Positions 1-64,000 of a stretch of 64,000 nt of DNA are shown piece by piece. The DNA lies in the NCBI GenBank assembly GCA_001793945.1, contig MGIW01000006.1, positions 1,584 to 65,583 on the forward strand, given 5' to 3'. The notes under the pieces were generated by a model. It was not told the origin of the DNA. It saw only the letters and a list, made by a program, of their open reading frames with translations, and searched no databases. The stretch comes from Candidatus Wolfebacteria bacterium RIFOXYD12_FULL_48_21 (GTDB lineage Bacteria; Patescibacteriota; Minisyncoccia; UBA6257; UBA9933). Each line of letters starts with the position of its first letter. Positions within the stretch are counted from its first letter, which is position 1. The position numbers and the translations under genes were made by a program.

Positions 1-30
1 GATGTGAGGTAAGGAAAAGAGAGGTGCGGG
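1..30. repeat. GA-rich low-complexity repeat unit ending in GAGGTGCGGG; near-identical 30-bp copy at 211-240
   Basis: direct reading: gatgtgaggtaaggaaaagagaggtgcggg vs gatgtgagataaggaaaagagaggtgcggg. Confidence 0.8.
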
Positions 31-31
31 G

Positions 32-190
32 ATGACAAAAACGCGTTGTCATCCCGAGTGCAGTGAAGCGAAGCGGAGCGAAATCGACCGCGTGCCGCCA
101 TAGCTTTAGCGGTGGAGCAGGGATCTGCATATTACAGACTCCTTCCGCCAGCCGGCGGACAGGCTTAAGCTCGGAATGACAATACGGGGG
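32..190. repeat. Palindromic GTCATTCC...GGAATGAC modular element (module A gtcatcccgagtgcaNcgaagcgRagcggag; module B cagattccttccgccagccggcggacaggcttaNNctcggaatgacaat)
   Basis: inverted termini gtcatcc/ggaatgac, internal palindrome ccgccagccggcgg; same modules recur at >15 loci in window. Confidence 0.8.
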
Positions 191-240
191 ATGAGAGATA
201 TGAGATATGAGATGTGAGATAAGGAAAAGAGAGGTGCGGG
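191..240. repeat. GA-rich repeat (gatgagagatatgagatatgagatgtgagataaggaaaagagaggtgcggg)
   Basis: direct reading; second copy of 30-bp unit flanking the palindromic element. Confidence 0.8.
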
Positions 241-324
241 TGTTTGACTTTATTTGTAAAAGTTGGTATGGAATAGGCAGGACATAACAATGTAGTTTAT
301 GGTAATACCTACGCAGAGGAGGAA

Positions 325-2028
325 GTGAACATGAAGTTAAGCGATTATGTGATGTGGTTCATCAAGGAGCAGGTTGCGGATACGGTATTCCTGATGTCGG
401 GTGGTGGCATTATGCATTTGGTCGATTCCCTTGGGAAGTCCGACCTGAAGGCAGTTTGCTGTCACCACGAACAGGCTGCGGCGATTGCCGCGGAAGGGTA
501 TGCCCGCATGAAGAATGTTCCGGGTGTCGTGTTGGTAACGACCGGCCCCGGCGGCACGAACGCTTTGACCGGTATTGCCGGCGCATGGCTCGACAGCATC
601 CCTATGCTGGTCATTGCCGGGCAGGTAAAGCGGGCCGACATTACGCCGCGGGAAGATGGCGTGCCTGTGGTGCGGCAAACAGGGTTTCAGGAGTTGAATG
701 TCATCGACATGATGAAACCGATCACCAAATATGCAGTGACGGTTGATAGACCGCAAAGTATCCGGCGTGTCTTGCAAAAGGCGGTCTACCTTGCGACGCA
801 TGGCAGACCCGGGCCGGTGTTTGTGGAAATCCCGCTCGATGCACAGGCTACGGAATTAGATCTTGCCGATTTGGAGGAGTGTGGAAGCTGGTATCCTGCA
901 ATGGATCTTCTGCCGGAGCAATCGGATGCCGTTTTGTGTTTTGCGTATAAAGTTGGACAGCTGTTGCGGAGCGCAAAGCGCCCGCTGTTGATGGCCGGCA
1001 ATGGCATCAGACTTGCGGGTGGTGTGGATGCGCTGAATCGGTTTTTGGAAAAGACATGGGTCAATACGGTTACTCCGATGTTTACCGCGGACGACTTGGT
1101 TACCCGCGATTATCCGTATTATCTTGGACGGCAAGGCATGTCGGGTAACAGGGCGGCGAACTATGCCGTGGATAACTGCGATGTGCTGCTGGTCATCGGC
1201 GAGCGGTTGCAGTTGACCCAAACATCGTACGACCACAAAAACTTCGCCACGCAGGCGACGAAGATCATGGTGGACATTGACTTGGGGGAGTTGCAGAAAA
1301 ACACCCTTTCGATCGATATGCCCATCTGGTGCGATGCAAAAACATTTCTTGAGGCGCTGTGCGCGGAGGATATTGATGTGCTGGCCCCATGGAGTGTACC
1401 TATCGAACGGATCGACCCTGCCGCGCATGAGTGCGCCAAAGGCTACCTCAATGTGTATCGGTTTTTGGAGCGGCTCAATACCTATCCGGACCCGATGCCC
1501 ATTGTAACCGCGAATGGCATGGCGAGTGTTGCTTCGCATCAGGCGCTGACTCTCAAGAACGGACAACGGTTTCTTACCAATGCCGGGCTTGGCCACATGG
1601 GTTCCGGATTGCCGATGGCGATTGGGGCTTGCATTGCAAACGGCTATAAGCCGGTGATCTGCATGGAGGGCGACGGATCCATTATGCTGAACCTGCAGGA
1701 ACTGCAGACGATCGAGCATCACAAACTGCCGATCAAGATCTTCATCTTCAACAACAACGGGTATTATTCCATTCGCAATACGCACCAGAATTATTTCAAC
1801 AATGTGTTCGCGGCCGATTCTACTTCGGGGGTTAGTTTTCCGAGTTTCTACCGGATCGCCCCCGCGTTCGGGTTGCCTATCGTGCGCATTTGCAACGACG
1901 ACGAACTCGACGTGGGACTTGATCAGGTCATGCGACATGGCGGACCTATCGTGTGCGAGTTGGCGCTCGACCCGGCCCAGCCGATGCTGGAGCGGTGGTC
2001 GGCTGGCATGTTGCGCGAAGCGCTGTAG
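325..2028 (+). CDS. ThDP-dependent enzyme, acetolactate-synthase-large-subunit-like (candidate YerE-like two-carbon branch transferase acting on an NDP-4-keto-sugar)
   Basis: 567 aa; N-terminal Pyr domain, central domain, C-terminal ThDP-binding GDGS...NN motif (ICMEGDGSIMLNLQELQT...FIFNNNGY); adjacent to E1 dehydrase gene. Confidence 0.8.
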   Translation: MNMKLSDYVMWFIKEQVADTVFLMSGGGIMHLVDSLGKSDLKAVCCHHEQAAAIAAEGYARMKNVPGVVLVTTGPGGTNALTGIAGAWLDSIPMLVIAGQVKRADITPREDGVPVVRQTGFQELNVIDMMKPITKYAVTVDRPQSIRRVLQKAVYLATHGRPGPVFVEIPLDAQATELDLADLEECGSWYPAMDLLPEQSDAVLCFAYKVGQLLRSAKRPLLMAGNGIRLAGGVDALNRFLEKTWVNTVTPMFTADDLVTRDYPYYLGRQGMSGNRAANYAVDNCDVLLVIGERLQLTQTSYDHKNFATQATKIMVDIDLGELQKNTLSIDMPIWCDAKTFLEALCAEDIDVLAPWSVPIERIDPAAHECAKGYLNVYRFLERLNTYPDPMPIVTANGMASVASHQALTLKNGQRFLTNAGLGHMGSGLPMAIGACIANGYKPVICMEGDGSIMLNLQELQTIEHHKLPIKIFIFNNNGYYSIRNTHQNYFNNVFAADSTSGVSFPSFYRIAPAFGLPIVRICNDDELDVGLDQVMRHGGPIVCELALDPAQPMLERWSAGMLREAL

Positions 2029-2052
2029 ACTACGGCGCGTGAGTTTTACCAA

Positions 2053-2080
2053 GGAGGGGCTATGGCCCCTCTTTTTTTGT
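2053..2080 (+). terminator. rho-independent terminator (aggggctatggcccct + T7)
   Basis: GC hairpin followed by ttttttt directly after stop of 325..2028. Confidence 0.6.
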
Positions 2081-2102
2081 TAGAATGTTAATTACTATAC
2101 TG

Positions 2103-2448
2103 CAGATTCCTCGACAAGCTCGGAATGACAATGCGGGAAAGGGGAGGGAGATACAAATGACAGCTTTCATTTGTCATCCCGAGCGCAACGAAGCGAAGCG
2201 GAGTGAAGTCGAGAGATCTGTAGTAAAAAGCAGATTCCTTCCGCCAGCCGGCGGACAGGCTTAGACTCGGAATGACAATGCGGGGAGGGTGTCATCCCGT
2301 GCCACGACACGGGATCCAGTGTTTTCTGCAGTGGTAACACGGGGACACCCGAGTGCTGGATACCGGCCGGATCCGTCGGCTGACGGACTGATCCGCCAGC
2401 TGGCGGACGAATGGGCCGGAATGACAATACGGGGAATGACAGAGAAAC
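2103..2448. repeat. Cluster of 3-4 palindromic GTCATTCC/GGAATGAC elements
   Basis: cagattcctcgacaagctcggaatgacaat; gtcatcccgagcgcaacgaagcgaagcggag; ccgccagccggcggacaggcttagactcggaatgacaat; ccgccagctggcggacgaatgggccggaatgacaat. Confidence 0.8.
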
Positions 2449-2471
2449 GCGGGAGTGATAAGATTATTATT

Positions 2472-2945
2472 ATGCTTACTAAAAAAGAGATCGATCAGCT
2501 TGCCGTGCTTTTAAAAAAAATAGACAACCCGCGTGGCGGATTGCCGCAGCCTGTGTTTGATGCGCTCTGTGGCGTTGTGCCGTTCGTTGCGTGTGAGCTT
2601 GCCATTATGAACAAAAAAGGGGAGCTGTTGCTTGCATGGCGGGAGGACCAATGGTGGAAGGGCTGGCATTTCCCCGGAGGGCTGATGCGCCACCGGGAAA
2701 CATTTGATGAGCGCATCAAAGCGACGGCATTGCGGGAGGTTGGTATTGATGTGAAAAAACATTCGTTTCTTTTTCCTATCAATTATTCCGAAGGAAGACG
2801 CGGACCAACGGTGTCACTTGTATTTTTGTGCCATGCAGAAACATCCACGGAGGGCAAGTTTTTTAAGACCATGCCAAAGGATATCATTCCCGAGCATCGG
2901 GAAATGTGGAGGGGGATTCGCAAGGCGATTAGGGATGAGGTGTGA
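2472..2945 (+). CDS. NUDIX-family hydrolase (start moved to internal Met; the ORF-track N-terminus 2289-2471 reads through repeat DNA)
   Basis: Nudix-box-like GGLMRHRETFDERIKATALREVGI; the N-terminal 61 aa of ORF 2289.. are translations of palindromic repeats. Confidence 0.5.
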   Translation: MLTKKEIDQLAVLLKKIDNPRGGLPQPVFDALCGVVPFVACELAIMNKKGELLLAWREDQWWKGWHFPGGLMRHRETFDERIKATALREVGIDVKKHSFLFPINYSEGRRGPTVSLVFLCHAETSTEGKFFKTMPKDIIPEHREMWRGIRKAIRDEV

Positions 2946-3010
2946 GGTGAGAGGTGAGAGGGGGGAGGTGTGAGATGAGAGGTGTGAGATGAGAGATGTG
3001 AGGAGAGAAG
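2938..3010. repeat. GA-rich repeat (gtgagaggtgagagg...gagatgagagatgtgagg)
   Basis: direct reading. Confidence 0.7.
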
Positions 3011-3027
3011 GGGGAGCATGCACTTGA

Positions 3028-3412
3028 GTGTCATCCCCGTCCGCCAGCTGGCGGAGGGATCCAGGGTGCACATGCGAAATACTGGATTCCCGTTTTCACG
3101 GGAATGACAATGCGGGAGGGATAGGGGAAATAACCGATGACTGATAACCGATGACTGATGACGGGGTGCGAGGAGTGTGTCATCCCGAGTGCAACGAAGC
3201 GGAGCGGAGTGAAGTCGAGGGATCTGTAGTTATTGGTGGTGGCAGATTCCTCGACTGTGCGGGGTACCGCGGAGTTTACCCTGAGCTTGTCGAACGGGCT
3301 CGGAATGACAATGCAAAATGCTGGATCTCGGCTTTCCTGCCCGCAGTTGCTACAGCGTTGCAGACGGGTGCAGGAATGACAGAAAGAGGGACAGGAATGA
3401 CAATACAACTCG
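3028..3412. repeat. Cluster of palindromic GTCATTCC elements interleaved with (ATAACCGATGAC)n unit at 3128-3172
   Basis: gtgtcatccccgtccgccagctggcgga; attcccgttttcacgggaatgacaat; gtcatcccgagtgcaacgaagcggagcggag; ctgcccgcagttgctacagcgttgcagacgggtgcaggaatgac (45-bp module repeated at 33320-33375). Confidence 0.8.
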
Positions 3413-3527
3413 TGGGGTGTTGCAAAGGCATTGAACCATTATAAAAAGTTGACAAAGCGGGGCAAATAGGCGATGCTATGGGCAGAAAAGCTTTGTCAAT
3501 TTCATAGATGCATTTAACTGCCTACTA

Positions 3528-4880
3528 TTGAGGAGGAGGTGTGTGATGGCACAAGATCGTGAGAGAATCATCAGTTTTGTGAAAAAGTATCTGAAAGATC
3601 GCCCGCAGCCGGGCCCGTTCATTCCCGGGCAAACGCCCGTGCCAGTTTCCGGCAAGGTTGTAAGCGGACTCGACATGCAGTACATGATCGAAGCGGTGCT
3701 GGACGGACATTGGACGGAAGGCAGGTTTGCTGAAGAATTTGAAGAGAGGCTTGCCTCATTTATTCGTGTACGATATTGTTCCATCGTCAATTCAGGCTCA
3801 TCTGCCAACTTGTTGGCGTTGACCGCATTGACATCGTTTCGTATTCCGGAGGATCGTCGGCTGAAAAAAGGCGACGAGGTCATAACCGTCGCGGCCGGGT
3901 TTCCGACGACCATCAATCCGATCATCCAAAACGGATTGCGGCCGGTGTTCGTTGATATCGAACCGGGAACATACAACGCATCGATCGATTCCATTATGGA
4001 GGCGGTGTCGAGTCGCACAAGAGCGGTATTTCTCGCTCACACGCTTGGCAACCCGTTCGAAGCGCAAACGCTCAGAACGCTGTGCGACGAGCTTGGATTG
4101 TGGCTCGTTGAAGACAATTGCGATGCGCTTGGTACGAAGCACCGCAGTGTGCATACCGGCGCATTTGGGCACTTGTCGACCTGCAGTTTTTATCCTGCCC
4201 ATCATATTACCATGGGGGAAGGGGGCGCGGTGTTGACCGATGACCCGCTGTTGCACAAAATAGTTCGATCGCTGCGCGACTGGGGGCGTGATTGTTCTTG
4301 TGCGACCGGTGCGGACAATGCCTGCGGCAAGCGGTTTACGCAACAGCATGGCGATCTGCCCTACGGGTATGACCATAAATATGTGTACTCCGAACTCGGG
4401 TACAATATGAAGGTCACCGACATGCAGGCGGCGCTTGGGCTGGCACAGCTTGAGCGGTTGCCTACATTCATTCGGCGTCGGCGCGAGAACTTTTCATTTC
4501 TGCATATGTTCTTTCGGGAACTGTATGACTCGTTCATATTGCCGGAGTGGAGCATGCATTCGCAGCCGAGCTGGTTTGGCTATCCGCTGACCATTCGGGA
4601 TACTGCCGGTTTTACGCGGGGCGAACTGTTGAAGTTTCTCGAGCAGAAAAAGATCGGCACGCGCCTGCTGTTCGCGGGCAATGTGACCAATCAACCGTAT
4701 TTCAAGAACTACGATTTCAGGTGGCGTAGCGTAGGGAAAGCGGAGGGGAACCGCATTGTGTTGCCCAACACCGACATTGTCATGGATCGCATGTTCTGGA
4801 TCGGCGTATATCCGGGCCTGAACATTGAAATGATCAACTATGTAACCAAGTCTTTTAAGGAGTTCTTGGCGAGCAGGTAA
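3528..4880 (+). CDS. rfbH: CDP-6-deoxy-D-xylo-4-hexulose-3-dehydrase-like (E1, DdhC/RfbH family; PMP/PLP-dependent DegT fold with Fe-S motif)
   Basis: 450 aa DegT-family; conserved PLP-Lys position replaced by His (SFYPAHHITMGEGG); cysteine pattern NCD...(57)...DCSCATGADNACGK = C-X57-C-X-C-X7-C typical of E1 [2Fe-2S]. Confidence 0.7.
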   Translation: MRRRCVMAQDRERIISFVKKYLKDRPQPGPFIPGQTPVPVSGKVVSGLDMQYMIEAVLDGHWTEGRFAEEFEERLASFIRVRYCSIVNSGSSANLLALTALTSFRIPEDRRLKKGDEVITVAAGFPTTINPIIQNGLRPVFVDIEPGTYNASIDSIMEAVSSRTRAVFLAHTLGNPFEAQTLRTLCDELGLWLVEDNCDALGTKHRSVHTGAFGHLSTCSFYPAHHITMGEGGAVLTDDPLLHKIVRSLRDWGRDCSCATGADNACGKRFTQQHGDLPYGYDHKYVYSELGYNMKVTDMQAALGLAQLERLPTFIRRRRENFSFLHMFFRELYDSFILPEWSMHSQPSWFGYPLTIRDTAGFTRGELLKFLEQKKIGTRLLFAGNVTNQPYFKNYDFRWRSVGKAEGNRIVLPNTDIVMDRMFWIGVYPGLNIEMINYVTKSFKEFLASR

Positions 4881-4902
4881 ATGCACGGTATATCGTTTGT
4901 GA

Positions 4903-4928
4903 AGCCCCGGGAAACTGGGGCTTTTTTG
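4903..4928 (+). terminator. rho-independent terminator (gccccgggaaactggggc + T6)
   Basis: hairpin plus T-run immediately after stop at 4880. Confidence 0.65.
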
Positions 4929-4994
4929 TTGCACGCACATACATTTCTTGTTTTTGCCCTTTTCGTGGCGTACAATTGAGGGGAAATAAACATT

Positions 4995-5080
4995 GAGATA
5001 AGAGATGAGAGAAGTGAAGTGTGAGGGATTTATTCCGCATTCTTCATATCTCCTACCTCCTATCTCTAACCTCTAACTCT
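4995..5080. repeat. Inverted pair: GA-rich repeat (gagataagagatgagagaagtgaagtgtgaggg) followed by its TC-rich complement (tcttcatatctcctacctcctatctctaacctctaactct)
   Basis: direct reading; can form long imperfect hairpin. Confidence 0.7.
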
Positions 5081-5081
5081 T

Positions 5082-7250
5082 ATGGCATTTTTTATCAAAC
5101 TTAGTTTATGGGCGTTGGCATTTGTGCCGCTTATTATTACAGAGTCTGTGTTCTTTCCGTTCATCTTCGGAAAGGTTGTTATGATTCGGGTGTTTGTTGC
5201 GCTTGTATCTATGTTGTTCGCGGTGCATGTCATCGCCGATGCAGAGTTTCGAAGGGGCGTTTATGGCAGACTAAAACTCGTCGCGAAAAATCCGCTCTTT
5301 GTAACAACGACCGCGTTCGTCGCACTATCCATCGCGAGTACCATCTTTGCAGCCAATCCGTTCCGGGCATTTTTTGGCGATGTTGAACGCGGGGAGGGGT
5401 TGACCGGCCTGCTCTATTTCTACGGGTTCTTTGTGTATTCCCTGCTGGTGTTTGAGAAAAAGGATTGGATTTGGTTCTTTCGGCTCAACCTGTTTACCGG
5501 CGTCATTTTGTTTACAAAGGCACTGGTTGAAATAAGCGAAGGTGCCGTGCGGCCGGGGTCGTTTACCGGAAACCCAGCGTTTCTTGGTGGGTATTTCTTG
5601 TTCGTCATTTTTGCCGCGTTGGTTTCTTTCTATTACAGCAAAAAAGAACCTGTATGGAAGTTCTTTTCTGCGGCCATGCTTCCGCTTGGAACCATTGGGC
5701 TTTTCTTGACTCAAACGCGCAGTGCTATGGCCGGACTTGTGGTGGGTGTGTTGGCGCTTATTATCTACGGAGCCTTTCACGGGAAAGCCATTATGCTATG
5801 GAAAGGTTTTTCATTGCGCACTGTGGCGTTTGCCACACTGACTGCGATGATCGTAGTAGGAAGTCTTTTCGGCACCACCAAAGAAAGTCCGCTTTGGCAA
5901 CGCGTTCCCGGATTCAATCGAATCGCAAACTTTACATTTATGGACGCCACCGTGCAAACGCGCTTGATCTCTTTGGGCGTCAGTAAAAATGCCATTGACC
6001 CTGCCAAGAATGGCATGCAGAAGTTTTTGATCGGTTGGGGGCCGGAAAACTTCAGCATTGCGTACAATAAATACTACAACCCTGAATATTACCGATATGA
6101 ACATACATGGTTCGATCGCGCGCATAACAAATTGATGGATGTCGCCGTTATGAACGGCGCGCTTGGGCTGCTTGCCTATATGGGCATGTGGATTTCCGTC
6201 GCGTGGCTCGTGTTCCGCAGAAAGGGCTTTTCGTTCGATATGATGGCGGCGTTGTTCTTTGGCGGCGCATTCTTCTTTAACCTGTTGTTCGTATTTGATC
6301 AGGTATCCACAATCATCCCTTTGTTCGCATTCTTTGCATTTCTTTCTCATGTTTCCACAGTGGAAGATGTGGCGCCTGCGACCGGAAAGGAGAAAAAAGC
6401 GTACGCCATTGCCGGCATGCGGGAATACGCAACTTATGGCTCGTTTGGCGCGGCGGGCTTGTTCTTCACATGGGCGCTTATCTTTTGGACGATCGTCCCG
6501 TATTCACAAATGAGCACCTATCTTACGGCTATTGGAACCAAAAATGTGGCGGGGATCCTGCAAAATCCGGAAGCCATATTTGAACCATATACATTCGCAC
6601 AGCAGGATATCCGCGGACACTTCTTGAACGGATTGACCCAATATTACGGCAAGGCGCCACAGTTAAATCCGTTAATTGATGATTCCATCCGACGCATGGA
6701 AGAGCTGATTGCAAAGGAACCAACCAATCCGCGCTATTTTTTGATGATTGCCGGTGCCTATGATCGCAGAGCCCGCGCGGGTGATGGGTTGGACTATTTC
6801 AAAAAAGCGGAGGTGTATTACCACAAGGCCGGCGAACTTGCGCCGATGCGCCAAGATGTCATGTATGCGATCGCATTTAACCTTTCGTTCCAAGGGCGGA
6901 CCGATGAAGCGATAGCGGTATTGCGCACTGTGCTGACGGTCGACGATGTGTCTCCGGAAACCCATTACTTCCTCGGCGCCATACTTAGTGAAAAGGGAGG
7001 GGATTATCGGGAAGCGCTCAAGGAAATGGAGATCGCTATGAGCAGTCCTACCTATATCAATTTCAGAGATGAGCAGACGGTGAATATTTATCAACTTTTT
7101 CTGAAGCGTACATACGCCGCGCGGGATAAGGATAACTTTCTCATCGTTGCAAAACGGCTTGAAATCGTCGACCCTGAGCAGGCTGAAATGGCGCGGCAGA
7201 TGGAAGATATGGTAAGAAAAGGGCAGTGGCCCGCGATCAACTTCAACTAA
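5082..7250 (+). CDS. O-antigen ligase (Wzy_C) family membrane protein with C-terminal TPR domain
   Basis: 722 aa, ~10 TM helices, Wzy_C-like motif FLTQTRSAMAGLVVG; C-terminal ~250 aa soluble TPR-like repeats. Confidence 0.7.
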   Translation: MAFFIKLSLWALAFVPLIITESVFFPFIFGKVVMIRVFVALVSMLFAVHVIADAEFRRGVYGRLKLVAKNPLFVTTTAFVALSIASTIFAANPFRAFFGDVERGEGLTGLLYFYGFFVYSLLVFEKKDWIWFFRLNLFTGVILFTKALVEISEGAVRPGSFTGNPAFLGGYFLFVIFAALVSFYYSKKEPVWKFFSAAMLPLGTIGLFLTQTRSAMAGLVVGVLALIIYGAFHGKAIMLWKGFSLRTVAFATLTAMIVVGSLFGTTKESPLWQRVPGFNRIANFTFMDATVQTRLISLGVSKNAIDPAKNGMQKFLIGWGPENFSIAYNKYYNPEYYRYEHTWFDRAHNKLMDVAVMNGALGLLAYMGMWISVAWLVFRRKGFSFDMMAALFFGGAFFFNLLFVFDQVSTIIPLFAFFAFLSHVSTVEDVAPATGKEKKAYAIAGMREYATYGSFGAAGLFFTWALIFWTIVPYSQMSTYLTAIGTKNVAGILQNPEAIFEPYTFAQQDIRGHFLNGLTQYYGKAPQLNPLIDDSIRRMEELIAKEPTNPRYFLMIAGAYDRRARAGDGLDYFKKAEVYYHKAGELAPMRQDVMYAIAFNLSFQGRTDEAIAVLRTVLTVDDVSPETHYFLGAILSEKGGDYREALKEMEIAMSSPTYINFRDEQTVNIYQLFLKRTYAARDKDNFLIVAKRLEIVDPEQAEMARQMEDMVRKGQWPAINFN

Positions 7251-7261
7251 TGATCATACAT

Positions 7262-7290
7262 AAAAATAACGCTTAAGGCGTTATTTTTAT
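7262..7290 (+). terminator. rho-independent terminator (aaaataacgcttaaggcgttatttt)
   Basis: perfect hairpin with flanking A/T runs after stop 7250. Confidence 0.65.
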
Positions 7291-7296
7291 GTGTGG

Positions 7297-7326
7297 TTGA
7301 CACCTTTTGACACCTTTTGATACAAT
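7297..7326 (+). promoter_or_regulatory. sigma70-like promoter: TTGACA (duplicated) - 18 nt - TACAAT
   Basis: ttgacaccttttgacaccttttgatacaat upstream of 7364 gene. Confidence 0.4.
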
Positions 7327-7330
7327 GTAT

Positions 7331-7363
7331 GGGTAATTTGAAGTTTTTAATTTAGAATTTAAA
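7331..7363. repeat. AT-rich boundary element GTAATTTGAAGTTTTTAATTTAGAATTTAAA (family GTAATTTGAAATTTAGAATT)
   Basis: 5 related copies: 7331, 7717, 15803, 58013, 60686. Confidence 0.75.
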
Positions 7364-7720
7364 ATGAATGAGAATGCATATAATCTTGAGCAGCGAACGC
7401 GAGAGTTTTCTGTTCAGGTAATACGATTTCTTAAAACATTACAACAGGATACTATAAGCAGGCCGATTATTGGTCAACTAATACGGTCTGCTACCAGTGT
7501 CGGTGCAAATTATTGTGAGGCAAATGGGGCAAGCTCAAAAAAAGATTTTTGCAATAAAATATTTATTTGCAAAAAAGAGGCCAAAGAAACACATTATTGG
7601 CTTGATCTTATCGAAGAATGTTGCGGATATAAGAAGGAGCTTAATCATTTAAGAAATGAATGTGTCGAGCTGATTAGAATATTTTCTAAAATAGCCGCAA
7701 GTAGCAAAGAGGAGAGGTAA
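7364..7720 (+). CDS. four-helix-bundle protein (23S rRNA intervening-sequence protein family, TIGR02436-like)
   Basis: 118 aa; signature SATSVGANYCEANGASSKKDF...KEAKETHYWL; two paralogs at 22429 and 63131. Confidence 0.8.
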   Translation: MNENAYNLEQRTREFSVQVIRFLKTLQQDTISRPIIGQLIRSATSVGANYCEANGASSKKDFCNKIFICKKEAKETHYWLDLIEECCGYKKELNHLRNECVELIRIFSKIAASSKEER

Positions 7721-7775
7721 TTTGAAATTTAGAATTTTTAATTTATATTTTCAAATTTCGAATTTCAAATTGTAA
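7717..7775. repeat. AT-rich boundary element (ggTAAtttgaaatttagaatttttaatttatattttcaaatttcgaatttcaaattg); supplies stop codon of 7364..7720
   Basis: direct repeat of element at 7331. Confidence 0.75.
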
Positions 7776-7787
7776 ATTATCCAATGT

Positions 7788-8033
7788 ATGTCTGAAATTC
7801 TACCTAACGAAGTGTATACGACCGGGGAGGCTGAGGCTCTCTTAAAAGTGAGCAACAGCACCATGAAGCGTCTTTTGAAAAAGGGGCTCCTTCGGGCAAA
7901 CAAAGTGGGTGGGCAATACAGGATATTGGGGCATGAATTGTTGCGATTGCTTTCGCCTGAGGTAGATCAAAAGGCGACCGATCTGTATCAAAAGGTAAAG
8001 ACCATAACAAGGGAGGCGACCAAACACTGGTAA
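7788..8033 (+). CDS. helix-turn-helix DNA-binding protein (excisionase/MerR-like HTH_17 family)
   Basis: 81 aa, TGEAEALLKVSNSTMKRLLKKGLLRANKVGGQYRI matches excisionase-family HTH. Confidence 0.55.
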   Translation: MSEILPNEVYTTGEAEALLKVSNSTMKRLLKKGLLRANKVGGQYRILGHELLRLLSPEVDQKATDLYQKVKTITREATKHW

Positions 8034-8038
8034 TACAT

Positions 8039-9508
8039 ATGGATATTGACAAGCAGGCGGGGAAAAACTTTGCATGGCTCTCGACCGCACAGGTTGGCAT
8101 ACGCATTTTGGGCGCGGCGTTTTTCTTTTTTCTGTCGTACATATTGAAAGATACCGGGCTGGGCCAGTACAGCTTCGTTGCTTCGTTGGTTCCGTTTTGG
8201 TTTATTTTGGTTGATTTTGGTGCTAGTGGATATTTGTATCGCGAGTGGACTCGTGGGAAGGATGATCTAAAAACGATGGATCGTGATTTTAATATTTTGT
8301 TCACAACGCGGCTTATTATTATTTCGGCCGTGTTCATTCCGTTCGTCGCAATCAACTATGTTTCCAATCGGGATATATTGAGCTCGTTGATCCTGCTGTT
8401 CATTGCGCTGTTCATATCCCAAATGGTCGGGCTTTACGACTTGTATCTGCAATCGGCTAACCGGTTTAATGTCGTCGCCATCCGACAGGTCATAGAAAAG
8501 CTTGTGGTCACTGCTGTTGCCACCGTGGGACTGTTGTTATTGCCAAAGGTCTATGTCGTCTTTTTTGCCATTTTGGTAAGTTACATCGGCGCACTTTTGT
8601 ATTATCGGTATCGCGCCAACTTGCCATTCAGGTTTCACCTTGTATTTGATTGGGCGCGTTCCAAAGAACTGTTTCGCAAAGGAATGCCGTTTGTTTTTTT
8701 GGGCATGTTCGCCGCCATTTATGGACGCATCGACATGATCATGCTCCGGTACTTCAGTGGATTTGAAGCGGTCGGCTGGTATAGTGTTGCGTACAAGTTT
8801 TTGGATATCTCGTTTGTGTTCCCGTCGCTTTTTCTCGCCTCTATATTTCCTTTGCTTTCTTCCCTGTATGCGCGGGAAGGATCGGCCGGGCAATTTGCCA
8901 AACTGTTCGAAAAAAGTTTTCGCGTACTGTTCTCGTTTGGTGTTCTTGTGGCCGTATTTTTTATGTTTTTTGCGCCGCGCGTCATCGATCTGTTCTTTAT
9001 TGATTCGTTCGCCCCGGCGGCTCCGGCGCTGCGCATATTGATGGTAGGGCAAATGTTCGCATTTTTGAGCCTGTTGTTCAGTAATCTACTCATCGTTCAG
9101 CGAAAGGAATATAAGGGTCTGTATGTCGTCATGGCGTGCGCGTTGCTTAATATCGCGCTCAACATTTTGTTGATTCCAAAGTTTTCGCTCTATGGCGCCG
9201 CATGGGCAACGGTCGCGGCCGAGCTGGTTAATCTTGCCATATTGCAACACTATGCCGAATGGAAGACCACTCGCAATACGCTTATGACGATGTTTGCCGT
9301 GAGCGCGGGCAATTTGGCGTTGTTTGCAATATTTCACATAGCCGGCCTATTGGATGTGCTGTGGTTGGGCATTGTGGCATTGCTCTGTAACTTTGCTTTG
9401 TTGTTTGCAGTACGCTTGGTAAATAAGAATGATATACTCCTGTTTCTTGATCCGTTCGTCATGAAATTCAAAAGCCTACTGCGAAGTAATCAAGTTGATA
9501 CCGTATGA
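8039..9508 (+). CDS. polysaccharide biosynthesis protein / oligosaccharide flippase (Wzx-like, MOP superfamily)
   Basis: 489 aa, 12-14 predicted TM helices, polysacc_synt-like organisation. Confidence 0.6.
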   Translation: MDIDKQAGKNFAWLSTAQVGIRILGAAFFFFLSYILKDTGLGQYSFVASLVPFWFILVDFGASGYLYREWTRGKDDLKTMDRDFNILFTTRLIIISAVFIPFVAINYVSNRDILSSLILLFIALFISQMVGLYDLYLQSANRFNVVAIRQVIEKLVVTAVATVGLLLLPKVYVVFFAILVSYIGALLYYRYRANLPFRFHLVFDWARSKELFRKGMPFVFLGMFAAIYGRIDMIMLRYFSGFEAVGWYSVAYKFLDISFVFPSLFLASIFPLLSSLYAREGSAGQFAKLFEKSFRVLFSFGVLVAVFFMFFAPRVIDLFFIDSFAPAAPALRILMVGQMFAFLSLLFSNLLIVQRKEYKGLYVVMACALLNIALNILLIPKFSLYGAAWATVAAELVNLAILQHYAEWKTTRNTLMTMFAVSAGNLALFAIFHIAGLLDVLWLGIVALLCNFALLFAVRLVNKNDILLFLDPFVMKFKSLLRSNQVDTV

Positions 9509-10437
9509 ACAAGCCAACCCTTACTATCGGCATACCTACTTATAATCACGGTCATTTTTTAAAGGAATGCCTTGCGTGTGTTACTGGCCAGTTCGCCGGT
9601 CAGGGTATTTTTGATCGCGTAGAGATCGTGGTGTCGGACAACGGCAGTATCGACAATACGGCGGATGTTGTCCGGGAATATCAGAAGAGATTTTCAAATA
9701 TCCGATATTCCCGAAATGAAAGAAATTTGGAATTCGACCGGAATGTCGATGCCGTGCTTTCCATGGCGCGCGGGCAATTTTGCTGGACGCTGAGCAGTAA
9801 TGAATATCTGAAACCGGGGAGTATCGCATTTGTTCTTTCGGCGATCGAGCAGAATCGCGACGCGGCATTTTTATGCATATCGAATCGGCGAGAGGATATT
9901 GGGAAATCGGAGCTTCGGCGGTTCGCCAACGGAAGCCAATGGTTGAAGGATATGGGGCTGTTTGGCGGACAAATCTCCCAATGCGTATTCAATATGGAAT
10001 ATTTGCCGAGCGAGCGGGCAAAATATTACGATAATTTCTGGATCCATCTTTCGCTTTTTTGGGAAGCAGCTATTCGCCATCCGGTTGTGTTGCTGCCGTG
10101 CCTGTTTGCGCTGCCAGATGTCGTTCCGGTCTGCAAGTGGGCATGGGATCGGGGCGGTGGGCAGAATCTGATGACATATGTGTATCTTAAAAAGAATGTG
10201 GAAGGCCTTCTTCGGCTCGGTTATACTTATGAGGTAGTAGATCCTATTGTGAGCGGGTTGGCGAAAGGATTGCCTCGTATGGTCGCGTCGGCAAGATTAT
10301 GCGGATTGCCGATCGAGTGGAACAGATTTTTTCTACTGGTAAGGGAATTTTACCGCTATCCTCTGTACCTACTTGCTTCACTCGTGATTTTCGTTGTTCC
10401 CGTTATGGCGTTGCGAATGGTAAAAAAATATAGTTGA
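9505..10437 (+). CDS. glycosyltransferase family 2
   Basis: N-terminal LTIGIPTYNHGHFLKECLACV GT-A signature; start overlaps upstream stop (ATGA). Confidence 0.7.
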   Translation: MNKPTLTIGIPTYNHGHFLKECLACVTGQFAGQGIFDRVEIVVSDNGSIDNTADVVREYQKRFSNIRYSRNERNLEFDRNVDAVLSMARGQFCWTLSSNEYLKPGSIAFVLSAIEQNRDAAFLCISNRREDIGKSELRRFANGSQWLKDMGLFGGQISQCVFNMEYLPSERAKYYDNFWIHLSLFWEAAIRHPVVLLPCLFALPDVVPVCKWAWDRGGGQNLMTYVYLKKNVEGLLRLGYTYEVVDPIVSGLAKGLPRMVASARLCGLPIEWNRFFLLVREFYRYPLYLLASLVIFVVPVMALRMVKKYS

Positions 10438-10438
10438 T

Positions 10439-11488
10439 ATGCATATTGATACCAATAAAAAAATAGTCGTGTTCGATGCGGGTATTCCCCAGCTTTTAGA
10501 CAATAAGGTCTTTGACCCCGTTGCGGCAAAGGCCATAAGCCATACGATATTGCCTGCCTGTTATTTGTATCAAGAAGCGCTTAAGCGGGGCATACAGCTG
10601 GTGACGCCGGATATCTATTTTGCCTTGCCGAACAAGCCCGCGCATGCGCCGTTGATCAGTAATTTGACGAGCGAATATACGCAGCGGCTCATCGATGCGG
10701 GCGTCGAACCGACCCTTCTTGCCTGTGGCGAATCGCCGTTCATCGCTACGCGATTTTATGTCGGTTTGAAACGCATTAGTGCGGCATTTGTGCATTCGTT
10801 TGTGTTTAAGGGGATGAAGAAGCGGCTGAGTAAAAAGACGATTTATCATCAAATGTTTTTTCCACAATCATTTGAAGTGGCTTCTTTTGCGCCGGTTCCG
10901 TTCGGACAAAAAAAGTTCATCACGATGATCAGCGGCAACAAGCGTGTCGATAATTGGAAAAAGAACATCGTACTCAAGTTGCTGTACGGATTCGGGGTGA
11001 CAGAAATCTATGGAAAACGACTGTCGGTCATTGATCATTTTTCGGGCAAGGGGTTCGACTTGTATGGATTTGGATGGGATGCGAGCACGCGGCTGAGCGT
11101 CGTTGCGGCATATCGGGGGACGGTGGAAGATAAAGGTGAAACATTGGCACGATACAAGTTTGCTTTTTGTCTTGAAAACTCTATTTTCGAGGGAAATGTG
11201 ACCGAGAAGATATTTGATGCCTTATTTGCCGCCTGTGTGCCCGTGTATTTGGGCGCACCGGACATTGCCGACTATGTTCCCAAAGATGCATTCATCGACA
11301 TGCGTGATTTTGCTTCGTATGATGCGCTGGAAACATTTTTGCGAGCCATGGATGGAAAAACATACAGCGGATACATCGAGCGCATACAAGCATTTTTACG
11401 GTCGGATCAGTACAAACGCTTTTCTCAGGAACAATATGCAAACGATGTACTTTCTATTCTTGAAGAATCATTCAACAACCATGCCTAA
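10439..11488 (+). CDS. alpha-1,3-fucosyltransferase-like glycosyltransferase (GT10)
   Basis: C-terminal motif YKFAFCLENSIFEGNVTEKIFDAL matches GT10 FucT motif (..CFENS..YVTEK..). Confidence 0.6.
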   Translation: MHIDTNKKIVVFDAGIPQLLDNKVFDPVAAKAISHTILPACYLYQEALKRGIQLVTPDIYFALPNKPAHAPLISNLTSEYTQRLIDAGVEPTLLACGESPFIATRFYVGLKRISAAFVHSFVFKGMKKRLSKKTIYHQMFFPQSFEVASFAPVPFGQKKFITMISGNKRVDNWKKNIVLKLLYGFGVTEIYGKRLSVIDHFSGKGFDLYGFGWDASTRLSVVAAYRGTVEDKGETLARYKFAFCLENSIFEGNVTEKIFDALFAACVPVYLGAPDIADYVPKDAFIDMRDFASYDALETFLRAMDGKTYSGYIERIQAFLRSDQYKRFSQEQYANDVLSILEESFNNHA

Positions 11489-12413
11489 AGTAACCGTCGC
11501 CATACCTACCTATAATAGAAGGGAGCATTTGCGGGAGGCCATTAAGAGTGTACTTGCGCAGACCTTTCAGGATTTTGTCATCATCGTGTTTGATAACCAT
11601 AGCGATTATGATGTCCGTGCGTTTTTGGACGAATTTAATGATAGTCGAATATCGGCAATCGTTGCACCCGTAAACGAAGGTAACTATAATCACATCTTTA
11701 TGCATGGGTTTGATTCTGAGTATGCCATTTTATTTCATGATGACGATGTGATGCATCCCGAATTGTTGGCGCGCGAGGTTGCCGTACTTGATGCGCACAC
11801 GGAGCTGGTATGGGTCGGGACCGATCTGCAATTCGTTCGAAGCGATGCACGCATGCATGACTTTGTGCCCGTTAAGAGCGACATCATTTTTACGCACGAT
11901 GCGGCAGGCATTGTACGGCTTATCCTGCAAGGCTTTAATTTATGTTATGATTCGGTCATGTATCGGACTGTTCATCTCGATGATGCCGCTCCACTTACCA
12001 ATCAATATTCCAAATGGGGCGATCGGCCGTATCTTGTCAGTTTGTTGCATGGCGGGAAGGCGGGCATCATAAAGGAAAGGCTGGTAAACTATCGCATCCA
12101 CCCCGGGCAGGATTCGCAGGCTGCGGCGCCCGACTCCGCGCAATATGCCATCAACCTTTTGTTGTTCTATAAAAAATGTTTGCATAATTTGCAAATAGCA
12201 TCGGACAGGCGATTGTTTTATAGGCATGTCGTCGACAGTCTTATCCCCGCGACGATCGTTTCTTCGCGTACCATCGCGGAGTTCAAGCAATTTCTTTTAC
12301 CGTATCGTCGTGTTGGCCTTGTGCGATTGCGTTACATTACCCCGAAAGGAGTATTTCGATCGTTGCGTGCCTTAGTGCGAACTATACAGAAAAAATTACC
12401 ATGGAAAAATTGA
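11481..12413 (+). CDS. glycosyltransferase family 2 (start at in-frame Met 11481 overlapping upstream stop by 8 nt; ORF track start 11214 overlaps previous gene)
   Basis: MPKVTVAIPTYNRREHLREAIKSVLAQTFQDFVIIVFDN GT2 signature. Confidence 0.7.
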   Translation: MPKVTVAIPTYNRREHLREAIKSVLAQTFQDFVIIVFDNHSDYDVRAFLDEFNDSRISAIVAPVNEGNYNHIFMHGFDSEYAILFHDDDVMHPELLAREVAVLDAHTELVWVGTDLQFVRSDARMHDFVPVKSDIIFTHDAAGIVRLILQGFNLCYDSVMYRTVHLDDAAPLTNQYSKWGDRPYLVSLLHGGKAGIIKERLVNYRIHPGQDSQAAAPDSAQYAINLLLFYKKCLHNLQIASDRRLFYRHVVDSLIPATIVSSRTIAEFKQFLLPYRRVGLVRLRYITPKGVFRSLRALVRTIQKKLPWKN

Positions 12414-13384
12414 CCATTTTGACCCGCCGTGTTTCCCTTGCATATGCATTGCTAAAAAAGGCAAGGAATATGTTGCGGTTTTTGCGCGCATTCGCAAAAG
12501 GCGGCATTATCGATTTTGATTATATTCGGTATGGCGGACATGTTGCCGTTACTCGAAGTTTGGTCCATGGGTTACGGGAGCTCGGCACGAGTTTTAATTA
12601 TAACCCTGTTTCGGTATCTGCCATCGGCGATGTGGTCGTCGTGTTAAGCGGTGTCGGTGCGGTACGGCAGGCCATCGAACTAAAAAAACAGGGAAAGATA
12701 AAGAAGCTGTTCGTGGGGCCCAATGTCGTTGAGATGTCTACCGAGTATGACAATCTTCTTGCGGCGCCTGAGATCGACGCCTGTCTTGTTCCATCCGACA
12801 TGACCGTCGCGATCTATGAGCGGCTTACGCCCGCGCTTCGTGGCCGATGTGTGTCGTGGTATGCGGGGGTCGGCGAGAAATATTGGAGTCCACTTGAGCA
12901 TGTATCGATCGCAAAAAATGTCGCGGTCTATTGGAAAAATGCTCCCAAGCCGTTTTGCATGGAAGTGGAGCGGTTGTTGACCGTGCATGGATACACCCCT
13001 TTGCGGATTGTGTATGGGCGATATAATAAAAAAGAGTTCAGGCGCAAGTTGCGCATGAGCGCCTTTTCCGTTTTTTTAAGCATTACGGAAACACAGGGAA
13101 TAGCCCTTGCCGAATCGTGGGCGGTAAATGTGCCGACGCTTGTGTGGGACCCGCAGATCGAGCATTATTATATACGCGGGTTGCAGACCACGGCGGCGCC
13201 GTATCTGACCGATGCAACGGGACTGCGGTGGAAGGAGTTGGGCGAGTTTGAAGCCGCCATAAAAAACTTTTCCGCAGACGGTTTTCAACCGCGAGCGTGG
13301 GTCATGGAGCATATGACCGATCGGGTATCAGCGGAACAACTCGTGCAATTGTGCAAAGCCACACCTGATACAAAAACATTATGA
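12401..13384 (+). CDS. glycosyltransferase, GT-B fold (GT1/GT4-like)
   Basis: C-terminal FSVFLSITETQGIALAESWAVNVPTLV resembles GT4 E-x7-E region; weak. Confidence 0.4.
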   Translation: MEKLTILTRRVSLAYALLKKARNMLRFLRAFAKGGIIDFDYIRYGGHVAVTRSLVHGLRELGTSFNYNPVSVSAIGDVVVVLSGVGAVRQAIELKKQGKIKKLFVGPNVVEMSTEYDNLLAAPEIDACLVPSDMTVAIYERLTPALRGRCVSWYAGVGEKYWSPLEHVSIAKNVAVYWKNAPKPFCMEVERLLTVHGYTPLRIVYGRYNKKEFRRKLRMSAFSVFLSITETQGIALAESWAVNVPTLVWDPQIEHYYIRGLQTTAAPYLTDATGLRWKELGEFEAAIKNFSADGFQPRAWVMEHMTDRVSAEQLVQLCKATPDTKTL

Positions 13385-14139
13385 TTAAACATCTCATTAA
13401 AAAAGCAATTCCCAAAAAACTGTTACCCAAGGTAAAGGCGATCAATTTTATTTTGCGCAATAAGGTGACTTACGCGCAGGATTGTTTGTATACGACCGTC
13501 AATGCCGATTTTATGAACGATGCGCGGTTTGCAAACGCGTACGCGAAAGGGCGCGCGCTCATGCTCGAGTCGTGGGGCGATTATCAATTCCATTGGCGTG
13601 CATATGTTGCGTGCTGGGCTGCTCAAAAGGCGAGCGGTATTGAAGGCGACTTTGTTGAGTGCGGCGTGAATACGGGCATGCTTGATAGGATGATCATCGA
13701 TTATGTTGATTTTGCGCACTTGCCTAAAAAGTTCTACCTTATGGATACATTTCAAGGCATGGACGAGGCGTACAGCACCGAGGCAGAAATGAAACGATCC
13801 CATACCATGGGATATGTCGATGTGTACGAGCAGGTGAAGAAAACATTCAAGGAGTTTCCGAATGTCGAATTGGTCAAGGGGCCTATTCCTGACACCTTGC
13901 CGCTGGTCCCGTCTAAGGCAATCGCGTATTTGTCGATCGACATGAATTGCGTCGCGCCCGAAGTCGCCGCACTGGAATATTTTTGGGACAGGATCGTTTC
14001 GGGCGGTGTTGTTTTGTTCGATGACTACGGCTTCCCGGGGCATGAACAACAAAAGACTGCCCATGATGCATTTGCCGCGAAAAAAGGAGTATCTATTTTG
14101 CCGCTTCCTACGGGGCAGGGGCTCATTATTAAACCTTGA
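13381..14139 (+). CDS. TylF/MycF-family sugar O-methyltransferase (class I SAM-dependent)
   Basis: 252 aa; GDFVECGVNTGM and VVLFDDYGFPGHEQQKTAHDAF motifs typical of macrocin-O-methyltransferase family. Confidence 0.65.
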   Translation: MIKHLIKKAIPKKLLPKVKAINFILRNKVTYAQDCLYTTVNADFMNDARFANAYAKGRALMLESWGDYQFHWRAYVACWAAQKASGIEGDFVECGVNTGMLDRMIIDYVDFAHLPKKFYLMDTFQGMDEAYSTEAEMKRSHTMGYVDVYEQVKKTFKEFPNVELVKGPIPDTLPLVPSKAIAYLSIDMNCVAPEVAALEYFWDRIVSGGVVLFDDYGFPGHEQQKTAHDAFAAKKGVSILPLPTGQGLIIKP

Positions 14140-14142
14140 TTC

Positions 14143-15066
14143 ATGCCATTGGTTTCCATCATCATTCCCACTTATAACAGTGCACGATTTCTCTCGCGAA
14201 CCATCGAGAGCGTGTTGGCGCAGACCTATCGGAACTTTGAATTGATCATCGTCGATGATGTTTCTACCGATGATACCGTTTCGATCATTCGCTCGTTCGC
14301 GGAAAAGGATTCGCGCATACGCTCTATTGTTTCGGATACCAATTCCGGCGGCCCTGCCCGGCCGACTAATAAAGGACTTGTCGTTGCGAAAGGGGACTTT
14401 GTCGCATTTCTGGATCATGACGATGAATGGTTGCCCGAAAAGCTGCAAGAGCAGGTTTCATTTTTACAGTCTGCATCAAAGGATGTCGGCGCCGTAGTTT
14501 GCGATGTCGATCTGTTGACGCCGGATGGTGCGCGCCGTCCCATGCATGTATTTCCCGATTATCCGACCAAAGAGAGTTTTCTTACCGCAGTCTTATGCGC
14601 GAAATTCTTTTTTATGTTTTCTGACCTGTGTATGCGCAGGGAAACACTGGATGCCGTAGGCTTGCTTGATGAACGCTATGTGCTGGGCGCGGATCATGAC
14701 TATTATGTTCGCATTGCGCAGGTTTGTTTGATCGGCGTGGTGCATAAGCCGTTGATCCGTTATGCCGTGCATCCGCAAAATCTTTCGCGCGGGTCGCTTT
14801 CTTTAACCAATGCCATAGCCGATCTGGAGCTGTCGCTTGATACGCATGCGGAGCTGTTTGCTCGATACCCTCGGTGTTATCGGCGCAGAGTGGTACAATT
14901 AGGTAGTGCGTTAATAGCCGTCGGAAATATGAAGCAGGCACGCAGCGCATTGCGTACTGCATTTTTCCTGAATCCGCTGGCGCTTGATGTTCCATTTTAT
15001 TTGCTCCTTTCTTTTTTGGGTAAGCGAATACATCGCGCATTGAAGACAATAAAAAATACGGTTTGA
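14143..15066 (+). CDS. glycosyltransferase family 2
   Basis: VSIIIPTYNSARFLSRTIESVLAQTYRNFELIIVDDVSTDDT. Confidence 0.75.
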   Translation: MPLVSIIIPTYNSARFLSRTIESVLAQTYRNFELIIVDDVSTDDTVSIIRSFAEKDSRIRSIVSDTNSGGPARPTNKGLVVAKGDFVAFLDHDDEWLPEKLQEQVSFLQSASKDVGAVVCDVDLLTPDGARRPMHVFPDYPTKESFLTAVLCAKFFFMFSDLCMRRETLDAVGLLDERYVLGADHDYYVRIAQVCLIGVVHKPLIRYAVHPQNLSRGSLSLTNAIADLELSLDTHAELFARYPRCYRRRVVQLGSALIAVGNMKQARSALRTAFFLNPLALDVPFYLLLSFLGKRIHRALKTIKNTV

Positions 15067-15070
15067 AACC

Positions 15071-15808
15071 ATGCTTAAAGCGATCGTCAAAAAAACAAAA
15101 AAAATTGCATTGCTTCCGCTTATTATTGGGGATTATTTTGCATTCAAAAAAGCAGCCGGCCGTAACGGGCGCTTTACCGTAAATCTTGGCGATGCTTATC
15201 CGTGTCCTTTTGACAAGACCATGTTGACCGGGTTTGATCGGCATTATGTGTATCATACCGCTTGGGCGGCGCGGAAGGTTGCGTACATAAAGCCGGAGGT
15301 CCATACGGATATATCTTCGAGTCTGTATTTTTCTTCCATCGTTTCGGCTTTTGTGCCGGTAACATTTTATGATTATCGGCCGGCCGATCTTCAGTTGAGC
15401 GGCTTGCTTAGTGAAAAGGCAGATCTGCTTGCATTGCCGTTTGCAGACAATAGTGTTGCGTCGCTTTCATGCATGCATACCGTGGAGCATGTGGGGCTGG
15501 GGCGCTATGGCGACCCTATCGACCTAGATGGCGACCTGAAGGCAATCAAGGAGTTGCAGCGGGTGCTTGCGCCGGGCGGATCGCTGTTGTTCGTAGTACC
15601 GATAGGCAAGGCAAAGATCCAATTTAATGCGCATCGCATCTATTCCTACGCCATGATCATGGAATATTTTAATGATCTTGAGTTGAGGGAGTTTTCGCTT
15701 ATTCCCGAAACAAGCGGCTCCATGATCGTCAATGCAACAAGAGAGCAGGCGGACGAGGAGGCATATGGATGTGGATGCTTTTGGTTTGTGAAGAAAGGGA
15801 ATGGGTAA
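15071..15808 (+). CDS. putative SAM-dependent methyltransferase (Methyltransf_11/DUF268-like); stop codon lies inside AT-rich boundary element
   Basis: LQRVLAPGGSLLFVVPIG motif II-like; weak overall. Confidence 0.4.
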   Translation: MLKAIVKKTKKIALLPLIIGDYFAFKKAAGRNGRFTVNLGDAYPCPFDKTMLTGFDRHYVYHTAWAARKVAYIKPEVHTDISSSLYFSSIVSAFVPVTFYDYRPADLQLSGLLSEKADLLALPFADNSVASLSCMHTVEHVGLGRYGDPIDLDGDLKAIKELQRVLAPGGSLLFVVPIGKAKIQFNAHRIYSYAMIMEYFNDLELREFSLIPETSGSMIVNATREQADEEAYGCGCFWFVKKGNG

Positions 15809-15852
15809 TTTGAAATTTAGAATTTTAAATTTTAAATTTATAATTTTATATA
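15803..15852. repeat. AT-rich boundary element (gggtaatttgaaatttagaattttaaattttaaatttataattttatat)
   Basis: same family as 7331/7717. Confidence 0.75.
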
Positions 15853-16718
15853 TGATCATCATCAAATTAAAAGGAGGGTTGGGGAATCAGATGTTCCAGT
15901 ATGCGTGCGCGAAGCATTTGGCCGAGCGTAATGGTGATGTATTGAAATTGGACATCAGCCTTTACCAACCGGGCAATGCTCCCGCGGGCGATACCGCGCG
16001 TTCGTATGCCTTGGGCGCGTTTTCCATTTCCGCACAGGTGGCGAGCAAAGAAGAGGTCCGGCGGGTCAGGGGGCTACTGTGGCACATTATGGCATTAGCC
16101 ATGAAGGTCATTAACAGGGTGCGGCCGATATCCAGTTACATGTTTGACCCGCAGGTATTAGAACGCAGAGGCAATGTGTATCTGGATGGATATTTTCAAA
16201 GCGAGCGATATTTTAAGGATATAAAAGCTTGCATCAGAAATGAATTCCGATTGCGTGAACCTATGGGTGAGCAGGCGCAGGCCATGTTGCGCGACATCGA
16301 CGGATCGGATTCCGTTTCCCTGCATATACGGCGAGGCGATTATGTGACAAATAAAAACGCCAATGCGTTTCATGGGACCTGCCCGCCCGAATATTATCAT
16401 GCGGCTATCAAGGAAATAGGTAAGCATGTACATTCGCCGAAGTTCTTCATATTTTCTGATGACATCGAATGGGCAAAAGCGGATGTCGGCATGCCGGCTC
16501 ATGCTACCTATGTGTCCCGCGATGGCATAGCAGATTATGAGGAGCTTTTATTGATGAGCAAGTGCAAGCACAACATCATCGCGAACAGCAGTTTTAGCTG
16601 GTGGGGTGCGTGGCTCAATGCAAACTCGAACAAGATCGTTGTTGCGCCGAAGCGGTGGATAAACGACGAGCGTGTCGATACGAGTGATGCGGTGCCTGTG
16701 GAATGGGTTAGTATGTGA
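15852..16718 (+). CDS. alpha-1,2-fucosyltransferase (GT11); start moved from 15801 (which reads through the AT-rich repeat) to Met 15852
   Basis: IIKLKGGLGNQMFQYACAKHLA = canonical GT11 N-terminal motif (FutC-like). Confidence 0.75.
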   Translation: MIIIKLKGGLGNQMFQYACAKHLAERNGDVLKLDISLYQPGNAPAGDTARSYALGAFSISAQVASKEEVRRVRGLLWHIMALAMKVINRVRPISSYMFDPQVLERRGNVYLDGYFQSERYFKDIKACIRNEFRLREPMGEQAQAMLRDIDGSDSVSLHIRRGDYVTNKNANAFHGTCPPEYYHAAIKEIGKHVHSPKFFIFSDDIEWAKADVGMPAHATYVSRDGIADYEELLLMSKCKHNIIANSSFSWWGAWLNANSNKIVVAPKRWINDERVDTSDAVPVEWVSM

Positions 16719-16734
16719 TTAAAAATCCCGGTCG

Positions 16735-17454
16735 TCAGATCGGGATTTTTAACCATATGCGCATGAATGCAAGAATGCGGATGATAATCGTTTTGCGTAT
16801 CATAGGTCCCCAATGCTTTTGCGTGACTGACCCTTCCGTAATGCGGTATTTAAAAAGATACTCGGGCAGGTTTGCGGTGTTGAATGTTGCGACTATGCGT
16901 GTCCAAAGCTCGTAGTCTTCTGCATGTTTGTATTCTTGCCGATAGCGACCGACTTTTTCGATTGCTTGTTTTGTGAACATCACGCTTGGGTGAATAAAAG
17001 GATTATGTCGCAGCATCGCGCGCTTTATTTCCGCATGTGTTGTCGAGGGATAGTCGTATGCGCCTGTTTCTTCCCCTGTATCGCTTATCGTCTTCGCCCA
17101 TGTGCCGCACAGGGCAATATCGGGGTGTCCTCTTAAAAAGGTAACCTGCTTTTCGAGGCGTACGGGCTCAGACATATCATCAGCGTCCATGCGGGCGATG
17201 TAGGTTCCTTGGGCGATTTTCAGCCCTGTGTTAAGTGCGCCAATGATTCCCGTATTGGATTGCGAGACCATATGAATACGCGGATCCGTAAAACTTTTTA
17301 TAATTTCTGCCGATCTATCCGATGATCCATCATTTATAATAATGAATTCAAAATCGGTAAATGTTTGATGGAGGATGCTCTCGATCGCTTCTTTTACAAA
17401 TCGCTCCGCGTTATATACCGGCATTATGACGCTTATGAGTGGCGTTTTATTCAT
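16735..17454 (-). CDS. glycosyltransferase family 2
   Basis: LISVIMPVYNAERFVKEAIESILHQTFTDFEFIIINDGSSDRS. Confidence 0.75.
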   Translation of the reverse strand: MNKTPLISVIMPVYNAERFVKEAIESILHQTFTDFEFIIINDGSSDRSAEIIKSFTDPRIHMVSQSNTGIIGALNTGLKIAQGTYIARMDADDMSEPVRLEKQVTFLRGHPDIALCGTWAKTISDTGEETGAYDYPSTTHAEIKRAMLRHNPFIHPSVMFTKQAIEKVGRYRQEYKHAEDYELWTRIVATFNTANLPEYLFKYRITEGSVTQKHWGPMIRKTIIIRILAFMRIWLKIPI

Positions 17455-18565
17455 ATATTTTTTCGTATTGCCTTACCATCGCTTCTCCTTCGAATTGGGC
17501 GCGGTGGTTTTTTTGTGCTTCGGAATATGTGCTGTCTTTTTGCGAATGAATCGTCTTTACCTTTATGATAAAATCTTCGACATCGTCGAGCTTATAGGTT
17601 TGTGCCGGATCACCGAGCAGTTCCGGTGTGCCGCCGACGCGGGAGGCTAAAATCGGCACTTCGGCAAACATTGCTTCTATGAGCGTTATCGACATACCTT
17701 CGTATTCGGAGGGAAGCGCAAATAGGTCAAATGCTTTGATGTATTGATATGCGTCAACCAGCTCGCCCACAAAAAATACATTGTTTGACAATTTTCTGAG
17801 CCCGATCATGCGCTCGTATTTTTCCCGCTCCGGTCCTTCGCCGATGACAAGTATGGTCGCGTCGGGGATATCGCGCAGGATATCAGGCAGCGTGTCTATA
17901 AGGAATTCATAATTCTTCGGATAGGCAAGGCGGCCTATGGAACCGATGATGAAACGGTTTGAGATGTCTGTTTTTGTCAGCGTGGAAAGGGAAATGCGGG
18001 CTTCATTGCGAGGCAAAAATCGCAATGCATTTGCGGCGATGCCATTGTGGATCACCGTGCCTTTCGCAAGCAGGCCCACCTTTTTCGCATACTCGAAGTT
18101 TTCTTTGCTTACAAATACGGATTCATCGACAAGCGACAGGAGGAACTTGAACAGAAGTCGATATAAGCCCTTTATGATCTTTGACGCGGAAAAATTTGGG
18201 TCTACTATTGAAAGGCCATGCAGTGTAAAAACGATCTTTGGACGATGGCGCAATAATCGTGTGCCGATGACGCCGAACAGCGCATTTGAACTGTTGAAAT
18301 GCACGACATCAAATGAATGTTGCGCGAGAAATGTCCGCAGCTCCCAGCCAAAAAACAGATTCGTGAGCGGGTTTTTTGTCCGACGCAATGAACTGAATCG
18401 AACAATAGAAATGCCTTCCGGGGCCAGCGTGTCGCGCAGGTAGTCTCCTTCGCCACAGGCAACGGTTATTTTGTGTCCTTGTTTGTGCAATATTTTTGCG
18501 AGCGTTGAAACAAAGACTTGCGCTCCGCCGATTTCCCCTTTGGTTATTACGATGAGAATGTTCAT
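17447..18565 (-). CDS. glycosyltransferase family 4 (GT-B)
   Basis: 372 aa, N-terminal NILIVITKGEIGGAQVFV, C-terminal EGMSITLIEAMFAEVPILASRVGG (E-x7-E region). Confidence 0.7.
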   Translation of the reverse strand: MNILIVITKGEIGGAQVFVSTLAKILHKQGHKITVACGEGDYLRDTLAPEGISIVRFSSLRRTKNPLTNLFFGWELRTFLAQHSFDVVHFNSSNALFGVIGTRLLRHRPKIVFTLHGLSIVDPNFSASKIIKGLYRLLFKFLLSLVDESVFVSKENFEYAKKVGLLAKGTVIHNGIAANALRFLPRNEARISLSTLTKTDISNRFIIGSIGRLAYPKNYEFLIDTLPDILRDIPDATILVIGEGPEREKYERMIGLRKLSNNVFFVGELVDAYQYIKAFDLFALPSEYEGMSITLIEAMFAEVPILASRVGGTPELLGDPAQTYKLDDVEDFIIKVKTIHSQKDSTYSEAQKNHRAQFEGEAMVRQYEKIYE

Positions 18566-18690
18566 GATGTGAGGTTGGAGATGTGAGATTAGAGGTGTGA
18601 GGTTGGAGATGGGAGGTATGAGATGCGAGATGAGAGATGAGAGGTGAGAGATGCGAGGTTAGGGGGTGGAGATATGAGACGGGGGGCGGA
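18566..18690. repeat. GA-rich repeat tract (gtgaggttggagatgtgagattagaggtgtgagg...gagatgcgaggttaggggg)
   Basis: direct reading, lies between two minus-strand genes. Confidence 0.7.
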
Positions 18691-20143
18691 GGCGGTGGAG
18701 GATTGGGTCGGTGATTTCTTTAAATGTTGGGTCTTGTAGTAGGTGCAGAATATATCCGTAGAGTGCAGCCGATGCAATGATAATAATGATTGCGTTGAGT
18801 TCGAGTAATGCAAGGCTTATGATGGACATGAAAAGAATAAATGACGCCGTAAGAATGTTCGGCAGTTTTTTTCGTATCGAGATGGATATTTCCTGTTTGA
18901 GCTTGGTGGATAGATAGACCGTGATGATGGTTTGGGTGATCAATGTAGAAAAGGCGGCGCCCGCGATGCCGAAGTGGGGTATCAGTGCCAAATTGAAGAA
19001 AAAGTTGCCGAAGATCCCGATAAGCGCATAGGCGAACAGACTGCGCTCCTTATTGAGCGCGAAAAGCGCGTTGCCCAATATCGGTGCAAGAAAACCTGTA
19101 ATGAATGTAAGCGACATGATCGCAAATGCAAACGAGCCTGCGAGGTACTGGTCGCCGTAGACGATGTATATGATGTCCTTTGCGAGTAGCGCTCCGCCGA
19201 TGGCCATGGGGATGCCTATCATGAGGAGCGCGAGTATCGATCGTTCAAGCGCATGCGTGAAGCGATCTTTGTCATGTGCGAATCGAGCAAGCGAAGGGAA
19301 GAGTGCGGTGCCGAGCAATGCCGGGATCATGAAGATGATCTGTGCTATGCGCAATCCTGCGGAATAATAACCGACATCGGTTATGTCACGAAACCAGCCT
19401 ATCATGATAGTATCGGTGTTGAGCATGGTCGCCGTCATGAGCCCGAGCATGCCAATGGGCCAGCTTGCGTAGAGGATGGGCTTGATGAGTTTCGGATCGA
19501 ATGTTTGGCGAATGTTTTTGAAATAGCGGCGGAATGGATGGAATGCCACAAGCATACCGATGCCGACACCAATGGTGTATCCGACGGAAAGGGAATAGGA
19601 AGTTCCGTAATAGGAGAGCGCAACAAGTCCGCCTATGACAATGGCTATATTGGTAATTATCTGTATTGCCGCTTCGATTTCCATTTTTTCCCATGCGCGG
19701 GAAAGCGATGCGGCAAAATCGCGCATACCGTCGAGACTGACGAGTAGGATAATGATTGGCAAAAGCGCCATAATAGCCTTTTGTTTTATGATGAACGGCG
19801 CGAGTGCAAGGAATATGATAATGGAGGCGACCGTCATGACGAGCTTAATGACGATCGAGGTGGAAAAATATTTTTCCTGCACGGAAAGATCCTTTGCCGA
19901 TTCGCGGGTTATGACCGTGCTGATGCCGAAGTCGGTAAATACCGTAAAGAACGCCGCCAAAGAAAGTGCATAGGAAAAGACACCCCACTCTCCTGCGCCA
20001 AGAATACGCGCAGCATAGATGATGATACCCGCCTTTATGAGCCGGGAGCTGATATTGCCAAAAAAGAGCCAAAATGTATTTTTTTCTATGGTCTGTCGGG
20101 TTGTTTTGTTCTCCAAGAGGAGGGATTTGGCTTTTGAAAACAT
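18659..20143 (-). CDS. polysaccharide flippase (Wzx-like); start moved to Met (MFSKAKSLL..), ORF-track N-terminal 45 aa is translation of repeat DNA
   Basis: multi-TM MOP-family organisation; N-terminus PPYTFYPHPFTPIPYTYYP is low-complexity read-through of GA/TC repeat. Confidence 0.6.
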   Translation of the reverse strand: MFSKAKSLLLENKTTRQTIEKNTFWLFFGNISSRLIKAGIIIYAARILGAGEWGVFSYALSLAAFFTVFTDFGISTVITRESAKDLSVQEKYFSTSIVIKLVMTVASIIIFLALAPFIIKQKAIMALLPIIILLVSLDGMRDFAASLSRAWEKMEIEAAIQIITNIAIVIGGLVALSYYGTSYSLSVGYTIGVGIGMLVAFHPFRRYFKNIRQTFDPKLIKPILYASWPIGMLGLMTATMLNTDTIMIGWFRDITDVGYYSAGLRIAQIIFMIPALLGTALFPSLARFAHDKDRFTHALERSILALLMIGIPMAIGGALLAKDIIYIVYGDQYLAGSFAFAIMSLTFITGFLAPILGNALFALNKERSLFAYALIGIFGNFFFNLALIPHFGIAGAAFSTLITQTIITVYLSTKLKQEISISIRKKLPNILTASFILFMSIISLALLELNAIIIIIASAALYGYILHLLQDPTFKEITDPILHRLRPPSHISTP

Positions 20144-20149
20144 GGGGGT

Positions 20150-20235
20150 AGGGATAGGAGGTGAGAGGGGAAGGGTGCGAGTAGAAAGTATAGGGTAGTA
20201 GGTATACGGTATAGGAGTGAAAGGGTGCGGGTAGA
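20150..20235. repeat. GA-rich repeat tract
   Basis: gggatagggataggaggtgagaggggaagggtgcgagtagaaagtatagggtagtaggtatacggtataggagtgaaagggtgcggg. Confidence 0.7.
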
Positions 20236-20239
20236 AGGT

Positions 20240-20280
20240 ATATGGGGGCTCGCCGGCTGGCGGACGGGAATGACACACAG
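20240..20280. repeat. palindromic element fragment (ccggctggcggacgggaatgacac)
   Basis: shares ccgccRgctggcgga + ggaatgaca modules. Confidence 0.6.
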
Positions 20281-20454
20281 GGAGCGGCTCTTATAGAGGT
20301 AATGATACCGTAAAAAGGGAGTGGGTTAAAGAGGAAAATTTGAGATTAGATGTATGAGATGAGAGATTGGAGGGTAAGGGCTAACTTTATAAAGTTATGA
20401 GTATTTTGACTAACATTTATAATGTTTGAGCATGTGCGAAATTCTTAGTATGCT

Positions 20455-20480
20455 TGCGCTTTTATGGTATACTATGTACA
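20455..20480 (+). promoter_or_regulatory. extended -10-like promoter motif TGGTATACT
   Basis: ttatggtatactatgtac 20 nt upstream of 20497; motif TGnTATACT recurs upstream of several genes (24222, 25705, 31671, 40795, 60762). Confidence 0.35.
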
Positions 20481-20496
20481 GTAACCCTATATATTT

Positions 20497-20862
20497 ATGA
20501 CCAAGATAAATACTAAAAAATCAGGAGTCGTAAGGACTATCATTTTCCCGATTCGTGGTGGATATAGGGCTGTTTGCCTTGATTTTGATATTATCGAGGA
20601 GGCAAGTACCCGGCTGGAGGTCGAGGAGCAGATCAAGGAGGTAATTGTTGGGTATGTGGCCAATATTTGCAAAAACAAGCTTAATGATGCGTTGCTTAAT
20701 AGACATGCAGATAAACGATACTGGGATATGTACGATTCGTATCAAAAGTTGATAACTGCGAAGAGGGAGGCTGTAAATACTTCGTCAGCTACGAATAAGG
20801 TTTCATTATTCACTACGCCGGTTGCCGATCTGTTTAAGCAATCGGCATATTGCTCCGCGTAA
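20497..20862 (+). CDS. HicB-like antitoxin (UPF0150/RNase-H-like fold), putative
   Basis: YRAVCLDFDIIEEASTRLEVEEQIKEVIVGYV resembles HicB N-domain pattern; adjacent HicA-like gene. Confidence 0.4.
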   Translation: MTKINTKKSGVVRTIIFPIRGGYRAVCLDFDIIEEASTRLEVEEQIKEVIVGYVANICKNKLNDALLNRHADKRYWDMYDSYQKLITAKREAVNTSSATNKVSLFTTPVADLFKQSAYCSA

Positions 20863-20869
20863 AGAAAAT

Positions 20870-21142
20870 ATGAGCAAGCTCAGGAATTGGTCGTTTCGCG
20901 ACCTTTGTAAATTCTTGGAGGCGTATGGATTTGTTCCGGGGTATATCAATGGGTCCCATCATTTTTATAATGGAAGCATTAACGGTTCGCAACGAGTTGT
21001 ACAGGCTATTTTGAGCAGTAAGGAGCGTCAGTGCCAAACCAATAAGACAATGAATATGGCGGTACGGCATACCGGAATTGAAAAGAAATATTTTGAAGAA
21101 TGGAAAAAGAAGGGGTTTGTACATGCTGAGATTATTTATTAA
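20870..21142 (+). CDS. HicA-like mRNA interferase toxin (YcfA family), putative
   Basis: KFLEAYGFVPGYINGSHHFY contains HicA hallmark G-S-H-H after dsRBD-like helix; start moved to MSKLRNW. Confidence 0.4.
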   Translation: MSKLRNWSFRDLCKFLEAYGFVPGYINGSHHFYNGSINGSQRVVQAILSSKERQCQTNKTMNMAVRHTGIEKKYFEEWKKKGFVHAEIIY

Positions 21143-21354
21143 AACTTGGATGTATGAAATCCGCTTCACATTGGCAGAGTTTTTAGCTCTGTATATTATC
21201 GTGCGTGATTGATATACTATAATATGTTCGGGATTTTCCCGCGGCCCTGCCTTTTGAATGGTGGGGAATATGGGGTAATTAAAGAGATGGAGGTATAATT
21301 TAAAATTACCAATTTTGAATTTTTAATGGGAGAATGCTTACTATCCGTTAGTGG

Positions 21355-21425
21355 ATAGACGGGTTTAGGACCGGAATGACCCCGTAAAGTCCGCCGGCGG
21401 GCGGACCACGGGGGCAAGCAATGCG
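21355..21425. repeat. palindromic element variant (ggaccggaatgacc...gtccgccggcgggcggac...gcaatgcgggg)
   Basis: direct reading. Confidence 0.55.
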
Positions 21426-21442
21426 GGGATAACAGAAATACT

Positions 21443-22363
21443 ATGATTGAAATCTATCGAAAATCATTGAAGGATGCCCATATCCAAAGGGGTAGCGTGG
21501 TGCAGAAGGGAAGTTGGGTTTCGGTGACCGACCCGTCGGAGCACGAGATCGAATTTTTGACCGATGACCTTAAGCTGGAGCGCGGGCATATTTCCGACGC
21601 ACTCGATCCGTTCGAGGTGCCGCGTTTTGAAGTGGAAGGTACGACCATGTACATCTTTTTGCGGTTTCCGTACGAAGATCGGGGAGCCATACAAACGATG
21701 CCCATCCTTTTTGTCGTAGCAGAGGATTTTTTGGTGACGGTCACGCGGGATCGCAAGGCGATGTTCGAAGACTTCCTTTCCGGAAAGATCGATTTTACGA
21801 CCACGCAAAAGGAAAAGTTTTTGCTACTGTTCTTTATCAAGATCAATGTGCTCTACCAAAGCTATCTGCATTCGATCAATAAAGATGTCCGCATAAAGCA
21901 ATCGAATATCGAACGCATTACCAACCGCGACATTATCGCATTCGTAGATCGCGAGCGCGTGCTGAATGATTTTGTGACCGCGTTGGTCCCGGCGGGAAAG
22001 ATCTATAATACCTTGCTTGGCAAGCAGCACCTTGCATTTATCAAGGAAGACAGCGACATCGTCGAGGATCTTACGCTGAGCAACGAAGAGGCTATCGACA
22101 TTTGCAATACGAGCATCAAGGCGATCTCGAATATTCGGCAGGCCTACTCGACCATTTTGACGAACGACCTGAACAAGACCATGAAGTTTTTGGCAGGTAT
22201 TACCATTCTTTTGACCCTGCCTACGATGATCGCAAGCATATTTGGCATGAATGTGCAGTTCCCGCTGCAGGAAAACCCAATGGCATTTACAGGGATTATA
22301 GGGTTAATCGCGCTTGTCTCGCTTATCGCGTTCTGGATTTTCTCGAAGAAAGACTGGTTTTGA
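21443..22363 (+). CDS. corA: magnesium/cobalt transporter CorA
   Basis: 306 aa, two C-terminal TM helices with GMN motif (IFGMNVQFP). Confidence 0.8.
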   Translation: MIEIYRKSLKDAHIQRGSVVQKGSWVSVTDPSEHEIEFLTDDLKLERGHISDALDPFEVPRFEVEGTTMYIFLRFPYEDRGAIQTMPILFVVAEDFLVTVTRDRKAMFEDFLSGKIDFTTTQKEKFLLLFFIKINVLYQSYLHSINKDVRIKQSNIERITNRDIIAFVDRERVLNDFVTALVPAGKIYNTLLGKQHLAFIKEDSDIVEDLTLSNEEAIDICNTSIKAISNIRQAYSTILTNDLNKTMKFLAGITILLTLPTMIASIFGMNVQFPLQENPMAFTGIIGLIALVSLIAFWIFSKKDWF

Positions 22364-22367
22364 TAAT

Positions 22368-22399
22368 GTGAGATTGGAGGTTAGAGGTATGAGGTGTGG
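22368..22399. repeat. GA-rich repeat, left inverted repeat flanking four-helix-bundle gene
   Basis: gtgagattggaggttagaggtatgaggtgtgg; reverse complement recurs at 22811-22855. Confidence 0.65.
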
Positions 22400-22428
22400 A
22401 ATGATAAAATGAAACGAATATATTTATT

Positions 22429-22809
22429 ATGAACGGAGAATCCTTAAAGATTAGATCGTTTACTGATTTACATGCGTGGCAAGAAGCGCATGCATTAGTG
22501 GTGGCTATTTATACGCTGACAAAGTTGTTTCCCAAGGAAGAGCTTTTTGGATTAACCTCTCAAGTTCGTCGTGCCGCCATATCGGTTCCTTCTAATATTG
22601 CCGAGGGGTTTAGTAGGGGTTCATATAAAGAACGCCATCAATTCTATTCAATAGCAAGGGGATCTCTTACCGAAGTGCAGAGCCAGCTACTTATTGCGCG
22701 AGATGTACATTATATTAATAGGGACATGTGTGAAAAGCTATTTTTGCAAACAGAGACAGTTAGTCGGATAATAAATGGACTTATGAAAAGCACTAAAGCA
22801 TTATGTTGA
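22429..22809 (+). CDS. four-helix-bundle protein (23S rRNA IVS protein family)
   Basis: 126 aa, LTSQVRRAAISVPSNIAEGFSRGSYKERHQFYSIARGSLTEVQSQL. Confidence 0.8.
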   Translation: MNGESLKIRSFTDLHAWQEAHALVVAIYTLTKLFPKEELFGLTSQVRRAAISVPSNIAEGFSRGSYKERHQFYSIARGSLTEVQSQLLIARDVHYINRDMCEKLFLQTETVSRIINGLMKSTKALC

Positions 22810-22810
22810 T

Positions 22811-22855
22811 TATCTTATCTCTCACCTCTGACCTCATACCTCTCATCTCACACCC
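22811..22855. repeat. TC-rich repeat, right inverted repeat partner (tatcttatctctcacctctgacctcatacctctcatctcacaccc)
   Basis: shares cctcatacctct and atctcac with reverse complement of 22368-22399. Confidence 0.65.
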
Positions 22856-24196
22856 ATGAACATTTCACGCGCAAAAATAACTGCCATATTGTTGGGTGAC
22901 ATCGCGTTGTTTTATGTATCGCTGTTTTTGTCGTTGCTTATTCGTTACAAGGGTGAGCACATCAGCGCGTTGTATAGTTTTGTATACGCACATGTTGTGC
23001 CGTTTTCGTTCGTATTGGTCTCGTGGGTCTTGGTATTTTATTTATTCGACCTGTATCGTGAAAAGAACTTCAAGCCGGATAGCCGTACGCTGACGGTGTT
23101 TGGGCAGGCGTTGGGCGTGAATGTCGCCGTCGCTATCGCGATCTTCTATTTCTTTTTTCCGGTCTTTGGTATTTCGCCTAAAACGAATCTGGTCATCTTC
23201 ACGGTTGTCTTTGCTGCGCTCGATTATGTCTATCGCCTCGGACTTGGCAAGGTGTTCGTACGCAGGGGAATGCGCAACAATGTTTTGTTTATCGGGGAAT
23301 CTCCGGAAATGACCTTGACCATGGATTTTATCAGGCAAAATCCGCAGGTAGGATATTCCGTGGCGATGCATATGGCCGGCGAAGATGGCGGGTTTGCACA
23401 TATCGAATCGATCATCGCCAATCGGCACATCAATACCCTGGTCATCCAATCAAATATCATTAAAAAATCTTCGACCGCAAAGATCGTGTATCGCCTGCTC
23501 CCCATGGGTGTGCGCATCGCCGATTTTGTCGATTTCTACGAGCAGATATTCCGGCAGATCCCGCTCAAGGAGATCGAAGAAAACTGGTTCATAGAAAACA
23601 TTCGACCTGCAGGATCGCTTTACTCGTTCACCCGTTCGGTGTTCGAGCGCCTGTTGGCCGTGGTGATGCTGGTTGCGTTGGCGCCTTTTATGGTGCTCGC
23701 CGCGCTTGCGGTAAAACTTACTTCGCGCGGGCCCGTTATTTACCGGCAAGCGCGAGTCGGTAAAAATGAGGTTTCGTTCGATATTTACAAATTCAGAAGC
23801 ATGCGCATGGATGCGGAAAAGCACGGAGCACAGTGGTCAAAGCCGGGGGATAATCGCGTGACGAATGTCGGCAAAATATTGCGCGCCACGCATATCGACG
23901 AATTTCCGCAATTGTGGAATGTGCTGCGAGGGGAGGTTTCGTTCGTCGGTCCGCGCCCTGAACGGCCGGAGTTTGTGGCCGATCTAAAAAAGAAGATCCC
24001 TTATTATGAAGTGCGGCATTTGATAAAGCCGGGCATTACCGGGTGGGCGCAGATCGGGTATCGCTATGGGTCGACCGTTGAGGATGCGTATCGCAAGCTT
24101 GAATTTGATATTTATTATTTAAAGAATATGTCTTTCACACTGGATATGCTGATCATCTTGAAAACGATCAAAACCGTATTCGTAAATGAGAAGTGA
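22856..24196 (+). CDS. undecaprenyl-phosphate sugar phosphotransferase (WbaP/exopolysaccharide polyprenyl glycosylphosphotransferase family), initiating enzyme
   Basis: 446 aa, N-terminal TM helices, C-terminal bacterial sugar transferase domain with EFPQLWNVLRGEVSFVGPRPERPEF. Confidence 0.8.
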   Translation: MNISRAKITAILLGDIALFYVSLFLSLLIRYKGEHISALYSFVYAHVVPFSFVLVSWVLVFYLFDLYREKNFKPDSRTLTVFGQALGVNVAVAIAIFYFFFPVFGISPKTNLVIFTVVFAALDYVYRLGLGKVFVRRGMRNNVLFIGESPEMTLTMDFIRQNPQVGYSVAMHMAGEDGGFAHIESIIANRHINTLVIQSNIIKKSSTAKIVYRLLPMGVRIADFVDFYEQIFRQIPLKEIEENWFIENIRPAGSLYSFTRSVFERLLAVVMLVALAPFMVLAALAVKLTSRGPVIYRQARVGKNEVSFDIYKFRSMRMDAEKHGAQWSKPGDNRVTNVGKILRATHIDEFPQLWNVLRGEVSFVGPRPERPEFVADLKKKIPYYEVRHLIKPGITGWAQIGYRYGSTVEDAYRKLEFDIYYLKNMSFTLDMLIILKTIKTVFVNEK

Positions 24197-24214
24197 GGGG
24201 GGTAGTATGTATTT

Positions 24215-24240
24215 GGTATATGGTATACTGTATAATAATT
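24215..24240 (+). promoter_or_regulatory. extended -10-like promoter motif (tggtatatggtatactgtataat)
   Basis: TGGTATACT/TATAAT-like upstream of 24261. Confidence 0.35.
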
Positions 24241-24260
24241 AAATTATTATACTAAATACT

Positions 24261-25070
24261 ATGGAACAACACGAAACAGAACAAACACAGGGGAGTGGCA
24301 ATGCGGCCGTTGAAGAAACGGCCCATGAAATAAAAAAGGAAGAAAAAAAGGAATGGATGTTGCCGGCAAGTATTGTATTTGCGGCCATCGTGATTGGCGC
24401 AGCATTTGTTTATGCATCGGGGCCGGGCGGCGCCGCTACAACCGGGCAACCCGAAAAGGCGGTGGCAACCGCTCCGCCGGTCACCGATAAAGATGTGATC
24501 GTTGGCGACCCGAATGCGCCGATGACCATCATTGAATATGGCGATTTTCAATGCCCGGGTTGTGTTTCATTTTTTGCCGTCGGAGAGGGGCTGATACGGC
24601 AGCAGCTTGTTGAGACCGGCAAGGCCAAATTTATCTTCAGGCCATTTCCTATAGTTGATAAGATTGTAGGCAAGGGGACCGAATCGGTCGATTCTTCGTT
24701 GGCACTTTTGTGCGCACGCGATCAAGGCAAATTTTGGGAAATGCACGACGGGTTGTACACTGCCGAAGCGAAAGATGAAGAAGCGATCGCGCGCACTGGA
24801 GTTGGTTCTTCCGAGGGCAATGGCAATCTGAACCGGGAACTTTTTGTGCAGATCGCAAAAAATAGCGGAGCGGATGTGAAAGCTTTTTCGGCATGTTACG
24901 ATGCGCGAACCCCGGCGGGTGAATTGAGCGAGATCGTTGCGAGCGCGAATGAGGCCGGTGTACAGGGCACTCCGACGCTTTTTGTAAATGGCGTCCTGTT
25001 CGATCTTGATCCCCGCCAATATCCTACATGGCAATCGGTGATCGATTATATCGCCCAATCCTCGAAGTAA
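24261..25070 (+). CDS. DsbA-family thiol:disulfide oxidoreductase (thioredoxin fold), membrane-anchored
   Basis: N-terminal TM, CPGC active site (FQCPGCVSF), DsbA-like C-terminal region. Confidence 0.65.
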   Translation: MEQHETEQTQGSGNAAVEETAHEIKKEEKKEWMLPASIVFAAIVIGAAFVYASGPGGAATTGQPEKAVATAPPVTDKDVIVGDPNAPMTIIEYGDFQCPGCVSFFAVGEGLIRQQLVETGKAKFIFRPFPIVDKIVGKGTESVDSSLALLCARDQGKFWEMHDGLYTAEAKDEEAIARTGVGSSEGNGNLNRELFVQIAKNSGADVKAFSACYDARTPAGELSEIVASANEAGVQGTPTLFVNGVLFDLDPRQYPTWQSVIDYIAQSSK

Positions 25071-25096
25071 GTTTATTGTGGTACACTATTACTATC

Positions 25097-25270
25097 ATGA
25101 ACTATTTTAGTTGGGCAAAACTTATTCTTGGTCTTTGGGTGTTCGTTTCTCCATGGGTGCTCGGGTTTGCCGGATATCCACTCGCATTGTGGAGCAACAT
25201 TCTGAGCGGCGCGGGCATTGTTGTTCTTGTGCTTTGGACCTTGTTTGGGAAGAGGGATGCTAACAGATAA
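25097..25270 (+). CDS. SPW-repeat small membrane protein
   Basis: MNYFSWAKLILGLWVFVSPWVLGF; start moved to internal Met. Confidence 0.4.
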   Translation: MNYFSWAKLILGLWVFVSPWVLGFAGYPLALWSNILSGAGIVVLVLWTLFGKRDANR

Positions 25271-25420
25271 CAGATAACCAATAACCGATAACGAGATGCG
25301 AGGGAATAACCAATAACCAATAACAGATAACCAATAACCAATAACGGGATGCGGGAAATAACCTATGACAGATAACTAATAACCGATAACGAGATGCGAG
25401 GGGAAAACATAAAATTATTT
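25262..25420. repeat. (ATAACCRATRAC)n low-complexity repeat, three units each ending in G(A/G)GATGCG(A/G)GG
   Basis: taacagataacagataaccaataaccgataacgagatgcgaggg...ataaccaataacgggatgcggg...ataaccgataacgagatgcgagggg. Confidence 0.8.
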
Positions 25421-25433
25421 TTATAATACAACC

Positions 25434-25661
25434 ATGGTAATTATCTACTCAACCAACACATGCCCATATTGCGTTATGGCAAAGGATTATTTCAAGGAGA
25501 AGGGTGTTGAATTTGTGGAAAAGAATGTGCAAATGGATCACGATGCCGCGAAAGAAATGGTGGAAAAGACGCACCAGCTTGGCGTGCCTGTCATTGATAT
25601 CAACGGAACCATTGTGCTTGGATTCGATCGGGAAGCGATCGATAAGGCTTTGGCCAACTAA
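25434..25661 (+). CDS. glutaredoxin-like protein (NrdH/YruB family)
   Basis: 75 aa, CPYC active site near N-terminus. Confidence 0.7.
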   Translation: MVIIYSTNTCPYCVMAKDYFKEKGVEFVEKNVQMDHDAAKEMVEKTHQLGVPVIDINGTIVLGFDREAIDKALAN

Positions 25662-25684
25662 AAATCCCTTCGGGGATTTTTAGT
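25661..25684 (+). terminator. rho-independent terminator (aaaatcccttcggggattttt)
   Basis: hairpin with UUCG loop + T-run. Confidence 0.65.
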
Positions 25685-25748
25685 TGGCAGAATGTATACG
25701 GTATACGGTATACTGTATACATACTACGCTTCTCTTATCTCTAACTAT

Positions 25749-26672
25749 ATGTACGATCTCATTATCATCGGGGGAGGGCCCGCGGGCGTTGCCGCAGGGG
25801 TCTATGCTTCTCGTAAAAAATTGAATGCGTTACTACTGACCAAGGATTTTGGCGGGCAGGCGGTCACATCGGCAAAGATCGAGAACTTTATTGGACACAT
25901 CGCTATTTCCGGGCTGGAGCTTGCCCGGGCGCTGGAAGCGCAACTGCGCGCACAAAAGCATATTGAGATCAGGGATGGGATAATGGTACAGAGCGTCAAA
26001 AAGATTGACGGCGGGTTTGAGGTTGCCGATTTAAAAGGAGGTACATACCAAACCAAGACGGTGTTGATGACACTCGGAAGCAGCTATAAACATTTAAATG
26101 TGCCCGGAGAAAAGGAATATTCCGGCAAAGGGGTATTTTATTGTTCTACATGCGATGCACCGCTTATGCAGGACAAGGCGGCTGTCGTGATCGGCGGGGG
26201 AAATAGCGGGCTTGAAGCGGCACGGGATCTGCTACCGTTCGCTTCAAAGATTACCATTTTAGAATTTGCGCCGACGCTAAAAGGCGATGCGGTAACGCAA
26301 GAGGCGTTGCGGAAAGATCCTAAGGTGGAGATCGTTACACAAGCGCAAACGAAGGAAATTTTGGGGAATGATTTTGTGAGCGGATTGATGTATGTCGATC
26401 TGGCGACCGGCGAAGAGAAAAAACTGGCTACCGAAGGCGTGTTTGTCGCCATCGGTATGCGGCCGAATTCCGATGTGATCAATGGGCTGGTTGATCTGAC
26501 ACCGACCGGAAATGTGATCGTCGATCATAAAACGATGCAGTCTTCGGCGAAAGGCATTTGGGCGGCGGGCGATATTACTGATGGTTCTTATAATCAGATC
26601 AATACAGCTATTGGGGAAGCCATCAAGGCAGTATTGAATATTCACGAATATTTGTTTACGGATAGGGTTTGA
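25749..26672 (+). CDS. trxB: thioredoxin-disulfide reductase
   Basis: IIIGGGPAGVAAGVYA FAD motif, CSTCDAPL-like redox centre (YCSTCDAPL), GGGNSGLEAA NADPH motif; start moved to MYDLIII. Confidence 0.85.
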   Translation: MYDLIIIGGGPAGVAAGVYASRKKLNALLLTKDFGGQAVTSAKIENFIGHIAISGLELARALEAQLRAQKHIEIRDGIMVQSVKKIDGGFEVADLKGGTYQTKTVLMTLGSSYKHLNVPGEKEYSGKGVFYCSTCDAPLMQDKAAVVIGGGNSGLEAARDLLPFASKITILEFAPTLKGDAVTQEALRKDPKVEIVTQAQTKEILGNDFVSGLMYVDLATGEEKKLATEGVFVAIGMRPNSDVINGLVDLTPTGNVIVDHKTMQSSAKGIWAAGDITDGSYNQINTAIGEAIKAVLNIHEYLFTDRV

Positions 26673-26751
26673 GCGGAGCGTGTTTTTTAAAAATAATTTC
26701 TTGTATACTATATTGTAATGAACACCAAGTTAAAACTCGGTTTGCAACTGT

Positions 26752-26964
26752 TTGCGATTACTAACGATGAGCATTGCCATTGCATTGGTCGCCCGCGAGG
26801 GTTTTGCGTGGACAAGCCCCGCCAGTAATCCGCCGTTAGGCTCAGGAGTATTGAAAGTAAGCGGTGGTAATGTCGGTATTGGGACATCAACACCAAGTTA
26901 TACATTGGAGGTCAACGGAACGATCAGCGGGGCTTCCGTATTAAACCCGACTTATGCTCCTTAA
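26752..26964 (+). CDS. small ORF resembling the N-terminal segment of tail-fiber-like/collagen-stalk proteins (GNVGIGTSTPSYTLEVNGTI); possible gene remnant
   Basis: 70 aa; motif NVGIGTxxPxxxLxVxG seen at N-termini of long fiber-like proteins; here no downstream continuation in frame. Confidence 0.25.
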   Translation: MRLLTMSIAIALVAREGFAWTSPASNPPLGSGVLKVSGGNVGIGTSTPSYTLEVNGTISGASVLNPTYAP

Positions 26965-27664
26965 TAGGAAACAAATTATTTACATAATTATTGTTATTGG
27001 AGTCGTGCTTGTCGCGGCTCTTTTGGGGTATGTGTATCGCGCGCAATTGAATAGTATTTTAAATAACCCCGAATTGCCCGCAGCGGAATCCCGTACCGAA
27101 CTGCAAATACAGGAGCAACTTGGCGAGCTTATAAAAGGAGGCAACTTCGACGACTGCGAAAAGATTGGCAATGCGTATTACGAAACGGTGTGTGTAAACA
27201 ACATTGCGTTGCAGTTGGCACAAGAGCGGCTCGATGTAAGCTATTGTCAAAAAATAGATAACAAACTTATTCCGATTGCTGATTGTGAGCGGCAGGTGGT
27301 GGTGAAAAAATCGATCGAACGCGAGAGTGTTGCCATTTGTGATGAGGCGACCGATGGCGATGTACGCGAACAATGCAAAGCGTCTTTTTTAATCGGGTTG
27401 GCATATAAAAAGAACGATGTCAGTATTTGCGACCGAGAGCAGGACAGTGTCCGTCGAAATGAGTGCGTTGATATGTATGTATTCCAGCGAGAATATGTTA
27501 CAAATTCTGTCGGGTTTGATTGCGGGCGTTTTTCCGATGGCGATGTACGCCGGGACTGCGTGCTTTTTGCGCAGCGATATGCCGTGCGTGATATGCAGGC
27601 ATGCGATGGATTAAGATCGGGATTATTCGTAAGCCATTGCATGATGCAGAATGTGTTTAGATAA
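26954..27664 (+). CDS. membrane-anchored cysteine-rich repeat protein (six C-x10-12-C modules, several with DGDVR)
   Basis: N-terminal TM helix; repeats CDEATDGDVREQC, CGRFSDGDVRRDC, CDREQDSVRRNEC etc. Confidence 0.45.
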   Translation: MLLNRKQIIYIIIVIGVVLVAALLGYVYRAQLNSILNNPELPAAESRTELQIQEQLGELIKGGNFDDCEKIGNAYYETVCVNNIALQLAQERLDVSYCQKIDNKLIPIADCERQVVVKKSIERESVAICDEATDGDVREQCKASFLIGLAYKKNDVSICDREQDSVRRNECVDMYVFQREYVTNSVGFDCGRFSDGDVRRDCVLFAQRYAVRDMQACDGLRSGLFVSHCMMQNVFR

Positions 27665-27715
27665 TCATATAAATAAACATATGTTGCGCGGAATGCGAAT
27701 AGCTTTAATTATAGT

Positions 27716-29227
27716 ATGAGATATTTTTTACAAACAATCTTTGCCGCTACTATTGTATTATTTTTTATTGCCAATGTTGGTACTGTTTTTGCCGCGGAGG
27801 GGGATTTGGTGTGGACGCAGGTCAATAACCCGAGTGCGATTTCTGATGCCGCGGGACCCATTGCCGTCGACGCGAGCGGCATTTATGTTGCGGGTTATGA
27901 TACAATCCCCGGCAATTACCAGTGGCGCATAGAAAAGCGCAGCCTTTCCGATGGTGCGGTTATATGGACCAAAACAAGTAACCCGAGTTCGGATACTGAT
28001 TATGCGACAGCCATTGCCATCGACGCGAGCGGCATTTATGTCGCTGGGTATGATTATGTTTCCGGCAGGTTCTTTCGATGGCGCATAGAAAAGCGCAGCC
28101 TTTCCGATGGCGCGGTCATATGGACCAAAACGAATGACCCGAGTGCGAGTCATGATATTGCTAACGCCATTACCATCGACGCGAGCGGTATTTATGTCGC
28201 CGGGTTTGATTCTATTCTCGCCAACTATCAATGGCGCATAGAAAAGCGCAGCCTTTCCGACGGCGCGATCATATGGACCAAAACGAACAACCCGAGTGCG
28301 GGCGGTGATTATGCGACAGCCATTACCGTCGACGCGAGCGGCATTTATGTCGCTGGGGTGGATGCTATTCCCGGAAACAATCAATGGCGCATAGAAAAGC
28401 GCAGCCTTTCCGACGGCGCGGTGATTTGGACCCAAACAAGCAATCCGAGTGCGCAACCTGAGGGTGTAGGCGCCATCACCGTCGACGCGAGCGGCATTTA
28501 TGTCGTCGGTGATGATTTTACTCCCGGTTTCGGCAATTCCCAATGGCGCATAGAAAAGCGCAGCCTTTCCGACGGCGCGGTGATTTGGACCCAAACAAGC
28601 AATCCGAGTGCGAGTTATGATGGCCCTGGATCCATTGCCATCAACGCGATCGGTATTTATGTCGCCGGGTTTGATTCTATTCTCGCCAACTATCAATGGC
28701 GCATAGAAAAGCACAGCCTTTCCGACGGTGCGGTCATATGGACTAAAACGAACAACCCGAGTGCGAGTTCTGATGTCCCGGGAGGCATTGCCGTTGATGC
28801 GATTGGTATTTATGTGGCGGGTAATGACCGTGCGTCCGTCAATGATCAATGGCGCATAGAAAAGCGTGAAAGAGCTTCCTTCATCTGCGCTGGTCCGTTT
28901 GCCGCATCTTGGACCGATTCGACCATTACCGCCAACAGCACCAAGATCCGCAAGGTGCACATCGACGAGTTGCGGAGCGCGATAAACACTCGTCGTATCG
29001 ACGCCGGGTTAACTAACTATTCTTGGACCGATCCGACGATCACAGCCAATTCCACCAAAATCCGTAAGGTGCACATTGATGACCTCCGCACGGCAATTTC
29101 GCAAGTCTATACGACCTGTGGGCAAGCGGCCCCGAGTTGGACCGATCCGACGATCACAGCCAACACCACCAAAATCCGCAAGGTGCATATTGATGAATTG
29201 CGGAGCGCGGTCAGTAATGCCCAATAA
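27716..29227 (+). CDS. secreted SBBP-type beta-propeller repeat protein with C-terminal triple 40-aa repeat
   Basis: signal peptide; 7-8 x ~50 aa blades WRIEKRSLSDGAVIWTKTNNPSA...IDASGIYVAGYD (SBBP-like DxSGnIYVTG); then 3 x SWTDPTITANSTKIRKVHIDELRSAI. Confidence 0.55.
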   Translation: MRYFLQTIFAATIVLFFIANVGTVFAAEGDLVWTQVNNPSAISDAAGPIAVDASGIYVAGYDTIPGNYQWRIEKRSLSDGAVIWTKTSNPSSDTDYATAIAIDASGIYVAGYDYVSGRFFRWRIEKRSLSDGAVIWTKTNDPSASHDIANAITIDASGIYVAGFDSILANYQWRIEKRSLSDGAIIWTKTNNPSAGGDYATAITVDASGIYVAGVDAIPGNNQWRIEKRSLSDGAVIWTQTSNPSAQPEGVGAITVDASGIYVVGDDFTPGFGNSQWRIEKRSLSDGAVIWTQTSNPSASYDGPGSIAINAIGIYVAGFDSILANYQWRIEKHSLSDGAVIWTKTNNPSASSDVPGGIAVDAIGIYVAGNDRASVNDQWRIEKRERASFICAGPFAASWTDSTITANSTKIRKVHIDELRSAINTRRIDAGLTNYSWTDPTITANSTKIRKVHIDDLRTAISQVYTTCGQAAPSWTDPTITANTTKIRKVHIDELRSAVSNAQ

Positions 29228-29245
29228 CCTTGATTTTTAAAGGGG

Positions 29246-29288
29246 ATTGCAAGAGCCGCCCGAATCGGGCTGCTCTTGCAATTTTAGG
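29246..29288 (+). terminator. rho-independent terminator (long hairpin ttgcaagagccgcccgaatcgggctgctcttgcaa + T)
   Basis: direct reading after stop 29227. Confidence 0.65.
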
Positions 29289-29344
29289 CCATTTTCAGTA
29301 GACTATCTGCACATTCCTTTAGTAAATAAGGAATTTATTAATTT

Positions 29345-30082
29345 ATGGATAACAAAATAACCACAGAAGCAGTCGAGGGGATGACCCAAGCCGACGAGAT
29401 CGATGTTGACATGACTCTTATCAAAGAGATGGCCGACAACGGTTTGTTGTATGGACACAAGAAACAGCGGACCCATCCGCGTTTCAAGCAGTTCATCTAC
29501 ACTACTAGGAATGGCGTGGAAATCATCGACTTGGCGAAAACGTCGAAAAAGATCGACGAAGCAGTAGCGTTTTTGAACGCGCAATTGCAGGAGAAGAAAA
29601 CCGTACTCGTGGTCGGGACTCAGGCGGCGAGCTGGGACGCGGTTGAAGCATTTGCGAAGAAATTCGGAATGCCGTATGTAAAGAACGGTTGGGTCGGAGG
29701 TTTGGTAACTAACTTTAAGGTGGTCGGACAGCGCTTGGATTATCTCCGCAAGGCGCTCGTGTCTATAGAGAAGGGCGAATTCGACAAATACACCAAAAAG
29801 GAGCGCGTGACTATCAACCGCAAGATCGACAAGATGAAGATCATGTTCGAAGGCTTGGACACATTGACCAAGGCCCCGGATGTCATGTTCGTCATCGATG
29901 GCTCGCTTAGGAACCATATTACCGCCATCAAGGAAGCGGCAACGCTGAAGATCCCGGTGGTCGCCATCATCGATAGCGATGACAATCCCGATCTGGTAAC
30001 CTATCCGATCCCGGCGAATGATCATGCTAAGTTGAGCATTACATGGCTTATGGATCACATCGGAAATCGTCTTAAAGCGTAA
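29345..30082 (+). CDS. rpsB: 30S ribosomal protein S2
   Basis: 245 aa, LLYGHKKQRTHPRFKQFIYTTRNGVEIIDLAKT matches S2 N-terminal region. Confidence 0.85.
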   Translation: MDNKITTEAVEGMTQADEIDVDMTLIKEMADNGLLYGHKKQRTHPRFKQFIYTTRNGVEIIDLAKTSKKIDEAVAFLNAQLQEKKTVLVVGTQAASWDAVEAFAKKFGMPYVKNGWVGGLVTNFKVVGQRLDYLRKALVSIEKGEFDKYTKKERVTINRKIDKMKIMFEGLDTLTKAPDVMFVIDGSLRNHITAIKEAATLKIPVVAIIDSDDNPDLVTYPIPANDHAKLSITWLMDHIGNRLKA

Positions 30083-30086
30083 TAGC

Positions 30087-30390
30087 ACTGTCATTCCCGT
30101 GAAAACGGGAATCCAGTTTTCTGTACTTTTTTCTAAGAAAAAAGTACCCGTCGGATTCGTGTAAGAATAATCGAATCCGACAGCCCGGCCCGCTGCACAC
30201 TCTCCGCCGGCCCTGCCTACCGGCAGGCAGGTGGCGGATCGTTAGCAACGCCAAGGGTAAAAAGTCGCGAGCGAATAAAAAATGCCGGAGTACCCTATGC
30301 TGTCATCCCGGGCTTGACCCGGGATCTCGATGATTATTGACGAGATTCTGGCTTCCGCTAGTCTGCGGACAGGCGTGGGCCGGAATGACA
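30087..30390. repeat. Cluster of palindromic elements between rpsB and tsf (gtcattcccgtgaaaacgggaatccag; ccgccggccctgcctaccggcaggcaggtggcgga; gtcatcccgggcttgacccgggat; ...ggccggaatgacat) plus two perfect hairpins 30124-30182
   Basis: direct reading. Confidence 0.8.
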
Positions 30391-30471
30391 TGAATTAGAT
30401 GTTGCCCCGCCATTTTCACAGGCTCGCACAGAGGGCTCAGGATAAAAAATAATTAAACCAATTTTATCACT

Positions 30472-30915
30472 ATGGCAATGGAAGATGTAGCAAAATTGCG
30501 GGAATTGACCGGAGCGGGTGTTGTGGAGTGCAAAAAGGCACTCGATGAGGCAGCGGGGGATTTCGACCGTGCAAAAGACATCATTTTTGAGCGCGGCATC
30601 GCCCGAGCCGAGAAAAAGAGCGATCGTGCGACTGGCGCAGGGCTGTTGGAGACCTATATTCACAATGGCCGCGTGTCCGTTATGCTTGAACTGCGTTGCG
30701 AGACCGATTTTGTGGCGCGCAATGAAAAGTTTCAAGCCTTGGCGCACGACATCGCTATGCATATCGCCGCGATGAATCCGGCGACCGTTGAGGAATTGTA
30801 CGCCCAGCAGTATGTAAAGGATCCCTCCATGACTGTTGAGGAGCTGATCAAAAATTTGATTGGAACCATCGGGGAGAATATGAAGGTGGAGAAGTTTGTG
30901 AGATTCGAGATCTGA
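30472..30915 (+). CDS. tsf: elongation factor Ts (short form)
   Basis: 147 aa, VAKLRELTGAGVVECKKALDEA UBA-like N-terminus, conserved TDFVARNE motif. Confidence 0.85.
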   Translation: MAMEDVAKLRELTGAGVVECKKALDEAAGDFDRAKDIIFERGIARAEKKSDRATGAGLLETYIHNGRVSVMLELRCETDFVARNEKFQALAHDIAMHIAAMNPATVEELYAQQYVKDPSMTVEELIKNLIGTIGENMKVEKFVRFEI

Positions 30916-30944
30916 GATAAGAGATTAGTGGTGAGAGGTAAGAT

Positions 30945-30982
30945 AAATCCCGAATGGCATGCCATTTGGGATTTGTTTTTTA
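30945..30982 (+). terminator. rho-independent terminator (aaatcccgaatggcatgccatttgggattt + T6)
   Basis: direct reading. Confidence 0.65.
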
Positions 30983-31011
30983 GGGGGTAATCGCCGTATA
31001 ATAAAGTAATT

Positions 31012-31467
31012 ATGTATCACTTTGTATTGCAAATTTTGATCATGATCTCGTTGGGTGTATTAGTCTATTTGGCTGCCCGCAAGATCCCGCAAATATCGGA
31101 CACGGTTGATGAAGATACCACCGGCCAGTCCAAGGGGGTTTGGTATCGAATAGAGCTCCTGCTTGGGCGGTTGCCGCTTGATCGGTTTGACCTTGCCGTG
31201 AGCCAATTTTTGGAAAAAAATGTCCGCAAGATGAAGCTGATACTTGCGCGGCTTGATAATTATCTGACCCATCATTTGGAGCAGTTTAAGAAGGTCAAAC
31301 AGCGCACACACCGCAAACAGCAAAAGAAATTTGCGCTGTTTGAGTCTGCGGAGACCGCGGAAGGGGAACCGGATCTGAAGGCGATCGCGGAGCTCGATGA
31401 GGCACAGACCCGCTCTACCGAGGCACCCGAGGCCATAAAAAAGGAGGAATCAGACCTTGCAAAATAA
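31012..31467 (+). CDS. hypothetical membrane protein
   Basis: 151 aa, one N-terminal TM helix, charged C-terminus; no recognisable family. Confidence 0.35.
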   Translation: MYHFVLQILIMISLGVLVYLAARKIPQISDTVDEDTTGQSKGVWYRIELLLGRLPLDRFDLAVSQFLEKNVRKMKLILARLDNYLTHHLEQFKKVKQRTHRKQQKKFALFESAETAEGEPDLKAIAELDEAQTRSTEAPEAIKKEESDLAK

Positions 31468-31494
31468 TTTCCAATAAGGCATTATTGGAAAACT

Positions 31495-31581
31495 GGGTGG
31501 GTAGTCCCGTAGGGGCCGGGAGCAGACTGTAAATCTGTCAGGCATGTACTCGCGTGAGTTCGACTCTCACCTCACCCACCA
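31495..31581 (+). tRNA. tRNA-Tyr (anticodon GTA), class II with long variable arm, CCA encoded
   Basis: acceptor GGGTGGG/CTCACCC, anticodon loop CTGTAAA, T-arm GTGAGTTCGACTCTCAC, 3' ACCA. Confidence 0.8.
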
Positions 31582-31612
31582 AAAAAATCCCGCGAGGGAT
31601 TTTTTTATTTTG
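31582..31612 (+). terminator. rho-independent terminator (atcccgcgagggat + T7)
   Basis: hairpin + T-run right after tRNA-Tyr. Confidence 0.6.
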
Positions 31613-31686
31613 TTTTAGTTGGTAGACATATATTTCCATTAAAACTTGCTTTGCTATCCCCGTGATTTATTGGTATACTATGAGTA

Positions 31687-32280
31687 ATGGATATCCAATT
31701 TACTCCTGACATATTAAAAAGACTTTATTTAGAAGAGAAAAAATCAACCTTTGATATTGCAGCGTTATTGCATTGCTCTGAAAATAAGATTAATTATTGG
31801 TTAAAGAAATTTGGTATTTCTAAACGCTCTATCAGTGAGGCAATCTATTTAAAAAAGAATCCTAACGGAGACCCTTTTGTTTTTCGTATGCCAAAAACTC
31901 GAGAAGAGGCTATTCTTTTTGGCATGGGTATCGGTTTATACTGGGGCGAGGGTACTAAAGCGAACGGAAATACTGTGCGATTGGGTAATTCAGATCCTAA
32001 ATTGATTCGAAAATTTATGGATTTTTTAGTCACATTTTTTGCTGTTGACGAGCGCGATTTTCGCTATCATTTGCATATTTTTACCGATATTGATATAAAG
32101 AAGGCATGTCAATTTTGGATGGATGAACTTGGTATTGAAGAAAATCAGTTCTATAAGCCAACCATAACGCGTACCGGTAAATTGGGAACCTATAGGCATA
32201 AAAGCGAATATGGGGTTTTGACAATTTACTACGGAAACATTAAACTGAGGAACAAATTAATAGAAATAGTGCCGATGTAG
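31687..32280 (+). CDS. hypothetical protein with N-terminal HTH-like region and a single LAGLIDADG-like motif (possible homing-endonuclease relative); stop overlaps first 10 nt of intron-containing tRNA
   Basis: 197 aa; EAILFGMGIGLYWGEGTKANG resembles LAGLIDADG block (GLxxGEG); weak. Confidence 0.3.
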   Translation: MDIQFTPDILKRLYLEEKKSTFDIAALLHCSENKINYWLKKFGISKRSISEAIYLKKNPNGDPFVFRMPKTREEAILFGMGIGLYWGEGTKANGNTVRLGNSDPKLIRKFMDFLVTFFAVDERDFRYHLHIFTDIDIKKACQFWMDELGIEENQFYKPTITRTGKLGTYRHKSEYGVLTIYYGNIKLRNKLIEIVPM

Positions 32281-32546
32281 CTCAGTTGGTAGAGCAGCTC
32301 CATGGTGGGTCGCAAACCCCCGCCCACTTCGATAGAGATGTCGAGGTGAATCCCGAATAACGGTTAAAGGCCAGTAATGGTTAAGACCGTGGCGCTCCGG
32401 CGCCCGAACGACTGACAAGGGGATCCTCATTGTTGTAAAAACGAAAGGTTCAAGATACAGTCTAGCCCGTCTATAATTCGCTTTGTGCGATGAAATGAAG
32501 GTGTAAGCGAAGGAGCAGGTCGAAGGTTCGAATCCTTTCATCGGCT
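32271..32546 (+). tRNA. tRNA-Thr (inferred anticodon GGT) interrupted by 203-nt group-I-like intron in anticodon loop (exons 32271-32306 and 32510-32546)
   Basis: 5' half GCCGATGTAGCTCAGTTGGTAGAGCAGCTCCATGGT; 3' half AAGGAGCAGGTCGAAGGTTCGAATCCTTTCATCGGCT; perfect 7-bp acceptor, anticodon stem GCTCC/GGAGC; 5' exon ends in U and intron ends in G. Confidence 0.7.
32307..32509 (+). ncRNA. putative group I intron (self-splicing) within tRNA-Thr
   Basis: 203 nt; contains S-element-like AAGATACAGTCT (cf. group I consensus AAGAUAUAGUC) preceded by GTTC, and R-like GACTGACAAGG; terminal G before 3' exon. Confidence 0.5.
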
Positions 32547-32564
32547 CATTTTTTGTGAAAAGTG

Positions 32565-32637
32565 GCCACCTTAGCTCAGCTGGTAGAGCAACGCATTTGT
32601 AATGCGTGGGTCCGCGGTTCGATCCCGCGAGGTGGCT
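32565..32637 (+). tRNA. tRNA-Thr (anticodon TGT)
   Basis: acceptor GCCACCT/AGGTGGC, anticodon stem-loop ACGCA-TTTGTAA-TGCGT, T-arm CGCGGTTCGATCCCGCG. Confidence 0.8.
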
Positions 32638-32681
32638 CAAAGGTTGCAAAACCGTAAAAATAGTGATATATAATAAAGACT

Positions 32682-32852
32682 ATGGCGAAATCAAAGCTTA
32701 AAGAACAACTGACCCGTTTGCGCTGTGCGACCTGTAAGCATGTTAATTATCATACCCGGAAGAACAAGAAGTCCGTTTCCCGGAAGATCGAACTGAACAA
32801 GTTCTGTGATTGGTGCCGTGTTCATACCACCCATAAGGAGGCACGCAGATAA
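32682..32852 (+). CDS. rpmG: 50S ribosomal protein L33
   Basis: 56 aa MAKSKLKEQLTRLRCATCKHVNYHTRKNKKSVSRKIELNKFCDWCRVHTTHKEARR with C4 zinc ribbon; below ORF-track length cutoff. Confidence 0.75.
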   Translation: MAKSKLKEQLTRLRCATCKHVNYHTRKNKKSVSRKIELNKFCDWCRVHTTHKEARR

Positions 32853-32994
32853 TTTAGAACTTTCACATTTGGCGAATTACTGCGTTGCGGGGCCCCGTTG
32901 GCTTGGGCACCGTACTATTAGTACGGCTTCTGCGCCAACTTCCCCGCGCCTTGTACTTCATCCAAATGTGCGCGTTCTAAGCGTTTATATTGCA

Positions 32995-33054
32995 TAAAAA
33001 ATGCGCCATAAGTATACTGAATATGCTTTTGGCGCATTTTTTATAATATATTCA
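32995..33054 (+). terminator. rho-independent terminator (aaaaaatgcgccat...ttggcgcattttttat)
   Basis: long hairpin with T-run after rpmG. Confidence 0.55.
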
Positions 33055-33061
33055 ATCAATC

Positions 33062-33123
33062 TGTCATTCCCGCGGAGGCGGGAATCCAGTATTATATAGA
33101 TTCCCGCCTCCGCGGGAATGACA
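33062..33123. repeat. palindromic element: gtcattcccgcggaggcgggaatccag...gattcccgcctccgcgggaatgacac (nested inverted copies)
   Basis: direct reading. Confidence 0.8.
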
Positions 33124-33160
33124 CGCAAGAAGATCGTCATAGTGCGATAAGCCCATAAAC

Positions 33161-33231
33161 GGGGGATTAGTTAAATGGTATAATTTCTCTCTCCAAAAGA
33201 GAAGTCGATGGTTCGATTCCTTCATCCCCCG
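33161..33231 (+). tRNA. tRNA-Trp (anticodon CCA)
   Basis: acceptor GGGGGAT/ATCCCCC, anticodon stem-loop TCTCT-CTCCAAA-AGAGA, T-loop GGTTCGATTCC. Confidence 0.75.
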
Positions 33232-33236
33232 CATTT

Positions 33237-33270
33237 AAGAAAATAGACCTTTTGAGGTCTATTTTCTTAA
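33237..33270 (+). terminator. rho-independent terminator (aagaaaatagaccttttgaggtctattttctt)
   Basis: hairpin after tRNA-Trp. Confidence 0.55.
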
Positions 33271-33278
33271 TGGCGTTT

Positions 33279-33378
33279 TTGTCATTCCTGCGAAAGCAGG
33301 AATCTACATCGCCGCAGATTCCTGCTTTCCTGCCCGCAGTTGCTACAGCGTTGCAGACGGGCGCAGGAATGAAAGTGC
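33279..33378. repeat. palindromic element (gtcattcctgcgaaagcaggaatc ... ctttcctgcccgcagttgctacagcgttgcagacgggcgcaggaatga)
   Basis: 45-bp module nearly identical to 3330-3380. Confidence 0.8.
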
Positions 33379-33446
33379 GCCTCACTTTTTGCTTACCGTT
33401 GTTAGTTATGGGTTGTTAGTTATAGGTTATTTAGTATACTAAAACC

Positions 33447-35462
33447 ATGAATCGAAAGAACTATACTCCGGAAGATTTTGCATGGGTGAACTGGACCCCC
33501 GAGATCATCAAGAAAAAAATACAGGAAGCGATCGAAGCAAAGAAGGCCCGCTACGCGACCATCAAGGCGATTACTCCCGAAGCGCGCACTTTTGAAAACA
33601 CGATCGTTGCCATTGAATCATCGAGCTATGACTATGATGATGCCACAGAGGCGATCGGCCTATTGACGCATGTTAGCTCTGTCAAAGAGGTGCGCAGTGC
33701 CGCGCAATCAGCCGTCGAAGAATTGCAAAAAGCGATGATCGATATCGAATACGATGAGGCAATGTATCGTGCCGTGCAGGAATATGCGGCAAAGAATGAA
33801 CAGCTCGAAGGCGCCGATGCGCAATTGTTCGCCGATACGATGCGTGCCTATAAACGCATGGGTTTTGCTCTCGACCCCGAGAAGCAAAAGCAGCTCAAGA
33901 ACAATCTTAAGGAGATAGCCGAGCTTGCGTCCGGATTTGAAAAGGCGATTGCGGACCATACGGATCGCATCCTTGTTCGTCGGGAAGAGCTTCGCGGATT
34001 GCCCGAGGCCTACATTAACGGGTTGAAGCGTGATGAGGAGGGGAATTATATCGTATCGTTGGCCTACCCCGATTACATTCCATTTTGCGAACGGTGTGAT
34101 TCCGCTCAGCGACGCAAGGAATTGATGGATAAGTTCAATCGCCGCGGTGGCGTGGTGAACATGGAGCGCCTGAAGCGCATTCTTGAGTTGCGTGGCGAAA
34201 ATGCAGTATTGCTTGGCTATCCGCACCATGCGGCATTCAAGCTGGAAGATCGTATGGCAAAAACGGTCGATACCGTAAATGCGTTTTACGATGATCTTCG
34301 CGCCGCGATCGGTAATCCGGCGAAGTTTGACCTGCAACTGCTTGCCGCCATGAAACAGAAAGATTTGGGTGATCCGTCTGCGCGCCTTGCGTATTATGAT
34401 ATCGGCTATTATATCCAGCAGGACAAAATGAACGGCTATGCCGTCGATGACGAAGCGGTACGGGAGTATTTTCCCTTGGAAATGGTCAAGGCGACCATGT
34501 TTGATCTTTACTCGACCGTGCTTGGACTTTCATTCTCTGTGGAACAATTTCCCACATGGCATGAGAGCGTGCAATGGTATCGGGTCAATAATACGGACGG
34601 TTCGTTGGTCGGGTATTTTGCGCTCGACCTGTTCCCGCGCGAAGGTAAATATGGTCATGCGATGATGCAACCGATCGTGCAGGGGCGCATGGTTTCGCGC
34701 AAGCCGCAATCGGCCTATGCTACGCCGACCTGCGCGGTGGTCGCGAATTTTAATCCTTCCGCTGGTGATACTCCTGCATTGTTGAGCCACGGAGAAGTGC
34801 AAACGCTGTTCCATGAATTTGGTCATGCCATACATACATTGGTTACCGTTGCGCCGTATGCATCCCAAGCGGGCACAAGCACGGCGCGCGATTTTGTGGA
34901 GGCACCATCGCAGATGTTTGAATATTGGGTATGGGAAAAAGATCTGCTTAAGAAGATGTCAAAGCATTACGCAACGGGCGAGCCGTTGTCCGATGATCTG
35001 ATCGATCGGATCATCCGCGCAAAGAACCATGCGCAAGGGTATTCCGTGTTGCGGCAGTTGTTTTTGGGCACATTTGACATGGCATTGCATACGACCGTTG
35101 AACCGGTTGATCCGGTACAGGTCTATGCCGATCTGTATAAAAAGACATTCGAGCTGGATTCGTCGGCCGACCAATTGTGGGCTGCGGGCTTTGGGCATTT
35201 AATGGGGTACGATGCAGGCTATTATGGGTACCTGTGGTCCGAGGTCTATGCGGCGGACATGTTCGCCCGTTTCCGTGCGGAAGGCGTGCTTGACCCGAAG
35301 GTCGGCATGGACTATCGAAAAAAGATATTGGAAGTCGGTTCGAGCCGCGATGAGATGGAATCGGTCAAAGATTTTCTTGGTCGGACTCCGAATAACAAAG
35401 CATTCCTGCAAGACATGGGTCTTGCTACTCGCGACGAGCACGGAGAAGCGGCGGGGGAATGA
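33447..35462 (+). CDS. M3-family zinc metallo-oligopeptidase (oligoendopeptidase/thimet-like)
   Basis: 671 aa, HEFGH zinc motif (LFHEFGHAIHTL) plus downstream E ligand region. Confidence 0.85.
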   Translation: MNRKNYTPEDFAWVNWTPEIIKKKIQEAIEAKKARYATIKAITPEARTFENTIVAIESSSYDYDDATEAIGLLTHVSSVKEVRSAAQSAVEELQKAMIDIEYDEAMYRAVQEYAAKNEQLEGADAQLFADTMRAYKRMGFALDPEKQKQLKNNLKEIAELASGFEKAIADHTDRILVRREELRGLPEAYINGLKRDEEGNYIVSLAYPDYIPFCERCDSAQRRKELMDKFNRRGGVVNMERLKRILELRGENAVLLGYPHHAAFKLEDRMAKTVDTVNAFYDDLRAAIGNPAKFDLQLLAAMKQKDLGDPSARLAYYDIGYYIQQDKMNGYAVDDEAVREYFPLEMVKATMFDLYSTVLGLSFSVEQFPTWHESVQWYRVNNTDGSLVGYFALDLFPREGKYGHAMMQPIVQGRMVSRKPQSAYATPTCAVVANFNPSAGDTPALLSHGEVQTLFHEFGHAIHTLVTVAPYASQAGTSTARDFVEAPSQMFEYWVWEKDLLKKMSKHYATGEPLSDDLIDRIIRAKNHAQGYSVLRQLFLGTFDMALHTTVEPVDPVQVYADLYKKTFELDSSADQLWAAGFGHLMGYDAGYYGYLWSEVYAADMFARFRAEGVLDPKVGMDYRKKILEVGSSRDEMESVKDFLGRTPNNKAFLQDMGLATRDEHGEAAGE

Positions 35463-35473
35463 GTATATGTAAA

Positions 35474-35503
35474 GAAAACCTGCGCATTGCGCAGGTTTTT
35501 TTA
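35474..35503 (+). terminator. rho-independent terminator (aacctgcgcattgcgcaggtt + T7)
   Basis: direct reading. Confidence 0.65.
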
Positions 35504-35640
35504 GGCAGATGGCGGCCATGTTGTCGGCTACTTCTTCTTGCCGGCGGAGGAGCCGCCGATGCCGTGTTTTACCACATGGTCGTGGTCTCTCTTGTCACCT
35601 TGAATTACGAAACTCTCTTGTTTTGGCATAAGCCAGACCA

Positions 35641-35742
35641 TTGTCATTCCGAGCGTATCCGCCAGTAGGCGGAGCAGTCGAGGAATCTGCAGCGTTTTTA
35701 CTACAGATCCCTCGGCTCCGTTTCACTACACTCGGGATGACA
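35641..35742. repeat. palindromic element (ttgtcattccgagcgtatccgccagtaggcggagcagtcgaggaatctgcag...ctcgggatgacat)
   Basis: direct reading. Confidence 0.75.
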
Positions 35743-35842
35743 TGCCAAGTGTAGTAATCGAGAGTCGTCAGGTTGTCGTGGTGTAGGATGCTAGTACATT
35801 GCCTTGACCTTTTGTACTATAATAGCTATACAGACCATACAT

Positions 35843-37114
35843 ATGCAGCGCATTTATTTGGACAATGCGGCGACCACGCCGCTGGATAGCGAAGTAAAAC
35901 AGGCCATGGAGCCTTATTTTGGCGATACATACGGCAATCCGAACTCGTTGCATTGGTTCGGCCAGCAGGCGCGGGCGGCCGTTGACCGGGCACGCGAAAC
36001 GATCGCCAACGCCATTGGTTCCCGATTTAGAGAGGTCATTTTTACCGGGTCGGCGACCGAAGCGAACAACTTGGCAATACGGGGTGCCATTATGCATGCG
36101 CGTGAGACTTTTAACAAAATTGCCGATGGCCGGCCTATGAAGGTTATTGTTTCGACCATAGAGCATGATTCCATTTTGGCCGCCGTGCGGGACATTGAAA
36201 AAGAAGGTGTGGAGGTGGTGCGCATTCCGGTCGATGGCCGTGGATTTGTGGATGTGCAAAAACTTGAGGCGGCGCTCGACGAACGCACCGTGCTGGTATC
36301 GATCATGTATGCGAACAACGAGATTGGGTCCATACAGCCGATCAAAGAAATCGCGAATATACTTAAAAAGTTTCGCGAACGGGAACATGCGTTGCCCTAT
36401 TATCCGCTATTGCATACCGACGCGGTGCAGGCGTTTCAATTTTTGGATTGCACTGTCGATGAACTGGGTGTCGATTTGATGACGCTTTCGGCACATAAGC
36501 TCTACGGACCGAAAGGCATCGGTGCGTTGTATGCACGCACCATGAATACGGTCATGCACGCAAAGGACAACCGCGTCCACATGATACGCCCTCGCGTATC
36601 GGGAGGCGGGCAGGAGTTTGGCATGCGTTCAGGCACGGAAAATGTGGCCGCCATCGCGGGCTTCGCGAAAGCGGTTGAACTGGCGCAAGTGCATCGCACC
36701 AATGAGGGGGAGCGACTTGTGGGATTGCAAAAACGCTTGTGGATTGGGATTCAGGATGCATGCCCCGAAGCAATCATAAACGGGGTTGAAGTGGATTCCC
36801 GCCTCCGCGGGAATGACAGAGGGGAGGGTGGGAATGACAATACAAAAGAGATGACGCTCCCGAACATTCTTAATGTACATGTGCCCGGTAAAAAGGGAGG
36901 GGATCTGCTCATCGCGCTCGATATGCGCGGCATTGCGGTTTCCAGTGGGTCCGCATGCGCGGCATTTTCCGCAAAGCCGTCCCATGTGCTTATGGCACTT
37001 GGGTTTACCGATGCCCGCGCGGGTGGCAGTCTGCGGTTCAGTTTCGGGCGCCACACGACCCAGGAGGACATCGATGGCGCCGTTGAAGCGCTGCGTGCCG
37101 TTTTGCGGGCCTAA
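35843..37114 (+). CDS. iscS: cysteine desulfurase (IscS/NifS family, class V aminotransferase) carrying an in-frame 48-nt palindromic-repeat insertion
   Basis: MQRIYLDNAATTPLD..., PLP Lys in SAHKLYGPKGIGALY, active-site SSGSACA; insertion DSRLRGNDRGEGGNDN encoded by gattcccgcctccgcgggaatgacagaggggagggtgggaatgacaat. Confidence 0.85.
   Translation: MQRIYLDNAATTPLDSEVKQAMEPYFGDTYGNPNSLHWFGQQARAAVDRARETIANAIGSRFREVIFTGSATEANNLAIRGAIMHARETFNKIADGRPMKVIVSTIEHDSILAAVRDIEKEGVEVVRIPVDGRGFVDVQKLEAALDERTVLVSIMYANNEIGSIQPIKEIANILKKFREREHALPYYPLLHTDAVQAFQFLDCTVDELGVDLMTLSAHKLYGPKGIGALYARTMNTVMHAKDNRVHMIRPRVSGGGQEFGMRSGTENVAAIAGFAKAVELAQVHRTNEGERLVGLQKRLWIGIQDACPEAIINGVEVDSRLRGNDRGEGGNDNTKEMTLPNILNVHVPGKKGGDLLIALDMRGIAVSSGSACAAFSAKPSHVLMALGFTDARAGGSLRFSFGRHTTQEDIDGAVEALRAVLRA
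36794..36841. repeat. palindromic GGAATGACA element embedded in frame in iscS-like CDS
   Basis: sequence identical in style to intergenic copies (cf. 46040-46101, 33062-33123). Confidence 0.8.
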
Positions 37115-37243
37115 GGGTTGCGGCATTGCGATTTGTGCGGTTTATTGCTAAGGTTTGCAGTACTCTTTTTCGGGCTATTAGCGTTGTGCTATAGTATAAT
37201 AGTAGAAAGAAAACATAACACTCTATCGATATTTTAGGTTTAC

Positions 37244-39910
37244 ATGAATAATTTTAATCGGTTTACAATCAAGGCACAGGAAGCGTTGCAGAACGCGCAG
37301 GATTTCGCCGCGAAAGAAAACCACGGCGAACTCAAGGCGCTCCATTTGTTGGTGGCGCTCGTGAGCGATGAAAGTACATTGGTGCGGCCGTTGCTTGCCA
37401 AGGCGGGTGTGAGTTCCGACGATGTGCGCTCCGAAGCCATCGTGGAATTGATGAACGAGCCCAAGGCCATGGGCAATGTTAATTTGTCGCAGTTGTATCT
37501 GTCGCAGGAATTGATGAATATCCTCGACAAGGCGGGGAAGATCGCCCAGCATCAAAAGGATGAATATATTTCATGCGAGCATTTGTTGCTCGCCATTCTT
37601 GAAGCAGGGTCGTCGAAAGCGTCCCGTATTTTGGTAACGCTCGGGTTGAAGCGCGACGCGGCCATTCGCATTTTGGCGCAGTTGCGCGGTTCTTCGCGGG
37701 TTACCGATGAAACGCCGGAAACAAAGTTTCAGGTTCTCGAAAAGTACGGCGTCAACCTTACCGACATGGCGCGGGACGGCAAGCTTGACCCGGTCATCGG
37801 CCGCGATGAAGAATTGCGCCGTGTGATACAGGTGCTGAGCCGCCGCACGAAAAACAATCCGGTATTGATCGGCGAACCGGGCGTCGGAAAAACGGCGGTC
37901 GTTGAAGGCCTCGCACAGCGCATCATTACGGGCGATGTCCCCGAGCCGCTGAAAGGAAAAGAAATAGTCATGCTTGATCTTGGTTCGCTGATCGCGGGAA
38001 CAAAGTTTCGCGGTGAATTTGAAGACCGCCTGAAGGCGTTCATGCGCGAAGTGCAAAACTCCGCAGGGCGCATCATTTTGTTCATAGACGAGATCCACAT
38101 GATCGTAGGCGCAGGCGCCGCAGAGGGCGCCATCGATGCATCGAACTTGCTGAAGCCGCCATTGGCGCGCGGAGAATTGCATGCCATTGGTGCAACGACC
38201 ATCACTGAATACCAGCGGCATATCGAAAAGGATATGGCGCTTGAGCGCCGGTTCCAGCCTATTATGGTTGAAGAACCTACTATTGAAGACAGTATCGCCA
38301 TTTTGCGTGGACTGAAAGGAAAATACGAATTGCACCACGGCATCCGCATCAGCGATGAAGCCATTGTGTCCGCGGTAAATTTGTCTGCCCGTTATTTGAC
38401 GGACCGCTTTTTGCCGGACAAAGCCATCGACCTGATCGATGAAGCGGCTGCGGCCCGCCGACTTGAATCTGAAAGTCTGCCGTCTGAAATAGACAAGGTG
38501 CGTCACGAGATCATTAAGCTGGAAATCGAAAAGTCCGCGCTGTCCACAGAGACCGCCGACAAGGCGAAGGTCCGTTTGAAGGCGATCGAAAAGGAGCTGA
38601 ACGCGCTCAAAGATCGCAACGATGAACTGTCTGCGAAGTGGCATGCCGAAAAGCTGACCTTCGAAGAGTTTCATAATTTGAAAAAGAAGATCGAAGACCT
38701 GCGTCGCCAGGCGGAGCTGGCCGAACGCGAGGGAAGTCTCGATAAGGTTGCAAAGATCCTCTACGGTGAATTGCCACAGGCGGAAAAGGACCTTAAGGTG
38801 TTTGAAAAGAAGTTTGTTGAAACCGGTAAACCAAAGGGAAAGAAAATAAAGGCAGGCGATGAAAAGTTCATCAAGGAGGCTATCGATGAACACGATGTTG
38901 CCGCCGTGGTTTCTAAGTGGACCCATATTCCGGTCATGAAGATGGTCGAGTCGGAAGCGAACAAACTTTCGACCATCGAAGACCAGCTGCGGGCTCGGGT
39001 CGTCGGGCAGGAAGATGCCGTCAAGGCCATCGCCAATGCCTTGCGCCGCGCCCGTACGGGCCTTTCCGATGAAAAGCGCCCGTTTGGTTCCTTTATGTTC
39101 TTGGGGCCCACGGGGGTTGGAAAAACGGAGCTTGCCAAGGCGCTTGCCGAAATCATGTTCAACGACGAAAGGGCGTTGGTCCGCGTGGACATGTCCGAAT
39201 ATATGGAACGGCACTCGGTGTCCCGTCTAATCGGTTCGCCCCCGGGCTATGTCGGCCACGAAGAGGGCGGCAAACTGACGGAAGCCATGCGTCATCGTCC
39301 ATACAGTCTTGTATTGTTCGATGAAATAGAAAAGGCGCACCCTGATGTGTTTAACATTCTGTTGCAGGTACTTGATGATGGCCGCTTGACCGACAGCAAA
39401 GGCAAGAGCGTGAACTTCAGGAACTCCATCATCATTCTTACATCGAATGTAGGCAGCGAATTCTTCCATGAAATGTCCAAGCTCGGGTTTGATACGGGTA
39501 AAGACGAAGAAGTTGTCGAGCGACAAGAAGAATTGTTCAAGGAGCGGGTCAACGCATCGTTGAAAGATACATTCCGTCCGGAGTTTCTGAACCGATTAGA
39601 CGAGATCATTGTGTTTAATCCGCTGACCCAAAAGGAAATAGGGGAGATCGTGGAAATACAGGTCAACGAGGTGCTGCGCAGACTTGCCCAGCGCAATCTG
39701 AATGTTACCATCGACGCGTCGGTGAAAAAGTACATTGCCGAGCACGGGTTTGATCCCGATTACGGCGCGCGGCCGATCAAGCGATTGATCCAAAAGACCA
39801 TCTTGGACCAGCTTGCCGATAAGATCATCAAAGGCGAATTCAACAATGTTAAAAAGATTAAGATCAGTTTCAAGGATCATCGTCTCAACATCGTTTCCGC
39901 TCGCGCTTAG
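37244..39910 (+). CDS. clpB: ATP-dependent chaperone ClpB (Hsp100, two AAA+ modules with M-domain)
   Basis: 888 aa; Clp_N repeats, Walker A GEPGVGKT and GPTGVGKT, coiled-coil middle domain. Confidence 0.9.
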
Positions 39911-39980
39911 GGCGGGGAGATATTTTGGCAAAACAGCCACCGCTTCCGCGTCGCGTCTTGCGCGGCGGTTGCGGTTGCCT

Positions 39981-40721
39981 ATGTTGATGCCCTCCATCAT
40001 AAAGTCGGCGTTGTTTGCGATCGCACTTGCGGTCGCCGTGTTTGAGGGCGGATTCTTTTGGGGAGCGGTTTTCTTCGGACTTGCGTTCTACTGGTACTTT
40101 CGCTCGTCATTCGAATGGGGCACATTCTTTTGCTCGTTCCTCATCTTGACATTGTATGCGTATCTCGACACTTCGTTTCTGTATTATGCGACGGAAACGA
40201 ATGTTTCTTCGGGCGTTGCACCGGTATGGCTTGCATCCGCGTTGTTTGGCGCCCTATTTTTTCTATTGCTCGGCATTAAGGAATTTGTGTTCTTGCGGCG
40301 ACAGGCCATCTTCAATTTTCTTTCCGGCTCACTTTACTTCTTTGTCGGCGGCACATTTTTCGTAGCCGATAAAGACGCCGGTGGTCCGTTTCTTTTATAC
40401 GCGTTGCTTTCATCGGTGGTGTTTTACCTGCTCATAAAGGAATCTATTGATTTTTTCATGGAAGATGCGCCAAAGCGCAAAAAGGAAGTGCTCGCCATCG
40501 GTTCGACCTTGTTGATCATGGAGTTCCTCGGTGTCGTCGGCATATTGCCGATCGGGTTCCTTAATTCCGCGGCATTGATCGTGCTGATCGTATTCGTTTT
40601 TGAGGATCTTATTTATCATCACTTGAAAGGAGCTCTTAGCCGGCAGATTGTGTTGAACAATGCGACTATTTTGATCGTTTGTTTGTTATTTATCTTTGCC
40701 ACATCAAAATTGACCCTGTAG
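39981..40721 (+). CDS. hypothetical polytopic membrane protein (start moved downstream of clpB stop)
   Basis: 6-7 TM helices; no family recognised. Confidence 0.35.
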   Translation: MLMPSIIKSALFAIALAVAVFEGGFFWGAVFFGLAFYWYFRSSFEWGTFFCSFLILTLYAYLDTSFLYYATETNVSSGVAPVWLASALFGALFFLLLGIKEFVFLRRQAIFNFLSGSLYFFVGGTFFVADKDAGGPFLLYALLSSVVFYLLIKESIDFFMEDAPKRKKEVLAIGSTLLIMEFLGVVGILPIGFLNSAALIVLIVFVFEDLIYHHLKGALSRQIVLNNATILIVCLLFIFATSKLTL

Positions 40722-40817
40722 GGGGGGTATTTTGGGGAGTTTGACCGAGTGGGCGGAATGGCAAATAGCCCCATTCCACGGCTTTATTCTTTATACGGTA
40801 TACCGTATACTAAGCGT

Positions 40818-41792
40818 ATGGCCAGGGTTATTGCGGTATACAACCAAAAGGGGGGAGTGGCAAAAACGACGACATGTGTAAACCTGTCGGCGTACCTGGC
40901 GCTTGAAGGAAAAAAAGTCTTGTTGATTGATTTTGATCCGCAGGCCAATGCGAGTTCCGGTTTGGGCCATCCTGCAAAATTGAATGAGGGCAGTATTTAT
41001 CACGGCTTGTTCGGTCTTGCCGAGCCCGATGCGCTCACCAAGCCGACCATTTTTTATAATTACCATCTTATCCCGTCGAGCCAGCATCTTGCTGGTGCGC
41101 TTATCGAATTGGTAAACATCCCTGAGCGGGAGCATAAGTTGCGACAGTTTATCGACAAGATACGCGACAAATATGACTATATATTCATCGACATGCCGCC
41201 GTCTTTGAGCCTGTTGACCATCAACGGGTTGGTTGCTGCCGACGAAATAGTCATTCCGGTGCAGAGTCATTACTTTAGTATGGAAGGGTTGAGTCAGTTG
41301 CTCGAGATTATCGAACTGGTTCATAAAAATATTTCCACACGGGGGCTAAAGGTATCGGGTGCCGTCATGACCATGTTCGACGAAAACGAACCGTTGTCCC
41401 ATAAGATCGCCGGCGACATTGCGGCGAGTTTTCCACATAATGTCTTTAAGACGCGCATCCCGCGTTCCTCCGCCCTTTCCGAGGCGCCGAGCTATGGTCG
41501 CCCGGTCATTTTGCACGATCCAAACTCCACCGGTGCGCGTGCATACGAACAACTCGCAAAAGAATTGATCGCGCAGGAAACGCCCAAGCAGTTTCAGATG
41601 CCCAGTCAAATGGTTTCCGCGGTCGAGCCAAAGCAAGAACAGATCGTAACCCCGTTGCCAAACGAATCGGATATTTTGATAGACATAAAACCGCAGTCGC
41701 AGCCTGAGCAACCACCCGTTGTAGCGACGGAAGCTCCGATCCGTGATGAAGCCCTTCGACAGGCTCAGGGTGATTCCACTTTTTATTTTTAG
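40818..41792 (+). CDS. parA: chromosome partitioning ATPase ParA/Soj with long Pro/Gln-rich C-terminal extension
   Basis: MARVIAVYNQKGGVAKTTT deviant Walker A; start moved to this Met. Confidence 0.8.
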   Translation: MARVIAVYNQKGGVAKTTTCVNLSAYLALEGKKVLLIDFDPQANASSGLGHPAKLNEGSIYHGLFGLAEPDALTKPTIFYNYHLIPSSQHLAGALIELVNIPEREHKLRQFIDKIRDKYDYIFIDMPPSLSLLTINGLVAADEIVIPVQSHYFSMEGLSQLLEIIELVHKNISTRGLKVSGAVMTMFDENEPLSHKIAGDIAASFPHNVFKTRIPRSSALSEAPSYGRPVILHDPNSTGARAYEQLAKELIAQETPKQFQMPSQMVSAVEPKQEQIVTPLPNESDILIDIKPQSQPEQPPVVATEAPIRDEALRQAQGDSTFYF

Positions 41793-41802
41793 ATACACGC
41801 GA

Positions 41803-41892
41803 TTGTCATTCCGAGCGAAGAAGTACTCTTCGTAGTCGAGGAATCTGCTTTATGACTTCAGATTCCTCGACAAGCTCGGAATGACAATACAC
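41803..41892. repeat. palindromic element pair (ttgtcattccgagcgaagaagtactcttcgtagtcgaggaatctg...cagattcctcgacaagctcggaatgacaat)
   Basis: direct reading. Confidence 0.8.
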
Positions 41893-41912
41893 AAGCATTT
41901 AACTCATTAATC

Positions 41913-43295
41913 ATGATAGGACAGGGACTTAATTCATTAATACCGCCAAGGGAACCGCAACGCCCCGAGCAGCCCGCTGGACAAGCGCAGGGCTCAACCC
42001 TTCGGCAAGCTCAGGACATGGCGCAACCACAGGTACCGCAAGCGCAGCCTCAAGTGCCTGTTTCTGCTATTCCTGCTCCAAACCTCTCACCGTCCATTCG
42101 ACAAGCTCAGGATGCTCCGCGAATAGCGGAAGTGATCCATGTGGACCCGGAACAGATGCGGGCCGATGAGCATGCCGAGATTTCGATCAAAGCAATACGC
42201 GAAGCGGGCGAACATCCGAATGTCGTGGGTATCGAAGTGACCCCGCAGGAACGCGAAGTATTTTTTGCGGACCAGCGACGCGAAAATATCCCAGTCGATT
42301 CCGCATATGCCATGGATCAGCCAAGCGTAGTTGGTGTGCGCATCTCCGAGCAAGACCGCGCCGACATTGCACGCGATGTTGCGTATCATACGCTTGCGCA
42401 AGATGATTCCGAATTTGCCGCAACCAAGCGGGCGGTTGGGTTTTCTAAAAAAACGGCGCTTCACGATGCTATCTTTCACATAGAGGTAGACAAGATCAAG
42501 CCGAACCCGTACCAGCCACGCAAGCATTTTGACGAGGGCGCGTTGAAGGACCTTGCAAGCTCCATTCGTGAGTTTGGCATTTTGCAGCCGTTGGTCGTTT
42601 CCAAGATAGAAACGGAAACCGACAGCGGAACAAAAGTAGAGTACCAGCTCATCGCGGGGGAGCGCCGATTGATGGCGTCGAAGCGTGCCGGCTTGGAGCG
42701 TGTGCCGGTCATCATCCGTCAGGCCGCGGAGCGCGCCGAACAGCTCGAGCTTGCCATCATCGAAAACCTCCAGCGCGAAAACTTGGACACCATTGAAATG
42801 GCGCGTTCATACGCGCGGTTGCAGGATGAATTTGGCATGACCCAGCGTGAGGTGGCCGCCCGGCTTGGCAAGAGCCGCGAGGTCATCGGCAACGCATTGC
42901 GGTTGTTGAGCTTGCCGGTAGAAATACAAGATGCGTTGGCGCACAATCAGATCAACGAAAGCCAAGCTCGATTGCTGCTTTCCATTCCGAACATGACGGT
43001 GCAGAAGCAACTATTTGCCGACCTGTTGACCAAAAACTTCAGTGTGCGCGAACTGAAGGCGAAAATAAAGAACATTCATAACCCGCCCATGCCACAGGGC
43101 GCACGGGTTGATTTTGCCGGCCAACAGGGCGAAGACCTCGAAATGCGCGACTTGCAAAATAGACTCAAAAGCGCCCTGGGCACCGATGTGCGCATAGACA
43201 AGCGCGGCGACAGCGGCAAGATCGTAATCAGCTTCTATTCCCCCGAGGAATTGTACGGAGTTGTGAAGAGGATAAACCCGGGAGGGGAGATATAA
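41913..43295 (+). CDS. parB: chromosome partitioning protein ParB/Spo0J with disordered N-terminal extension
   Basis: ParB box GERRLMASKRAG, HTH region QREVAARLGKSREVIGNALRLL. Confidence 0.8.
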   Translation: MIGQGLNSLIPPREPQRPEQPAGQAQGSTLRQAQDMAQPQVPQAQPQVPVSAIPAPNLSPSIRQAQDAPRIAEVIHVDPEQMRADEHAEISIKAIREAGEHPNVVGIEVTPQEREVFFADQRRENIPVDSAYAMDQPSVVGVRISEQDRADIARDVAYHTLAQDDSEFAATKRAVGFSKKTALHDAIFHIEVDKIKPNPYQPRKHFDEGALKDLASSIREFGILQPLVVSKIETETDSGTKVEYQLIAGERRLMASKRAGLERVPVIIRQAAERAEQLELAIIENLQRENLDTIEMARSYARLQDEFGMTQREVAARLGKSREVIGNALRLLSLPVEIQDALAHNQINESQARLLLSIPNMTVQKQLFADLLTKNFSVRELKAKIKNIHNPPMPQGARVDFAGQQGEDLEMRDLQNRLKSALGTDVRIDKRGDSGKIVISFYSPEELYGVVKRINPGGEI

Positions 43296-43300
43296 AGCCT

Positions 43301-44047
43301 ATGTTTATAACGGGCCCGACATCGACAATTATTACCGGAGAAACTTTACTTGATTGGCAGCTAGAATGGTCAAGACATCTAAGCACACAATCAGTTGAGT
43401 ATCTCGGAATAGCTATTGGCGTGATAACCTTACTCGGTGGAGGTTTTTATTTCTTTTCCTTAAGACCTTTGGAAAAAGGGCTTGATGAGCAAGAAAAACA
43501 AATAGAAAATCAGAAAAAAGAAGTAGAGCGATTGATAAAGGAGGAAATAGAAAAAGCAAAGAAAGACATTAAAGCATTAGTTGTTGAATCAACGGTTAAA
43601 GATATTAGCATTGCTGTTTCTCAAAGCCGAGAGAGTATCGAAAAAGAGTTGAATGGAATTCGAACAAAATTAAGTTCATTAGATATTACGCGTGCCGAGC
43701 AAAGTAAAGAGGTGCAGTCAATAAAGAAGGATCAAGGTGCTACAAAAACTTATTTAAGAGATGTTGATTTTAGATTGCGAGACCTGGAAATATATAAATA
43801 CTCCAAGGAGGGGCAAATGGGTGCAATTTATGTCGCCATTGAAACAATTAAAAAGGCAATAGGGACGCTGGAGGATTGGCGCATCCCTTATCTGCTTGAT
43901 TCGCTTGAAAAGGAAATAGATGGCCTTACTCTTGATTTCGATATTAAGAACAAGATAGGGGATATATTATCCTCAATAGAGAATACAGAGCATAAACAGC
44001 TTACTGTAAAATTGCGTGGCATACTTAGAGAAAGCGAAAAGAAATAA
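43301..44047 (+). CDS. hypothetical coiled-coil protein with N-terminal TM helix
   Basis: 248 aa, heptad-rich, Lys/Glu-rich. Confidence 0.35.
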   Translation: MFITGPTSTIITGETLLDWQLEWSRHLSTQSVEYLGIAIGVITLLGGGFYFFSLRPLEKGLDEQEKQIENQKKEVERLIKEEIEKAKKDIKALVVESTVKDISIAVSQSRESIEKELNGIRTKLSSLDITRAEQSKEVQSIKKDQGATKTYLRDVDFRLRDLEIYKYSKEGQMGAIYVAIETIKKAIGTLEDWRIPYLLDSLEKEIDGLTLDFDIKNKIGDILSSIENTEHKQLTVKLRGILRESEKK

Positions 44048-44140
44048 TGCACCCCACTTACCACGCAATTGATGCGATGATAGAGGTGCCACTGGAGCCG
44101 GATCGGGGGATTTGTGCGAAGATATAAGATAAATACATAA

Positions 44141-44178
44141 ACGCCCCAGCCAGCCGAAAGGTCCGCTGGGGTTTTTGT
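44141..44178 (+). terminator. rho-independent terminator (ccccagccagccgaaaggtccgctgggg + T5)
   Basis: direct reading. Confidence 0.6.
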
Positions 44179-44229
44179 TTACGCATTCGATCTAATAGTA
44201 TTGACTTGCGATGTCGATAATTCGGGAGT

Positions 44230-44420
44230 GGACTCCTGCTTTGGAATGTACGCCTTGCGAAGGCGTACATATTGAATTTTGGGAGAAGGCCCTGTGTTGA
44301 TATGTACGCCTTGCGAAGGCATACATATTTGTTGTTATCTTTTGCGGTCGCAAAAGATAACAACAAAATGGAGGGGGGGGAGAGGGGGGGGTAAACATTC
44401 CGTCTTGCGATGACGGAAAA
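44230..44420. other. cluster of GNRA-capped hairpins (2 x atgtacgccttgcgaaggcRtacat; gttgttatcttttgcggtcgcaaaagataacaac; ccgtcttgcgatgacgg) plus G8-GAGAG-G8 tract; candidate structured ncRNA or compound terminator in convergent intergenic region
   Basis: direct reading; small minus-strand ORFs here (MYAFARRT...) are repeat artefacts. Confidence 0.3.
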
Positions 44421-44437
44421 TTATGTTAATAGGTGAT

Positions 44438-44487
44438 GGATTCCTCCGCCGGCCCTGCCTGCCGGCAGGCAGGTGGCGGACGGGAAT
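44438..44487. repeat. palindromic element (ccgccggccctgcctgccggcaggcaggtggcggacgggaatgacaa)
   Basis: near-identical to 30205-30239 module. Confidence 0.75.
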
Positions 44488-44561
44488 GACAAACATATGG
44501 GAATAAAAAACCCCGACTCTTGCGAGTCGGGGTGGTTATCAAAAAAGGGAACGGATGTCGG

Positions 44562-45905
44562 TCAGAGCGCGATGCCGAGCTCTTCGGTCATGACGCGCTT
44601 GAGTTCAGCTGCCGGATCGGGGGCTCGCAGAAATTGCCGGCCGGCGACGAGGTGTGTTGCTCCGTTTTTCAGTGCCTCGGCGTGGGTGACCACATTTTTT
44701 TGGTCATGTGTCTCCGCGCCGGGCGAACGCGTTCCGGGGGTAACGAATATCCGGCCGGGGAAGGTCGCGCGAAGCGCGGCTACTTCCTTTTTGCCCGAGC
44801 AGACAAAGCCGTGGCACCCGCCGTCTTCGCTTGCGATGGCTGCCAAGTTCTCTACCGTGCGGGGGCGTTTGTTCCCGTAGATCGTTTTGCATGCGTTGTC
44901 GTCCAACGAGGTAAGTGCCGTAACGGCCAACACCTTGGTGGGTGTGCCCGTGAATGCCTTCATGGCGGCGCGAACCATTTCGCTATTGCCGCTGGCATGC
45001 ACGGTGACCGCCCAGGGCGGGTGCTCCCGGTAACGCAGACAGGTGTTGTACACGGTTTCCGGGATGTCATGGCCTTTAAAGTCGACCATGACCTTGCCGT
45101 AGACGCCGATATCGCGGACGATGTGCGTGCGATGTTGATCGTGCAACAGGTCGTTGATCTTGAAGATTGAACCGGACGGCCGAAGCACATCGATGAGCGG
45201 GAGGATTTCCTCCCATGGTTTGCCGTCGAGCGAGACGATGAACGGGTTCTTTGCTTCCATCGCGGGGTCGCACCGTCGCATGAGTTTGAAGGTGTCGATG
45301 ACATGGCGACGGACGGTGTGCAGATCGGTGGCTGACCAGACGGGCATGTTGATGCCGAGCTGAGCGAACTTTTGCTTCCAGCCCTGCTGTCGATCGACCA
45401 TGACGATCAAATACGGCATGATTCCCATCGCAGAGAGTGCGAAGTAGGGAGCAGCTTTCGAGCCGCCATCGGTGATGACGTCGTCGAAAATCGCTACCCG
45501 GTCGCTCGGCTTTATATCGCCGATAATGAGCCCTTTCGTTGCGCGCCCTTCCTTTGCTTGTTCACGGATGGTGATCATAGGCAGGCGCGTGCGCTCGGCT
45601 ATGGAGCCGGTCAGATGACTTACTGCTTGGGGTATGTCCGCAAAGCGGTTGACCCCCAGGCGTGTCATTGCCGGAGCATAGAGACTGGCGAGGAACGCGG
45701 TCGCTTCGTGATTGTTGCGGGAATCACGGATGTTGATGTAGATGTCCGTGAAGCCGCCCTTTTTCAGGGGCAGGTCTCGTGCGTTGGACAGCTTAAGCAG
45801 TCCGTAGTAAGCGAGGCCTGCCACGAGCTGTTTCTGCTCCGACGGGTCCAAGAAATGGCCCACCGGAAAATCGGGATTGTATAACGCCTCTTTGAGATTC
45901 GTCAA
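44562..45905 (-). CDS. bifunctional orotate phosphoribosyltransferase / orotidine-5'-phosphate decarboxylase (PyrE-PyrF fusion)
   Basis: N-terminal PRPP-binding motif VAIFDDVITDGGS; C-terminal ODCase region ALTSLDD...IFVTPGTRSPG. Confidence 0.7.
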   Translation of the reverse strand: MTNLKEALYNPDFPVGHFLDPSEQKQLVAGLAYYGLLKLSNARDLPLKKGGFTDIYINIRDSRNNHEATAFLASLYAPAMTRLGVNRFADIPQAVSHLTGSIAERTRLPMITIREQAKEGRATKGLIIGDIKPSDRVAIFDDVITDGGSKAAPYFALSAMGIMPYLIVMVDRQQGWKQKFAQLGINMPVWSATDLHTVRRHVIDTFKLMRRCDPAMEAKNPFIVSLDGKPWEEILPLIDVLRPSGSIFKINDLLHDQHRTHIVRDIGVYGKVMVDFKGHDIPETVYNTCLRYREHPPWAVTVHASGNSEMVRAAMKAFTGTPTKVLAVTALTSLDDNACKTIYGNKRPRTVENLAAIASEDGGCHGFVCSGKKEVAALRATFPGRIFVTPGTRSPGAETHDQKNVVTHAEALKNGATHLVAGRQFLRAPDPAAELKRVMTEELGIAL

Positions 45906-46002
45906 TTGCTACTCCTCCTGTGTTTTTTTGATAAAAATTGTTGTTGGGTACTGGATTACTTATGACATATAATTTTAGAAATGTAAAGACCATAATGCGG
46001 GG

Positions 46003-46101
46003 CAGATTCCTCGTCCGCCGGCTGGCGGATCGGAATGGCAATGCAACATGCTGGATTCCCGCCTCCGCGGGAATGACAGAGAGATGGATGGGAATGACAC
46101 C
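46003..46101. repeat. palindromic elements (cagattcctcgtccgccggctggcggatcggaatggcaat; gattcccgcctccgcgggaatgacagagagatggatgggaatgacac)
   Basis: direct reading; forms spurious N-terminal extension of ORF 45938.. Confidence 0.8.
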
Positions 46102-46141
46102 AATAGAGAAATTGGTGTGGCAAAAGTGGTATACTTATGAC

Positions 46142-47887
46142 ATGAGGATCACCAATGCCGAGATCGCACAATTGTTGAGTGAAATAGCGGAATATCTTGA
46201 AATGGACGATGTGCTATTTAAGCCGCGTGCGTACCAAAAGGTGGCAGATGCCATCGCGGCTTTGGATGAAGAAATTGTCGAGATCCATAAAAAGGGCGGT
46301 TTAAAAGCAGTTAGCAGTATTCCCGGTGTGGGCGCTTCCATTGCAAAAACGATCGAAGAATACATACAAACGGGACGCATCGCCCAATACGAAGAATTGA
46401 AGAAAAAGATCCCTGTCGATCTGCGTAGTTTGACGGCGGTCGAAGGCTTGGGCCCGAAGAAGATCAAGAAATTGTACAAGGCGCTTGATGTTAAAACTTT
46501 GGACGATCTGGAAAAGGCGGCGGCCTCGGGCGCGCTTGCAAAAGTGGAAGGATTTGGCGCGAAGTCGGTGGAGAATATTTTGAAAGGGATCGAATTTGTA
46601 AAGACATCGGGAGGCCGACTTATTTTGGGCAATGCATTTCCCGTGATCGAATATATCAGGGACGGACTTGCGAAAGTCAAAGGAGTGGAGCGCGTGGATA
46701 TTGTTGGTTCGGCGCGGCGGAAAAAGGAAACGGTGGGCGATTTTGACCTGTTGGTCATTGCGAAAGATTCCGGCCCTGTGATGCACTTTTTTGTGCATAT
46801 GGACGAGGTTGTGCTCGTACATGCGCAAGGCGAAACAAAAGCTTCGGTGCGCATTAAGGCGGGCATCGATGTGGATGTTCGCGTTGTCGCGCGGGAATCA
46901 TATGGCGCCGCGCTGTTGTATTTTACCGGGTCAAAGGCGCACAATGTCGCCTTGCGGCAAATGGCCATTAAAAAAGGGTTGAAGCTGAACGAATATGGAC
47001 TGTTCCGCATGAAGGGAGGGAAGGAAGAAAAGATGATCGCTGGCGATACGGAGGAGGGTATTTATAACGCATTGGGTCTTACCTATGTGGAGCCGGAAAT
47101 GCGCGAAGATGTCGGAGAACTTGAGCTTGCACAAAATCATAAACTGCCGGTATTGGTCGATTACGATGCCATGAAAGGAGATATGCAGATGCATACCAAC
47201 TGGAGCGATGGCGCAAATACGATCGAGGAGCTTGCTTATGCGGCCATGGCTTTGGGTTTGGAATATATTGTCATTACGGATCATACGAAGCGATTGACCG
47301 TTGCCAACGGGCTTGATGAGACCCGACTGCTTGAGCATATGAAAGCGGTTGATGCAGTAAATGCGAAACTGAAAAAAGAAGGGAAGAAGTTCACCGTACT
47401 TAAAGGGAGCGAAGTGGACATTTTGAAGGATGGATCCCTCGACATGTCCGATGCAGTTTTGGCGAAGCTGGATGTGGCGGGTGCCTCGGTGCATTCGTAT
47501 TTTAACTTGCCGCGCGAAGCGCAAACGAAACGCATTATTGCTGCTATGGAAAATCCGCATGTGGATATCATTTTTCATCCGACGGGGCGGGTCATTAACA
47601 GGCGACCTGCATATGATGTAGATATGGATGCCATTATCGAGGCGGCGAAGCGCACCAAGACGGTGCTCGAGATCAATGCATTTCCCGATCGGCTCGATCT
47701 TAAAGATGAATATGTACGCAAGTGCGTACGCGCGGGAGTAAAGTTGTCCATCGGTACCGATGCGCATGCCATCGCGCATTTGTCGTATCTTGCGTGGGGT
47801 GTGGGGCAGGCCCGCAGGGGTTGGGCGGAGCGAAGCGATATTGTGAATGCATGGCCTGTGGAGAAGATGAAGAAGATGCTTAAATAA
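46142..47887 (+). CDS. polX: DNA polymerase X family protein with C-terminal PHP phosphoesterase domain (PolX); start moved to MRITNAEIAQLL (alternative Met at 46094 lies inside repeat)
   Basis: HhH motifs (GVGASIAKTIEE, GLGPKKIKKLY), pol-beta-like nucleotidyltransferase GSARRKKETVGDFDLLV, PHP His-rich C-terminus. Confidence 0.8.
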   Translation: MRITNAEIAQLLSEIAEYLEMDDVLFKPRAYQKVADAIAALDEEIVEIHKKGGLKAVSSIPGVGASIAKTIEEYIQTGRIAQYEELKKKIPVDLRSLTAVEGLGPKKIKKLYKALDVKTLDDLEKAAASGALAKVEGFGAKSVENILKGIEFVKTSGGRLILGNAFPVIEYIRDGLAKVKGVERVDIVGSARRKKETVGDFDLLVIAKDSGPVMHFFVHMDEVVLVHAQGETKASVRIKAGIDVDVRVVARESYGAALLYFTGSKAHNVALRQMAIKKGLKLNEYGLFRMKGGKEEKMIAGDTEEGIYNALGLTYVEPEMREDVGELELAQNHKLPVLVDYDAMKGDMQMHTNWSDGANTIEELAYAAMALGLEYIVITDHTKRLTVANGLDETRLLEHMKAVDAVNAKLKKEGKKFTVLKGSEVDILKDGSLDMSDAVLAKLDVAGASVHSYFNLPREAQTKRIIAAMENPHVDIIFHPTGRVINRRPAYDVDMDAIIEAAKRTKTVLEINAFPDRLDLKDEYVRKCVRAGVKLSIGTDAHAIAHLSYLAWGVGQARRGWAERSDIVNAWPVEKMKKMLK

Positions 47888-48075
47888 CCTACAACCGACA
47901 ACTAACGACCTATAACGGGATGCAAAGGTTGTCATTCCGGCCTACGAGCCGGAATCTCATGAAAAAATCATGGGATTATAGATCAAGAAATTTGAAAATT
48001 AATGACATTTAATGTCGTTAAAAATATGCGGGTGCTATTGTCGACGAGATCCCGGGTCAAGCCCGGGATGACAAA
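47887..48075. repeat. (ACAACCGACAACTAACGACCTATAAC)GGGATGC unit followed by palindromic element fragments (ttgtcattccggcctacgagccggaat; gatcccgggtcaagcccgggatgacaa)
   Basis: direct reading. Confidence 0.7.
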
Positions 48076-48122
48076 CTTCTGGGCCTGTGGAAATACAGCA
48101 AAAAATGTTAAAATAACGGCAT

Positions 48123-48791
48123 ATGAAGCATCCGCATTGCAATCGATCTCTCGCATCTCATTTGTTTTGGTGTCGTGGGTTTGCGCCTACATTTTTCGTT
48201 ATTGTGGTTGCGTTGTTCGTAGTTTCCGTCGGAAGCGGATTTTATTTCGCATCGCGGCCTGATTCGGCGCTTGCTCCGAGCGAGCCGATTGCCGTTGCGG
48301 AACAAAAGATCGAGGATATCGCGGCATCGACTCAAGATGCGGTTGTTGTGGAACCTGTAACTGCGAAGCCCGCCGTTGTTGTTGCTACTCCGGTTGCAAA
48401 GCCTGCCACTGCGCCTGTTGTCGCGCCGAAGCCTGTACAGGCCAAGCCTGTCGATTGTGGGTTGGGAGCGGCTGCTGATGCGTGCATGTTCGAAAGTATC
48501 GCCAACTGTACACCCGCAAAGGCAATGCTTTTTGATGAGCGTACCGGGGTGCGCGTCGAGCATGTCATTAGCGGATTGGTGAATGGAAAATGCCTTTATC
48601 AGTCGGTGATCGCGTCTGCTCCGGGAGATTTCGCCTTGCTTGAGGGACTTACCGTGCGCTGCCTTCTTCCGAAAGAGCAATTACTGCAAGTAGTACAGGA
48701 GGCCGATGAAGCCGAACTGTTAAAGGTGTGTACCGGTTCATATATCGATATCTTGCGTCAGGCCCGGGGCATGGAACCGACCGCCCAATAA
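48123..48791 (+). CDS. hypothetical membrane-anchored protein with Ala/Pro/Val-rich linker and Cys-containing C-terminal domain
   Basis: 222 aa; TM helix, AKPAVVVATPVAKPATAPVVAPKP linker. Confidence 0.35.
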   Translation: MKHPHCNRSLASHLFWCRGFAPTFFVIVVALFVVSVGSGFYFASRPDSALAPSEPIAVAEQKIEDIAASTQDAVVVEPVTAKPAVVVATPVAKPATAPVVAPKPVQAKPVDCGLGAAADACMFESIANCTPAKAMLFDERTGVRVEHVISGLVNGKCLYQSVIASAPGDFALLEGLTVRCLLPKEQLLQVVQEADEAELLKVCTGSYIDILRQARGMEPTAQ

Positions 48792-48794
48792 CAT

Positions 48795-49973
48795 ATGAAA
48801 AACCTTTCCGCATTGTACGACCGGAATCTTTCCGAAGAGATCGTCATCGTTCGCGTCGATCTGAATATTAATAACAAGACCTTGCGTGTAAGCGGGCCTA
48901 ATTTGCGCGTCACCTCCATTATCCCAACGATCAAATTCTTGACCAAGCGTGGCGCAAAGGTCGTGCTGGTCAGCCATCGGGGAAGACCGGCTGGCGTAAC
49001 CAATAACCAACGACCAATAACCGATAACATAAAAGAATTTACATTGAAACCGTTTGCGAAGATCCTTGGTGGATTACTGAAGAAAGATGTTTCGTTTATT
49101 CCGCACGATACGAAAGAATATCGTTTGTTTTCGGATGCGAGCGCCGAGAAGATCAAAAAAGCCTCAAAGGGTTCCGTGTTCCTGCTTGAAAACATGCGTT
49201 TCTTTGCCGGCGAAGAGAAGAACGACCCCGCCGTCGTGCGTCCGCTTGCGGAGCTGGGTACATTTTATGTGAATGACGCATTTGCCGTCAGTCATCGCAA
49301 GAACGCTTCGGTGGTCGCCATCACCAAGCTATTGCCTTCGTGCGCGGGGCTTCTGTTGGAAAAGGAAGTGTTTCATATGGACGAAGCAATCAATAACCAT
49401 AAACATCCGTTTGTGGTCATTTTGGGTGGCGCAAAAATGACCGACAAGATGGGGCTGATCAAGCGCTTTATCGGCAAAGCCGATTACTTTCTCGCGGGGG
49501 GTGGCGTGGCCAATACATTTTTTGCGGCCGACGGCCTGCCGATCGGCGATTCCATTTATGAATCGCACATGATCCCCGTTGCAAAAAAGATCATGAAAAC
49601 GAACAAGGTCATTATGCCTATGGATGTTGCCATTTTCGAACGAAAGATCGTAGACAACGGCCCGGGAACGACCGACGAGTGGGTGGAGATCATCAAAAAC
49701 GCAAAGACGATCATTTGGAATGGGCCGGTAGGCGTTATTGAAAACAAAAAATTTGCCAAGGGTTCCGTTGGCATTGCGCAGGCCATCGCCAAGAGCAAGG
49801 CGTTTTCTGTGGTGGGTGGTGGTGAAACAGCACTTGCCTTTACAGGCGTTCCGCTTAAAAAGAACACATTTCTTTCTACGGGGGGTGGTGCGATGTTGGA
49901 GTACCTTTCTGGCATCAAGCTGCCTGGAATAGAGGCGCTGCGCGAGAAAAAAGGAAAAGGAAAAAAGAAATAA
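48795..49973 (+). CDS. pgk: phosphoglycerate kinase carrying an in-frame (ATAACC)-repeat insertion
   Basis: 392 aa; VRVDLNI, SHRGRP, VFLLENMRFFAGEEKNDP, YVNDAFAVSHR motifs; between GRP and EFTLKPF sits GVTNNQRPITDNIK encoded by aaccaataaccaacgaccaataaccgataac. Confidence 0.9.
   Translation: MKNLSALYDRNLSEEIVIVRVDLNINNKTLRVSGPNLRVTSIIPTIKFLTKRGAKVVLVSHRGRPAGVTNNQRPITDNIKEFTLKPFAKILGGLLKKDVSFIPHDTKEYRLFSDASAEKIKKASKGSVFLLENMRFFAGEEKNDPAVVRPLAELGTFYVNDAFAVSHRKNASVVAITKLLPSCAGLLLEKEVFHMDEAINNHKHPFVVILGGAKMTDKMGLIKRFIGKADYFLAGGGVANTFFAADGLPIGDSIYESHMIPVAKKIMKTNKVIMPMDVAIFERKIVDNGPGTTDEWVEIIKNAKTIIWNGPVGVIENKKFAKGSVGIAQAIAKSKAFSVVGGGETALAFTGVPLKKNTFLSTGGGAMLEYLSGIKLPGIEALREKKGKGKKK
48998..49029. 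repeat. (ATAACCRAYRAC)n repeat embedded in frame in pgk
   Basis: sequence matches intergenic repeat units at 25262-25420. Confidence 0.75.
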
Positions 49974-49978
49974 GGAAA

Positions 49979-50112
49979 CTTGTCATTCCGAGCGGAGAAG
50001 TACCCTTCGCAGGCGAGGAATCTGCAGTTATGTTACTGCAGATCCTTCGTCCGCCAGCTGGCGGATCAGGATGACGATGTACTGGATTCCGGCCTCCGCC
50101 GGAATGACAAAG
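49979..50112. repeat. palindromic element cluster (cttgtcattccgagcggagaagtacccttcgcaggcgaggaatctgcag...ccgccagctggcggatcaggatgacgat...gattccggcctccgccggaatgacaaa)
   Basis: direct reading; creates spurious TTG-initiated N-terminal extension of ORF 49980.. Confidence 0.8.
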
Positions 50113-50135
50113 AATGGAATTTGGATGATAATGCG

Positions 50136-50993
50136 ATGAAACAGCAACAAACAAAACTGAAAAATATCGTCGTGCTTTATCATAACGGGTGCAGCGATGG
50201 GTTTGGTGGTGCGTGGGCGGCATGGCAGATATTTAAGAATAAGGCCACCTATGTTCCTGTCGATCACGGCAGGGTCATGACGGACGATCTTGTCGATAAA
50301 GAGGTCTATCTGATAGACCTTTGTTTTTCTATAGAGGTTATGCGCGACCTGTTGGCAAAGAACAAAAAGGTGATCGTACTTGACCATCATATCAGCCAGC
50401 GTGATGCCGTCGGTATTTCTACGGAACATGTATACGATAACAACCGATCCGGTGCGATGATCGCATGGCAGTATTTTTCCCCCGATGCGCCGATTCCGAA
50501 ATTATTGAAACATATCCAGGATATTGATCTGTGGAAGTTCAAGATATCGCATACCCGGGAATTGATGGCCGCATTGAATGAATATCCGTTCGAGTTCAGA
50601 ACATGGAACAAGATCGCGCAGGAATGGGAAGACAAGGAAACCATAAAAAAGTATATCGGGGACGGGAAGTCCATTTTAAAATACGAAGATCGCATTGTTG
50701 ATCGTTTGATTCGGCATGCCGAGCGCGTCGAGTTTGAAGGAAAGACCGCGTATGCGGTCAATTCGCCCATTCTTGAATCGGAGATCGGGAATTGGATCGT
50801 GAAACACAGAAAAGCGATCGGGATCGTTTGGGCATATAAAGGACGCGATGTGCGTGTATCGTTGCGTTCCGACGGCAAGACCGATGTTTCCGAGCTTGCC
50901 CAGCGGTATGGCGGAGGAGGGCACAAGGCGTCGGCCGGGTTTGCATTTGATGTACAGTTGGCGTTTCCATGGGTCAAGCATGTGCCAAAGTAA
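50136..50993 (+). CDS. DHH-family phosphoesterase (NrnA-like bifunctional oligoribonuclease/pAp phosphatase)
   Basis: VVLYHNGCSDGFGGAWAAW DHH motif I, VIVLDHH motif, C-terminal GGGHKASAG DHHA1 motif. Confidence 0.7.
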   Translation: MKQQQTKLKNIVVLYHNGCSDGFGGAWAAWQIFKNKATYVPVDHGRVMTDDLVDKEVYLIDLCFSIEVMRDLLAKNKKVIVLDHHISQRDAVGISTEHVYDNNRSGAMIAWQYFSPDAPIPKLLKHIQDIDLWKFKISHTRELMAALNEYPFEFRTWNKIAQEWEDKETIKKYIGDGKSILKYEDRIVDRLIRHAERVEFEGKTAYAVNSPILESEIGNWIVKHRKAIGIVWAYKGRDVRVSLRSDGKTDVSELAQRYGGGGHKASAGFAFDVQLAFPWVKHVPK

Positions 50994-51052
50994 GCGAGCC
51001 ATTGGTTTGACATGATTTGCATTTTAGGGTATTAATATATCAGTTGTAATTA

Positions 51053-51580
51053 CCGCTATGTCGGTAGGGAGGCGATTACCTTTTTGCTTCGGCAAAGGGG
51101 AGGAAGGTCCGGACACTCATTTGTCCCACCGATCAGGCCAATGTCTTGCGGCAACGGTTGAAGCAACCGCGCTACCGCTTCGTGTTGTCGTGGGATGTTG
51201 ATCTGATCGGTGGGATATCTAACAAGATAGCGGCTAACAGCCGTCGGGAGCGATCCTCGAGGTGCGAGCAGAGACGCCGCAATTTGAAAAAATTGCGGGC
51301 CCTGTACCGCATGGTACAGGGTAGCTCTTATGGAAACATAGGAGGTGAAACGGCTAAATCCTTATCGGGTGCAAGGTCGTACTCTTGTCCTTCGGACAAG
51401 AACTTATAACCAATGACCTATAACTAATAACGGGAATTCTCGTTATGAGTTAATGGTCATGAGTTTTTGGTTCTTGCCCGGAGGGCAGGGGGGTACCGCA
51501 CGAACTTTGGAGCGATCCAAGGTCCAGATACATTATCGTCGAGACACAGAATCCGGCCTATCACCTGCCGATATAGCGGT
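51053..51580 (+). ncRNA. rnpB: RNase P RNA (bacterial type) containing a ~70-nt (ATAACC)-family repeat insertion at 51397-51470
   Basis: P4 strands GGAGGAAGGTCCGGACACTC and ACAGAATCCGGCCTA; terminal P1 pairing ccgctatgtcggtagggagg / cctatcacctgccgatatagcgg; followed by terminator. Confidence 0.75.
51397..51470. repeat. (ATAACC)-family hairpin element inside rnpB (cttataaccaatgacctataactaataacgggaattctcgttatgagttaatggtcatgag)
   Basis: shares ataaccaatgac / ataactaataac words with intergenic repeats; internal palindromes ataacg..cgttat and tgacc..ggtca. Confidence 0.6.
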
Positions 51581-51592
51581 GACTACAACATA

Positions 51593-51626
51593 AAAACAGC
51601 CCCCCTCACGGGCTGTTTTTATATGT
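51593..51626 (+). terminator. rho-independent terminator (aaaaacagcccccctcacgggctgttttt)
   Basis: direct reading after rnpB. Confidence 0.65.
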
Positions 51627-51668
51627 ATGCTTTGCATTACGAAACTTCATTTGCTGCTTTAAAATAGC

Positions 51669-51752
51669 ACTGTCATCCTGAATTTATTTCAGGATCTCTC
51701 AGTGATATCAATCAGATTCTGAATCCGCCGGCTGGCGGATCAGAATGACAAA
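51669..51752. repeat. palindromic element variant (ctgtcatcctgaatttatttcaggatctc...cagattctgaatccgccggctggcggatcagaatgacaaa)
   Basis: direct reading. Confidence 0.75.
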
Positions 51753-51785
51753 ATGAGTTTTGTAATTCAAAGTGTATAGGCTATA

Positions 51786-53141
51786 TCAAATAAACGATAC
51801 CAATAGTGCAATAGCAAATATTGCCATGATCGCGAATGCCGTCCACAGGCCCAGCTTTGAAAGCCATCCGCTTTTGTATTCTCCCATAACATCCTCCCGG
51901 CTCGAGATGCGTGCTATGAGGAAAATGAGCGGTACGGCTGCTATGCCGTTAAACACCGCCGTAAAGACAAGCGCCTTGATGGGATTGAAGCCGATGAAAT
52001 TAAACAGTAGTCCTGCCAAGGTGCCAAAGATGATCACGAAATAGAAATTGCGCGATTGCCGAAACTTTCTATACAGTCCTTCGCGCCAACTGAACGTTTC
52101 CGCCACGGCATAGGCCGAGGAGCCTGCGAGAACGGGAATGCTTTGCAGTCCTATGCCGATGATACCTATGGCAAAGATTAGCTTTGCGAGGAAGCCGGCG
52201 TTGGGAAATGTATGTACGAGCGGTTCGAGCGCGCGAGCGGCATCGGCAGCTGTTTCTATTGTAGTAATGCCTGCTTGGTTTAGTACTACGGCGCCTACGA
52301 TGATGATGAACCATGCGGTGACATTGGAAAATAGCATGCCGATGGCCGTATCGATACGCAACCGTTTTAGGTACGATCGTGTAAGATGGGGGATGCCGCC
52401 GCGCTGAGGGAGTCTATGGTTTGCTATTTCTTCCTCTACGACATTGCTTGTCTGCCAAAAAAACAAATAGGGTGAAATGGTCGTGCCGAAAATGGCAACA
52501 ATGATATAAAGGTATGTGGCACTCCACTCCACGCGCGGCGTGAAGGTTGCCTTGAGTACTGTGAGCCACGGAACATCAATCAAAAAAGCGGTGATGAAAT
52601 AGGCAAACAAGGCCATCGACAGCCACTTCAAGATGCGGATGTATGTCCGATAGGAAATAAATACCTCGAGCAATATGATGAGCAGTGCAAAGGCGATTGC
52701 GAGTAGCGGGAATGGCAGCGCAGGCACGAGCAATTCCGCGCTGGCGGCCATTGCACCGATGTCCGAGCCGATGTTAAGCGTGTTGGCAAGCACCACCAGC
52801 CCGACAACCGGGTAGAGTATTTTTTTCGGATAATGTTCGCGTACCGCCGCGGCCAAACCCTTGCCTGTAATGGCTCCTATGCGCATGCACGCTTCCTGTA
52901 CCGCTGTCATGAGCGGATAGGTAACAAGCATGGTCCACGGCATTTGAAAACCGAATTGTGCGCCTGCTTGCGAGTAGGTTGCGATGCCCGACGGATCGTC
53001 GTCAGCCGCGCCCGTTACGATGCCGGGGCCAAGGATCCGCAAAAAGCGGCTGAACCGTTTCAGACGCTTATGCTCTACGGGTTTTTCTTCCACTTTTTGC
53101 CCTACTGCCTCGTTGAGTATTTCGTCGGGGAACTGGACCAT
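51786..53141 (-). CDS. mntH: Nramp-family divalent metal (Mn2+/Fe2+) transporter
   Basis: 451 aa, 11 TM, N-terminal GPGIVTGAADDDPSGIATYSQAGAQFGF Nramp signature. Confidence 0.85.
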   Translation of the reverse strand: MVQFPDEILNEAVGQKVEEKPVEHKRLKRFSRFLRILGPGIVTGAADDDPSGIATYSQAGAQFGFQMPWTMLVTYPLMTAVQEACMRIGAITGKGLAAAVREHYPKKILYPVVGLVVLANTLNIGSDIGAMAASAELLVPALPFPLLAIAFALLIILLEVFISYRTYIRILKWLSMALFAYFITAFLIDVPWLTVLKATFTPRVEWSATYLYIIVAIFGTTISPYLFFWQTSNVVEEEIANHRLPQRGGIPHLTRSYLKRLRIDTAIGMLFSNVTAWFIIIVGAVVLNQAGITTIETAADAARALEPLVHTFPNAGFLAKLIFAIGIIGIGLQSIPVLAGSSAYAVAETFSWREGLYRKFRQSRNFYFVIIFGTLAGLLFNFIGFNPIKALVFTAVFNGIAAVPLIFLIARISSREDVMGEYKSGWLSKLGLWTAFAIMAIFAIALLVSFI

Positions 53142-53169
53142 ATGCGATAATTATACTGGAAAACATGAA

Positions 53170-53208
53170 TAAAAAATACCGACTGGCTGAGCCAGTCGGT
53201 ATTTTTTA
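53170..53208. terminator. bidirectional rho-independent terminator (aaaaaataccgactggctgagccagtcggtatttttt)
   Basis: perfect hairpin flanked by A-run and T-run. Confidence 0.6.
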
Positions 53209-53225
53209 TATTGAAGTCGTGTGAC

Positions 53226-53582
53226 TTAGTAGCTGCTGCGATATCCACCGCCGAAGCCTCCTCGTCCACCACGGTCTCCGCCACGTCCTCCGCCGAAGCC
53301 ACCGCCTCCGCCTTCACGGCGAGGTGCGCGCTCTTCCATCGGACGAGCAACGTTCACGGTCAAAGAACGTCCTTCGAAGTCCTTTCCGTTGAACATGTCG
53401 ATCGCTTTCTCGGCGTCCTCATCGGATGCCATTTCTACAAAGCCAAAACCCTTCGAGCGGCCGGTCATCTTATCGATGATGATCATGGCTGACTCTACGG
53501 TTCCTGCCTGGGAGAACAGATCGTTCAATGCGTCTTGGGTGGTTGCATACGGCAATCCACCTACGTATAATTTTTTGCCCAT
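53226..53582 (-). CDS. RRM-type glycine-rich RNA-binding protein
   Basis: KLYVGGLPY (RNP2) and KGFGFVEM (RNP1); C-terminal RGG/GGG tail. Confidence 0.8.
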   Translation of the reverse strand: MGKKLYVGGLPYATTQDALNDLFSQAGTVESAMIIIDKMTGRSKGFGFVEMASDEDAEKAIDMFNGKDFEGRSLTVNVARPMEERAPRREGGGGGFGGGRGGDRGGRGGFGGGYRSSY

Positions 53583-53776
53583 ATTGAGATAGTATATTTA
53601 ATTCTGTAAGTCGACCCTTCTCATAGGCCTCGAGAGCGCATAAAACAAAAACGTTTTACCTTCATTATCCACATCCGCTACAGCAGTTCAGGATTGGAAG
53701 CAAACTGAGAAAACTTACTGTTCACAGTATAAACCACCTCTCTATAAATAGCAAATGGCGTTGGGGGGGAGGGGGG

Positions 53777-53820
53777 ATAACTGATGACTGATGACTAATG
53801 ACCGATGACGGGATGCGGGG
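53777..53820. repeat. (ATAACTGATGAC)n repeat ending GGGATGCGGGG
   Basis: gataactgatgactgatgactaatgaccgatgacgggatgcgggg; preceded by G-tracts. Confidence 0.75.
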
Positions 53821-53829
53821 AGTTGCATA

Positions 53830-54579
53830 ATGGCTGTAAATGCGTATGCTCAATACATGGAACCGATTGAATACCCCATTCGTATAAACCGCTATCTTGC
53901 CTTGCAGCAATATGCCAGTCGCCGCGAGGCTGACCGGCTTATTGCCGACAAGCAGGTGCATATCAACGGCAACATTGCCGTGGTGGGTGATAAGGTTCAA
54001 AAAGGAGACAAGGTGACGGTAGGTAGCGGGGTAAAGGCGCTCGCGAAGAAGCGCGTGTATCTTGCGTTTTGCAAGCCGGAGGGCATTGTGACCCATAGCC
54101 CCGAGCGGGGTCAAAAAAGCATCGCCGATATTTTTGATTTCGGGGAGCGGCTGTTTCCGATTGGACGGCTGGATAAGGATTCCCGCGGGTTGATCATATT
54201 GACCAACGACGGACGCATTACCGACAAACTGCTTAACCCCGAGGGCGAACATGAAAAGGAATATCTTGTGCGCGTCGACAAGCCGGTCAATCCGGAGTTT
54301 ATTGAAAAGATGGGTAACCGTGTAAAGCTCGATGACGGGTATGTGACAAAAAAATGCGTTGTGGAATCCACGGGCGCAAAACAATTTCGCATCGTTTTGA
54401 CCGAAGGGAAAAAGCGGCAGATCCGCCGCATGTGCGAAGCACTTGGCTATGGAGTTACCGACCTGTTGCGCATTCGCATCATGAATGTGCGTTTGCGCGA
54501 TCTGCGCGCGGGCGAGTTTCGCCAGCTGAAAGGTGCGGAATTGCAAACCTTGTTGAAAGGCATCGGCATGGGCCAATAA
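53830..54579 (+). CDS. pseudouridine synthase, RsuA/RluB family (S4 domain + catalytic domain)
   Basis: RINRYLA S4-like N-terminus; catalytic Asp motif GRLDKDSRGLIILTNDG. Confidence 0.8.
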   Translation: MAVNAYAQYMEPIEYPIRINRYLALQQYASRREADRLIADKQVHINGNIAVVGDKVQKGDKVTVGSGVKALAKKRVYLAFCKPEGIVTHSPERGQKSIADIFDFGERLFPIGRLDKDSRGLIILTNDGRITDKLLNPEGEHEKEYLVRVDKPVNPEFIEKMGNRVKLDDGYVTKKCVVESTGAKQFRIVLTEGKKRQIRRMCEALGYGVTDLLRIRIMNVRLRDLRAGEFRQLKGAELQTLLKGIGMGQ

Positions 54580-54580
54580 A

Positions 54581-54614
54581 TAAAAACCGTACGCCCAAGG
54601 CGTACGGTTTTTTA
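54581..54614. terminator. bidirectional rho-independent terminator (aaaaaccgtacgcccaaggcgtacggtttttt)
   Basis: direct reading. Confidence 0.6.
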
Positions 54615-55349
54615 ATCGCGCGTTTCAGAACAGAGAACGAATTTGTCGTGATAGCGTAGCATCATGACATTGATAATGATGAGCGATATGAGTACGACCG
54701 GGCCGGTGGCTATGAGCGCAATTGCCATCCACGATTCAACATTCAAGAATAACAATCCGAATACGACCCCCGTTACGACCGTCGACAGCAATACGCTGAA
54801 TCCGATCGCCGAATACAGCGGAGACGGGGATTTTTTTGCGCATTTATATGCAAGGTAGGTGTGGGGAGTGATGACGCACAGTAGGCTTACGAGAACAAAA
54901 AGCGTAATAAAGAATGGGAATGATGTCATGGCCCGGTTGACCAGGTCGGTAAACGGCATGTAGTCGATGAACCGGTTCAGCTCAGGGTGTTGCGTGCTGA
55001 AATAGTGCTCAACCTGCGCATAGAAATAGGTGATTGCCGGAAATGCGAACAGCAATACGAATAGCGATGTGAATTCGTACCCGAGTACCAGTTTCTGCCC
55101 CTCGATCGTTTTTGTGCTTATCCTTTGTGGGATACAGGCAAAGAAGTTCTTTATTTTTTTTGCGTTGATGATGAGCATCAAGCCGATGCAGACCATGTAG
55201 ATCCACGAGCCGTTAAATGCGAGCGCATCGATGATGATGGGCAGTATGGGGGCGGGCGATAGTTCGCGCATGAGGATCGCTGCGCTATGGATGATCGCCG
55301 CAATCACGATGCCCGAGAGAATTGGTTTTTTGTAAAATTCTTTTAGCAT
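54612..55349 (-). CDS. hypothetical polytopic membrane protein
   Basis: 245 aa, ~7 TM helices. Confidence 0.35.
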   Translation of the reverse strand: MLKEFYKKPILSGIVIAAIIHSAAILMRELSPAPILPIIIDALAFNGSWIYMVCIGLMLIINAKKIKNFFACIPQRISTKTIEGQKLVLGYEFTSLFVLLFAFPAITYFYAQVEHYFSTQHPELNRFIDYMPFTDLVNRAMTSFPFFITLFVLVSLLCVITPHTYLAYKCAKKSPSPLYSAIGFSVLLSTVVTGVVFGLLFLNVESWMAIALIATGPVVLISLIIINVMMLRYHDKFVLCSETRD

Positions 55350-55372
55350 TGTCGTGTTATAGGGATGGCTGT

Positions 55373-56002
55373 TTATCGTTGTGTCGTTTCCGCTTTGATG
55401 ATGGTAAATATGCCGAATACTTTATCGTTCAAATATTGCCAAAAGCGTTTTGCGCGCCTGTAGAACAGGAAGGAGCCCAATAGGGAAAGCAGGAAGAATG
55501 CCAAGACCGTCGGCGTGTAGGCAACGACCAACAGGTAGCCAAGCAATATTGCCTCCAACAGGAGCGCGGTAAACCAACCGCGATACAGATTGTAATATGC
55601 GCTAAAGGTTTCCACCTGGCCCGTTGCATCCTTTCCTATTGCAAACAAATAGCAAAGATTCCATAGATAATCGGCTTTGTGTTCCTGATCGTTTTGTTTG
55701 AAATAGGTTTTTGCTTCTTCGAACAGTTTCTTTTCGTGCGGCAGGTAGCTCGGCGTCGCTTCCCATCCGAGCAAAGGGATCAGCGGGATGTCGCGGATCG
55801 CGTTGGATAGGATCTGTATCAGGTGTCCGGCGAAGTAGGCGATTGCCAACCAAGCCAATGCCGATCCGAGATCGATCACGGGAAGCGGCATGGTGAATAG
55901 GTACGCCGCATCCAATACGACGATGATCGTTGCTATTGCACCGACCATGAGAAAGCTGATCTGATCAAAAAGGCTTGTTCTGGGAAATAGTTTGTGGTCC
56001 AT
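55373..56002 (-). CDS. hypothetical membrane protein
   Basis: 209 aa, 4-5 TM helices. Confidence 0.35.
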   Translation of the reverse strand: MDHKLFPRTSLFDQISFLMVGAIATIIVVLDAAYLFTMPLPVIDLGSALAWLAIAYFAGHLIQILSNAIRDIPLIPLLGWEATPSYLPHEKKLFEEAKTYFKQNDQEHKADYLWNLCYLFAIGKDATGQVETFSAYYNLYRGWFTALLLEAILLGYLLVVAYTPTVLAFFLLSLLGSFLFYRRAKRFWQYLNDKVFGIFTIIKAETTQR

Positions 56003-56114
56003 ATGTTGCTTTATAATCTATATGGGTAAGTATATCATGTTTTTAATTCCTCGCTAACTAATGGGTCTATTGGGTTCGCCAACTATAAAAAACAGCCCAG
56101 TAGGCGGGCTGTTT

Positions 56115-58010
56115 TTAGTTGAAGGTCAGTGCATCAACGATCTCATCGATGTTTGCGGTGGCAACTCCTACCACCTTGTCCGCTCCGCCGTAGTAGATAA
56201 ATAGCTTTTTGCCATTGACGGTGCTTCCGCAGGGGAATACCACATTGGGTATGATTCCGTTCTTTTCGTAATCCGTTTCCGGTGCGAAGATATAGTCGGT
56301 CGTTCGCGCCAGTACGATCATCGGATCGTGCAGATCGAGCAATAGGGCGCCGACTCGATAGATGCCTTCTTCGGAAACGCCATGATAGAGGAGGAGCCAT
56401 CCCTTTGTTGTTTTGATCGGTACCGATGCGATACCGACTTTTCGGCCATCCCACATCCCGCGCCGTGGTCCGATGATTGGCGTGAAGGTGTCTATCTTAT
56501 TAGTATCAAAATCAAGTGATTTGATTGGGTCGAGGCAGATATGCTCATGCGTACGGTGGAACACAAGATAGTTGTCGCCAATCTTTTCCGGGAACAGGCA
56601 GGAATCCTTGTCGTCCACGGTCGCCGGTGTAATGATTGCCGGCCAGGACCAGTTCCAATTCTTTTTTAGAAAATCTGCCGTCGATATGCTTGTTGCCGCA
56701 ACCGCCGGGGAATGGGTGCCATCGTAAGCCGTATAGAACATATACAGCATGTCATCTATCTGGGTAATGCGCGGATCTTCGCACCCTGAGTTTCCCGGAT
56801 GCGTCTTTTTTTCAAACGATTCGCGGGGAACATAGATCGGATGATCAACGCGTTCTGTTATTTTCATGCCATCTTTGCTGCATGCGTATCCCAGTACCGA
56901 TGTATCATCGTCGCCCATGGCGCGATATATGATATGTATCTTGCCTCCGATTTCCACGGCAGTCGGGTTGAATACCGCCTTATTTTCCCACGCATGTTCC
57001 TTGATTGGTTCGAGAATGGGATTCTTTTTATACCGGGTAACCACCGGCTCTTTTTTCATGCTCTTGAGTAGTGCCTCAAGATTCACATCGGCCCGGCAGC
57101 AGGTCGTATCGGTCGCGCCATAATAGATATACAGTTCGTTTCCTTTGATAGTCGCGCCGGATGGGAAGATGACATTTGGGATCTGCCCAAACTCCTCGTA
57201 GGTTTCTTCGGGAATGAGTAATGGACTGTCGGTGCGGGCAATGATCTTTTTGGGATCTTTTAGGTCGAGTAAAAGTGCTTCAATGCCGAAGATCTTGTTG
57301 TCGCTGAAGTAATTCTGAATATGCGAATAGATGACCAGCCAGCCATCTTTCGTCTTAAGCGGCACGGCTCCGATCTCGACTTGATCGCTATCTTTTCTGC
57401 GAACGATCATGCGATGAGATTCTATTTCGTTGTGCCATTTGTCCCAATATGCCGTTGACCATATTTGGTCGATGGTATCGAATTCTGCCAAGGCTATTTT
57501 TACCGGCGGCATATCGGTGTGCGCCGCCAAAAGGGCTACATATTTGCCGTTGATCTTTTCGGGGAACAGCGCCATCGCCTTTGCATTGAAGGGTGTTACC
57601 AAATGCCGTTCGGTGATCGTTTCGAAGTCCTTGGTCATCGCCACGGCGATGCGGATACCTTCCGCACTGAATGGGAATGTGCCGAGCGCGGTATAAAAAA
57701 TATAATAGGTGTCGTCGATCTTCGTGACGCGTGGATCTTCACATCCGTATTTTTCCCACTCATATTTGGGTGTGATCAACGGTTTGCGGGGTTCGTACCA
57801 GTGGCCGTCCTTGCTTACGCCGTATCCGATGGTCGAGAGGCGGAGTTCGTGCCCTTTGATATATTTCATCTCGGACATCGCCCGGTAGACGCAATGGAAT
57901 TTGTTCTTGTCTTGGATCGGGCACCAATTAAAGGCAGCGAATGATTCCCATGGATGGTCTATGGTTGGACTAATGATGGGGTTATAGAGTGAGCGTTTTA
58001 CTACGAACAT
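56115..58010 (-). CDS. GH130-like (DUF377) beta-propeller glycoside phosphorylase/hydrolase-family protein with two tandem propeller domains
   Basis: 631 aa; each half carries GCEDPR(V/I)T..IDD.YY.FYTA motif typical of GH130/GH43-type 5-bladed propellers. Confidence 0.5.
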   Translation of the reverse strand: MFVVKRSLYNPIISPTIDHPWESFAAFNWCPIQDKNKFHCVYRAMSEMKYIKGHELRLSTIGYGVSKDGHWYEPRKPLITPKYEWEKYGCEDPRVTKIDDTYYIFYTALGTFPFSAEGIRIAVAMTKDFETITERHLVTPFNAKAMALFPEKINGKYVALLAAHTDMPPVKIALAEFDTIDQIWSTAYWDKWHNEIESHRMIVRRKDSDQVEIGAVPLKTKDGWLVIYSHIQNYFSDNKIFGIEALLLDLKDPKKIIARTDSPLLIPEETYEEFGQIPNVIFPSGATIKGNELYIYYGATDTTCCRADVNLEALLKSMKKEPVVTRYKKNPILEPIKEHAWENKAVFNPTAVEIGGKIHIIYRAMGDDDTSVLGYACSKDGMKITERVDHPIYVPRESFEKKTHPGNSGCEDPRITQIDDMLYMFYTAYDGTHSPAVAATSISTADFLKKNWNWSWPAIITPATVDDKDSCLFPEKIGDNYLVFHRTHEHICLDPIKSLDFDTNKIDTFTPIIGPRRGMWDGRKVGIASVPIKTTKGWLLLYHGVSEEGIYRVGALLLDLHDPMIVLARTTDYIFAPETDYEKNGIIPNVVFPCGSTVNGKKLFIYYGGADKVVGVATANIDEIVDALTFN

Positions 58011-58012
58011 GA

Positions 58013-58045
58013 GAAAGTAATTTGAAATTTAAAATTCGAAATGAC
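58013..58045. repeat. AT-rich boundary element (gaaagtaatttgaaatttaaaattcgaaatgac) abutting start codon of 56115..58010
   Basis: same family as 7331/7717/15803/60686. Confidence 0.7.
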
Positions 58046-58095
58046 ACACCCTGTCATTTCGATTCGCCAGCTGGCGGACGAGGAATCTGCAGGAT
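58041..58095. repeat. palindromic element fragment (ctgtcatttcgattcgccagctggcggacgaggaatctgcag)
   Basis: direct reading. Confidence 0.7.
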
Positions 58096-58101
58096 GGATG
58101 T

Positions 58102-59958
58102 TTACGCGAGTTTTGTCAGGGTGATGTGCGCCGTTTTGATCGGCACTGTGGTTTCGGGTGTCGATTCTTTCATGACCGCTTCGAGAAACTCGTCGAGTGG
58201 TGCGGTTGCCACACATGCGACACTGTCGGCTCCGCCATAGTAGACAAAGAGCGTATCGTCTTTGATGACACTGCCGCAGGCGAAGACTACGCCACGCTTT
58301 GCGCCCTCGTTTTCGTACCATTCGTTCGGTTCCAACAAGGGGATATTTGAACGATAGAGTATCTTTGTGGGGTCGTCATGGTCCAATATCATTGCGCCGA
58401 CTTTGTACCGATTCGGATCACGCTTGTCCATTGCATGGTAGAGTACTAACCACCCCTCTTTTGTTTTGAGTGGTGGCGTTGCCGCGCCGCGCATAAGGTT
58501 ATCCCATCGTGTCCGGTCTCCACTGCAGGAAAACGGACTTTCAATCGCCATTTCTGCGTCCATCGGGTCGTCGAAGTAATCGATTCGGATCGTAGGATTG
58601 ATGCCGTGCAGAAATGCATATTTGCCGTGGATCTTTTCCGGAAACATGACCCAGTTTTTTTGGATCTGTTCCGGTTTTGATATCAGGATCGGTTCTGCCC
58701 AATTCCAGTTTTTTTCAAGAAAGTCAGATACCGGTATCGAGGTAAGTGCCATTCCGGGCGGATGATATCCGTCGAATGCGGTGTAGGTCATGTAGATCGT
58801 GTCGTCCACCTTGACCATGCGCGGATCTTCGCAACCGCTCCAACTGCCACCCGACATATAAAAGTTCACATAGCGTTCCTTTTTAGCTTTTGGCTCCCCG
58901 TAATGTTCCTTGGCGATATAGACCGGCTTTTCCGACCGTTCTTCAAAATTGATACCGTCTTCACTGGACGCGTGGCCGATATATGACATGCCGTTTGCGC
59001 CGATCGCCCGATAGAGCAGGTGTACTCTGCCATCGAGATAGATGGCCGCGGGGTTGAATGTCGCTTCACATTCCCAATGATTGTCGGGATTTGGCGTGAT
59101 GATCGGATTGGCGGGGTGCCGCACGAGTGCTACCGCAGGTTCCACCGGTTGTGGACCGAACAGGGACACGGGGAGTGTGACGGATATGACCTTATTTTTT
59201 TGCGTTCGCCAGTAGTGTTGGATCTGTCCATTGCGATAGACCGTGCCGAGGGAAACTGCCGGAGCGGATCCCTTTGCAAGTGTGGTTTCCCAAATAGGGA
59301 ATGCCGAGCGCCATATCGGGCGGTAGGGTTGGTCGTATGCAAACAGTGCCGCTCCCATAAGGATATGGTTTGCATTGTGTTCGTAGTCGGTTGCATCGTA
59401 GATTGTCAGGATACCCGCGCTGATCGCAGCGGCTCCGATGACGCTCAGTGTCGCACTGTCGAACTCTTCATTGCGCCTATCGAGCAGGGGGCCGGTGATG
59501 TTCCAGTTTTGAAAATCTTTTGTTGCCGCCGCGCGAATTGAACCGTTTCCAAGATATGCGATAAAGTGATCCTTGTATGCGTGGTTTGGAACAATAACAA
59601 GCGGTTCGTTTGCAAAAGGCGTTTTACTGATGACGCGAAAGGTTGTTAGGTCGCTTGAGGCGGCGACGATCCGTTCTGTTTTATTGCGTATGGTGCGCGT
59701 ATAGGTGAGGTACTGCGTAGGGCCGTCATTTGTGATTTGGAAGTGAGTGGCATGGGTGAGCGGTTCCGGCTCTCCGATTGTCGTAAGAACGGCAACTTCG
59801 TTCGCCAATGCAAAATTTACTCCGTCGGAGGCGGTAAAAAGAAACAGTTTCGTTTTTGAAGCGAGCGGGAGCACATACAGGAGTGCGAGTGTATCACCAA
59901 TAGAGGTGACGGCGACGGAGATCATTTGATTTTTGTCGGGTGTAACTGCTTTTTTCAT
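58102..59958 (-). CDS. GH130-like (DUF377) beta-propeller family protein, paralog of 56115..58010, with distinct N-terminal beta-rich domain
   Basis: 618 aa; C-terminal half has SGCEDPRMVKVDDTIYMTYTAFDG and NWNW motifs shared with neighbour. Confidence 0.5.
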   Translation of the reverse strand: MKKAVTPDKNQMISVAVTSIGDTLALLYVLPLASKTKLFLFTASDGVNFALANEVAVLTTIGEPEPLTHATHFQITNDGPTQYLTYTRTIRNKTERIVAASSDLTTFRVISKTPFANEPLVIVPNHAYKDHFIAYLGNGSIRAAATKDFQNWNITGPLLDRRNEEFDSATLSVIGAAAISAGILTIYDATDYEHNANHILMGAALFAYDQPYRPIWRSAFPIWETTLAKGSAPAVSLGTVYRNGQIQHYWRTQKNKVISVTLPVSLFGPQPVEPAVALVRHPANPIITPNPDNHWECEATFNPAAIYLDGRVHLLYRAIGANGMSYIGHASSEDGINFEERSEKPVYIAKEHYGEPKAKKERYVNFYMSGGSWSGCEDPRMVKVDDTIYMTYTAFDGYHPPGMALTSIPVSDFLEKNWNWAEPILISKPEQIQKNWVMFPEKIHGKYAFLHGINPTIRIDYFDDPMDAEMAIESPFSCSGDRTRWDNLMRGAATPPLKTKEGWLVLYHAMDKRDPNRYKVGAMILDHDDPTKILYRSNIPLLEPNEWYENEGAKRGVVFACGSVIKDDTLFVYYGGADSVACVATAPLDEFLEAVMKESTPETTVPIKTAHITLTKLA

Positions 59959-59984
59959 GCGCGCTTAAATACTTTTGTTGCGGG

Positions 59985-60332
59985 TTATGAAGAAGTTCTT
60001 CCGTATGAGTCTTCGAGTCGCACTATATCGTTTTCATTGAATGCGCCAAAGGCCAGCTCAAGGATGCGAACGGTTTGTTCATTTGCCTTTATGCGGTGGT
60101 GCGTTTTTTTAGGAACAACAAATTCATCGCCTTCTTTTGCGATCGTTTCATTTTCACCAATGATAATAGTCGGATTGCCGTCGAGTACCCTCCAAAATTC
60201 CTCGCGGTCATTATGATATTGCAAGCTCAGTTGCTTGCCGGCAGTAACGGTGACCAATTTGACGGTGCTTGGCTCGTTTACTGTGAACCGACGAAAGGAG
60301 CCCCATGGCCGTTGTTCATCTTGGATATCCAT
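59985..60332 (-). CDS. cupin-domain protein (mannose-6-phosphate isomerase type II C-terminal-like)
   Basis: 115 aa; QRPWGSF...SLQYHNDREEFWRVLDG cupin motifs. Confidence 0.6.
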   Translation of the reverse strand: MDIQDEQRPWGSFRRFTVNEPSTVKLVTVTAGKQLSLQYHNDREEFWRVLDGNPTIIIGENETIAKEGDEFVVPKKTHHRIKANEQTVRILELAFGAFNENDIVRLEDSYGRTSS

Positions 60333-60436
60333 AGTTCAATAGATAAAATTGATATTTTTTCGATGCCTGTTCTATAAGTATACTATATCTGACAGGCAAA
60401 AGAAAAAGTAACATTGACCCGCGATGGGTGGGATTT

Positions 60437-60685
60437 TTATGTCGATCCGATCAGGCACAGTTTTTGTGCGCGGGTCAATGTTTTAATAAAGGCTTCCCGC
60501 TTGAGCGCTTCGTTGCGCGAGGGCGCTTCTTCCGTATATGCTATGCGCTTTGCTCCACGGGCATGGACATATTTTGAGCCTTTGCCCGCGGCGTGTTCGG
60601 CAAAGCGGCGATCGACATCGGTTGCTATGCCTGTGTAGAGGGACCCGTCCGAGCATTCGAGAATATAAACGAAATAACAAGGCAT
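60437..60685 (-). CDS. GIY-YIG nuclease-family protein (UPF0213-like)
   Basis: 82 aa; YFVYILECSDGSLYTGIATDVDRRFAEH = GIY-YIG signature. Confidence 0.7.
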   Translation of the reverse strand: MPCYFVYILECSDGSLYTGIATDVDRRFAEHAAGKGSKYVHARGAKRIAYTEEAPSRNEALKREAFIKTLTRAQKLCLIGST

Positions 60686-60724
60686 AGGGTAATTTGAAAT
60701 TTAGAATTCGAAATTTGAAATAAA
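60686..60724. repeat. AT-rich boundary element (gggtaatttgaaatttagaattcgaaatttgaaataaaag) abutting GIY-YIG start
   Basis: same family. Confidence 0.7.
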
Positions 60725-60759
60725 AGGGGAGGGTCTTAAATTTCCGCAGGCTGTACTTT

Positions 60760-62007
60760 ATGATATACTATTACAGTATGGCCGCAATAGACAAAGATTC
60801 GATCGACAAGCTGTTAAAACAGCCGGAAGAGACCATTTCCATTATTGACCTGGTAAAGAGTCTTATTGAATTTGCCTACGCTTCCCGCGCATCCGACATC
60901 CACCTTGATCCGTCTGAGGATAAGCTTATCGTGCGGTTTCGCATCGACGGGGTAATGCATGATGTTTTTCATGTTCCGAAAGCGATTCACCCCGAGGTTA
61001 TTAGTCGTATCAAGGTGCTGTCCGGTCTGCGCACGGATGAACATCAAATTCCGCAAGACGGGCGTCTGCAATTCATAACATCCGATAAGGTAAAATTTGA
61101 TATTCGCGTTTCCATCGTGCCAACCTACCATGAAGAAAATACCGTCATGCGACTTTTGATCCAAGAGGGTCAGGCGGCGCGTGAACTTGAAACGCTCGGG
61201 TTTTCCGAGCGCGATCTTGGCATCGTGCGAAACGCCATCGCAAAACCGTACGGCATGTTGTTGATCACCGGTCCGACCGGCTCGGGAAAGACCACGACGC
61301 TGTACACGATGTTGAAAAAATTGAACCAGCCCGATGTTTCCATTATTACTATCGAAGATCCGGTGGAGTTTTCACTTGAGGGCGTGGATCAAATACAGGT
61401 AAATGCCCAAACCGGCCTTACCTTTGCAAACGGTCTGCGCGCCATTTTGCGGCAAGATCCGAACATCATCATGGTGGGCGAGATCCGCGATGAAGAGACC
61501 GCTTCCATTGCCGTGAACGCCGCGCTTACGGGGCATTTGCTGTTGTCCACCTTGCACACGAACGATGCCGCCACTACACTGCCTCGGTTACTCGATATGG
61601 GTATCGAACCGTTTTTGATCGCTTCCACCGTGAACATTGCCATTGCCCAACGCTTGGTCCGCAAGATATGCCCAGTTTGCAAGGAAGAAGAAAAATATTC
61701 CGTTTCTGCACTGGAAACGCTTGGTGCCGCTTTTCCGGTAGGCACCATTTCTGCAGATATGAACTTTTTCAAAGGAAAGGGCTGCAAAACATGCAACAAC
61801 ACGGGCTATCTTGGTAGGCTTCCTATCTACGAGGTCATGGATGTGTCCGATGCCGTTCGTGAGGCGATTATCGGTCGCGTGAGCGCCGATGAACTGAAAA
61901 AGATCGCCGTACATGAAGGCATGACCACCATGTTGCAAGACGGCATTCGCAAGTCCACGCAAGGACTTACGACACTTGAAGAAATTCTTCGCGTTATTCA
62001 TGGCTAA
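60760..62007 (+). CDS. pilB: type IV pilus assembly ATPase PilB / GspE family
   Basis: Walker A GPTGSGKTTT, Asp box, His box, tetracysteine CPVC...CKTC motif. Confidence 0.85.
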   Translation: MIYYYSMAAIDKDSIDKLLKQPEETISIIDLVKSLIEFAYASRASDIHLDPSEDKLIVRFRIDGVMHDVFHVPKAIHPEVISRIKVLSGLRTDEHQIPQDGRLQFITSDKVKFDIRVSIVPTYHEENTVMRLLIQEGQAARELETLGFSERDLGIVRNAIAKPYGMLLITGPTGSGKTTTLYTMLKKLNQPDVSIITIEDPVEFSLEGVDQIQVNAQTGLTFANGLRAILRQDPNIIMVGEIRDEETASIAVNAALTGHLLLSTLHTNDAATTLPRLLDMGIEPFLIASTVNIAIAQRLVRKICPVCKEEEKYSVSALETLGAAFPVGTISADMNFFKGKGCKTCNNTGYLGRLPIYEVMDVSDAVREAIIGRVSADELKKIAVHEGMTTMLQDGIRKSTQGLTTLEEILRVIHG

Positions 62008-63094
62008 CTTCATCGCTTCGCTCAATCAATCGTTTACCAATGCATTCACGAGAGTTTCGCTCGCGGAGCGTATTATGTTCGTGAAGCACATGTCCATGAT
62101 GATCCATTCGGGCATGACCGAGGTGGAGAGCTTGCGGCTTATCCGAAGTCAGATTAGGAACAAGGGATTTTTGACCATACTCGATGACATCATCGTGAGT
62201 GTTGAAAACGGACAGGCGCTTTCCACCGCGCTTGCGCGATATAACCGCGTGTTTGGGGACCTGTTTGTCAATATCATCAAAATAGGCGAGCTGAGTGGAA
62301 CGCTATCGGAAAACCTTGACTACCTTGCGCTTGAAATGAGAAAAAACCAGTCGCTTCGCTCGAAGGTACGCGGCGCGCTTATTTATCCGGCGGTCATCTT
62401 TGCAGCCACCATCGGCGTGGTCGGCGGTTTGATCTTTTTCATTCTTCCGAAGATTCTGCCGATATTCAAAAGTCTCAAGGTCACGCTTCCGTTCACGACG
62501 CGCGCGCTGATGGCCGTGTCCGACGCGTTGCGGTCGCATACCATTCTTATCGGAATTTTACTTATTGCCTTTATCGCACTGATGTTCGTCTTGCGGCGCA
62601 TCCCCGCAACGCGCTATATATTGCATCGCGTATTGCTTTCGTTGCCGATCTTCGGGAACATATCCATCGGCTTCAATATGGCAAATATGACGCGCATATT
62701 GGGCATGTTGCTCAAGAGCGGTGAAAAGATCGTGCAGGCCATTTCCATTACCGCGGATGCTTCATCCAACATGGTCTATCGCAAGGCGTTACAGGAAGCC
62801 GTCGTCGAGATTCAAAAAGGAAAGACGCTGTATGCTTATTTTGAAGAGCACGAGCGCCTGTTCCCGCCCACGGTCGGGCGCATGATCGAGGTAGGGGAAA
62901 AGACGGGCAACCTCGACAACAACCTTGCCTACCTTGCCGAGTTTTACGAAAATGAGGTAGACGAGGTGACGAAGAACCTGTCGGGCATTCTTGAGCCGCT
63001 TTTGTTGGTGGTCATGGGTGTTGCGGTGGGGTTTGTGGCGTTGGCGATTATTACGCCGATATACGGAATCACCCAAGGCTTGAAAACCAAATAG
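61976..63094 (+). CDS. pilC: type IV pilus platform protein PilC / GspF family
   Basis: 372 aa, two T2SSF repeats, 3 TM segments. Confidence 0.8.
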   Translation: MKKFFALFMANFIASLNQSFTNAFTRVSLAERIMFVKHMSMMIHSGMTEVESLRLIRSQIRNKGFLTILDDIIVSVENGQALSTALARYNRVFGDLFVNIIKIGELSGTLSENLDYLALEMRKNQSLRSKVRGALIYPAVIFAATIGVVGGLIFFILPKILPIFKSLKVTLPFTTRALMAVSDALRSHTILIGILLIAFIALMFVLRRIPATRYILHRVLLSLPIFGNISIGFNMANMTRILGMLLKSGEKIVQAISITADASSNMVYRKALQEAVVEIQKGKTLYAYFEEHERLFPPTVGRMIEVGEKTGNLDNNLAYLAEFYENEVDEVTKNLSGILEPLLLVVMGVAVGFVALAIITPIYGITQGLKTK

Positions 63095-63130
63095 TTCACA
63101 GGAGATAGTTCACGGTTAATTGGTGAGCAT

Positions 63131-63484
63131 ATGCATAATTTTGAACACTTGGATGTGTATAACAAATCGCTGGATATCGTCAATCGTATCTATGGGGTGG
63201 TTAGGGCGTTTCCGAGAGAGGAGCTTTTTTCTTTATCGGATCAATTTAGGCGCGCTGCAACTTCCATTGTTTTGAATATCGCCGAAGGAAGCGGAAGAAG
63301 CAGAAAAGAATTCGCCCATTTCCTTACCGTATCCAGATCGTCTGCATATGAATGCAGTGCTATCGCCGAGATAGCACGAAGGAGGACATATGTCAGCGAA
63401 ACAGAGTTTAAAGAGCTTTATTGTGAATTGGAAGTGATTATCAAGATGCTTAATAGGCTCAGGCAATCCATCCGTGAACTGTGA
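63131..63484 (+). CDS. four-helix-bundle protein (23S rRNA IVS protein family), inserted between pilC and pilin gene
   Basis: LSDQFRRAATSIVLNIAEGSGRSRKEFAHFLTVSRSSAYECSAIAEI; flanked by inverted agttcacgg / ccgtgaact. Confidence 0.8.
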   Translation: MHNFEHLDVYNKSLDIVNRIYGVVRAFPREELFSLSDQFRRAATSIVLNIAEGSGRSRKEFAHFLTVSRSSAYECSAIAEIARRRTYVSETEFKELYCELEVIIKMLNRLRQSIREL

Positions 63485-63515
63485 ACCGTCGACCGTAAAC
63501 GGTGCCGTAGTTAAT

Positions 63516-64000
63516 ATGCAATTACAACATCATCAAAAAAGAACAGGTAGGAGTGCATTTACGCTCATTGAAATGCTTATTTCGGCGTCGTTGTTCGTGG
63601 TCATCGGTACGACGACATACTTTGCGTTTCAAAATGTTCTTGAGGCCATTTCGCGCAGTCAGGTGCGGAGCGATGCCATAGCGCTTGTGAAAGGAGAAAT
63701 AGAAACGGTTCGCAACATGCCCTATGTTGATGTGGGTATTTTAGGCGGTTATCCGGCGGGGAAACTGTCGGCAAGCAAAGATCTTTCGTATGAAGGTAAT
63801 ACATTTGCATTGACCACTACGGTGCGCAATATCGACGATCCATTCGACGGAACGCTGGGCGGCTCGCCAAACGATACCGCTCCGGCCGATTACAAAATAG
63901 TGGAGTTCGAGATCGCATGCACCACATGCGGAACATTTGTGCCAATCGCCATGACCACGACCATTTCCGCGAAAGGGTTGGAAAGTGCGAGTACGAACGG
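63516..64000 (+). CDS. type IV (pseudo)pilin with prepilin N-terminal cleavage/methylation motif; 3' end beyond window
   Basis: MQLQHHQKRTGRSAFTLIEMLISASLFVVIG = class III signal (G|FTLIEM). Confidence 0.65.
   Translation, partial: MQLQHHQKRTGRSAFTLIEMLISASLFVVIGTTTYFAFQNVLEAISRSQVRSDAIALVKGEIETVRNMPYVDVGILGGYPAGKLSASKDLSYEGNTFALTTTVRNIDDPFDGTLGGSPNDTAPADYKIVEFEIACTTCGTFVPIAMTTTISAKGLESASTN

Follow-up and report, generated by a model that had tools for sequence, protein, structure and literature searches.

AT-rich elements at gene junctions of a Candidatus Wolfebacteria contig belong to a class of heptanucleotide tandem arrays that also form the arms of four-helix-bundle gene cassettes

What is the AT-rich element that recurs at gene ends in this window, that is, the whole 64,000-nucleotide stretch of Candidatus Wolfebacteria DNA analysed here? 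A preliminary description had listed five copies and offered two readings, an organism-specific terminator or promoter cassette and the footprint of a cassette-insertion mechanism. The five copies at gene ends were recovered as matches to GTAATTTGAAATTTAGAATT with at most three mismatches (at 7333, 7717, 15805, 58017 and 60689, all on the + strand), against an expectation of 0.01 in shuffled sequence, and the exact 21-mer GGTAATTTGAAATTTAGAATT is common to three of them. TRF analysis identified the copies as the heads of tandem arrays of 7-base units, (NNAATTT)n, and lags 7 and 14 were the only ones enriched in the repeat-period analysis. The tandem structure of each copy had previously been overlooked. 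The arrays of the window (Table 1) comprise four to seven units; the AATTT units are heterogeneous, yet their order is constant over 21 nt in three dispersed copies. A further strong copy lies just beyond the window (L110 12168-12200). Folding of the single AATTT arrays was no better than that of shuffled sequences (z from +0.2 to −1.8).

Table 1. Heptamer arrays, four-helix-bundle (4HB) genes and a promoter-like site in the window
Feature	Position	Strand	Remarks
ORF-less hairpin of inverted heptamer arrays	4992..5081	+	GAGATNN arm, 17-nt loop, NNATCTC arm; ends at ATG 5082
Promoter-like site TTGACA-18-TACAAT	7297..7326	+	11/12 matches; predicted transcription start ~7333, the array's first base
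AATTT array copy 1, left arm of 4HB-1 cassette	7331..7363	+	From predicted transcription start to ATG 7364
4HB-1 four-helix-bundle gene	7364..7720	+	PF05635 23S_rRNA_IVP (E = 4.8e-18), TIGR02436; 35.9% G+C
AATTT array copy 2	7717..7782	+	7717-7750 direct copy of left arm including stop codon; then ATG 7788
4HB-1 right arm within copy 2	7752-7782	+	Complementary to copy 1; ends in AAATTATCC
AATTT array copy 3	15803..15851	+	No ORF of its own; whole spacer from methyltransferase stop (15806-15808) to true GT11 start (15852)
Degenerate, weaker AATTT copy	21283..21328	+	Holds near-palindrome GGTATAATTTAAAATTACC
Left arm of 4HB-2 cassette, (GAGGTNN)n array	22364..22400	+	Directly after CorA stop
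4HB-2 gene	22429..22809	+	PF05635 (E = 4.7e-39), TIGR02436
Right arm of 4HB-2 cassette, (NNACCTC)n array	22810..22855	+	Reverse complement of left arm; ends at ATG 22856
AATTT array copy 4	58017..58042	+	6 nt upstream of minus-strand GH130a start (58010); adjoins hairpin 58036-58062
AATTT array copy 5	60687..60724	+	3 nt upstream of minus-strand GIY-YIG start (60685); missing at same locus in 2 relatives
AGTTCAC units upstream of 4HB-3	63095..63125	+	
4HB-3 gene	63131..63484	+	PF05635 (E = 6.1e-33), TIGR02436
GTGAACN units overlapping 4HB-3 stop	63474..63507	+	Weak complement of upstream AGTTCAC units

The placement at gene boundaries that had been claimed for the element was borne out within the window: in spacers of at least 86 nt, arrays adjoin a gene end more than random placement permits (Fisher p = 2e-5), and 14 of the 16 arrays are intergenic although 88% of the window is coding. 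As had also been noted, stop codons lie inside the element, TAA 7718-7720 ending the ORF 7364..7720 and TAA 15806-15808 the ORF 15071..15808. The minus-strand copies had been said to abut start codons directly; they do lie close by, but are not strictly fused, since the start codons at 58008-58010 and 60683-60685 are 6 and 3 nt off. At the plus-strand genes, the arrays run right up to ATG 7364 and ATG 15852 (0 nt) and stop about 5 nt short of ATG 7788. In all five copies, 0–6 nt separate the array's end from a start codon without a Shine-Dalgarno sequence. Some arrays sit at stop codons instead, and the PGK gene contains one as an in-frame loop. The suspected false N-terminal extension of the GT11 fucosyltransferase ORF from 15801 is real: the Pfam match starts at residue 3 counted from 15852, which is the start in the pipeline gene calls of most assemblies. 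Such extensions, of which the thioredoxin reductase at 25692 is another case, are generated by the arrays and obscure true gene starts.

At least six heptamer sequence types abut gene ends in the window, TAACNNA and GATGACT arrays (25255-25398, 53776-53819) being among the types present. Arrays of other types than AATTT fill many other gene junctions, and those in the same positions include G+C-richer ones. Among the heptanucleotide tandem arrays that have colonised gene junctions in this genome, the AATTT element is an AT-rich type. A motif scan of one genome per species, the source genome not being among them, gave 10 matches, five of which are AATTT array heads in unrelated metagenome-assembled genomes; the rest seem to be fortuitous or coding matches.

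The idea of a promoter or terminator cassette draws on promoter-like sites within the arrays, namely TTGAAA-16-TATATT at 7722-7749 in copy 2 and TTTAGA-17-TATAAT at 15816-15844 in copy 3 (7 nt before ATG 15852), and on the hairpin 58036-58062 beside copy 4, which the array follows as a U-rich tail. However, AT-rich composition is expected to yield hexamer matches such as those in arrays 2 and 3, and a terminator-like hairpin is absent at copies 1, 2, 3 and 5. Moreover, the arrays that hold the same positions need not be AT-rich, nor are the arrays conserved: in a relative with 88% identity, the orthologous spacer between GH130b and GH130a measures 16 nt and contains no array at all. As a general explanation this proposal is not supported, and we regard it as highly improbable.

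A neutral origin, in which heptamer simple-sequence repeats arise by replication slippage wherever non-coding DNA allows, is disfavoured and in our judgement very unlikely. In many prokaryotes, heptanucleotide repeats are reported to be commoner than other long simple repeats (Mrazek 2007, cited in PMC4679880), the copy number of the repeat differs among Coxiella strains, and orthologous arrays in the window and in the relative L109 differ by whole units. Nevertheless, the arrays were identical, with no variation in length or copy number, across 10 assemblies from different samples, and array differences were confined to species-level relatives. The constant order of heterogeneous units, the abutment of arrays on gene ends within long spacers, and the complementarity of arms across genes of 350 nt also speak against slippage.

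This complementarity is seen in the four-helix-bundle genes of the window, where the insertion footprint proved to be the closest of the earlier suggestions. Copies 1 and 2 had been described as direct repeats bracketing the first of these genes; this is correct for 7717-7750, and the adjoining right arm is, in addition, an inverted match to copy 1. The two copies and the gene 7364-7720 constitute one cassette, 7331-7782, and it is only this cassette that is bracketed by a 9-bp direct repeat, CAATGTATG (7323-7331 and 7782-7790). Heptamer arrays flank all three PF05635 genes of the window. The predicted arm duplex of 4HB-2 reaches −44.2 kcal/mol (z = −4.1; none of 500 shuffles as good), that of 4HB-1 is weak and AU-rich at −18.3 kcal/mol (z = −3.0; 8 of 500 shuffles as good), and the arms of 4HB-3 pair poorly (z = −1.5). 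The four-helix cargo protein matches PDB 2rld (E = 4e-15), and the three cargo genes have a G+C content of 36–43%, compared with a gene mean of 48.5%. Rfam found two tRNAs only and no rRNA in the window, and the flanks of its cassettes are protein-coding genes. Where arrays are paired in opposite orientation, they make up the arms of small selfish cassettes that carry an S23p-type four-helix-bundle gene as cargo, and AATTT arrays also occur without cargo, as copies 3, 4 and 5. Array 5 was considered as part of a GIY-YIG cassette and rejected: the flanks of that gene make no inverted repeat, and the gene is kept at the locus in array-less relatives.

The same arrangement was found far beyond this genome. 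In a census based on an ungapped inverted-repeat score, inverted-repeat flanks (z > 3) were present at 75% of 71 homologs taken from unrelated metagenomes, compared with 8% of 125 control genes from the same contigs (p = 1.7e-20). The 53 positive cassettes fall into 51 clusters at 90% identity, and the best internal period was 7 in 37 of 46 arms. Arm sequences diverge freely among cassettes while complementarity is kept within each, with no arm motif common to all; protein lineage was matched by arm type in 34 of 39 cases. Twenty-three cassettes are of the AATT type, and 14 of these end no more than 9 nt from the next ORF start. Looking for the element beside four-helix genes elsewhere, as the preliminary description had proposed, thus gave a strongly positive answer, and the term 'organism-specific' does not hold, since 23 unrelated metagenome contigs have AATT-type arrays beside homologous genes. 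Plasmids of cultured Calothrix, Picosynechococcus and Riemerella show this layout as well, with Calothrix brevissima NIES-22 and Riemerella anatipestifer among the carriers. Plasmid-borne four-helix homologs are concentrated in Nostoc, Calothrix and Anabaena, and three Nostoc plasmid copies carry heptamers on both sides, yet these are not complementary. Rfam revealed neither an rRNA context nor a known RNA family in 20 homologous loci. Viral contigs yielded no GIY-YIG relative and one four-helix relative only, so carriage by phage is not indicated. One metagenome GIY-YIG gene (L041) has heptamer arrays on its flanks, a single case.

Comparison with close relatives bears on the stability of these elements. 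The 4HB-3 cassette is missing in two relatives (L107 and L109), where the spacers at the corresponding junction are 9 and 142 nt long; only the 10-nt stretch ATTGGTGAGC is held in common, so the boundaries of the insertion are not definable. The lack of some arrays and of one cassette in close relatives points to labile insertions, and on this comparison of sequences we take the arrays and cassettes to be such insertions, not conserved promoters or terminators.

In architecture the cassette equals the intervening sequence of 23S rRNA, moved into protein-coding operons. In Coxiella, the intervening sequence carries tandem GACAGAT heptamers before the S23p start, and the RNase III cut falls within the stem, at the first of these repeats (PMC4990558). 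By analogy, we propose, with about equal readiness to believe and to doubt it, that this architecture now resides in operons, with arms that pair once transcribed and become a target of RNase III. The cassette would be transcribed by read-through from the upstream gene, which was co-directional in 54 of 59 cases (68% background). The two arms would then pair in the transcript and loop out the insert, so that the stop codon upstream and the start codon downstream meet again at the stem's base. The long duplex would be an RNase III substrate, as in the Coxiella intervening sequence, and the A/U-rich arm might afterwards serve the next gene as a leader lacking a Shine-Dalgarno sequence. Looping-out and cutting of this kind would explain why an insert that exactly fills the gap from stop to start codon is tolerated. 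Evidence against the proposal comes from the single AATTT arrays, which fold no better than shuffles, from the weak duplex of 4HB-1 and the poor pairing at 4HB-3, and from the non-complementary heptamers of the three Nostoc plasmid copies.

It is also conceivable, although unlikely, that the arms act as DNA and that RNA pairing is incidental. They might be the ends or recombination sites of a mobile element that folds into a single-stranded DNA hairpin, as REP/REPIN-RAYT, IS200/IS605 or integron attC sites do, or they might be products of template switching during replication. Arm mismatches include 55 G.U and 65 A.C; with G.U no commoner than A.C, they give no sign that pairing has been selected in sense RNA. 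The six strong AATTT heads all share one chromosome strand regardless of gene direction, a hint of a DNA-level process, and so do almost all the solo arrays of other heptamer types, even beside minus-strand genes. The presence or absence of arrays and of the 4HB-3 cassette at orthologous junctions, and the direct repeat around the 4HB-1 cassette, fit the same account. However, target-site duplications in the 53 cassettes were in no excess over permuted partners and thus not consistent, the arms of different cassettes share no motif that an enzyme could recognise, and transposase or integrase genes are absent beside the cassettes in the window. That cassettes run in the direction of the upstream gene is better explained at the level of transcription. 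Among the genes annotated in the roughly 84 kb of the genome covered, no RAYT (Y1 transposase) gene was seen.

A third possibility, which we consider distinctly unlikely, is that the arrays are binding sites for a protein reading 7-nt units, either the four-helix-bundle pentamer or an RNA-binding protein of the cold-shock or S1 type, and regulate translation of the next gene, as proposed for the TAACTGA repeats of Beggiatoaceae. The position of the five copies beside start codons lacking a Shine-Dalgarno sequence, the number of units per array and the correspondence between arm type and four-helix protein lineage are compatible with it, as are the heptamers beside start codons in Beggiatoaceae and Nostoc (PMC4679880; bioRxiv 10.1101/2022.06.06.494920). 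Nevertheless, orthologous genes in relatives manage without an array, arrays also occur at stop codons and in frame within PGK, and a cassette moving as a unit would equally lead arm type and protein to be inherited together.

The proposal of RNA-processed cassettes can be extended. Speculatively, and on balance improbably, S23p four-helix genes with heptamer arms may be one widespread class of mobile cassettes, of which the 23S rRNA intervening sequences would be the rRNA-resident special case; the heptamer repeats of cyanobacteria, Bacteroidota, Beggiatoaceae and candidate phyla would be arms and ORF-less remnants, and the four-helix pentamer would recognise its own heptamer type and mediate spread or processing. 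Our literature search found no paper tying non-rRNA four-helix genes to inverted heptamer arrays. Two puzzles, the nature of the bacterial heptamer tandem repeats and the origin of rRNA intervening sequences with their S23p ORF, have so far been handled apart; the present evidence joins them, since non-rRNA S23p genes as a rule lie between inverted heptamer arrays, which also stand alone at junctions. If true genome-wide, this would provide a concrete, testable model for heptamer repeats and rRNA intervening sequences alike.

Several known systems resemble the elements described here. REP/BIME/REPIN sequences and MITEs are, like the window arrays, short, intergenic, hairpin-forming, multicopy and present or absent among relatives; unlike them, the window elements have an internal 7-base tandem structure and show no consistent target duplication or conserved end motif. 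The short tandemly repeated repetitive sequences (STRR) of heterocystous cyanobacteria and long heptanucleotide simple repeats (Mrazek 2007) share with the window a head-to-tail period of 7, a mostly intergenic location and several unit families per genome. In contrast to STRR, the window's host is not a cyanobacterium, its units are heterogeneous in a fixed order and its arrays are paired in inverted orientation around a gene; unlike slippage-type simple repeats, its arrays show no strain-level copy-number variation (10 assemblies). In marine Beggiatoaceae (TAACTGA; PMC4679880) and Nostoc PCC 7120 ((TTTTGAA)3; bioRxiv 10.1101/2022.06.06.494920), heptamers lie, as in the window, a few bases upstream of start codons without a Shine-Dalgarno sequence; they have been treated as possible regulator binding sites, and inverted pairs or cargo genes were not reported in these two works. 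Finally, the 23S rRNA intervening sequences with an S23p ORF (Leptospira, Coxiella burnetii; PMC4990558) differ in that the window cassettes lie outside rRNA, from stop to start codon between protein-coding genes, and have ORF-less arm copies dispersed at other junctions; excision by RNase III would apply to the window by analogy. The two nevertheless have the cargo family PF05635/TIGR02436 in common, and in both, the ORF is enclosed by a stem of terminal inverted repeats, its start adjoins tandem heptamers, the G+C content is below the genome average and the distribution among relatives is sporadic.

The AT-rich motif at gene boundaries is real, and it belongs to something wider than the preliminary description had seen. 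The 20-mer GTAATTTGAAATTTAGAATT (up to 3 mismatches) matched the window five times, always on the + strand, against 0.01 matches expected from dinucleotide-preserving shuffles, and three of the five copies have the exact 21-mer GGTAATTTGAAATTTAGAATT in common. All five lie at gene ends, as had been claimed; the TAA within the motif is indeed the stop codon of the ORFs 7364..7720 and 15071..15808, and the GT11 fucosyltransferase ORF called from 15801 does carry a false N-terminal extension, since an array directly precedes the true start at 15852. The two copies said to abut minus-strand start codons come close to them (6 nt from 58010 and 3 nt from 60685), but a gap remains.

Each motif copy heads a 7-base tandem array identified by TRF (GTAATTT GAAATTT AGAATTT TTAATTT, etc.). 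When lags 2 to 15 were scanned, only periods 7 and 14 were enriched in the window, which holds at least six heptamer types: GAGRTRN and its complement, TAACCNA, GATGACT, GTATACG, GTTCACN, and AATTTNN. Fourteen of the 16 arrays are intergenic in a window that is 88% coding, and in spacers of at least 86 nt the arrays, with limits set by hand, adjoin a stop or start codon far above random placement (Fisher p = 2e-5). No Shine-Dalgarno sequence was found at array-preceded genes, while it is present at other genes of the window.

Many arrays are built as a G run followed by heptamers and a tail (such as GGGATGCGGG or GAGATGCGAGGG), in one case with three such modules in series. Solo arrays keep a single chromosome orientation even beside minus-strand genes, their + strand being the G-rich or GGTAATTT strand; the window has a positive GC skew over its full length. 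A (TAACCAA)n array lies in frame within the phosphoglycerate kinase gene and encodes an extra loop (VTNNQRPITDN) C-terminal to the conserved SHxGRP motif. Some gene calls take the (GTATACG)n array as the thioredoxin-reductase N-terminus (326 aa) and others exclude it (307 aa), which makes it a further array-caused false extension. The EF-Ts gene is called at just 147 aa and ends in a GAGATNN array and then a hairpin, with a 141-aa ORF lacking a Pfam match 3′ of it; this tsf gene may be split or shortened.

More than 12 intergenic spacers contain a second, hairpin-forming repeat family that is REP- or MITE-like. It has the ends TGTCATTCCGAG...CTCGGAATGACA, often with the inner palindrome CCGCCAGCCGGCGG, and its end GGAATGACAATGCGGG is similar to GATGACN arrays and their GGGATGCGGG tails. 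At a metagenome locus (L041), a GIY-YIG gene is flanked by ends of this family. A tandem repeat of 153-bp period (6.7 copies, 78% matches) within a 503-aa ORF is 6 nt shorter in one assembly.

Coordinates of genes, arrays, and repeats (window positions unless another sequence is named)
Feature	Position	Detail
GTAATTTGAAATTTAGAATT matches	7333, 7717, 15805, 58017, 60689	+ strand
4HB-1	7364-7720	PF05635/TIGR02436
4HB-2	22429-22809	PF05635/TIGR02436
4HB-3	63131-63484	PF05635/TIGR02436
4HB-1 cassette limits	7331 to 7782	GGGTAATTT to AAATTATCC
Promoter-like site	7297-7326	TTGACA-18-TACAAT
9-bp direct repeat	7323-7331, 7782-7790	CAATGTATG
Modular arrays	25271-25398, 53776-53825, 47888-47930, 184-240	three modules in the first
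Solo arrays	18566-18658, 58017-58042, 60687-60724, others	
Phosphoglycerate kinase array	48994-49034	(TAACCAA)n
Thioredoxin-reductase array	25692-25747	(GTATACG)n
EF-Ts (tsf) region	30472-31467	array 30900-30943
Second repeat family	41803-41893	
Second repeat family, further sites	60-180, 2100-2330, 3020-3125, 20250-20290, 30085-30470, 33040-33130, 35680-35790, 44450-44520, 47925-48090, 51640-51760, 58056-58090	
153-bp repeat	27827-28866	ORF 27716-29227
GIY-YIG gene of L041	1310-1591	metagenome locus
L116 cassette	126543-126899	NZ_CP016476.1

Each of the three four-helix-bundle genes is flanked by a heptamer type of its own, the two sides being reverse-complementary to each other. PDB entry 2rld, a deposition of five chains, matches 4HB-1. 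The arms of 4HB-2 (GAGGTNN upstream, NNACCTC downstream) form a duplex of -44.2 kcal/mol, equalled by 0/500 shuffles, and the AATTT-type arms of 4HB-1 one of -18.3 kcal/mol (8/500); those of 4HB-3 (AGTTCAC upstream, GTGAACT downstream) pair weakly. The earlier view that two copies bracket 4HB-1 as direct repeats is explained by the downstream array, which also repeats the left arm in direct orientation. The predicted transcript start of the strong promoter-like site is the first base of the 4HB-1 left arm. The cargo genes have a G+C content of 36-43% vs a gene mean of 48.5%.

The same architecture was found elsewhere. A metagenome scan with an alignment of the three window proteins gave 80 loci (29-59% identity to 4HB-1), and in 42 of them heptamer arrays lie no more than 150 nt from the ends of the gene. 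Among 71 testable genes, 75% have inverted-repeat flanks with z > 3 (median z = 8.2) vs 8% of 125 other genes on the same contigs (Mann-Whitney p = 1.7e-20), and direct repeats showed no enrichment in this comparison. The 53 positive cassettes fall into 51 clusters at 90% identity and comprise 23 of AATT type, as the preliminary description had suggested looking for, 16 of ATGAC type, and 14 others; the AATT type predominates among the closest 4HB-1 homologs, and its right arm ends within 9 nt of the next ORF start in 14/23. The best internal period is 7 in 37/46 arms. Arm sequences vary freely between cassettes while complementarity is kept inside each, and arm type matches that of the nearest protein neighbour in 34/39. 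The upstream neighbour gene is co-directional in 54/59 cases vs 68% of other gene pairs. None of 20 homologous loci tested had an rRNA context.

Plasmid homologs concentrate in Nostoc, Calothrix, Trichormus, Anabaena, Scytonema, and Riemerella; the first five are the taxa of the first heptamer-repeat descriptions. Clear inverted heptamer arms are present at 3/6 plasmid loci of cultured organisms, namely Calothrix brevissima (GGGTGTA and TACACCC units, z = 15), Riemerella (z = 6.9), and Picosynechococcus sp. PCC 7003 (L116, z = 6.3), and three inspected Nostoc copies have heptamers without complementarity. The L116 cassette, with inverted GGAGATA/TATCTCC arms, lies precisely at the junction of cas10 and cmr3 in a type III-B CRISPR module, in agreement with the 23S_rRNA_IVP genes on record in cas loci (PMC3936711).

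The window sequence comes from a Rifle aquifer groundwater population (scaffold_31 of ANAN16-1; NCBI GCA_001793975.1) and is 99.9-100% identical in more than 20 assemblies; its best protein relatives carry names that suggest Candidatus Omnitrophota. The arrays flanking 4HB-1 are of equal length in 10 assemblies, and thus differ in behaviour from phase-variable microsatellites over that time scale. Gene order is kept in two relatives, L107 and L109 (GH130a identity 88% and 91%). Between GH130b and GH130a, the window has a 91-nt spacer containing an AATTT array; the L109 spacer is 111 nt long and its AATTT array differs in composition, and the L107 spacer is 16 nt without an array. The GIY-YIG gene is at its locus in all three, with an upstream array in the window only; the 4HB-3 cassette is absent from L107 and L109 (spacers of 9 and 142 nt), and the GATGACT array 5′ of the pseudouridine synthase gene is absent in L109. 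Because presence differs at these junctions, arrays and cassettes are labile: they are insertions at gene 5′ edges and not conserved control elements. The proposal that the AATTT element is a promoter or terminator cassette draws on hexamers and one adjoining hairpin, but the hexamers are expected from AT-rich composition, and both the non-AT arrays and the absence from relatives are left unexplained; as a general explanation it is not supported.

By analogy with intervening sequences, the cassette arms would pair within a read-through transcript and loop the insert out, so that the stop and start codons of the host would meet where the stem begins; RNase III would cut the arm duplex. A serious rival is that the arms act at the DNA level. 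Arm mismatches carry no strand-specific signature of RNA selection (G.U 55 vs A.C 65), shuffled sequences fold as well as single arrays, and the six strong AATTT heads, one of them just beyond the window (L110, 12168), are all on one chromosome strand. The 9-bp repeat CAATGTATG around the 4HB-1 cassette also fits a DNA-level role and looks like a target duplication, but the lack of a consistent target-site duplication across the 53 homologous cassettes speaks against that role. The -10 box is overlapped by the first copy of this repeat, and the HTH gene start codon falls within the second.

These elements are best filed with two known kinds, tandem repeats of heptamers and the intervening sequences that carry S23p, the four-helix-bundle protein encoded in 23S rRNA insertions. 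A full-text literature search found no paper tying non-rRNA four-helix genes to inverted heptamer arrays, and the new part is the connection of heptamer repeats with S23p-carrying elements outside rRNA. Heptamers adjoining start codons without a Shine-Dalgarno sequence are known from Beggiatoaceae (PMC4679880) and are on record in Nostoc too, and rRNA insertions of the candidate phyla radiation likewise carry 23S_rRNA_IVP and GIY-YIG ORFs (PMC11270868). In Coxiella burnetii, the intervening sequence in 23S rRNA helix 45 contains an S23p ORF with 3 or 4 tandem GACAGAT heptamers immediately 5′ of it, has terminal inverted repeats that make a 28-bp stem, is cut by RNase III at the first GACAGAT repeat, and has a G+C content of 36% vs 42.5% for the genome (PMC4990558). 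The window cassettes are alike in ORF family, inverted-repeat ends, heptamers, and low G+C, and may by analogy share the RNase III cutting, but they differ in lying outside rRNA.

Follow-up and report, generated by a model that had tools for sequence, protein, structure and literature searches.

Three four-helix-bundle protein genes (c1, c2, and c3) in the window, a 64-kb stretch of a Candidatus Wolfebacteria genome, are each enclosed by two arms that consist of tandem heptamers (7-nt units); read as its reverse complement, the downstream arm matches the upstream one. This packaging is shared by several bacterial phyla, and some close relatives have no such gene at the corresponding position. 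These data therefore support the conclusion that the genes reside in discrete units that are gained and lost and that resemble the intervening sequences (IVS) of ribosomal RNA genes. We consider it probable that c1–c3 are the cargo of IVS-type cassettes and that the two arms of each cassette pair in the RNA to enclose the ORF in a stem, probably as a substrate for RNase III.

Three four-helix-bundle genes and their heptamer arms

The three ORFs that the sequence-only reading had assigned to the four-helix-bundle family were all found in place (Table 1). The PF05635 scores of c1, c2, and c3 are 65.8, 133.3, and 113.7 bits (cut-off 33.8) and their TIGR02436 scores are 87.4, 130, and 107.9 bits (cut-off 24). 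A six-frame HMM scan of the 64-kb window did not detect a fourth PF05635-type copy. Residues R48, S52, N56, and E59 are invariant in a 20-sequence alignment that includes c1–c3, and they form the R-x3-S-x3-N-x2-E core motif reported for the PF05635 family (PMC3936711). The four-helix-bundle fold and a pentameric state are predicted from homology to structures 2GSC (E 1.5e-29) and 2RLD; both entries contain five chains, and the pentamer state of crystallized relatives is given in PMC4990558. The three proteins are 22–35% identical to each other, and their sequences thus identify them as anciently diverged paralogs, not recent intragenomic copies. Exact-sequence matches to c1–c3 came from the same species only, thousands of c2-like sequences were retrieved from Patescibacteria, and PF05635 is also frequent in Cyanobacteria and Bacteroidota. 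PADLOC returned no match, and so gives no evidence for a known defense system.

Table 1. Genes, arms, and a related hairpin in the window
Feature	Position	Strand	Description
c1, four-helix-bundle protein gene	7364..7720	+	118 aa; PF05635/TIGR02436
c1 upstream arm	7330..7365	+	AT-rich heptamers AATTTGA AGTTTTT AATTTAG AATTTAA; abuts start codon; lag-7 segment 7337-7365
c1 downstream arm	7716..7783	+	about 9 heptamers
c2, four-helix-bundle protein gene	22429..22809	+	126 aa; best family match, 133 bits
c2 upstream arm	22366..22413	+	purine-rich heptamers TGGAGGT TAGAGGT ATGAGGT
c2 downstream arm	22806..22854	+	pyrimidine-rich heptamers TCTCACC TCTGACC TCATACC TCTCATC TCACACC; complementary to upstream arm
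c3, four-helix-bundle protein gene	63131..63484	+	117 aa; PF05635/TIGR02436
c3 upstream arm	63091..63117	+	ATAGTTCAC repeated, spacing 14 nt
c3 downstream arm	63469..63503	+	heptamers CCGTGAA CTGTGAA CCGTCGA CCGTAAA; overlaps last codons and stop codon
ORF-less hairpin	4995..5079	+	purine and pyrimidine heptamer types as in c2 arms; -29.8 kcal/mol, z -4.1

The GA/TC inverted repeats noted earlier around c2 are present as arms of 47 nt (22367-22413 and 22806-22852) that are 72% complementary (89% in a 19-nt core), and the downstream arm stops 1 nt short of the wbaP start codon. The short inverted repeats noted at c3 were confirmed as a 9-nt perfect match between AGTTCACGG (63107-63115) and CCGTGAACT (63472-63480) that can be extended to 24 nt at 71%. 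The AT-rich repeats at c1 had been described as direct. A 31-nt unit (7335-7365) does recur directly at 7726-7756 (81%) and 7740-7770 (77%), but it is also 71–74% complementary to 7727-7783, so the c1 repeats are both direct and inverted. The c1 downstream arm repeats the upstream arm directly in its first half and complements it in its second half, and is therefore a hairpin by itself.

The four-helix-bundle gene is the sole ORF inside each unit. The gene upstream of c1 encodes Wzy_C, the genes flanking c2 encode CorA and Bac_transf, and c3 has T2SSF (PilC) upstream and, downstream, a large protein with an N-terminal FTLIEML sequence that we take as a prepilin-type motif. These are the neighborhoods that the sequence-only reading described. 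The ORF-less hairpin, a gene-free relation of the cassettes, sits directly upstream of the Wzy_C gene.

All three cassettes have the PF05635 ORF enclosed by terminal inverted repeats able to form a stem, and their minimum-energy folds are closed by the arms. Among 58 window genes, c2 ranks first in flank-pairing energy (-47.2 compared to a median of -19.6 kcal/mol), and c1 and c3 rank 28th and 46th in this test, which misses the part of the c3 arm that overlaps the end of the ORF. These ranks mean that the c1 and c3 flanks, taken alone, are not exceptional.

Heptamer arrays in the window and across the family

The window contains 22 lag-7 segments (984 nt), compared to 1–5 segments at the other lags tested and 19 at the multiple, lag 14. 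All 22 lie between genes, as judged by reading the ORF list and the called genes. The heptamer units vary from array to array (GAGGTGA, AATTTGA, GATAACC, GTATACG, GTTCACG), TAACTGA-like units occur only at 53764-53813, and the three paralogs have different arm types within one genome. Many intergenic sites in the window hold an array with no four-helix-bundle gene, including 7 of the 30 intergenic regions away from these genes, and many of the gene-less arrays are single-orientation, unstructured, and located just upstream of genes. Heptamer arrays thus occur in the intergenic DNA of this Candidatus Wolfebacteria genome in general and are not specific to the cassettes, and the presence of repeats alone does not mark one. 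The sequence-only reading had missed both the tandem heptamer structure of the arms and the arrays at gene-less intergenic sites.

Flanking arrays were also evaluated in 84 c2-like genes at 78 loci from other Patescibacteria, a sample of a single subfamily. Lag-7 arrays lie within 100 nt upstream of 52% and downstream of 33% of the genes, with other lags at 0–4%. Array coverage is 27% and 23% in the first 100 nt on either side and 1–3% farther out. Based on crude ORF calling, arrays are present in 75 of 88 adjacent intergenic regions (85%) compared to 37 of 140 others (26%), with an odds ratio of 16 (p 7e-19). A lower threshold places arrays on both sides of 74 of the 84 genes with a median of ~4.6 units (detection floor 3), and 84% of the downstream arrays begin inside the ORF. 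The mean arm pairing energy is -27.0 kcal/mol compared to -18.7 for shuffled arms, -20.1 for mismatched partners, and -17.8 for the direct orientation (p 2e-7 to 4e-12). Sense-strand pairing is barely above antisense pairing (-27.0 compared to -25.1 kcal/mol, p 0.006).

Arm similarity correlates with protein identity (Mantel r 0.23, p 0.002), yet c2-like proteins with 60–65% identity have heptamers of very different sequence at their flanks (GAATTAA, GTATTAA, GAGGTTA). Gene-less arrays share 6-mers with the resident arms of the same locus at 0.205 compared to 0.101 for the arrays of other genomes (p 3e-8), a difference that could stem from genome base composition. In L030, the arms mark the exact limits of the nucleotide homology between two copies from one genome. 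Flanking repeats are also present at about a dozen copies from Cyanobacteria and Bacteroidota (Nostoc, Calothrix, Riemerella, Picosynechococcus). There are exceptions: the arrays at the cyanobacterial locus L186 are direct, not inverted, and those at L177 have no complementarity. The short repeats reported around c1, c2, and c3 thus recur at other copies, and the family-wide statistics establish the pattern as real.

Junctions with and without the gene

The corA-wbaP and pilC-pilin junctions were compared with those of close relatives, and both lack the gene in some of them. The corA and wbaP genes are 1 nt apart with no four-helix-bundle gene in L171 (WbaP 80% identical), and in L173 (85%) they are separated by a 46-nt spacer that has neither an array nor the gene. 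The same junction is occupied in the window and in L020 (94%), L175 (60%), and L174 (75%). The L174 gene is c1-like, with 49% identity to c1 and no detectable similarity to c2, and by this comparison it belongs to another subfamily than c2. The pilC-pilin junction has no four-helix-bundle gene in L099/L100 (PilC 96%) and L101–L105 (84–86%), and L188 (PilC 84%) has a c3 ortholog there that is 86% identical. This presence/absence pattern could reflect repeated loss instead of insertion. Some relatives have an ORF-less hairpin in place of c3, and Rfam found nothing relevant at these loci.

The units are found in diverse surroundings. The neighboring genes represent 94 Pfam families upstream (67 genes) and 86 downstream (60 genes), and the host contexts include the atp, thyA-folA, and lexA-dinB operons, type IV pilus genes, and CRISPR-Cas genes. 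Neighbors are co-oriented in 76 of 78 cases upstream and 68 of 75 downstream. The sequence-only reading proposed that repeat flanks and scattered placement mark mobile cassettes. The cassette itself is supported by the empty junctions, the reproducible flanks, the arm-bounded homology in L030, and the diverse neighbors; the repeats by themselves are not a cassette mark, and the three copies are not recent. Counting against the cassette model, we did not detect a target-site duplication when occupied (window, L174, L175) and unoccupied (L171, L173) corA-wbaP junctions were compared by eye, and a recombinase associated with the cassettes was not seen.

Proposed cassette, alternatives, and known systems

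The proposed cassette consists of a PF05635 ORF with ~4–5 tandem heptamers that abut its start codon and reverse-complement heptamers that overlap or follow its stop codon. It lies co-directionally between the genes of unrelated operons and would be read through from the host operon. In the transcript, the arms would pair into a stem of ~15–45 bp and so leave the ORF in a closed loop. If the Coxiella and Leptospira IVS are a guide, RNase III would probably cut this stem and thereby excise or insulate the insert after transcription, and we propose that the cassette is tolerated almost anywhere because of this step. In the DNA, the arm-ORF-arm unit may be gained, lost, or replaced at intergenic junctions, and the many gene-less arrays that share arm types could plausibly be remnants or serve as partners in recombination. 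A motif search of the 64-kb window for an RNase III gene found none, a result that is uninformative for a piece this size. The low pairing energies of the c1 and c3 arms count against the stem model, and it leaves the single-orientation, gene-less arrays unexplained.

These arrays are a point in favor of the idea that the arms serve as binding sites for a protein and do not form a stem. The four-helix-bundle protein, whose crystallized relatives are homopentameric rings, would bind its own heptamer type and regulate its own gene together with same-type arrays before other genes, giving a post-transcriptional or DNA-level regulon. Avd proteins, relatives of the family from diversity-generating retroelements (DGR), bind nucleic acid. 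The median array of ~4.6 units is close to the five chains of the solved relatives, arm type follows protein identity, paralogs of one genome have different arm types, and resident arms share about twice as many 6-mers with same-locus gene-less arrays. The TAACTGA repeats are likewise often single-orientation, unstructured, and just upstream of genes, and a binding protein for them has been postulated (PMC4679880). On the other hand, simple binding does not need strict arm complementarity, c2-like proteins of 60–65% identity have very different heptamers, the 6-mer sharing may be base composition, and the unit count has a detection floor of 3. We regard protein binding as unlikely. More doubtful is its extension, that PF05635 pentamers supply the missing binding proteins for the heptamer repeats in Cyanobacteria, Bacteroidota, Xanthomonas, Beggiatoaceae, and Patescibacteria, with each paralog reading its own type. 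If it were true, the gene would travel between cognate arrays, the gene-less arrays would be a genome-wide regulation or recombination network, and two decades-old puzzles, the IVS ORFs and the heptamer repeats, would be explained together.

Sense pairing is only slightly better than antisense pairing, so the arms may also form a hairpin in the DNA. Hairpin or cruciform extrusion or replication misalignment would then let host recombination or slippage insert, delete, or swap the segment, with the ORF as a passenger or accessory. The arm-bounded homology in L030, the precise absence at corA-wbaP in L171 and the other subfamily in L174, and the same-type arrays elsewhere in the genome are consistent with this mechanism, and c1, with its arm-ORF-arm-complement layout, has the form that recombination into a hairpin array already in place should produce. 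The gene-less L171 and L173 junctions, however, have no array as a landing site, there is no associated recombinase or target-site duplication, and the strong co-orientation of neighbors suggests a constraint that acts on the transcript. We consider this DNA-level action improbable. It is very improbable that there is no cassette and that c1–c3 are ordinary, vertically inherited small genes with incidental flanking repeats from common, slippage-prone arrays. About one-quarter of non-adjacent intergenic regions do carry arrays (7/30 in the window, 37/140 at other loci), and the pairing energies of the c1 and c3 flanks do not stand out. The array enrichment (85% compared to 26%), arm complementarity well beyond the controls, and homology bounded by arms in L030 contradict this reading, and the overlap of arrays with ORF ends and the patchy occupancy of one junction, with a different subfamily in one relative, also argue against it.

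The Avd proteins of DGRs (bAvd, PF22296; NF033474) have a homologous four-helix-bundle fold, pentameric relatives, and a nucleic-acid-binding role in their own system. c1–c3 match PF22296 weakly (21–22 bits), NF033474 at 18–20 bits (17.8 for c2, 20.5 for c3, no match for c1), and the PHROG entry 'Avd protein of DGR'. All of them fall well short of the cut-offs (40 bits for PF22296, equivalog 80 bits for NF033474), the called neighbors of c1–c3 include no reverse transcriptase or other retroelement gene, and the genomic packaging is different. The assignment as DGR accessory proteins was rejected as having almost no probability. An integron-type cassette was also dropped: there are arms at both ends, no integrase nearby, and the neighbors are ordinary operon genes.

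The fixed heptamer-arm package, the gain and loss between close relatives, and the placement in core operons together define the boundaries of the unit. They also suggest an RNA-processing step that can be tested, and they tie the PF05635 family to the intergenic heptamer repeats, so far unexplained, of several phyla. In practice, a four-helix-bundle gene found among cas or polysaccharide genes is not to be taken as a functional member of the operon around it.

The cassettes resemble MITEs and REP-type hairpins in being short intergenic units with inverted termini that are present or absent between relatives, and in having an ORF-less version (4995-5079). Unlike in these elements, the arms are tandem arrays of variable sequence and not a conserved terminal repeat, the ORF in the unit is conserved but does not encode a transposase, and neither a transposase in the unit nor a target-site duplication was seen. 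The cyanobacterial STRR sequences are intergenic heptamer tandem repeats. Other intergenic heptamer repeats are TAACTGA in Beggiatoaceae, Cyanobacteria, and Bacteroidetes (PMC4679880) and GGGAATC in Xanthomonas and GGGGATT in Nostoc (PMC4692102). The arms share with the STRR, TAACTGA, and GGGAATC repeats the tandem 7-nt units, the low copy number, and the intergenic location, often just before a start codon, and the Xanthomonas repeats are often convergent inverted pairs like the cassette arms. Unlike the published repeats, several types occur here in one genome, with a link to PF05635 that is statistical and positional. No mention of four-helix-bundle genes was found in either heptamer-repeat paper (PMC4679880, PMC4692102). 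A literature search connecting these genes with heptamer or inverted repeats returned only a remark on the Coxiella IVS; most subscription journals lay outside this search, and a prior description is possible.

The cassettes differ from 23S IVS in their location between protein-coding genes instead of within a 23S rRNA helix, and in having arms made wholly of tandem heptamers with a sequence that differs per cassette; RNase III cleavage is proposed here by analogy. Like the ORF-bearing 23S IVS of Coxiella burnetii and Leptospira, they have a PF05635 ORF within stem-forming terminal inverted repeats. In the Coxiella IVS, variable heptameric repeats precede the S23p ORF, and RNase III cuts a terminal stem of 28 bp (PMC4990558). 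Heptamers thus adjoin the ORF in both systems. The cassettes are also similarly small (about 430–500 nt), and IVS have long been suspected to be mobile (PMC4990558). 23S_rRNA_IVP ORFs are found in the rRNA insertions of CPR bacteria (10.1101/2024.02.27.582315).

Arms of the three four-helix-bundle genes

The sequence-only reading described three four-helix-bundle genes, each a repeat-flanked cassette (arm-ORF-arm), in unrelated operons. The three ORFs (c1, c2, and c3) lie exactly where it placed them. They score 65.8 (c1), 133.3 (c2), and 113.7 (c3) bits against PF05635, compared to a cut-off of 33.8 bits, and all three also match TIGR02436 in the profile search. A six-frame HMM scan of the 64 kb found no further copy in the window. 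Identity with the Avd protein of diversity-generating retroelements is excluded by the profile scores and the gene context. Alignment gave identities to c2 of 35% for c3 and 22% for c1; judged by sequence, the paralogs are an old divergence.

The flanking repeats are real at all three genes. Tandem arrays with a 7-nt period make up six of the six arms, the unit is specific to each cassette, and in c1, c2, and c3 alike the downstream array matches the upstream one in reverse complement. The c1 repeats had been described as direct; AT-rich direct units are indeed present, but they are inverted as well. The c2 arms are 47 nt long with 72% complementarity and a 19-nt core at 89%, and c3 has a perfect inverted pair of 9 nt that can be extended to 24 nt at 71%. 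When 58 window genes were ranked by flank-pairing energy, c2 came first (-47.2 kcal/mol compared to a median of -19.6 kcal/mol), c1 28th, and c3 46th. By window-only judgement, c2 alone is exceptional. The excisionase-family gene that follows c1 was not seen beside the c1-like gene of L174, a locus from another genome, and therefore probably lies outside the c1 cassette.

Window features and related loci (L-numbers denote loci from other genomes, with coordinates counted within the locus)
Feature	Position	Description
c1	7364-7720 (+)	AATTTGA-type arm units
c2	22429-22809 (+)	GAGGT-type units upstream, TCTCACC-type downstream
c3	63131-63484 (+)	GTTCACG upstream, CGTGAAC downstream
HTH_17/excisionase-family DNA-binding gene	7788-8033	81 aa; starts 5 nt past the c1 downstream arm
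Heptamer arrays without an adjacent four-helix-bundle gene	183-228, 2924-3010, 3130-3165, 15797-15853, 18566-18665, 24200-24242, 25256-25356, 25685-25728, 30897-30943, 40780-40812, 48995-49034, 53764-53813, 58015-58046, 60691-60721	
Single-orientation array regions	2920-3012, 25250-25360	Fold no better than shuffles
Hairpin	4985-5082	-29.8 kcal/mol, z -4.1; directly upstream of the Wzy_C gene
GIY-YIG domain gene	~60437-60685 (-)	82 aa; just upstream of pilB-pilC, followed by the AATTTGA-type array at 60691-60721
Long tandem repeat	27827-28866	153-nt unit, 6.7 copies, 78% matches; inside a 503-aa ORF (27716-29227); presumably encodes a repeated protein domain
L030 cassettes (Patescibacteria genome)	L030:2977-3387, L030:5346-5750	Bracket a single 638-aa gene
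ORF-less pilC-pilin hairpins	L099:3592-3722, L101:3574-3700, L103:3582-3712, L105:1506-1637	~100 nt, at the place of c3

The window contains 22 periodic segments at lag 7 (984 nt) compared to 1-5 at the other lags tested, with 19 at lag 14, a multiple of 7. Judged from the lists of ORFs and genes, all of the lag-7 segments are intergenic, and they belong to a few sequence types; those without a four-helix-bundle gene include GAGRTGA, AATTTGA, GATAACC/GATGACT, and GTATACG. Some of these gene-less arrays fold into hairpins. Heptamer arrays are thus not confined to four-helix-bundle genes, and the repeats by themselves do not define a cassette, contrary to the sequence-only reading. The hairpin upstream of the Wzy_C gene is stable, has a short loop only, and is built from purine and pyrimidine heptamer types as in the c2 arms. 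It looks like a gene-less cassette.

Arrays and arm pairing at other loci

The comparison set consisted of 78 loci with c2-like genes (84 genes) from other Patescibacteria genomes and is confined to the c2 subfamily. Of the 84 genes, 52% have a heptamer array in the 100 nt upstream and 33% have one in the 100 nt downstream, compared to 0-4% at other periods. In the 100 nt nearest the gene, arrays cover 27% on one side and 23% on the other; farther out the coverage is 1-3%. Based on crude ORF calls, arrays occur in 75 of 88 intergenic regions adjoining a four-helix-bundle gene compared to 37 of the 140 remaining regions (odds ratio 16, p = 7e-19); the same count within the window is 4 of 5 compared to 7 of 30. 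At a lower threshold, 74 of the 84 genes have arrays on both sides (median ~4.6 units), the upstream arrays extend over the start codon, and 84% of those downstream start within the last codons of the ORF.

Mean arm pairing at the c2-like loci is -27.0 kcal/mol, compared to -18.7 for shuffled arms, -20.1 for the arm of another locus, and -17.8 kcal/mol for the direct orientation (p = 2e-7 to 4e-12). Arm sequence differs widely among loci (GAATTAA, GTATTAA, CACGAAT, GAGGTTA) with complementarity retained. Arm similarity rises with protein identity (Mantel r = 0.23, p = 0.002), and divergent paralogs of one genome carry different arms.

Plasmid-borne homologues in Cyanobacteria and Bacteroidota also have cassette-type packaging. 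Nostoc edaphicum has eight GGGAGTA units upstream and five TCCCTAC units downstream (pairing -73 kcal/mol), Calothrix has GGGTGTA and CTACACC, Riemerella has GGTTTAA and AAACCTT, and the Picosynechococcus copy, between cas10 and cmr3, has a period of 8 nt. One exception is a Pseudanabaena galeata plasmid (L186), where the gene between cas6 and cas4 has 14 GCTAAAA units upstream and 10 GCCAAAA units downstream, in direct rather than inverted orientation. Another is a Nostoc PCC 7120 copy with adjoining insertion sequences that shows no complementarity.

Cassette boundaries and host junctions

The two copies in L030, 2 kb apart, encode proteins that are 90% identical. At the nucleotide level the copies are homologous from the upstream arm's first heptamer to the downstream arm's last. 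The corA-wbaP junctions of relatives were ranked by WbaP identity to the window. The c2 gene occurs in the window (100%) and in L020 (94%) and is absent, along with any array, at 85% (L173; 46-nt spacer) and 80% (L171; 1 nt between the corA stop and the wbaP start). At 75% (L174) the junction is occupied by the c1-like gene, which has AT-rich arms, shares 49% identity with c1, and has no detected similarity to c2; at 60% (L175) it holds a c2 ortholog, 79% identical, with GAGGT-type arms. Comparison of occupied and empty corA-wbaP junctions revealed no target-site duplication, and no recombinase accompanies the cassettes.

At pilC-pilin, relatives with PilC 96% or 84-86% identical have no four-helix-bundle gene of any kind, and L188 (PilC 84%) has an 86% c3 ortholog with the arm type of the window. 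The closest relatives of the window and of L188 both lack the gene; presence does not track PilC similarity, and at least two gains or two losses are therefore required. The next c3 homologue (68%) lies between atpF and atpH. In the ORF-less hairpin that close relatives have at the place of c3, 17 of 31 predicted pairs are kept with both sides changed in at least one sequence. It has no Rfam match, and its 5' start, TTGGTGAGC, is kept in the window just ahead of the c3 start codon.

The genes next to the 78 loci vary greatly: upstream neighbours comprise 94 Pfam families among 67 genes and downstream neighbours 86 among 60; host operons include atp, thyA-folA, and lexA-dinB. Upstream neighbours are co-oriented with the four-helix-bundle gene in 76 of 78 cases and downstream neighbours in 68 of 75. 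Because corA-wbaP and pilC-pilin junctions without the gene exist in relatives and the flanking repeats are reproduced at other copies, the cassette reading stands.

Proposed models and known systems

In the minimum-energy RNA fold of all three window cassettes, the arms form the closing stem (z -2.8 for c2, -5.3 for c1, and -2.0 for c3), the sense strand gives slightly stronger arm pairing than the antisense strand (p = 0.006), and the neighbours are nearly always co-oriented. These data favour a model of the type of the 23S rRNA intervening sequence (IVS). Transcription of the host operon would read through the cassette, whose arms would pair in the transcript to form a stem enclosing the ORF. 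The stem would be a likely RNase III substrate, and with this step the insert could be tolerated at any gene-gene junction or within rRNA. A cassette on the Nostoc edaphicum plasmid pNe_5 (L176) has the beta and alpha genes of ribonucleotide reductase on either side but is on the strand opposite to them, which is at odds with simple read-through.

The arms may instead be DNA hairpins that serve recombination or slippage. A putative four-helix-bundle pentamer may also bind heptamers of its own type; 6-mers of the resident arms recur in other arrays of the same locus at twice the rate seen for arrays of other genomes. An incidental association of arrays and genes is contradicted by the enrichment in adjacent regions, by arm pairing beyond the controls, and by the L030 homology that is bounded by the arms.

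Intergenic heptamer repeats have been published in Beggiatoaceae, Cyanobacteria, and Bacteroidetes (PMC4679880) and in Xanthomonas and Nostoc, often as inverted pairs in Xanthomonas (PMC4692102); neither report ties them to the four-helix-bundle family. Genes of the family have been noticed within cas operons (PMC3936711) and, in CPR bacteria, within rRNA insertions (10.1101/2024.02.27.582315). No paper stating a general arm-ORF-arm rule was found in the literature searched, the coverage of which is incomplete, so novelty is unproven. The cassette observation extends to a family-wide packaging rule. The Coxiella 23S IVS reportedly consists of an S23p ORF in a 28-bp terminal stem that is cut by RNase III, with heptameric repeats in variable number upstream of the ORF (PMC4990558). 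The cassettes of the window and of the family are packaged like the 23S rRNA IVS, but they sit in operons.

What the first reader, a model, noticed from the sequence alone, without database searches (positions are those of the whole stretch)
8039..20143. Glycan operon combining GT10 (alpha1,3) and GT11 (alpha1,2) fucosyltransferases with two methyltransferases, GT2/GT4 transferases and two flippases
A plus-strand operon with translationally coupled, overlapping stops and starts runs from the flippase at 8039 to the GT11 gene ending at 16718. It converges on a minus-strand trio (flippase, GT4, GT2). GT10 (..CLENS..VTEKI..) and GT11 (GGLGNQMFQYA) together are the enzyme pair that builds Lewis-type difucosylated epitopes in Helicobacter. 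Here they are joined by a TylF-like sugar O-methyltransferase and a second methyltransferase. With the ligase/TPR fusion, the WbaP-like initiator and the dideoxy-sugar genes, the whole 325-24196 region looks like a single surface-glycan island. That island would make a methylated, fucosylated heteropolysaccharide or a protein glycan.
Basis: partly seen in the sequence, partly recalled or inferred. Interest (0 to 1): 0.55.

Follow-up and report, generated by a model that had tools for sequence, protein, structure and literature searches.

The report
Surface-sugar gene island of an ultrasmall bacterium
This is an ordinary-type but large gene island for building a decorated cell-surface sugar chain; it sits in a tiny-genome groundwater bacterium (Candidatus Wolfebacteria), and the proposed "Lewis blood-group-like" product is not supported.

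Summary
The genes are real and at the stated coordinates. Family assignments hold:
- two Wzx-type flippases;
- four GT2, one GT4, one GT10 and one GT11 glycosyltransferase;
- a TylF-like and a DUF268-type methyltransferase.

- The unlabelled 327-aa ORF (12401-13384) is an eighth glycosyltransferase, with a GT-B/GT4-like fold.
- GT11 most likely starts at 15852, behind its own promoter-like AT-rich element.
- The island extends at least 9 kb upstream of the window.

The window belongs to Candidatus Wolfebacteria RIFOXYD12_FULL_48_21, a member of the Candidate Phyla Radiation (CPR, also called Patescibacteria), with exact protein matches.

The "dideoxy-sugar genes" are a true E1 dehydrase plus a YerE-like thiamine enzyme. 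Together these imply a yersiniose-type branched 3,6-dideoxyhexose.

A sister Wolfebacteria species keeps the flanks (61-85% identity) but carries a different central flippase and transferase cassette. That is the pattern of a serotype-like variable surface-glycan locus.

No GDP-fucose genes (Gmd, Fcl) and no CDP-glucose genes occur in the 74 kb I could read. No LacNAc-building enzymes were found either. The Lewis-epitope idea is therefore unsupported, although fucose-like transfer by GT10 and GT11 remains the best guess.

Verdict: a new member of a known kind, of moderate-to-low interest.

The parts
331..2028 (+). YerE-like thiamine-diphosphate carboligase, the branching enzyme for an acyl-branched 3,6-dideoxyhexose
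   Evidence: Three TPP_enzyme domains. The best solved relative is JanthE (8RPH, 381 bits), a YerE-like enzyme. Next is 5AHK at 253 bits, ahead of plant AHAS at 224 bits.
2331..2945 (+). NUDIX hydrolase, probably acting on a nucleotide sugar
   Evidence: PF00293, E 1.4e-6. Weak hit to GDP-mannose mannosyl hydrolase. A homologue sits next to E1 in the Saccharibacteria locus L017 and in three metagenome loci that carry YerE.
3546..4880 (+). E1/RfbH: CDP-6-deoxy-L-threo-D-glycero-4-hexulose-3-dehydrase
   Evidence: NCBIfam RfbH 647 bits against a cut-off of 423. 513 bits to the Yersinia E1 structure 3BCX across the full length, with the HH and Cys motifs retained.
5082..7250 (+). Membrane protein with about 12 TM segments, a Wzy_C domain and a C-terminal TPR domain. 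Either a polymerase or a ligase/oligosaccharyltransferase.
   Evidence: PF04932 36 bits against a cut-off of 31.7, plus TPR hits. TM count and TPR matches. 61% identical in the sister species.
7719..7771 (+). AT-rich heptamer array containing a promoter-like TTGAAA-16-TATATT
   Evidence: The motif AATTTGAAATTTAGAATTTT gives 6 hits against 0 expected, all intergenic. Also.
7788..8033 (+). HTH_17 (excisionase/MerR-like) small DNA-binding protein heading the operon
   Evidence: PF12728, E 2.5e-10. Conserved in the same position in L009, L173 (83%) and L174 (59%).
8039..9508 (+). Wzx-type flippase 1, belonging to the variable cassette
   Evidence: Polysacc_synt 102 bits. Only 29% identity to its counterpart in sister species L173.
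9505..10437 (+). GT2 glycosyltransferase a
   Evidence: PF00535, E 1e-21.
10439..11488 (+). GT10-family transferase (alpha1,3/4-fucosyltransferase-like)
   Evidence: PF00852 59.6 bits. C-terminal domain aligns to H. pylori FucT 2NZW, E 8e-13. AF2 model pLDDT 94.8. The top Foldseek hits are all GT10 fucosyltransferases. The residues matching the H. pylori N, E and K donor-site positions are invariant in the family.
11481..12413 (+). GT2 glycosyltransferase b, the conserved neighbour of the GT10 gene
   Evidence: PF00535. Directly adjacent to the GT10-like gene in 7 related loci. Fused to a DUF268 methyltransferase in L018.
12401..13384 (+).
   Evidence: No Pfam or NCBIfam hit. Some family members carry PF00534 or PF13692. 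AF2 pLDDT 92.4. Foldseek matches GT4-type enzymes 8XSH, GlgM, BshA and MshA at E about 1e-7.
13381..14139 (+). TylF-family SAM-dependent sugar O-methyltransferase (variable gene)
   Evidence: PF05711 68 bits. PDB hits to MycF, NovP and O-methyltransferases. The gene is absent from the 77%-identical relative L009.
14143..15066 (+). GT2 glycosyltransferase c
   Evidence: PF00535, E 9e-36.
15071..15808 (+). DUF268-type class I methyltransferase
   Evidence: PF03269, E 3.7e-16, and Methyltransf_11. Fused to a GT10-like domain in L058. 79% identical in the sister species.
15852..16718 (+). GT11-family transferase (alpha1,2-fucosyltransferase-like)
   Evidence: PF01531, E 1.5e-39, nearly full length. 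Motifs GGLGNQMFQYA, HIRRGDY and SSFSWWGAWL are present. The 288-aa form is the NCBI protein OGM93880. Preceded by the AT-rich motif at 15807-15855.
16735..17454 (-). GT2 glycosyltransferase d
   Evidence: PF00535, E 8.5e-37.
17447..18565 (-). GT4 glycosyltransferase (conserved core)
   Evidence: Glyco_transf_4 plus Glycos_transf_1. 68% identical in L173.
18566..18662 (.). (GAGRTGW)n heptamer tandem array between GT4 and Wzx2; a site that varies between strains
   Evidence: TRF period 7/14, score 103. Replaced by a PemK-like toxin gene in contigs L003 and L004.
18659..20143 (-). Wzx-type (MurJ-like) flippase 2 (conserved core)
   Evidence: Polysacc_synt 124 bits, MurJ 63 bits. 80% identical in L173.
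22856..24196 (+). Polyprenyl-phosphate hexose-1-phosphate transferase (initiating enzyme)
   Evidence: Bac_transf, E 7.8e-66. TIGR03025 352 bits against a cut-off of 296. 78% identical and syntenic in L173.

Best explanation
This is the main surface-glycan assembly island of a CPR bacterium, Candidatus Wolfebacteria. It works like a Wzx-dependent, undecaprenyl-phosphate-linked pathway.

**Proposed steps (all steps are inferred from family membership and gene context; no enzymatic step is shown)**
1. The Bac_transf enzyme (22856-24196) starts the chain on a lipid carrier.
2. Up to eight cytoplasmic glycosyltransferases extend it: four GT2, one GT4, one divergent GT-B, one GT10 and one GT11.
3. 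Two SAM-dependent methyltransferases O-methylate sugars.
4. E1 plus a YerE-like enzyme supply a yersiniose-type branched 3,6-dideoxyhexose.
5. A Wzx flippase moves the finished unit across the membrane.
6. The 12-TM Wzy_C-TPR protein either polymerises it or ligates it to an acceptor. Because CPR cells are thought to lack LPS, that acceptor would be a protein or a wall polymer.

**GT10 and GT11.** They most likely add fucose or a closely related GDP-linked 6-deoxy-L-hexose.

**Locus architecture.** There is a conserved frame and a swappable centre.
- Frame: Wzy_C, HTH, DUF268 methyltransferase, GT11, GT4, Wzx2, CorA and PGT.
- Centre: Wzx1-GT2-GT10-GT2-GT-B-TylF-GT2.
- Different species and strains therefore display different glycans, as with O-antigen or capsule serotypes.
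For: **Family assignments.**

**Organism.** The GT10, GT11 and ClpB proteins are identical to NCBI proteins of Ca. Wolfebacteria RIFOXYD12_FULL_48_21.

**GT10.**
- The fold is closest to solved GT10 fucosyltransferases.
- The donor-site motif aligns with H. pylori FucT.
- The key residues are invariant across 27 relatives.

**GT11.** Motifs are intact. Hundreds of Patescibacteria homologues of about 285-290 aa exist.

**The 327-aa ORF.** It has a GT-B fold.

**Branched-sugar enzymes.** E1 is a true orthologue. The TPP enzyme is closest to YerE-like JanthE, and PMC9306805 gives the pathway.

**Conservation of the operon.**
- The same operon order occurs in other Patescibacteria: L009, L013, L016 and L017.
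- Sister species L173 has conserved flanks at 61-85% identity. Its central cassette is unrelated: Wzx1 is 29% identical and its GT10 is non-orthologous.
- The TylF gene is absent in L009.

**Context supporting fucose.**
- The Bacteroidota loci L025 and L029 combine a GT10-like gene, GT11, Gmd (65%) and Fcl (56%).
- A Pacebacteria GT11 locus is flanked by an Fcl-like gene, 48% identical to E. coli Fcl, with the NCBIfam Fcl model as best hit.

**Fusions.** GT10-DUF268 and GT2-DUF268 fusion proteins tie the methyltransferase to these transferases.
Against: - No Gmd, Fcl or ManC was found in the 74 kb available (window plus 10 kb upstream). No RfbF or RfbG was found either. Both special-sugar pathways therefore lack their first steps locally.
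- No Wzz, Wza or LCP-type partner was found among the window ORFs that were scanned.
- The role of the Wzy_C-TPR protein (polymerase or ligase) is undetermined.
- Two flippases could mean two separate products.
- The residue matching H. pylori Tyr246 is Asn in this GT10.
- Island composition is only slightly shifted (GC3 0.54 against 0.59), so there is no strong sign of recent foreign origin.
- There is no biochemical evidence for any step.
Confidence: 0.6

Rival explanations
1. Protein O-glycosylation system. The Wzy_C-TPR protein is a PglL/WsaB-type oligosaccharyltransferase. It moves a short, methyl-capped oligosaccharide from the lipid carrier onto S-layer, pilin or other surface proteins, rather than polymerising a polysaccharide.
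For: - The Wzy_C domain is shared by O-oligosaccharyltransferases, and its TPR domain suggests protein recognition.
- No chain-length regulator, exporter or LCP ligase was found in the window.
- Type IV pilus genes lie in the same window.
- CPR genomes have been proposed to make glycosylated S-layers (PMC5220378).
- Terminal O-methylation is a known chain-terminating cap in Gram-positive S-layer glycans (my own knowledge).
Against: - The Wzy_C domain alone cannot separate Wzy, WaaL and PglL functions.
- No target protein or sequon was identified.
- Eight or more transferases plus two flippases fit a repeat-unit polymer equally well.
Confidence: 0.3
2. Two separate products. The plus-strand variable operon (Wzx1 to GT11) makes one glycan. 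The conserved minus-strand trio (Wzx2, GT4, GT2d), together with the PGT, makes a second, conserved glycan or lipid-linked intermediate.
For: - There are two flippases with different evolutionary behaviour: Wzx2 is 80% identical in the sister species and Wzx1 only 29%.
- The transcription units converge, with 16 nt between stop codons.
- Wzx2 also scores on the MurJ model.
- The related Paceibacterota locus L013 manages with one Wzx.
Against: - Only one initiating transferase and one Wzy_C protein are visible.
- GT11 and the DUF268 methyltransferase, on the plus strand, are as conserved as the minus-strand trio. The conserved/variable split therefore does not follow the strand split.
Confidence: 0.25
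3. Lewis-type mimicry. GT10 and GT11 difucosylate a Gal-GlcNAc backbone to give Lewis b/y-like epitopes, as in Helicobacter pylori.
For: Both families are present, with intact donor-site motifs.
Against: - No LacNAc-building enzyme family (for example GT25) appears among the locus ORFs.
- No GDP-fucose genes were found in 74 kb.
- The organism is a groundwater CPR bacterium with no animal host.
- The GT10 N-terminal (acceptor) domain shows no sequence similarity to H. pylori FucT.
- The product would also be O-methylated and carry a branched dideoxy sugar.
Confidence: 0.04

Closest known systems
Wzx/Wzy-dependent O-antigen and capsule loci (for example E. coli/Salmonella rfb, the colanic acid cluster, Gram-positive cps loci)
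   Same: - A WbaP/WcaJ-type initiating phosphoglycosyl transferase.
- A MOP-family Wzx flippase.
- A Wzy_C-domain membrane protein.
- A string of translationally coupled transferases, with nucleotide-sugar genes alongside.
- Conserved flanks around a variable central cassette between relatives.
   Different: - The host is a CPR bacterium with a genome of about 1 Mb.
- No Wzz/PCP, Wza or LCP partner was detected.
- The Wzy_C protein carries a TPR domain.
- There are two flippases.
- The first steps of both special-sugar pathways are not in the neighbourhood.
Helicobacter pylori FutA/FutB (GT10) and FutC (GT11) Lewis-antigen fucosyltransferases
   Same: - Same two CAZy/Pfam families.
- GT10 C-terminal donor motif (xENSxxxGxVTEK) and fold.
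- GT11 HxRRGD motif.
   Different: - The GT10 N-terminal acceptor domain is unrelated in sequence.
- There are no heptad-repeat tails and no LacNAc backbone enzymes.
- Two methyltransferases and a branched-sugar pathway sit in the same locus.
- The Tyr246 equivalent is Asn.
Yersiniose/erwiniose/caryophyllose pathways (E1/DdhC plus a YerE-like ThDP enzyme; Y. pseudotuberculosis O:6, P. atrosepticum, M. marinum)
   Same: - A true E1 dehydrase (about 60% identical to the Yersinia enzyme).
- A ThDP enzyme closest to the YerE-like JanthE, encoded about 1.5 kb away with a NUDIX gene and a 97-aa ORF between them.
   Different: - No DdhA/DdhB (RfbF/RfbG) lies within 74 kb, although relatives have them adjacent.
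- E3 and a YerF-type reductase were not identified.
- The donor keto-acid, and therefore the branch length, is unknown.
S-layer protein O-glycosylation loci of Gram-positive bacteria (Geobacillus WsaP/WsaB/WsaE, Paenibacillus Wsf)
   Same: - A WbaP-like initiator.
- A Wzy_C-domain transferase.
- Sugar O-methylation.
- A cell envelope without LPS.
   Different: - Those systems use an ABC transporter rather than Wzx.
- No S-layer gene or target is identified here.

Membership tests
GT10 (alpha1,3/4-fucosyltransferases; Pfam PF00852) | Significant match to the family model above the curated threshold | tested here: met
   PF00852 59.6 bits against a cut-off of 23.9. The match covers the C-terminal domain only, residues 230-312.
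GT10 (alpha1,3/4-fucosyltransferases; Pfam PF00852) | Alpha1,3-FucT motif (FxxxFENSxxxxYxTEK) with the donor-binding Asn, Glu and Lys | tested here: met
   FAFCLENSIFEGNVTEK aligns to H. pylori FucT residues 221-297. N247, E256 and K257 are invariant in 27 relatives. The Tyr position is Asn here, while it is Tyr in most relatives.
GT10 (alpha1,3/4-fucosyltransferases; Pfam PF00852) | Two-domain GT-B fold closest to solved GT10 enzymes | tested here: met
   AF2 pLDDT 94.8. Foldseek ranks 1-17 are H. pylori FucT, FUT9, mango FucT13 and Arabidopsis FUT11, with E 8e-10 to 2e-7.
GT10 (alpha1,3/4-fucosyltransferases; Pfam PF00852) | N-terminal catalytic base and phosphate-binding Arg (H. pylori E95 and R195) | tested here: inconclusive
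   E98 and R194 are invariant in the family alignment. No residue-level alignment to the H. pylori N-terminal domain was obtained.
GT10 (alpha1,3/4-fucosyltransferases; Pfam PF00852) | Uses GDP-beta-L-fucose and forms an alpha1,3 or alpha1,4 linkage | not testable with these tools
   Needs an enzyme assay. Context is mixed across 33 related loci of at least 10 kb: 8 have Gmd+Fcl and 11 have E1+YerE-like genes nearby.
GT11 (alpha1,2-fucosyltransferases; Pfam PF01531) | Full-length match above the curated threshold | tested here: met
   PF01531 136.5 bits against a cut-off of 23.9, covering profile positions 34-296 of 298.
GT11 (alpha1,2-fucosyltransferases; Pfam PF01531) | Conserved motifs: N-terminal GGLGNQMFQYA, HxRRGDY, and SxFSWWxAWL | tested here: met
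   GGLGNQMFQYA, HIRRGDY and SSFSWWGAWL are all present.
GT11 (alpha1,2-fucosyltransferases; Pfam PF01531) | Uses GDP-fucose (some members use GDP-colitose) | not testable with these tools
   No solved relative was found by sequence. An Fcl-like gene flanks a GT11 locus in a Pacebacteria genome.
Lewis-antigen synthesis system (H. pylori type) | Enzymes that build the Gal-GlcNAc (type 1 or 2) acceptor | tested here: not met
   Pfam scans of all locus ORFs found only GT2, GT4, GT10, GT11 and an unclassified GT-B. There was no GT25-type galactosyltransferase.
Lewis-antigen synthesis system (H. pylori type) | GDP-fucose supply (gmd and fcl, or fkp) | tested here: inconclusive
   tblastn with E. coli Gmd, Fcl, ManC and ManB found none in the window plus 10 kb upstream. 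The rest of the roughly 0.9 Mb genome could not be read.
Wzx/Wzy-dependent glycan assembly | Initiating polyprenyl-phosphate sugar-phosphate transferase | tested here: met
   Bac_transf E 7.8e-66. TIGR03025 352 bits against a cut-off of 296.
Wzx/Wzy-dependent glycan assembly | MOP-family Wzx flippase | tested here: met
   Two proteins with Polysacc_synt at 102 and 124 bits and about 10-14 hydrophobic segments.
Wzx/Wzy-dependent glycan assembly | Wzy polymerase | tested here: inconclusive
   The only candidate is the 722-aa Wzy_C-TPR protein, at 36 bits against a cut-off of 31.7. The domain is shared with ligases and O-oligosaccharyltransferases.
Wzx/Wzy-dependent glycan assembly | Chain-length regulator or export partner (Wzz/PCP, Wza) or an LCP ligase | tested here: not met
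   None was found among the window ORFs that were scanned.
Acyl-branched 3,6-dideoxyhexose (yersiniose-type) pathway | E1 3-dehydrase with the His-His and Fe-S Cys motifs | tested here: met
   513 bits to 3BCX across the full length. SFYPAHHITMGEGG and the Cys pattern CxC...C are conserved. NCBIfam RfbH 647 bits.
Acyl-branched 3,6-dideoxyhexose (yersiniose-type) pathway | YerE-like ThDP carboligase rather than a housekeeping AHAS | tested here: met
   Best PDB hit is JanthE (8RPH) at 381 bits, against 224 bits for AHAS. The score is below every NCBIfam AHAS cut-off. The gene is clustered with E1 here and in 30 of 49 metagenome loci.
Acyl-branched 3,6-dideoxyhexose (yersiniose-type) pathway | CDP-glucose synthase and 4,6-dehydratase (DdhA/RfbF and DdhB/RfbG) | tested here: not met
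   Both are present next to E1/YerE in relatives L016, L035 and L041. tblastn found no hit in the window plus L007. They may lie elsewhere in the genome.

The most novel reading that the evidence does not exclude
The GT10-family enzyme, with its fixed GT2 neighbour and the DUF268 methyltransferase, may not be a fucosyltransferase module at all. It may install, and then methylate, the branched 3,6-dideoxyhexose made by the adjacent E1 and YerE-like enzymes. That would be the first GT10 member with a donor other than GDP-fucose.

A third of the loci holding full-length relatives of this GT10 carry E1 plus YerE-like genes (11 of 33). This is more than carry Gmd+Fcl (8 of 33).

The reciprocal test argues against a general link: only 1 of 49 YerE-like loci carries a GT10-like gene. 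It does not exclude the idea for this clade.
Probability: 0.07. Interest if true: 0.6.

Novelty: new member of a known kind. Interest (0 to 1): 0.33.

Why it matters
CPR (Patescibacteria) bacteria have genomes of about 1 Mb and are thought to live attached to host cells, so their surface is central to their biology. Almost nothing is known about their glycans.

- This island spans at least 34 kb, about 3-4% of the genome.
- It predicts a complex product: a chain bearing 6-deoxyhexose, O-methylated, and carrying a rare branched dideoxy sugar.
- Its conserved-frame, variable-centre layout across Wolfebacteria species suggests serotype-like diversification, as expected under phage or host-recognition pressure.

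It gives concrete targets for heterologous assays and for lectin- or antibody-based sorting of uncultured CPR cells: GT10, GT11, the two methyltransferases, and the E1/YerE-like pair. It does not reveal a new mechanism.

Tried and rejected
1. **GT10-like enzyme as the dedicated transferase for the YerE/E1 branched sugar.**
   - The forward association looked strong: 11 of 33 loci.
   - A reciprocal scan of metagenome contigs with a YerE-like profile found E1 in 30 of 49 loci of at least 8 kb, but a GT10-like gene in only 1.
   - I downgraded the idea to a low-probability reading.
2. **Search for GDP-fucose genes.** tblastn with E. coli Gmd, Fcl, Gmm, ManC and ManB against the window and the 10 kb upstream found only a 115-aa PMI-type cupin. 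The rest of the genome could not be reached.
3. **Search for CDP-glucose genes** (RfbF, RfbG) in the same 74 kb: none found.
4. **Foreign-island test.** GC and GC3 are only 3-5 points below housekeeping genes and codon-usage distances overlap. There is no clear horizontal-transfer signature.
5. **Sequence search of PDB.**
   - GT11 and the DUF268 protein: no hits.
   - The TM part of Wzy_C-TPR: only TPR hits.
6. **NCBIfam on the upstream radical-SAM, SDR and HAD genes:** only generic matches.
7. **Generic promoter and terminator scan:** not above shuffles overall.
8. **Literature.** No paper in the library links CPR with fucosyltransferases, or yersiniose with fucosyltransferases.

Full report

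| Coordinates | Strand | Assignment |
|---|---|---|
| 8039-9508 | + | Wzx-type flippase |
| 9505-10437 | + | GT2 |
| 10439-11488 | + | GT10 (PF00852, 59.6 bits, cut-off 23.9) |
| 11481-12413 | + | GT2 |
| 13381-14139 | + | TylF-family methyltransferase |
| 14143-15066 | + | GT2 |
| 15071-15808 | + | DUF268/Methyltransf_11 |
| ends 16718 | + | GT11 (PF01531, 136.5 bits) |
| 16735-17454 | - | GT2 |
| 17447-18565 | - | GT4 |
| 18659-20143 | - | second Wzx-type flippase |

The junctions are tight: four true start/stop overlaps and gaps of 1-4 nt.

Three corrections are needed.
- GT11 almost certainly starts at 15852, giving 288 aa. This is the NCBI protein, and it matches the 285-290 aa length of its many homologues. 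The 43-nt spacer in front of it carries the motif AATTTGAAATTTAGAATTTT. That motif recurs in other intergenic regions (6 hits against 0 expected) and contains promoter-like hexamers.
- The ORF at 12401-13384 has no Pfam or NCBIfam hit, but it is a glycosyltransferase. Some relatives carry GT4-type domains. Its AlphaFold model (pLDDT 92.4) matches GT-B/GT4 enzymes such as GlgM, BshA and MshA.
- An 81-aa HTH_17 gene (7788-8033) heads the operon and is conserved in that position in relatives.

**Organism.** The GT10, GT11 and ClpB proteins are identical to GenBank proteins of Candidatus Wolfebacteria bacterium RIFOXYD12_FULL_48_21, in the Patescibacteria/Parcubacteria group. The longest contig that carries them is 893 kb. 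The same locus occurs on more than 20 metagenome contigs. The rest of the window is ordinary chromosome: ParAB, ClpB, PGK, PolX and type IV pilus genes. In GenBank these glycan genes are labelled 'hypothetical protein'. UniProt carries only automatic domain names.

**The two fucosyltransferase-like genes.**
- GT10: the C-terminal domain aligns with H. pylori alpha1,3-FucT (E 8e-13). The Asn, Glu and Lys of the donor motif are conserved, while the Tyr is Asn here. These residues, plus E98 and R194, are invariant in 27 relatives. The model (pLDDT 94.8) has solved GT10 fucosyltransferases as its 17 best structural matches.
- GT11: it carries GGLGNQMFQYA, HIRRGDY and SSFSWWGAWL.
- Both meet the membership tests that can be run in silico. 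Donor, linkage and acceptor cannot be tested here.

**Sugar supply.**
- The upstream 'aminotransferase-like' gene (3546-4880) is a true E1/RfbH dehydrase. It scores 513 bits against the Yersinia structure with catalytic motifs intact.
- The TPP enzyme (331-2028) is closest to JanthE, a YerE-like carboligase. It scores 381 bits there against 224 bits for AHAS.
- Together they indicate an acyl-branched 3,6-dideoxyhexose of the yersiniose family (PMC9306805, PMC12247030).
- Neither the CDP-glucose genes that precede E1 in relatives nor Gmd, Fcl or ManC occur in the window or the 10 kb upstream.
- Two GH130 mannoside-phosphorylase-family genes and a PMI-type cupin lie at 56-60 kb. They could provide mannose-1-phosphate, but this is only a lead.

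**Context in relatives.** I fetched 80 genome loci holding GT10-like relatives and compared them with window proteins and with E. coli Gmd and Fcl.
- Among the 33 loci of at least 10 kb with a full-length relative, 11 carry E1-like plus YerE-like genes, 8 carry Gmd+Fcl and 5 carry GT11.
- A GT2b-like gene is directly adjacent in 7 loci.
- Other Patescibacteria (L009, L013, L016, L017) keep the order Wzx-GT2-GT10-GT2-GT-B...(DUF268)...GT11.
- One locus fuses a GT10-like domain to DUF268, and another fuses a GT2b-like domain to DUF268. This links the methyltransferase to these transferases.
- The idea that this GT10 clade transfers the branched sugar was tested in reverse. Of 49 metagenome loci with a YerE-like gene, 30 have E1 but only one has a GT10-like gene. 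The link is therefore not general.
- Support for fucose comes from the Bacteroidota loci that combine a GT10-like gene, GT11, Gmd and Fcl. It also comes from a Pacebacteria GT11 locus flanked by an Fcl-like gene.

**Architecture and variability.** A sister Wolfebacteria species (L173) has the same frame:

| Protein | Identity to window protein |
|---|---|
| Wzy_C | 61% |
| HTH | 83% |
| DUF268 methyltransferase | 79% |
| GT11 | 66% |
| GT4 | 68% |
| Wzx2 | 80% |
| CorA | 85% |
| PGT | 78% |

- Its centre is different. Wzx1 is 29% identical, and there is another GT2 pair, a Methyltransf_21, a GT-D and a non-orthologous GT10.
- The 77%-identical relative L009 lacks the TylF gene.
- Some strains carry a PemK-like toxin gene in place of the repeat array between GT4 and Wzx2.
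- This is the conserved-flank, variable-centre pattern typical of O-antigen and capsule loci.
- Composition is only mildly shifted: GC3 is 0.54 against 0.59.

**Mechanism.** The best-supported model is a Wzx-dependent, lipid-linked assembly, and every step in it is inferred.
1. The Bac_transf enzyme initiates.
2. Eight or more transferases extend the chain.
3. Two methyltransferases decorate it.
4. A flippase exports it.
5. The 12-TM Wzy_C-TPR protein polymerises or ligates it.

No Wzz, Wza or LCP partner was seen. CPR cells are thought to lack LPS (general knowledge), so ligation to protein (S-layer or pili) is a serious rival. Two flippases could also mean two products. The Lewis-epitope reading has no support beyond the family pairing.

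**Verdict.** It is a new member of a known kind of locus. Its interest comes mainly from its host lineage, its size relative to the genome, the rare branched-sugar genes and the serotype-like variation.

Noticed in passing
window 195-221, 2936-3008, ~5002, 18566-18662, 20158, 20356, 22819-22854 (reverse complement): There are purine-rich, C-poor heptanucleotide tandem arrays of the form (GAGRTGW)n in intergenic spacers. GAGRTGWGAG gives 20 hits against 0.29 expected, and 19 of the 20 lie inside the first 23 kb, at gene-cassette junctions of the glycan island. The arrays are present in same-species contigs but nearly absent from a 77%-identical relative. They resemble the heptamer STRR repeats of cyanobacteria (from memory). 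Function unknown.
   Followed up: partly
window 7719-7771, 15807-15855, 58019-58042, 60691-60710: An AT-rich 7-nt-period motif (AATTTGAAATTTAGAATTTT) recurs only in intergenic regions just upstream of genes: the HTH/Wzx1 operon, GT11, a GH130 gene and pilB. It contains -35/-10-like hexamers and is probably a promoter element of this genome.
   Followed up: partly
L003 17125-17700 and L004 15185-15500 (strain variants), corresponding to window ~18572-18693: In two contigs of the same species, the repeat array between GT4 and Wzx2 is replaced by an insertion of about 560 bp that encodes a PemK-like toxin.
   Followed up: partly
L007 500-9450 (the 10 kb upstream of window position 1): The island continues upstream of the window. 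It holds four radical-SAM genes (one B12-binding, two SPASM/twitch type), a GT2, a 308-aa SDR and a HAD hydrolase. They could be sugar-modifying enzymes, but only generic family matches were obtained.
   Followed up: partly
window 56115-58010 (-), 58102-59958 (-), 59985-60332 (-): There are two long GH130-family (beta-mannoside phosphorylase) proteins and a 115-aa mannose-6-phosphate-isomerase-type cupin. They are a possible scavenging route to mannose-1-phosphate, and so to GDP-mannose and GDP-fucose.
   Followed up: no
window 7364-7720 and 22429-22809: Two '23S rRNA intervening sequence protein' (four-helix-bundle, Avd-like) genes sit inside the island. The second is absent from the syntenic locus of the sister species (L173).
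   Followed up: no
L058 256-2532; L018 11273-12973: Two natural fusion proteins were found: a GT10-like domain plus a DUF268 methyltransferase (758 aa), and a GT2b-like domain plus a DUF268 methyltransferase (566 aa). Members of the DUF268 family also sit in C. elegans 'glycoclusters' (PMC7614267).
   Followed up: partly
window 2331-2945; L017 9511-10008; L096, L129, L137: A NUDIX protein with an uncharacterised N-terminal extension of about 100 aa is repeatedly encoded next to E1/YerE-like genes, in CPR genomes and in unrelated metagenome contigs. This suggests a role in that nucleotide-sugar pathway.
   Followed up: no
window 27827-28866 (inside ORF 27716-29227): A 503-aa protein with an N-terminal hydrophobic segment contains 6.7 tandem copies of a 153-nt coding repeat. 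It may be a repetitive surface protein and therefore a candidate glycosylation target.
   Followed up: no
window 21443-22363: A CorA magnesium-transporter gene lies between the second flippase and the initiating transferase. It keeps that position in the sister species (85% identity), so it is a stable resident of the island despite having no obvious glycan role.
   Followed up: partly
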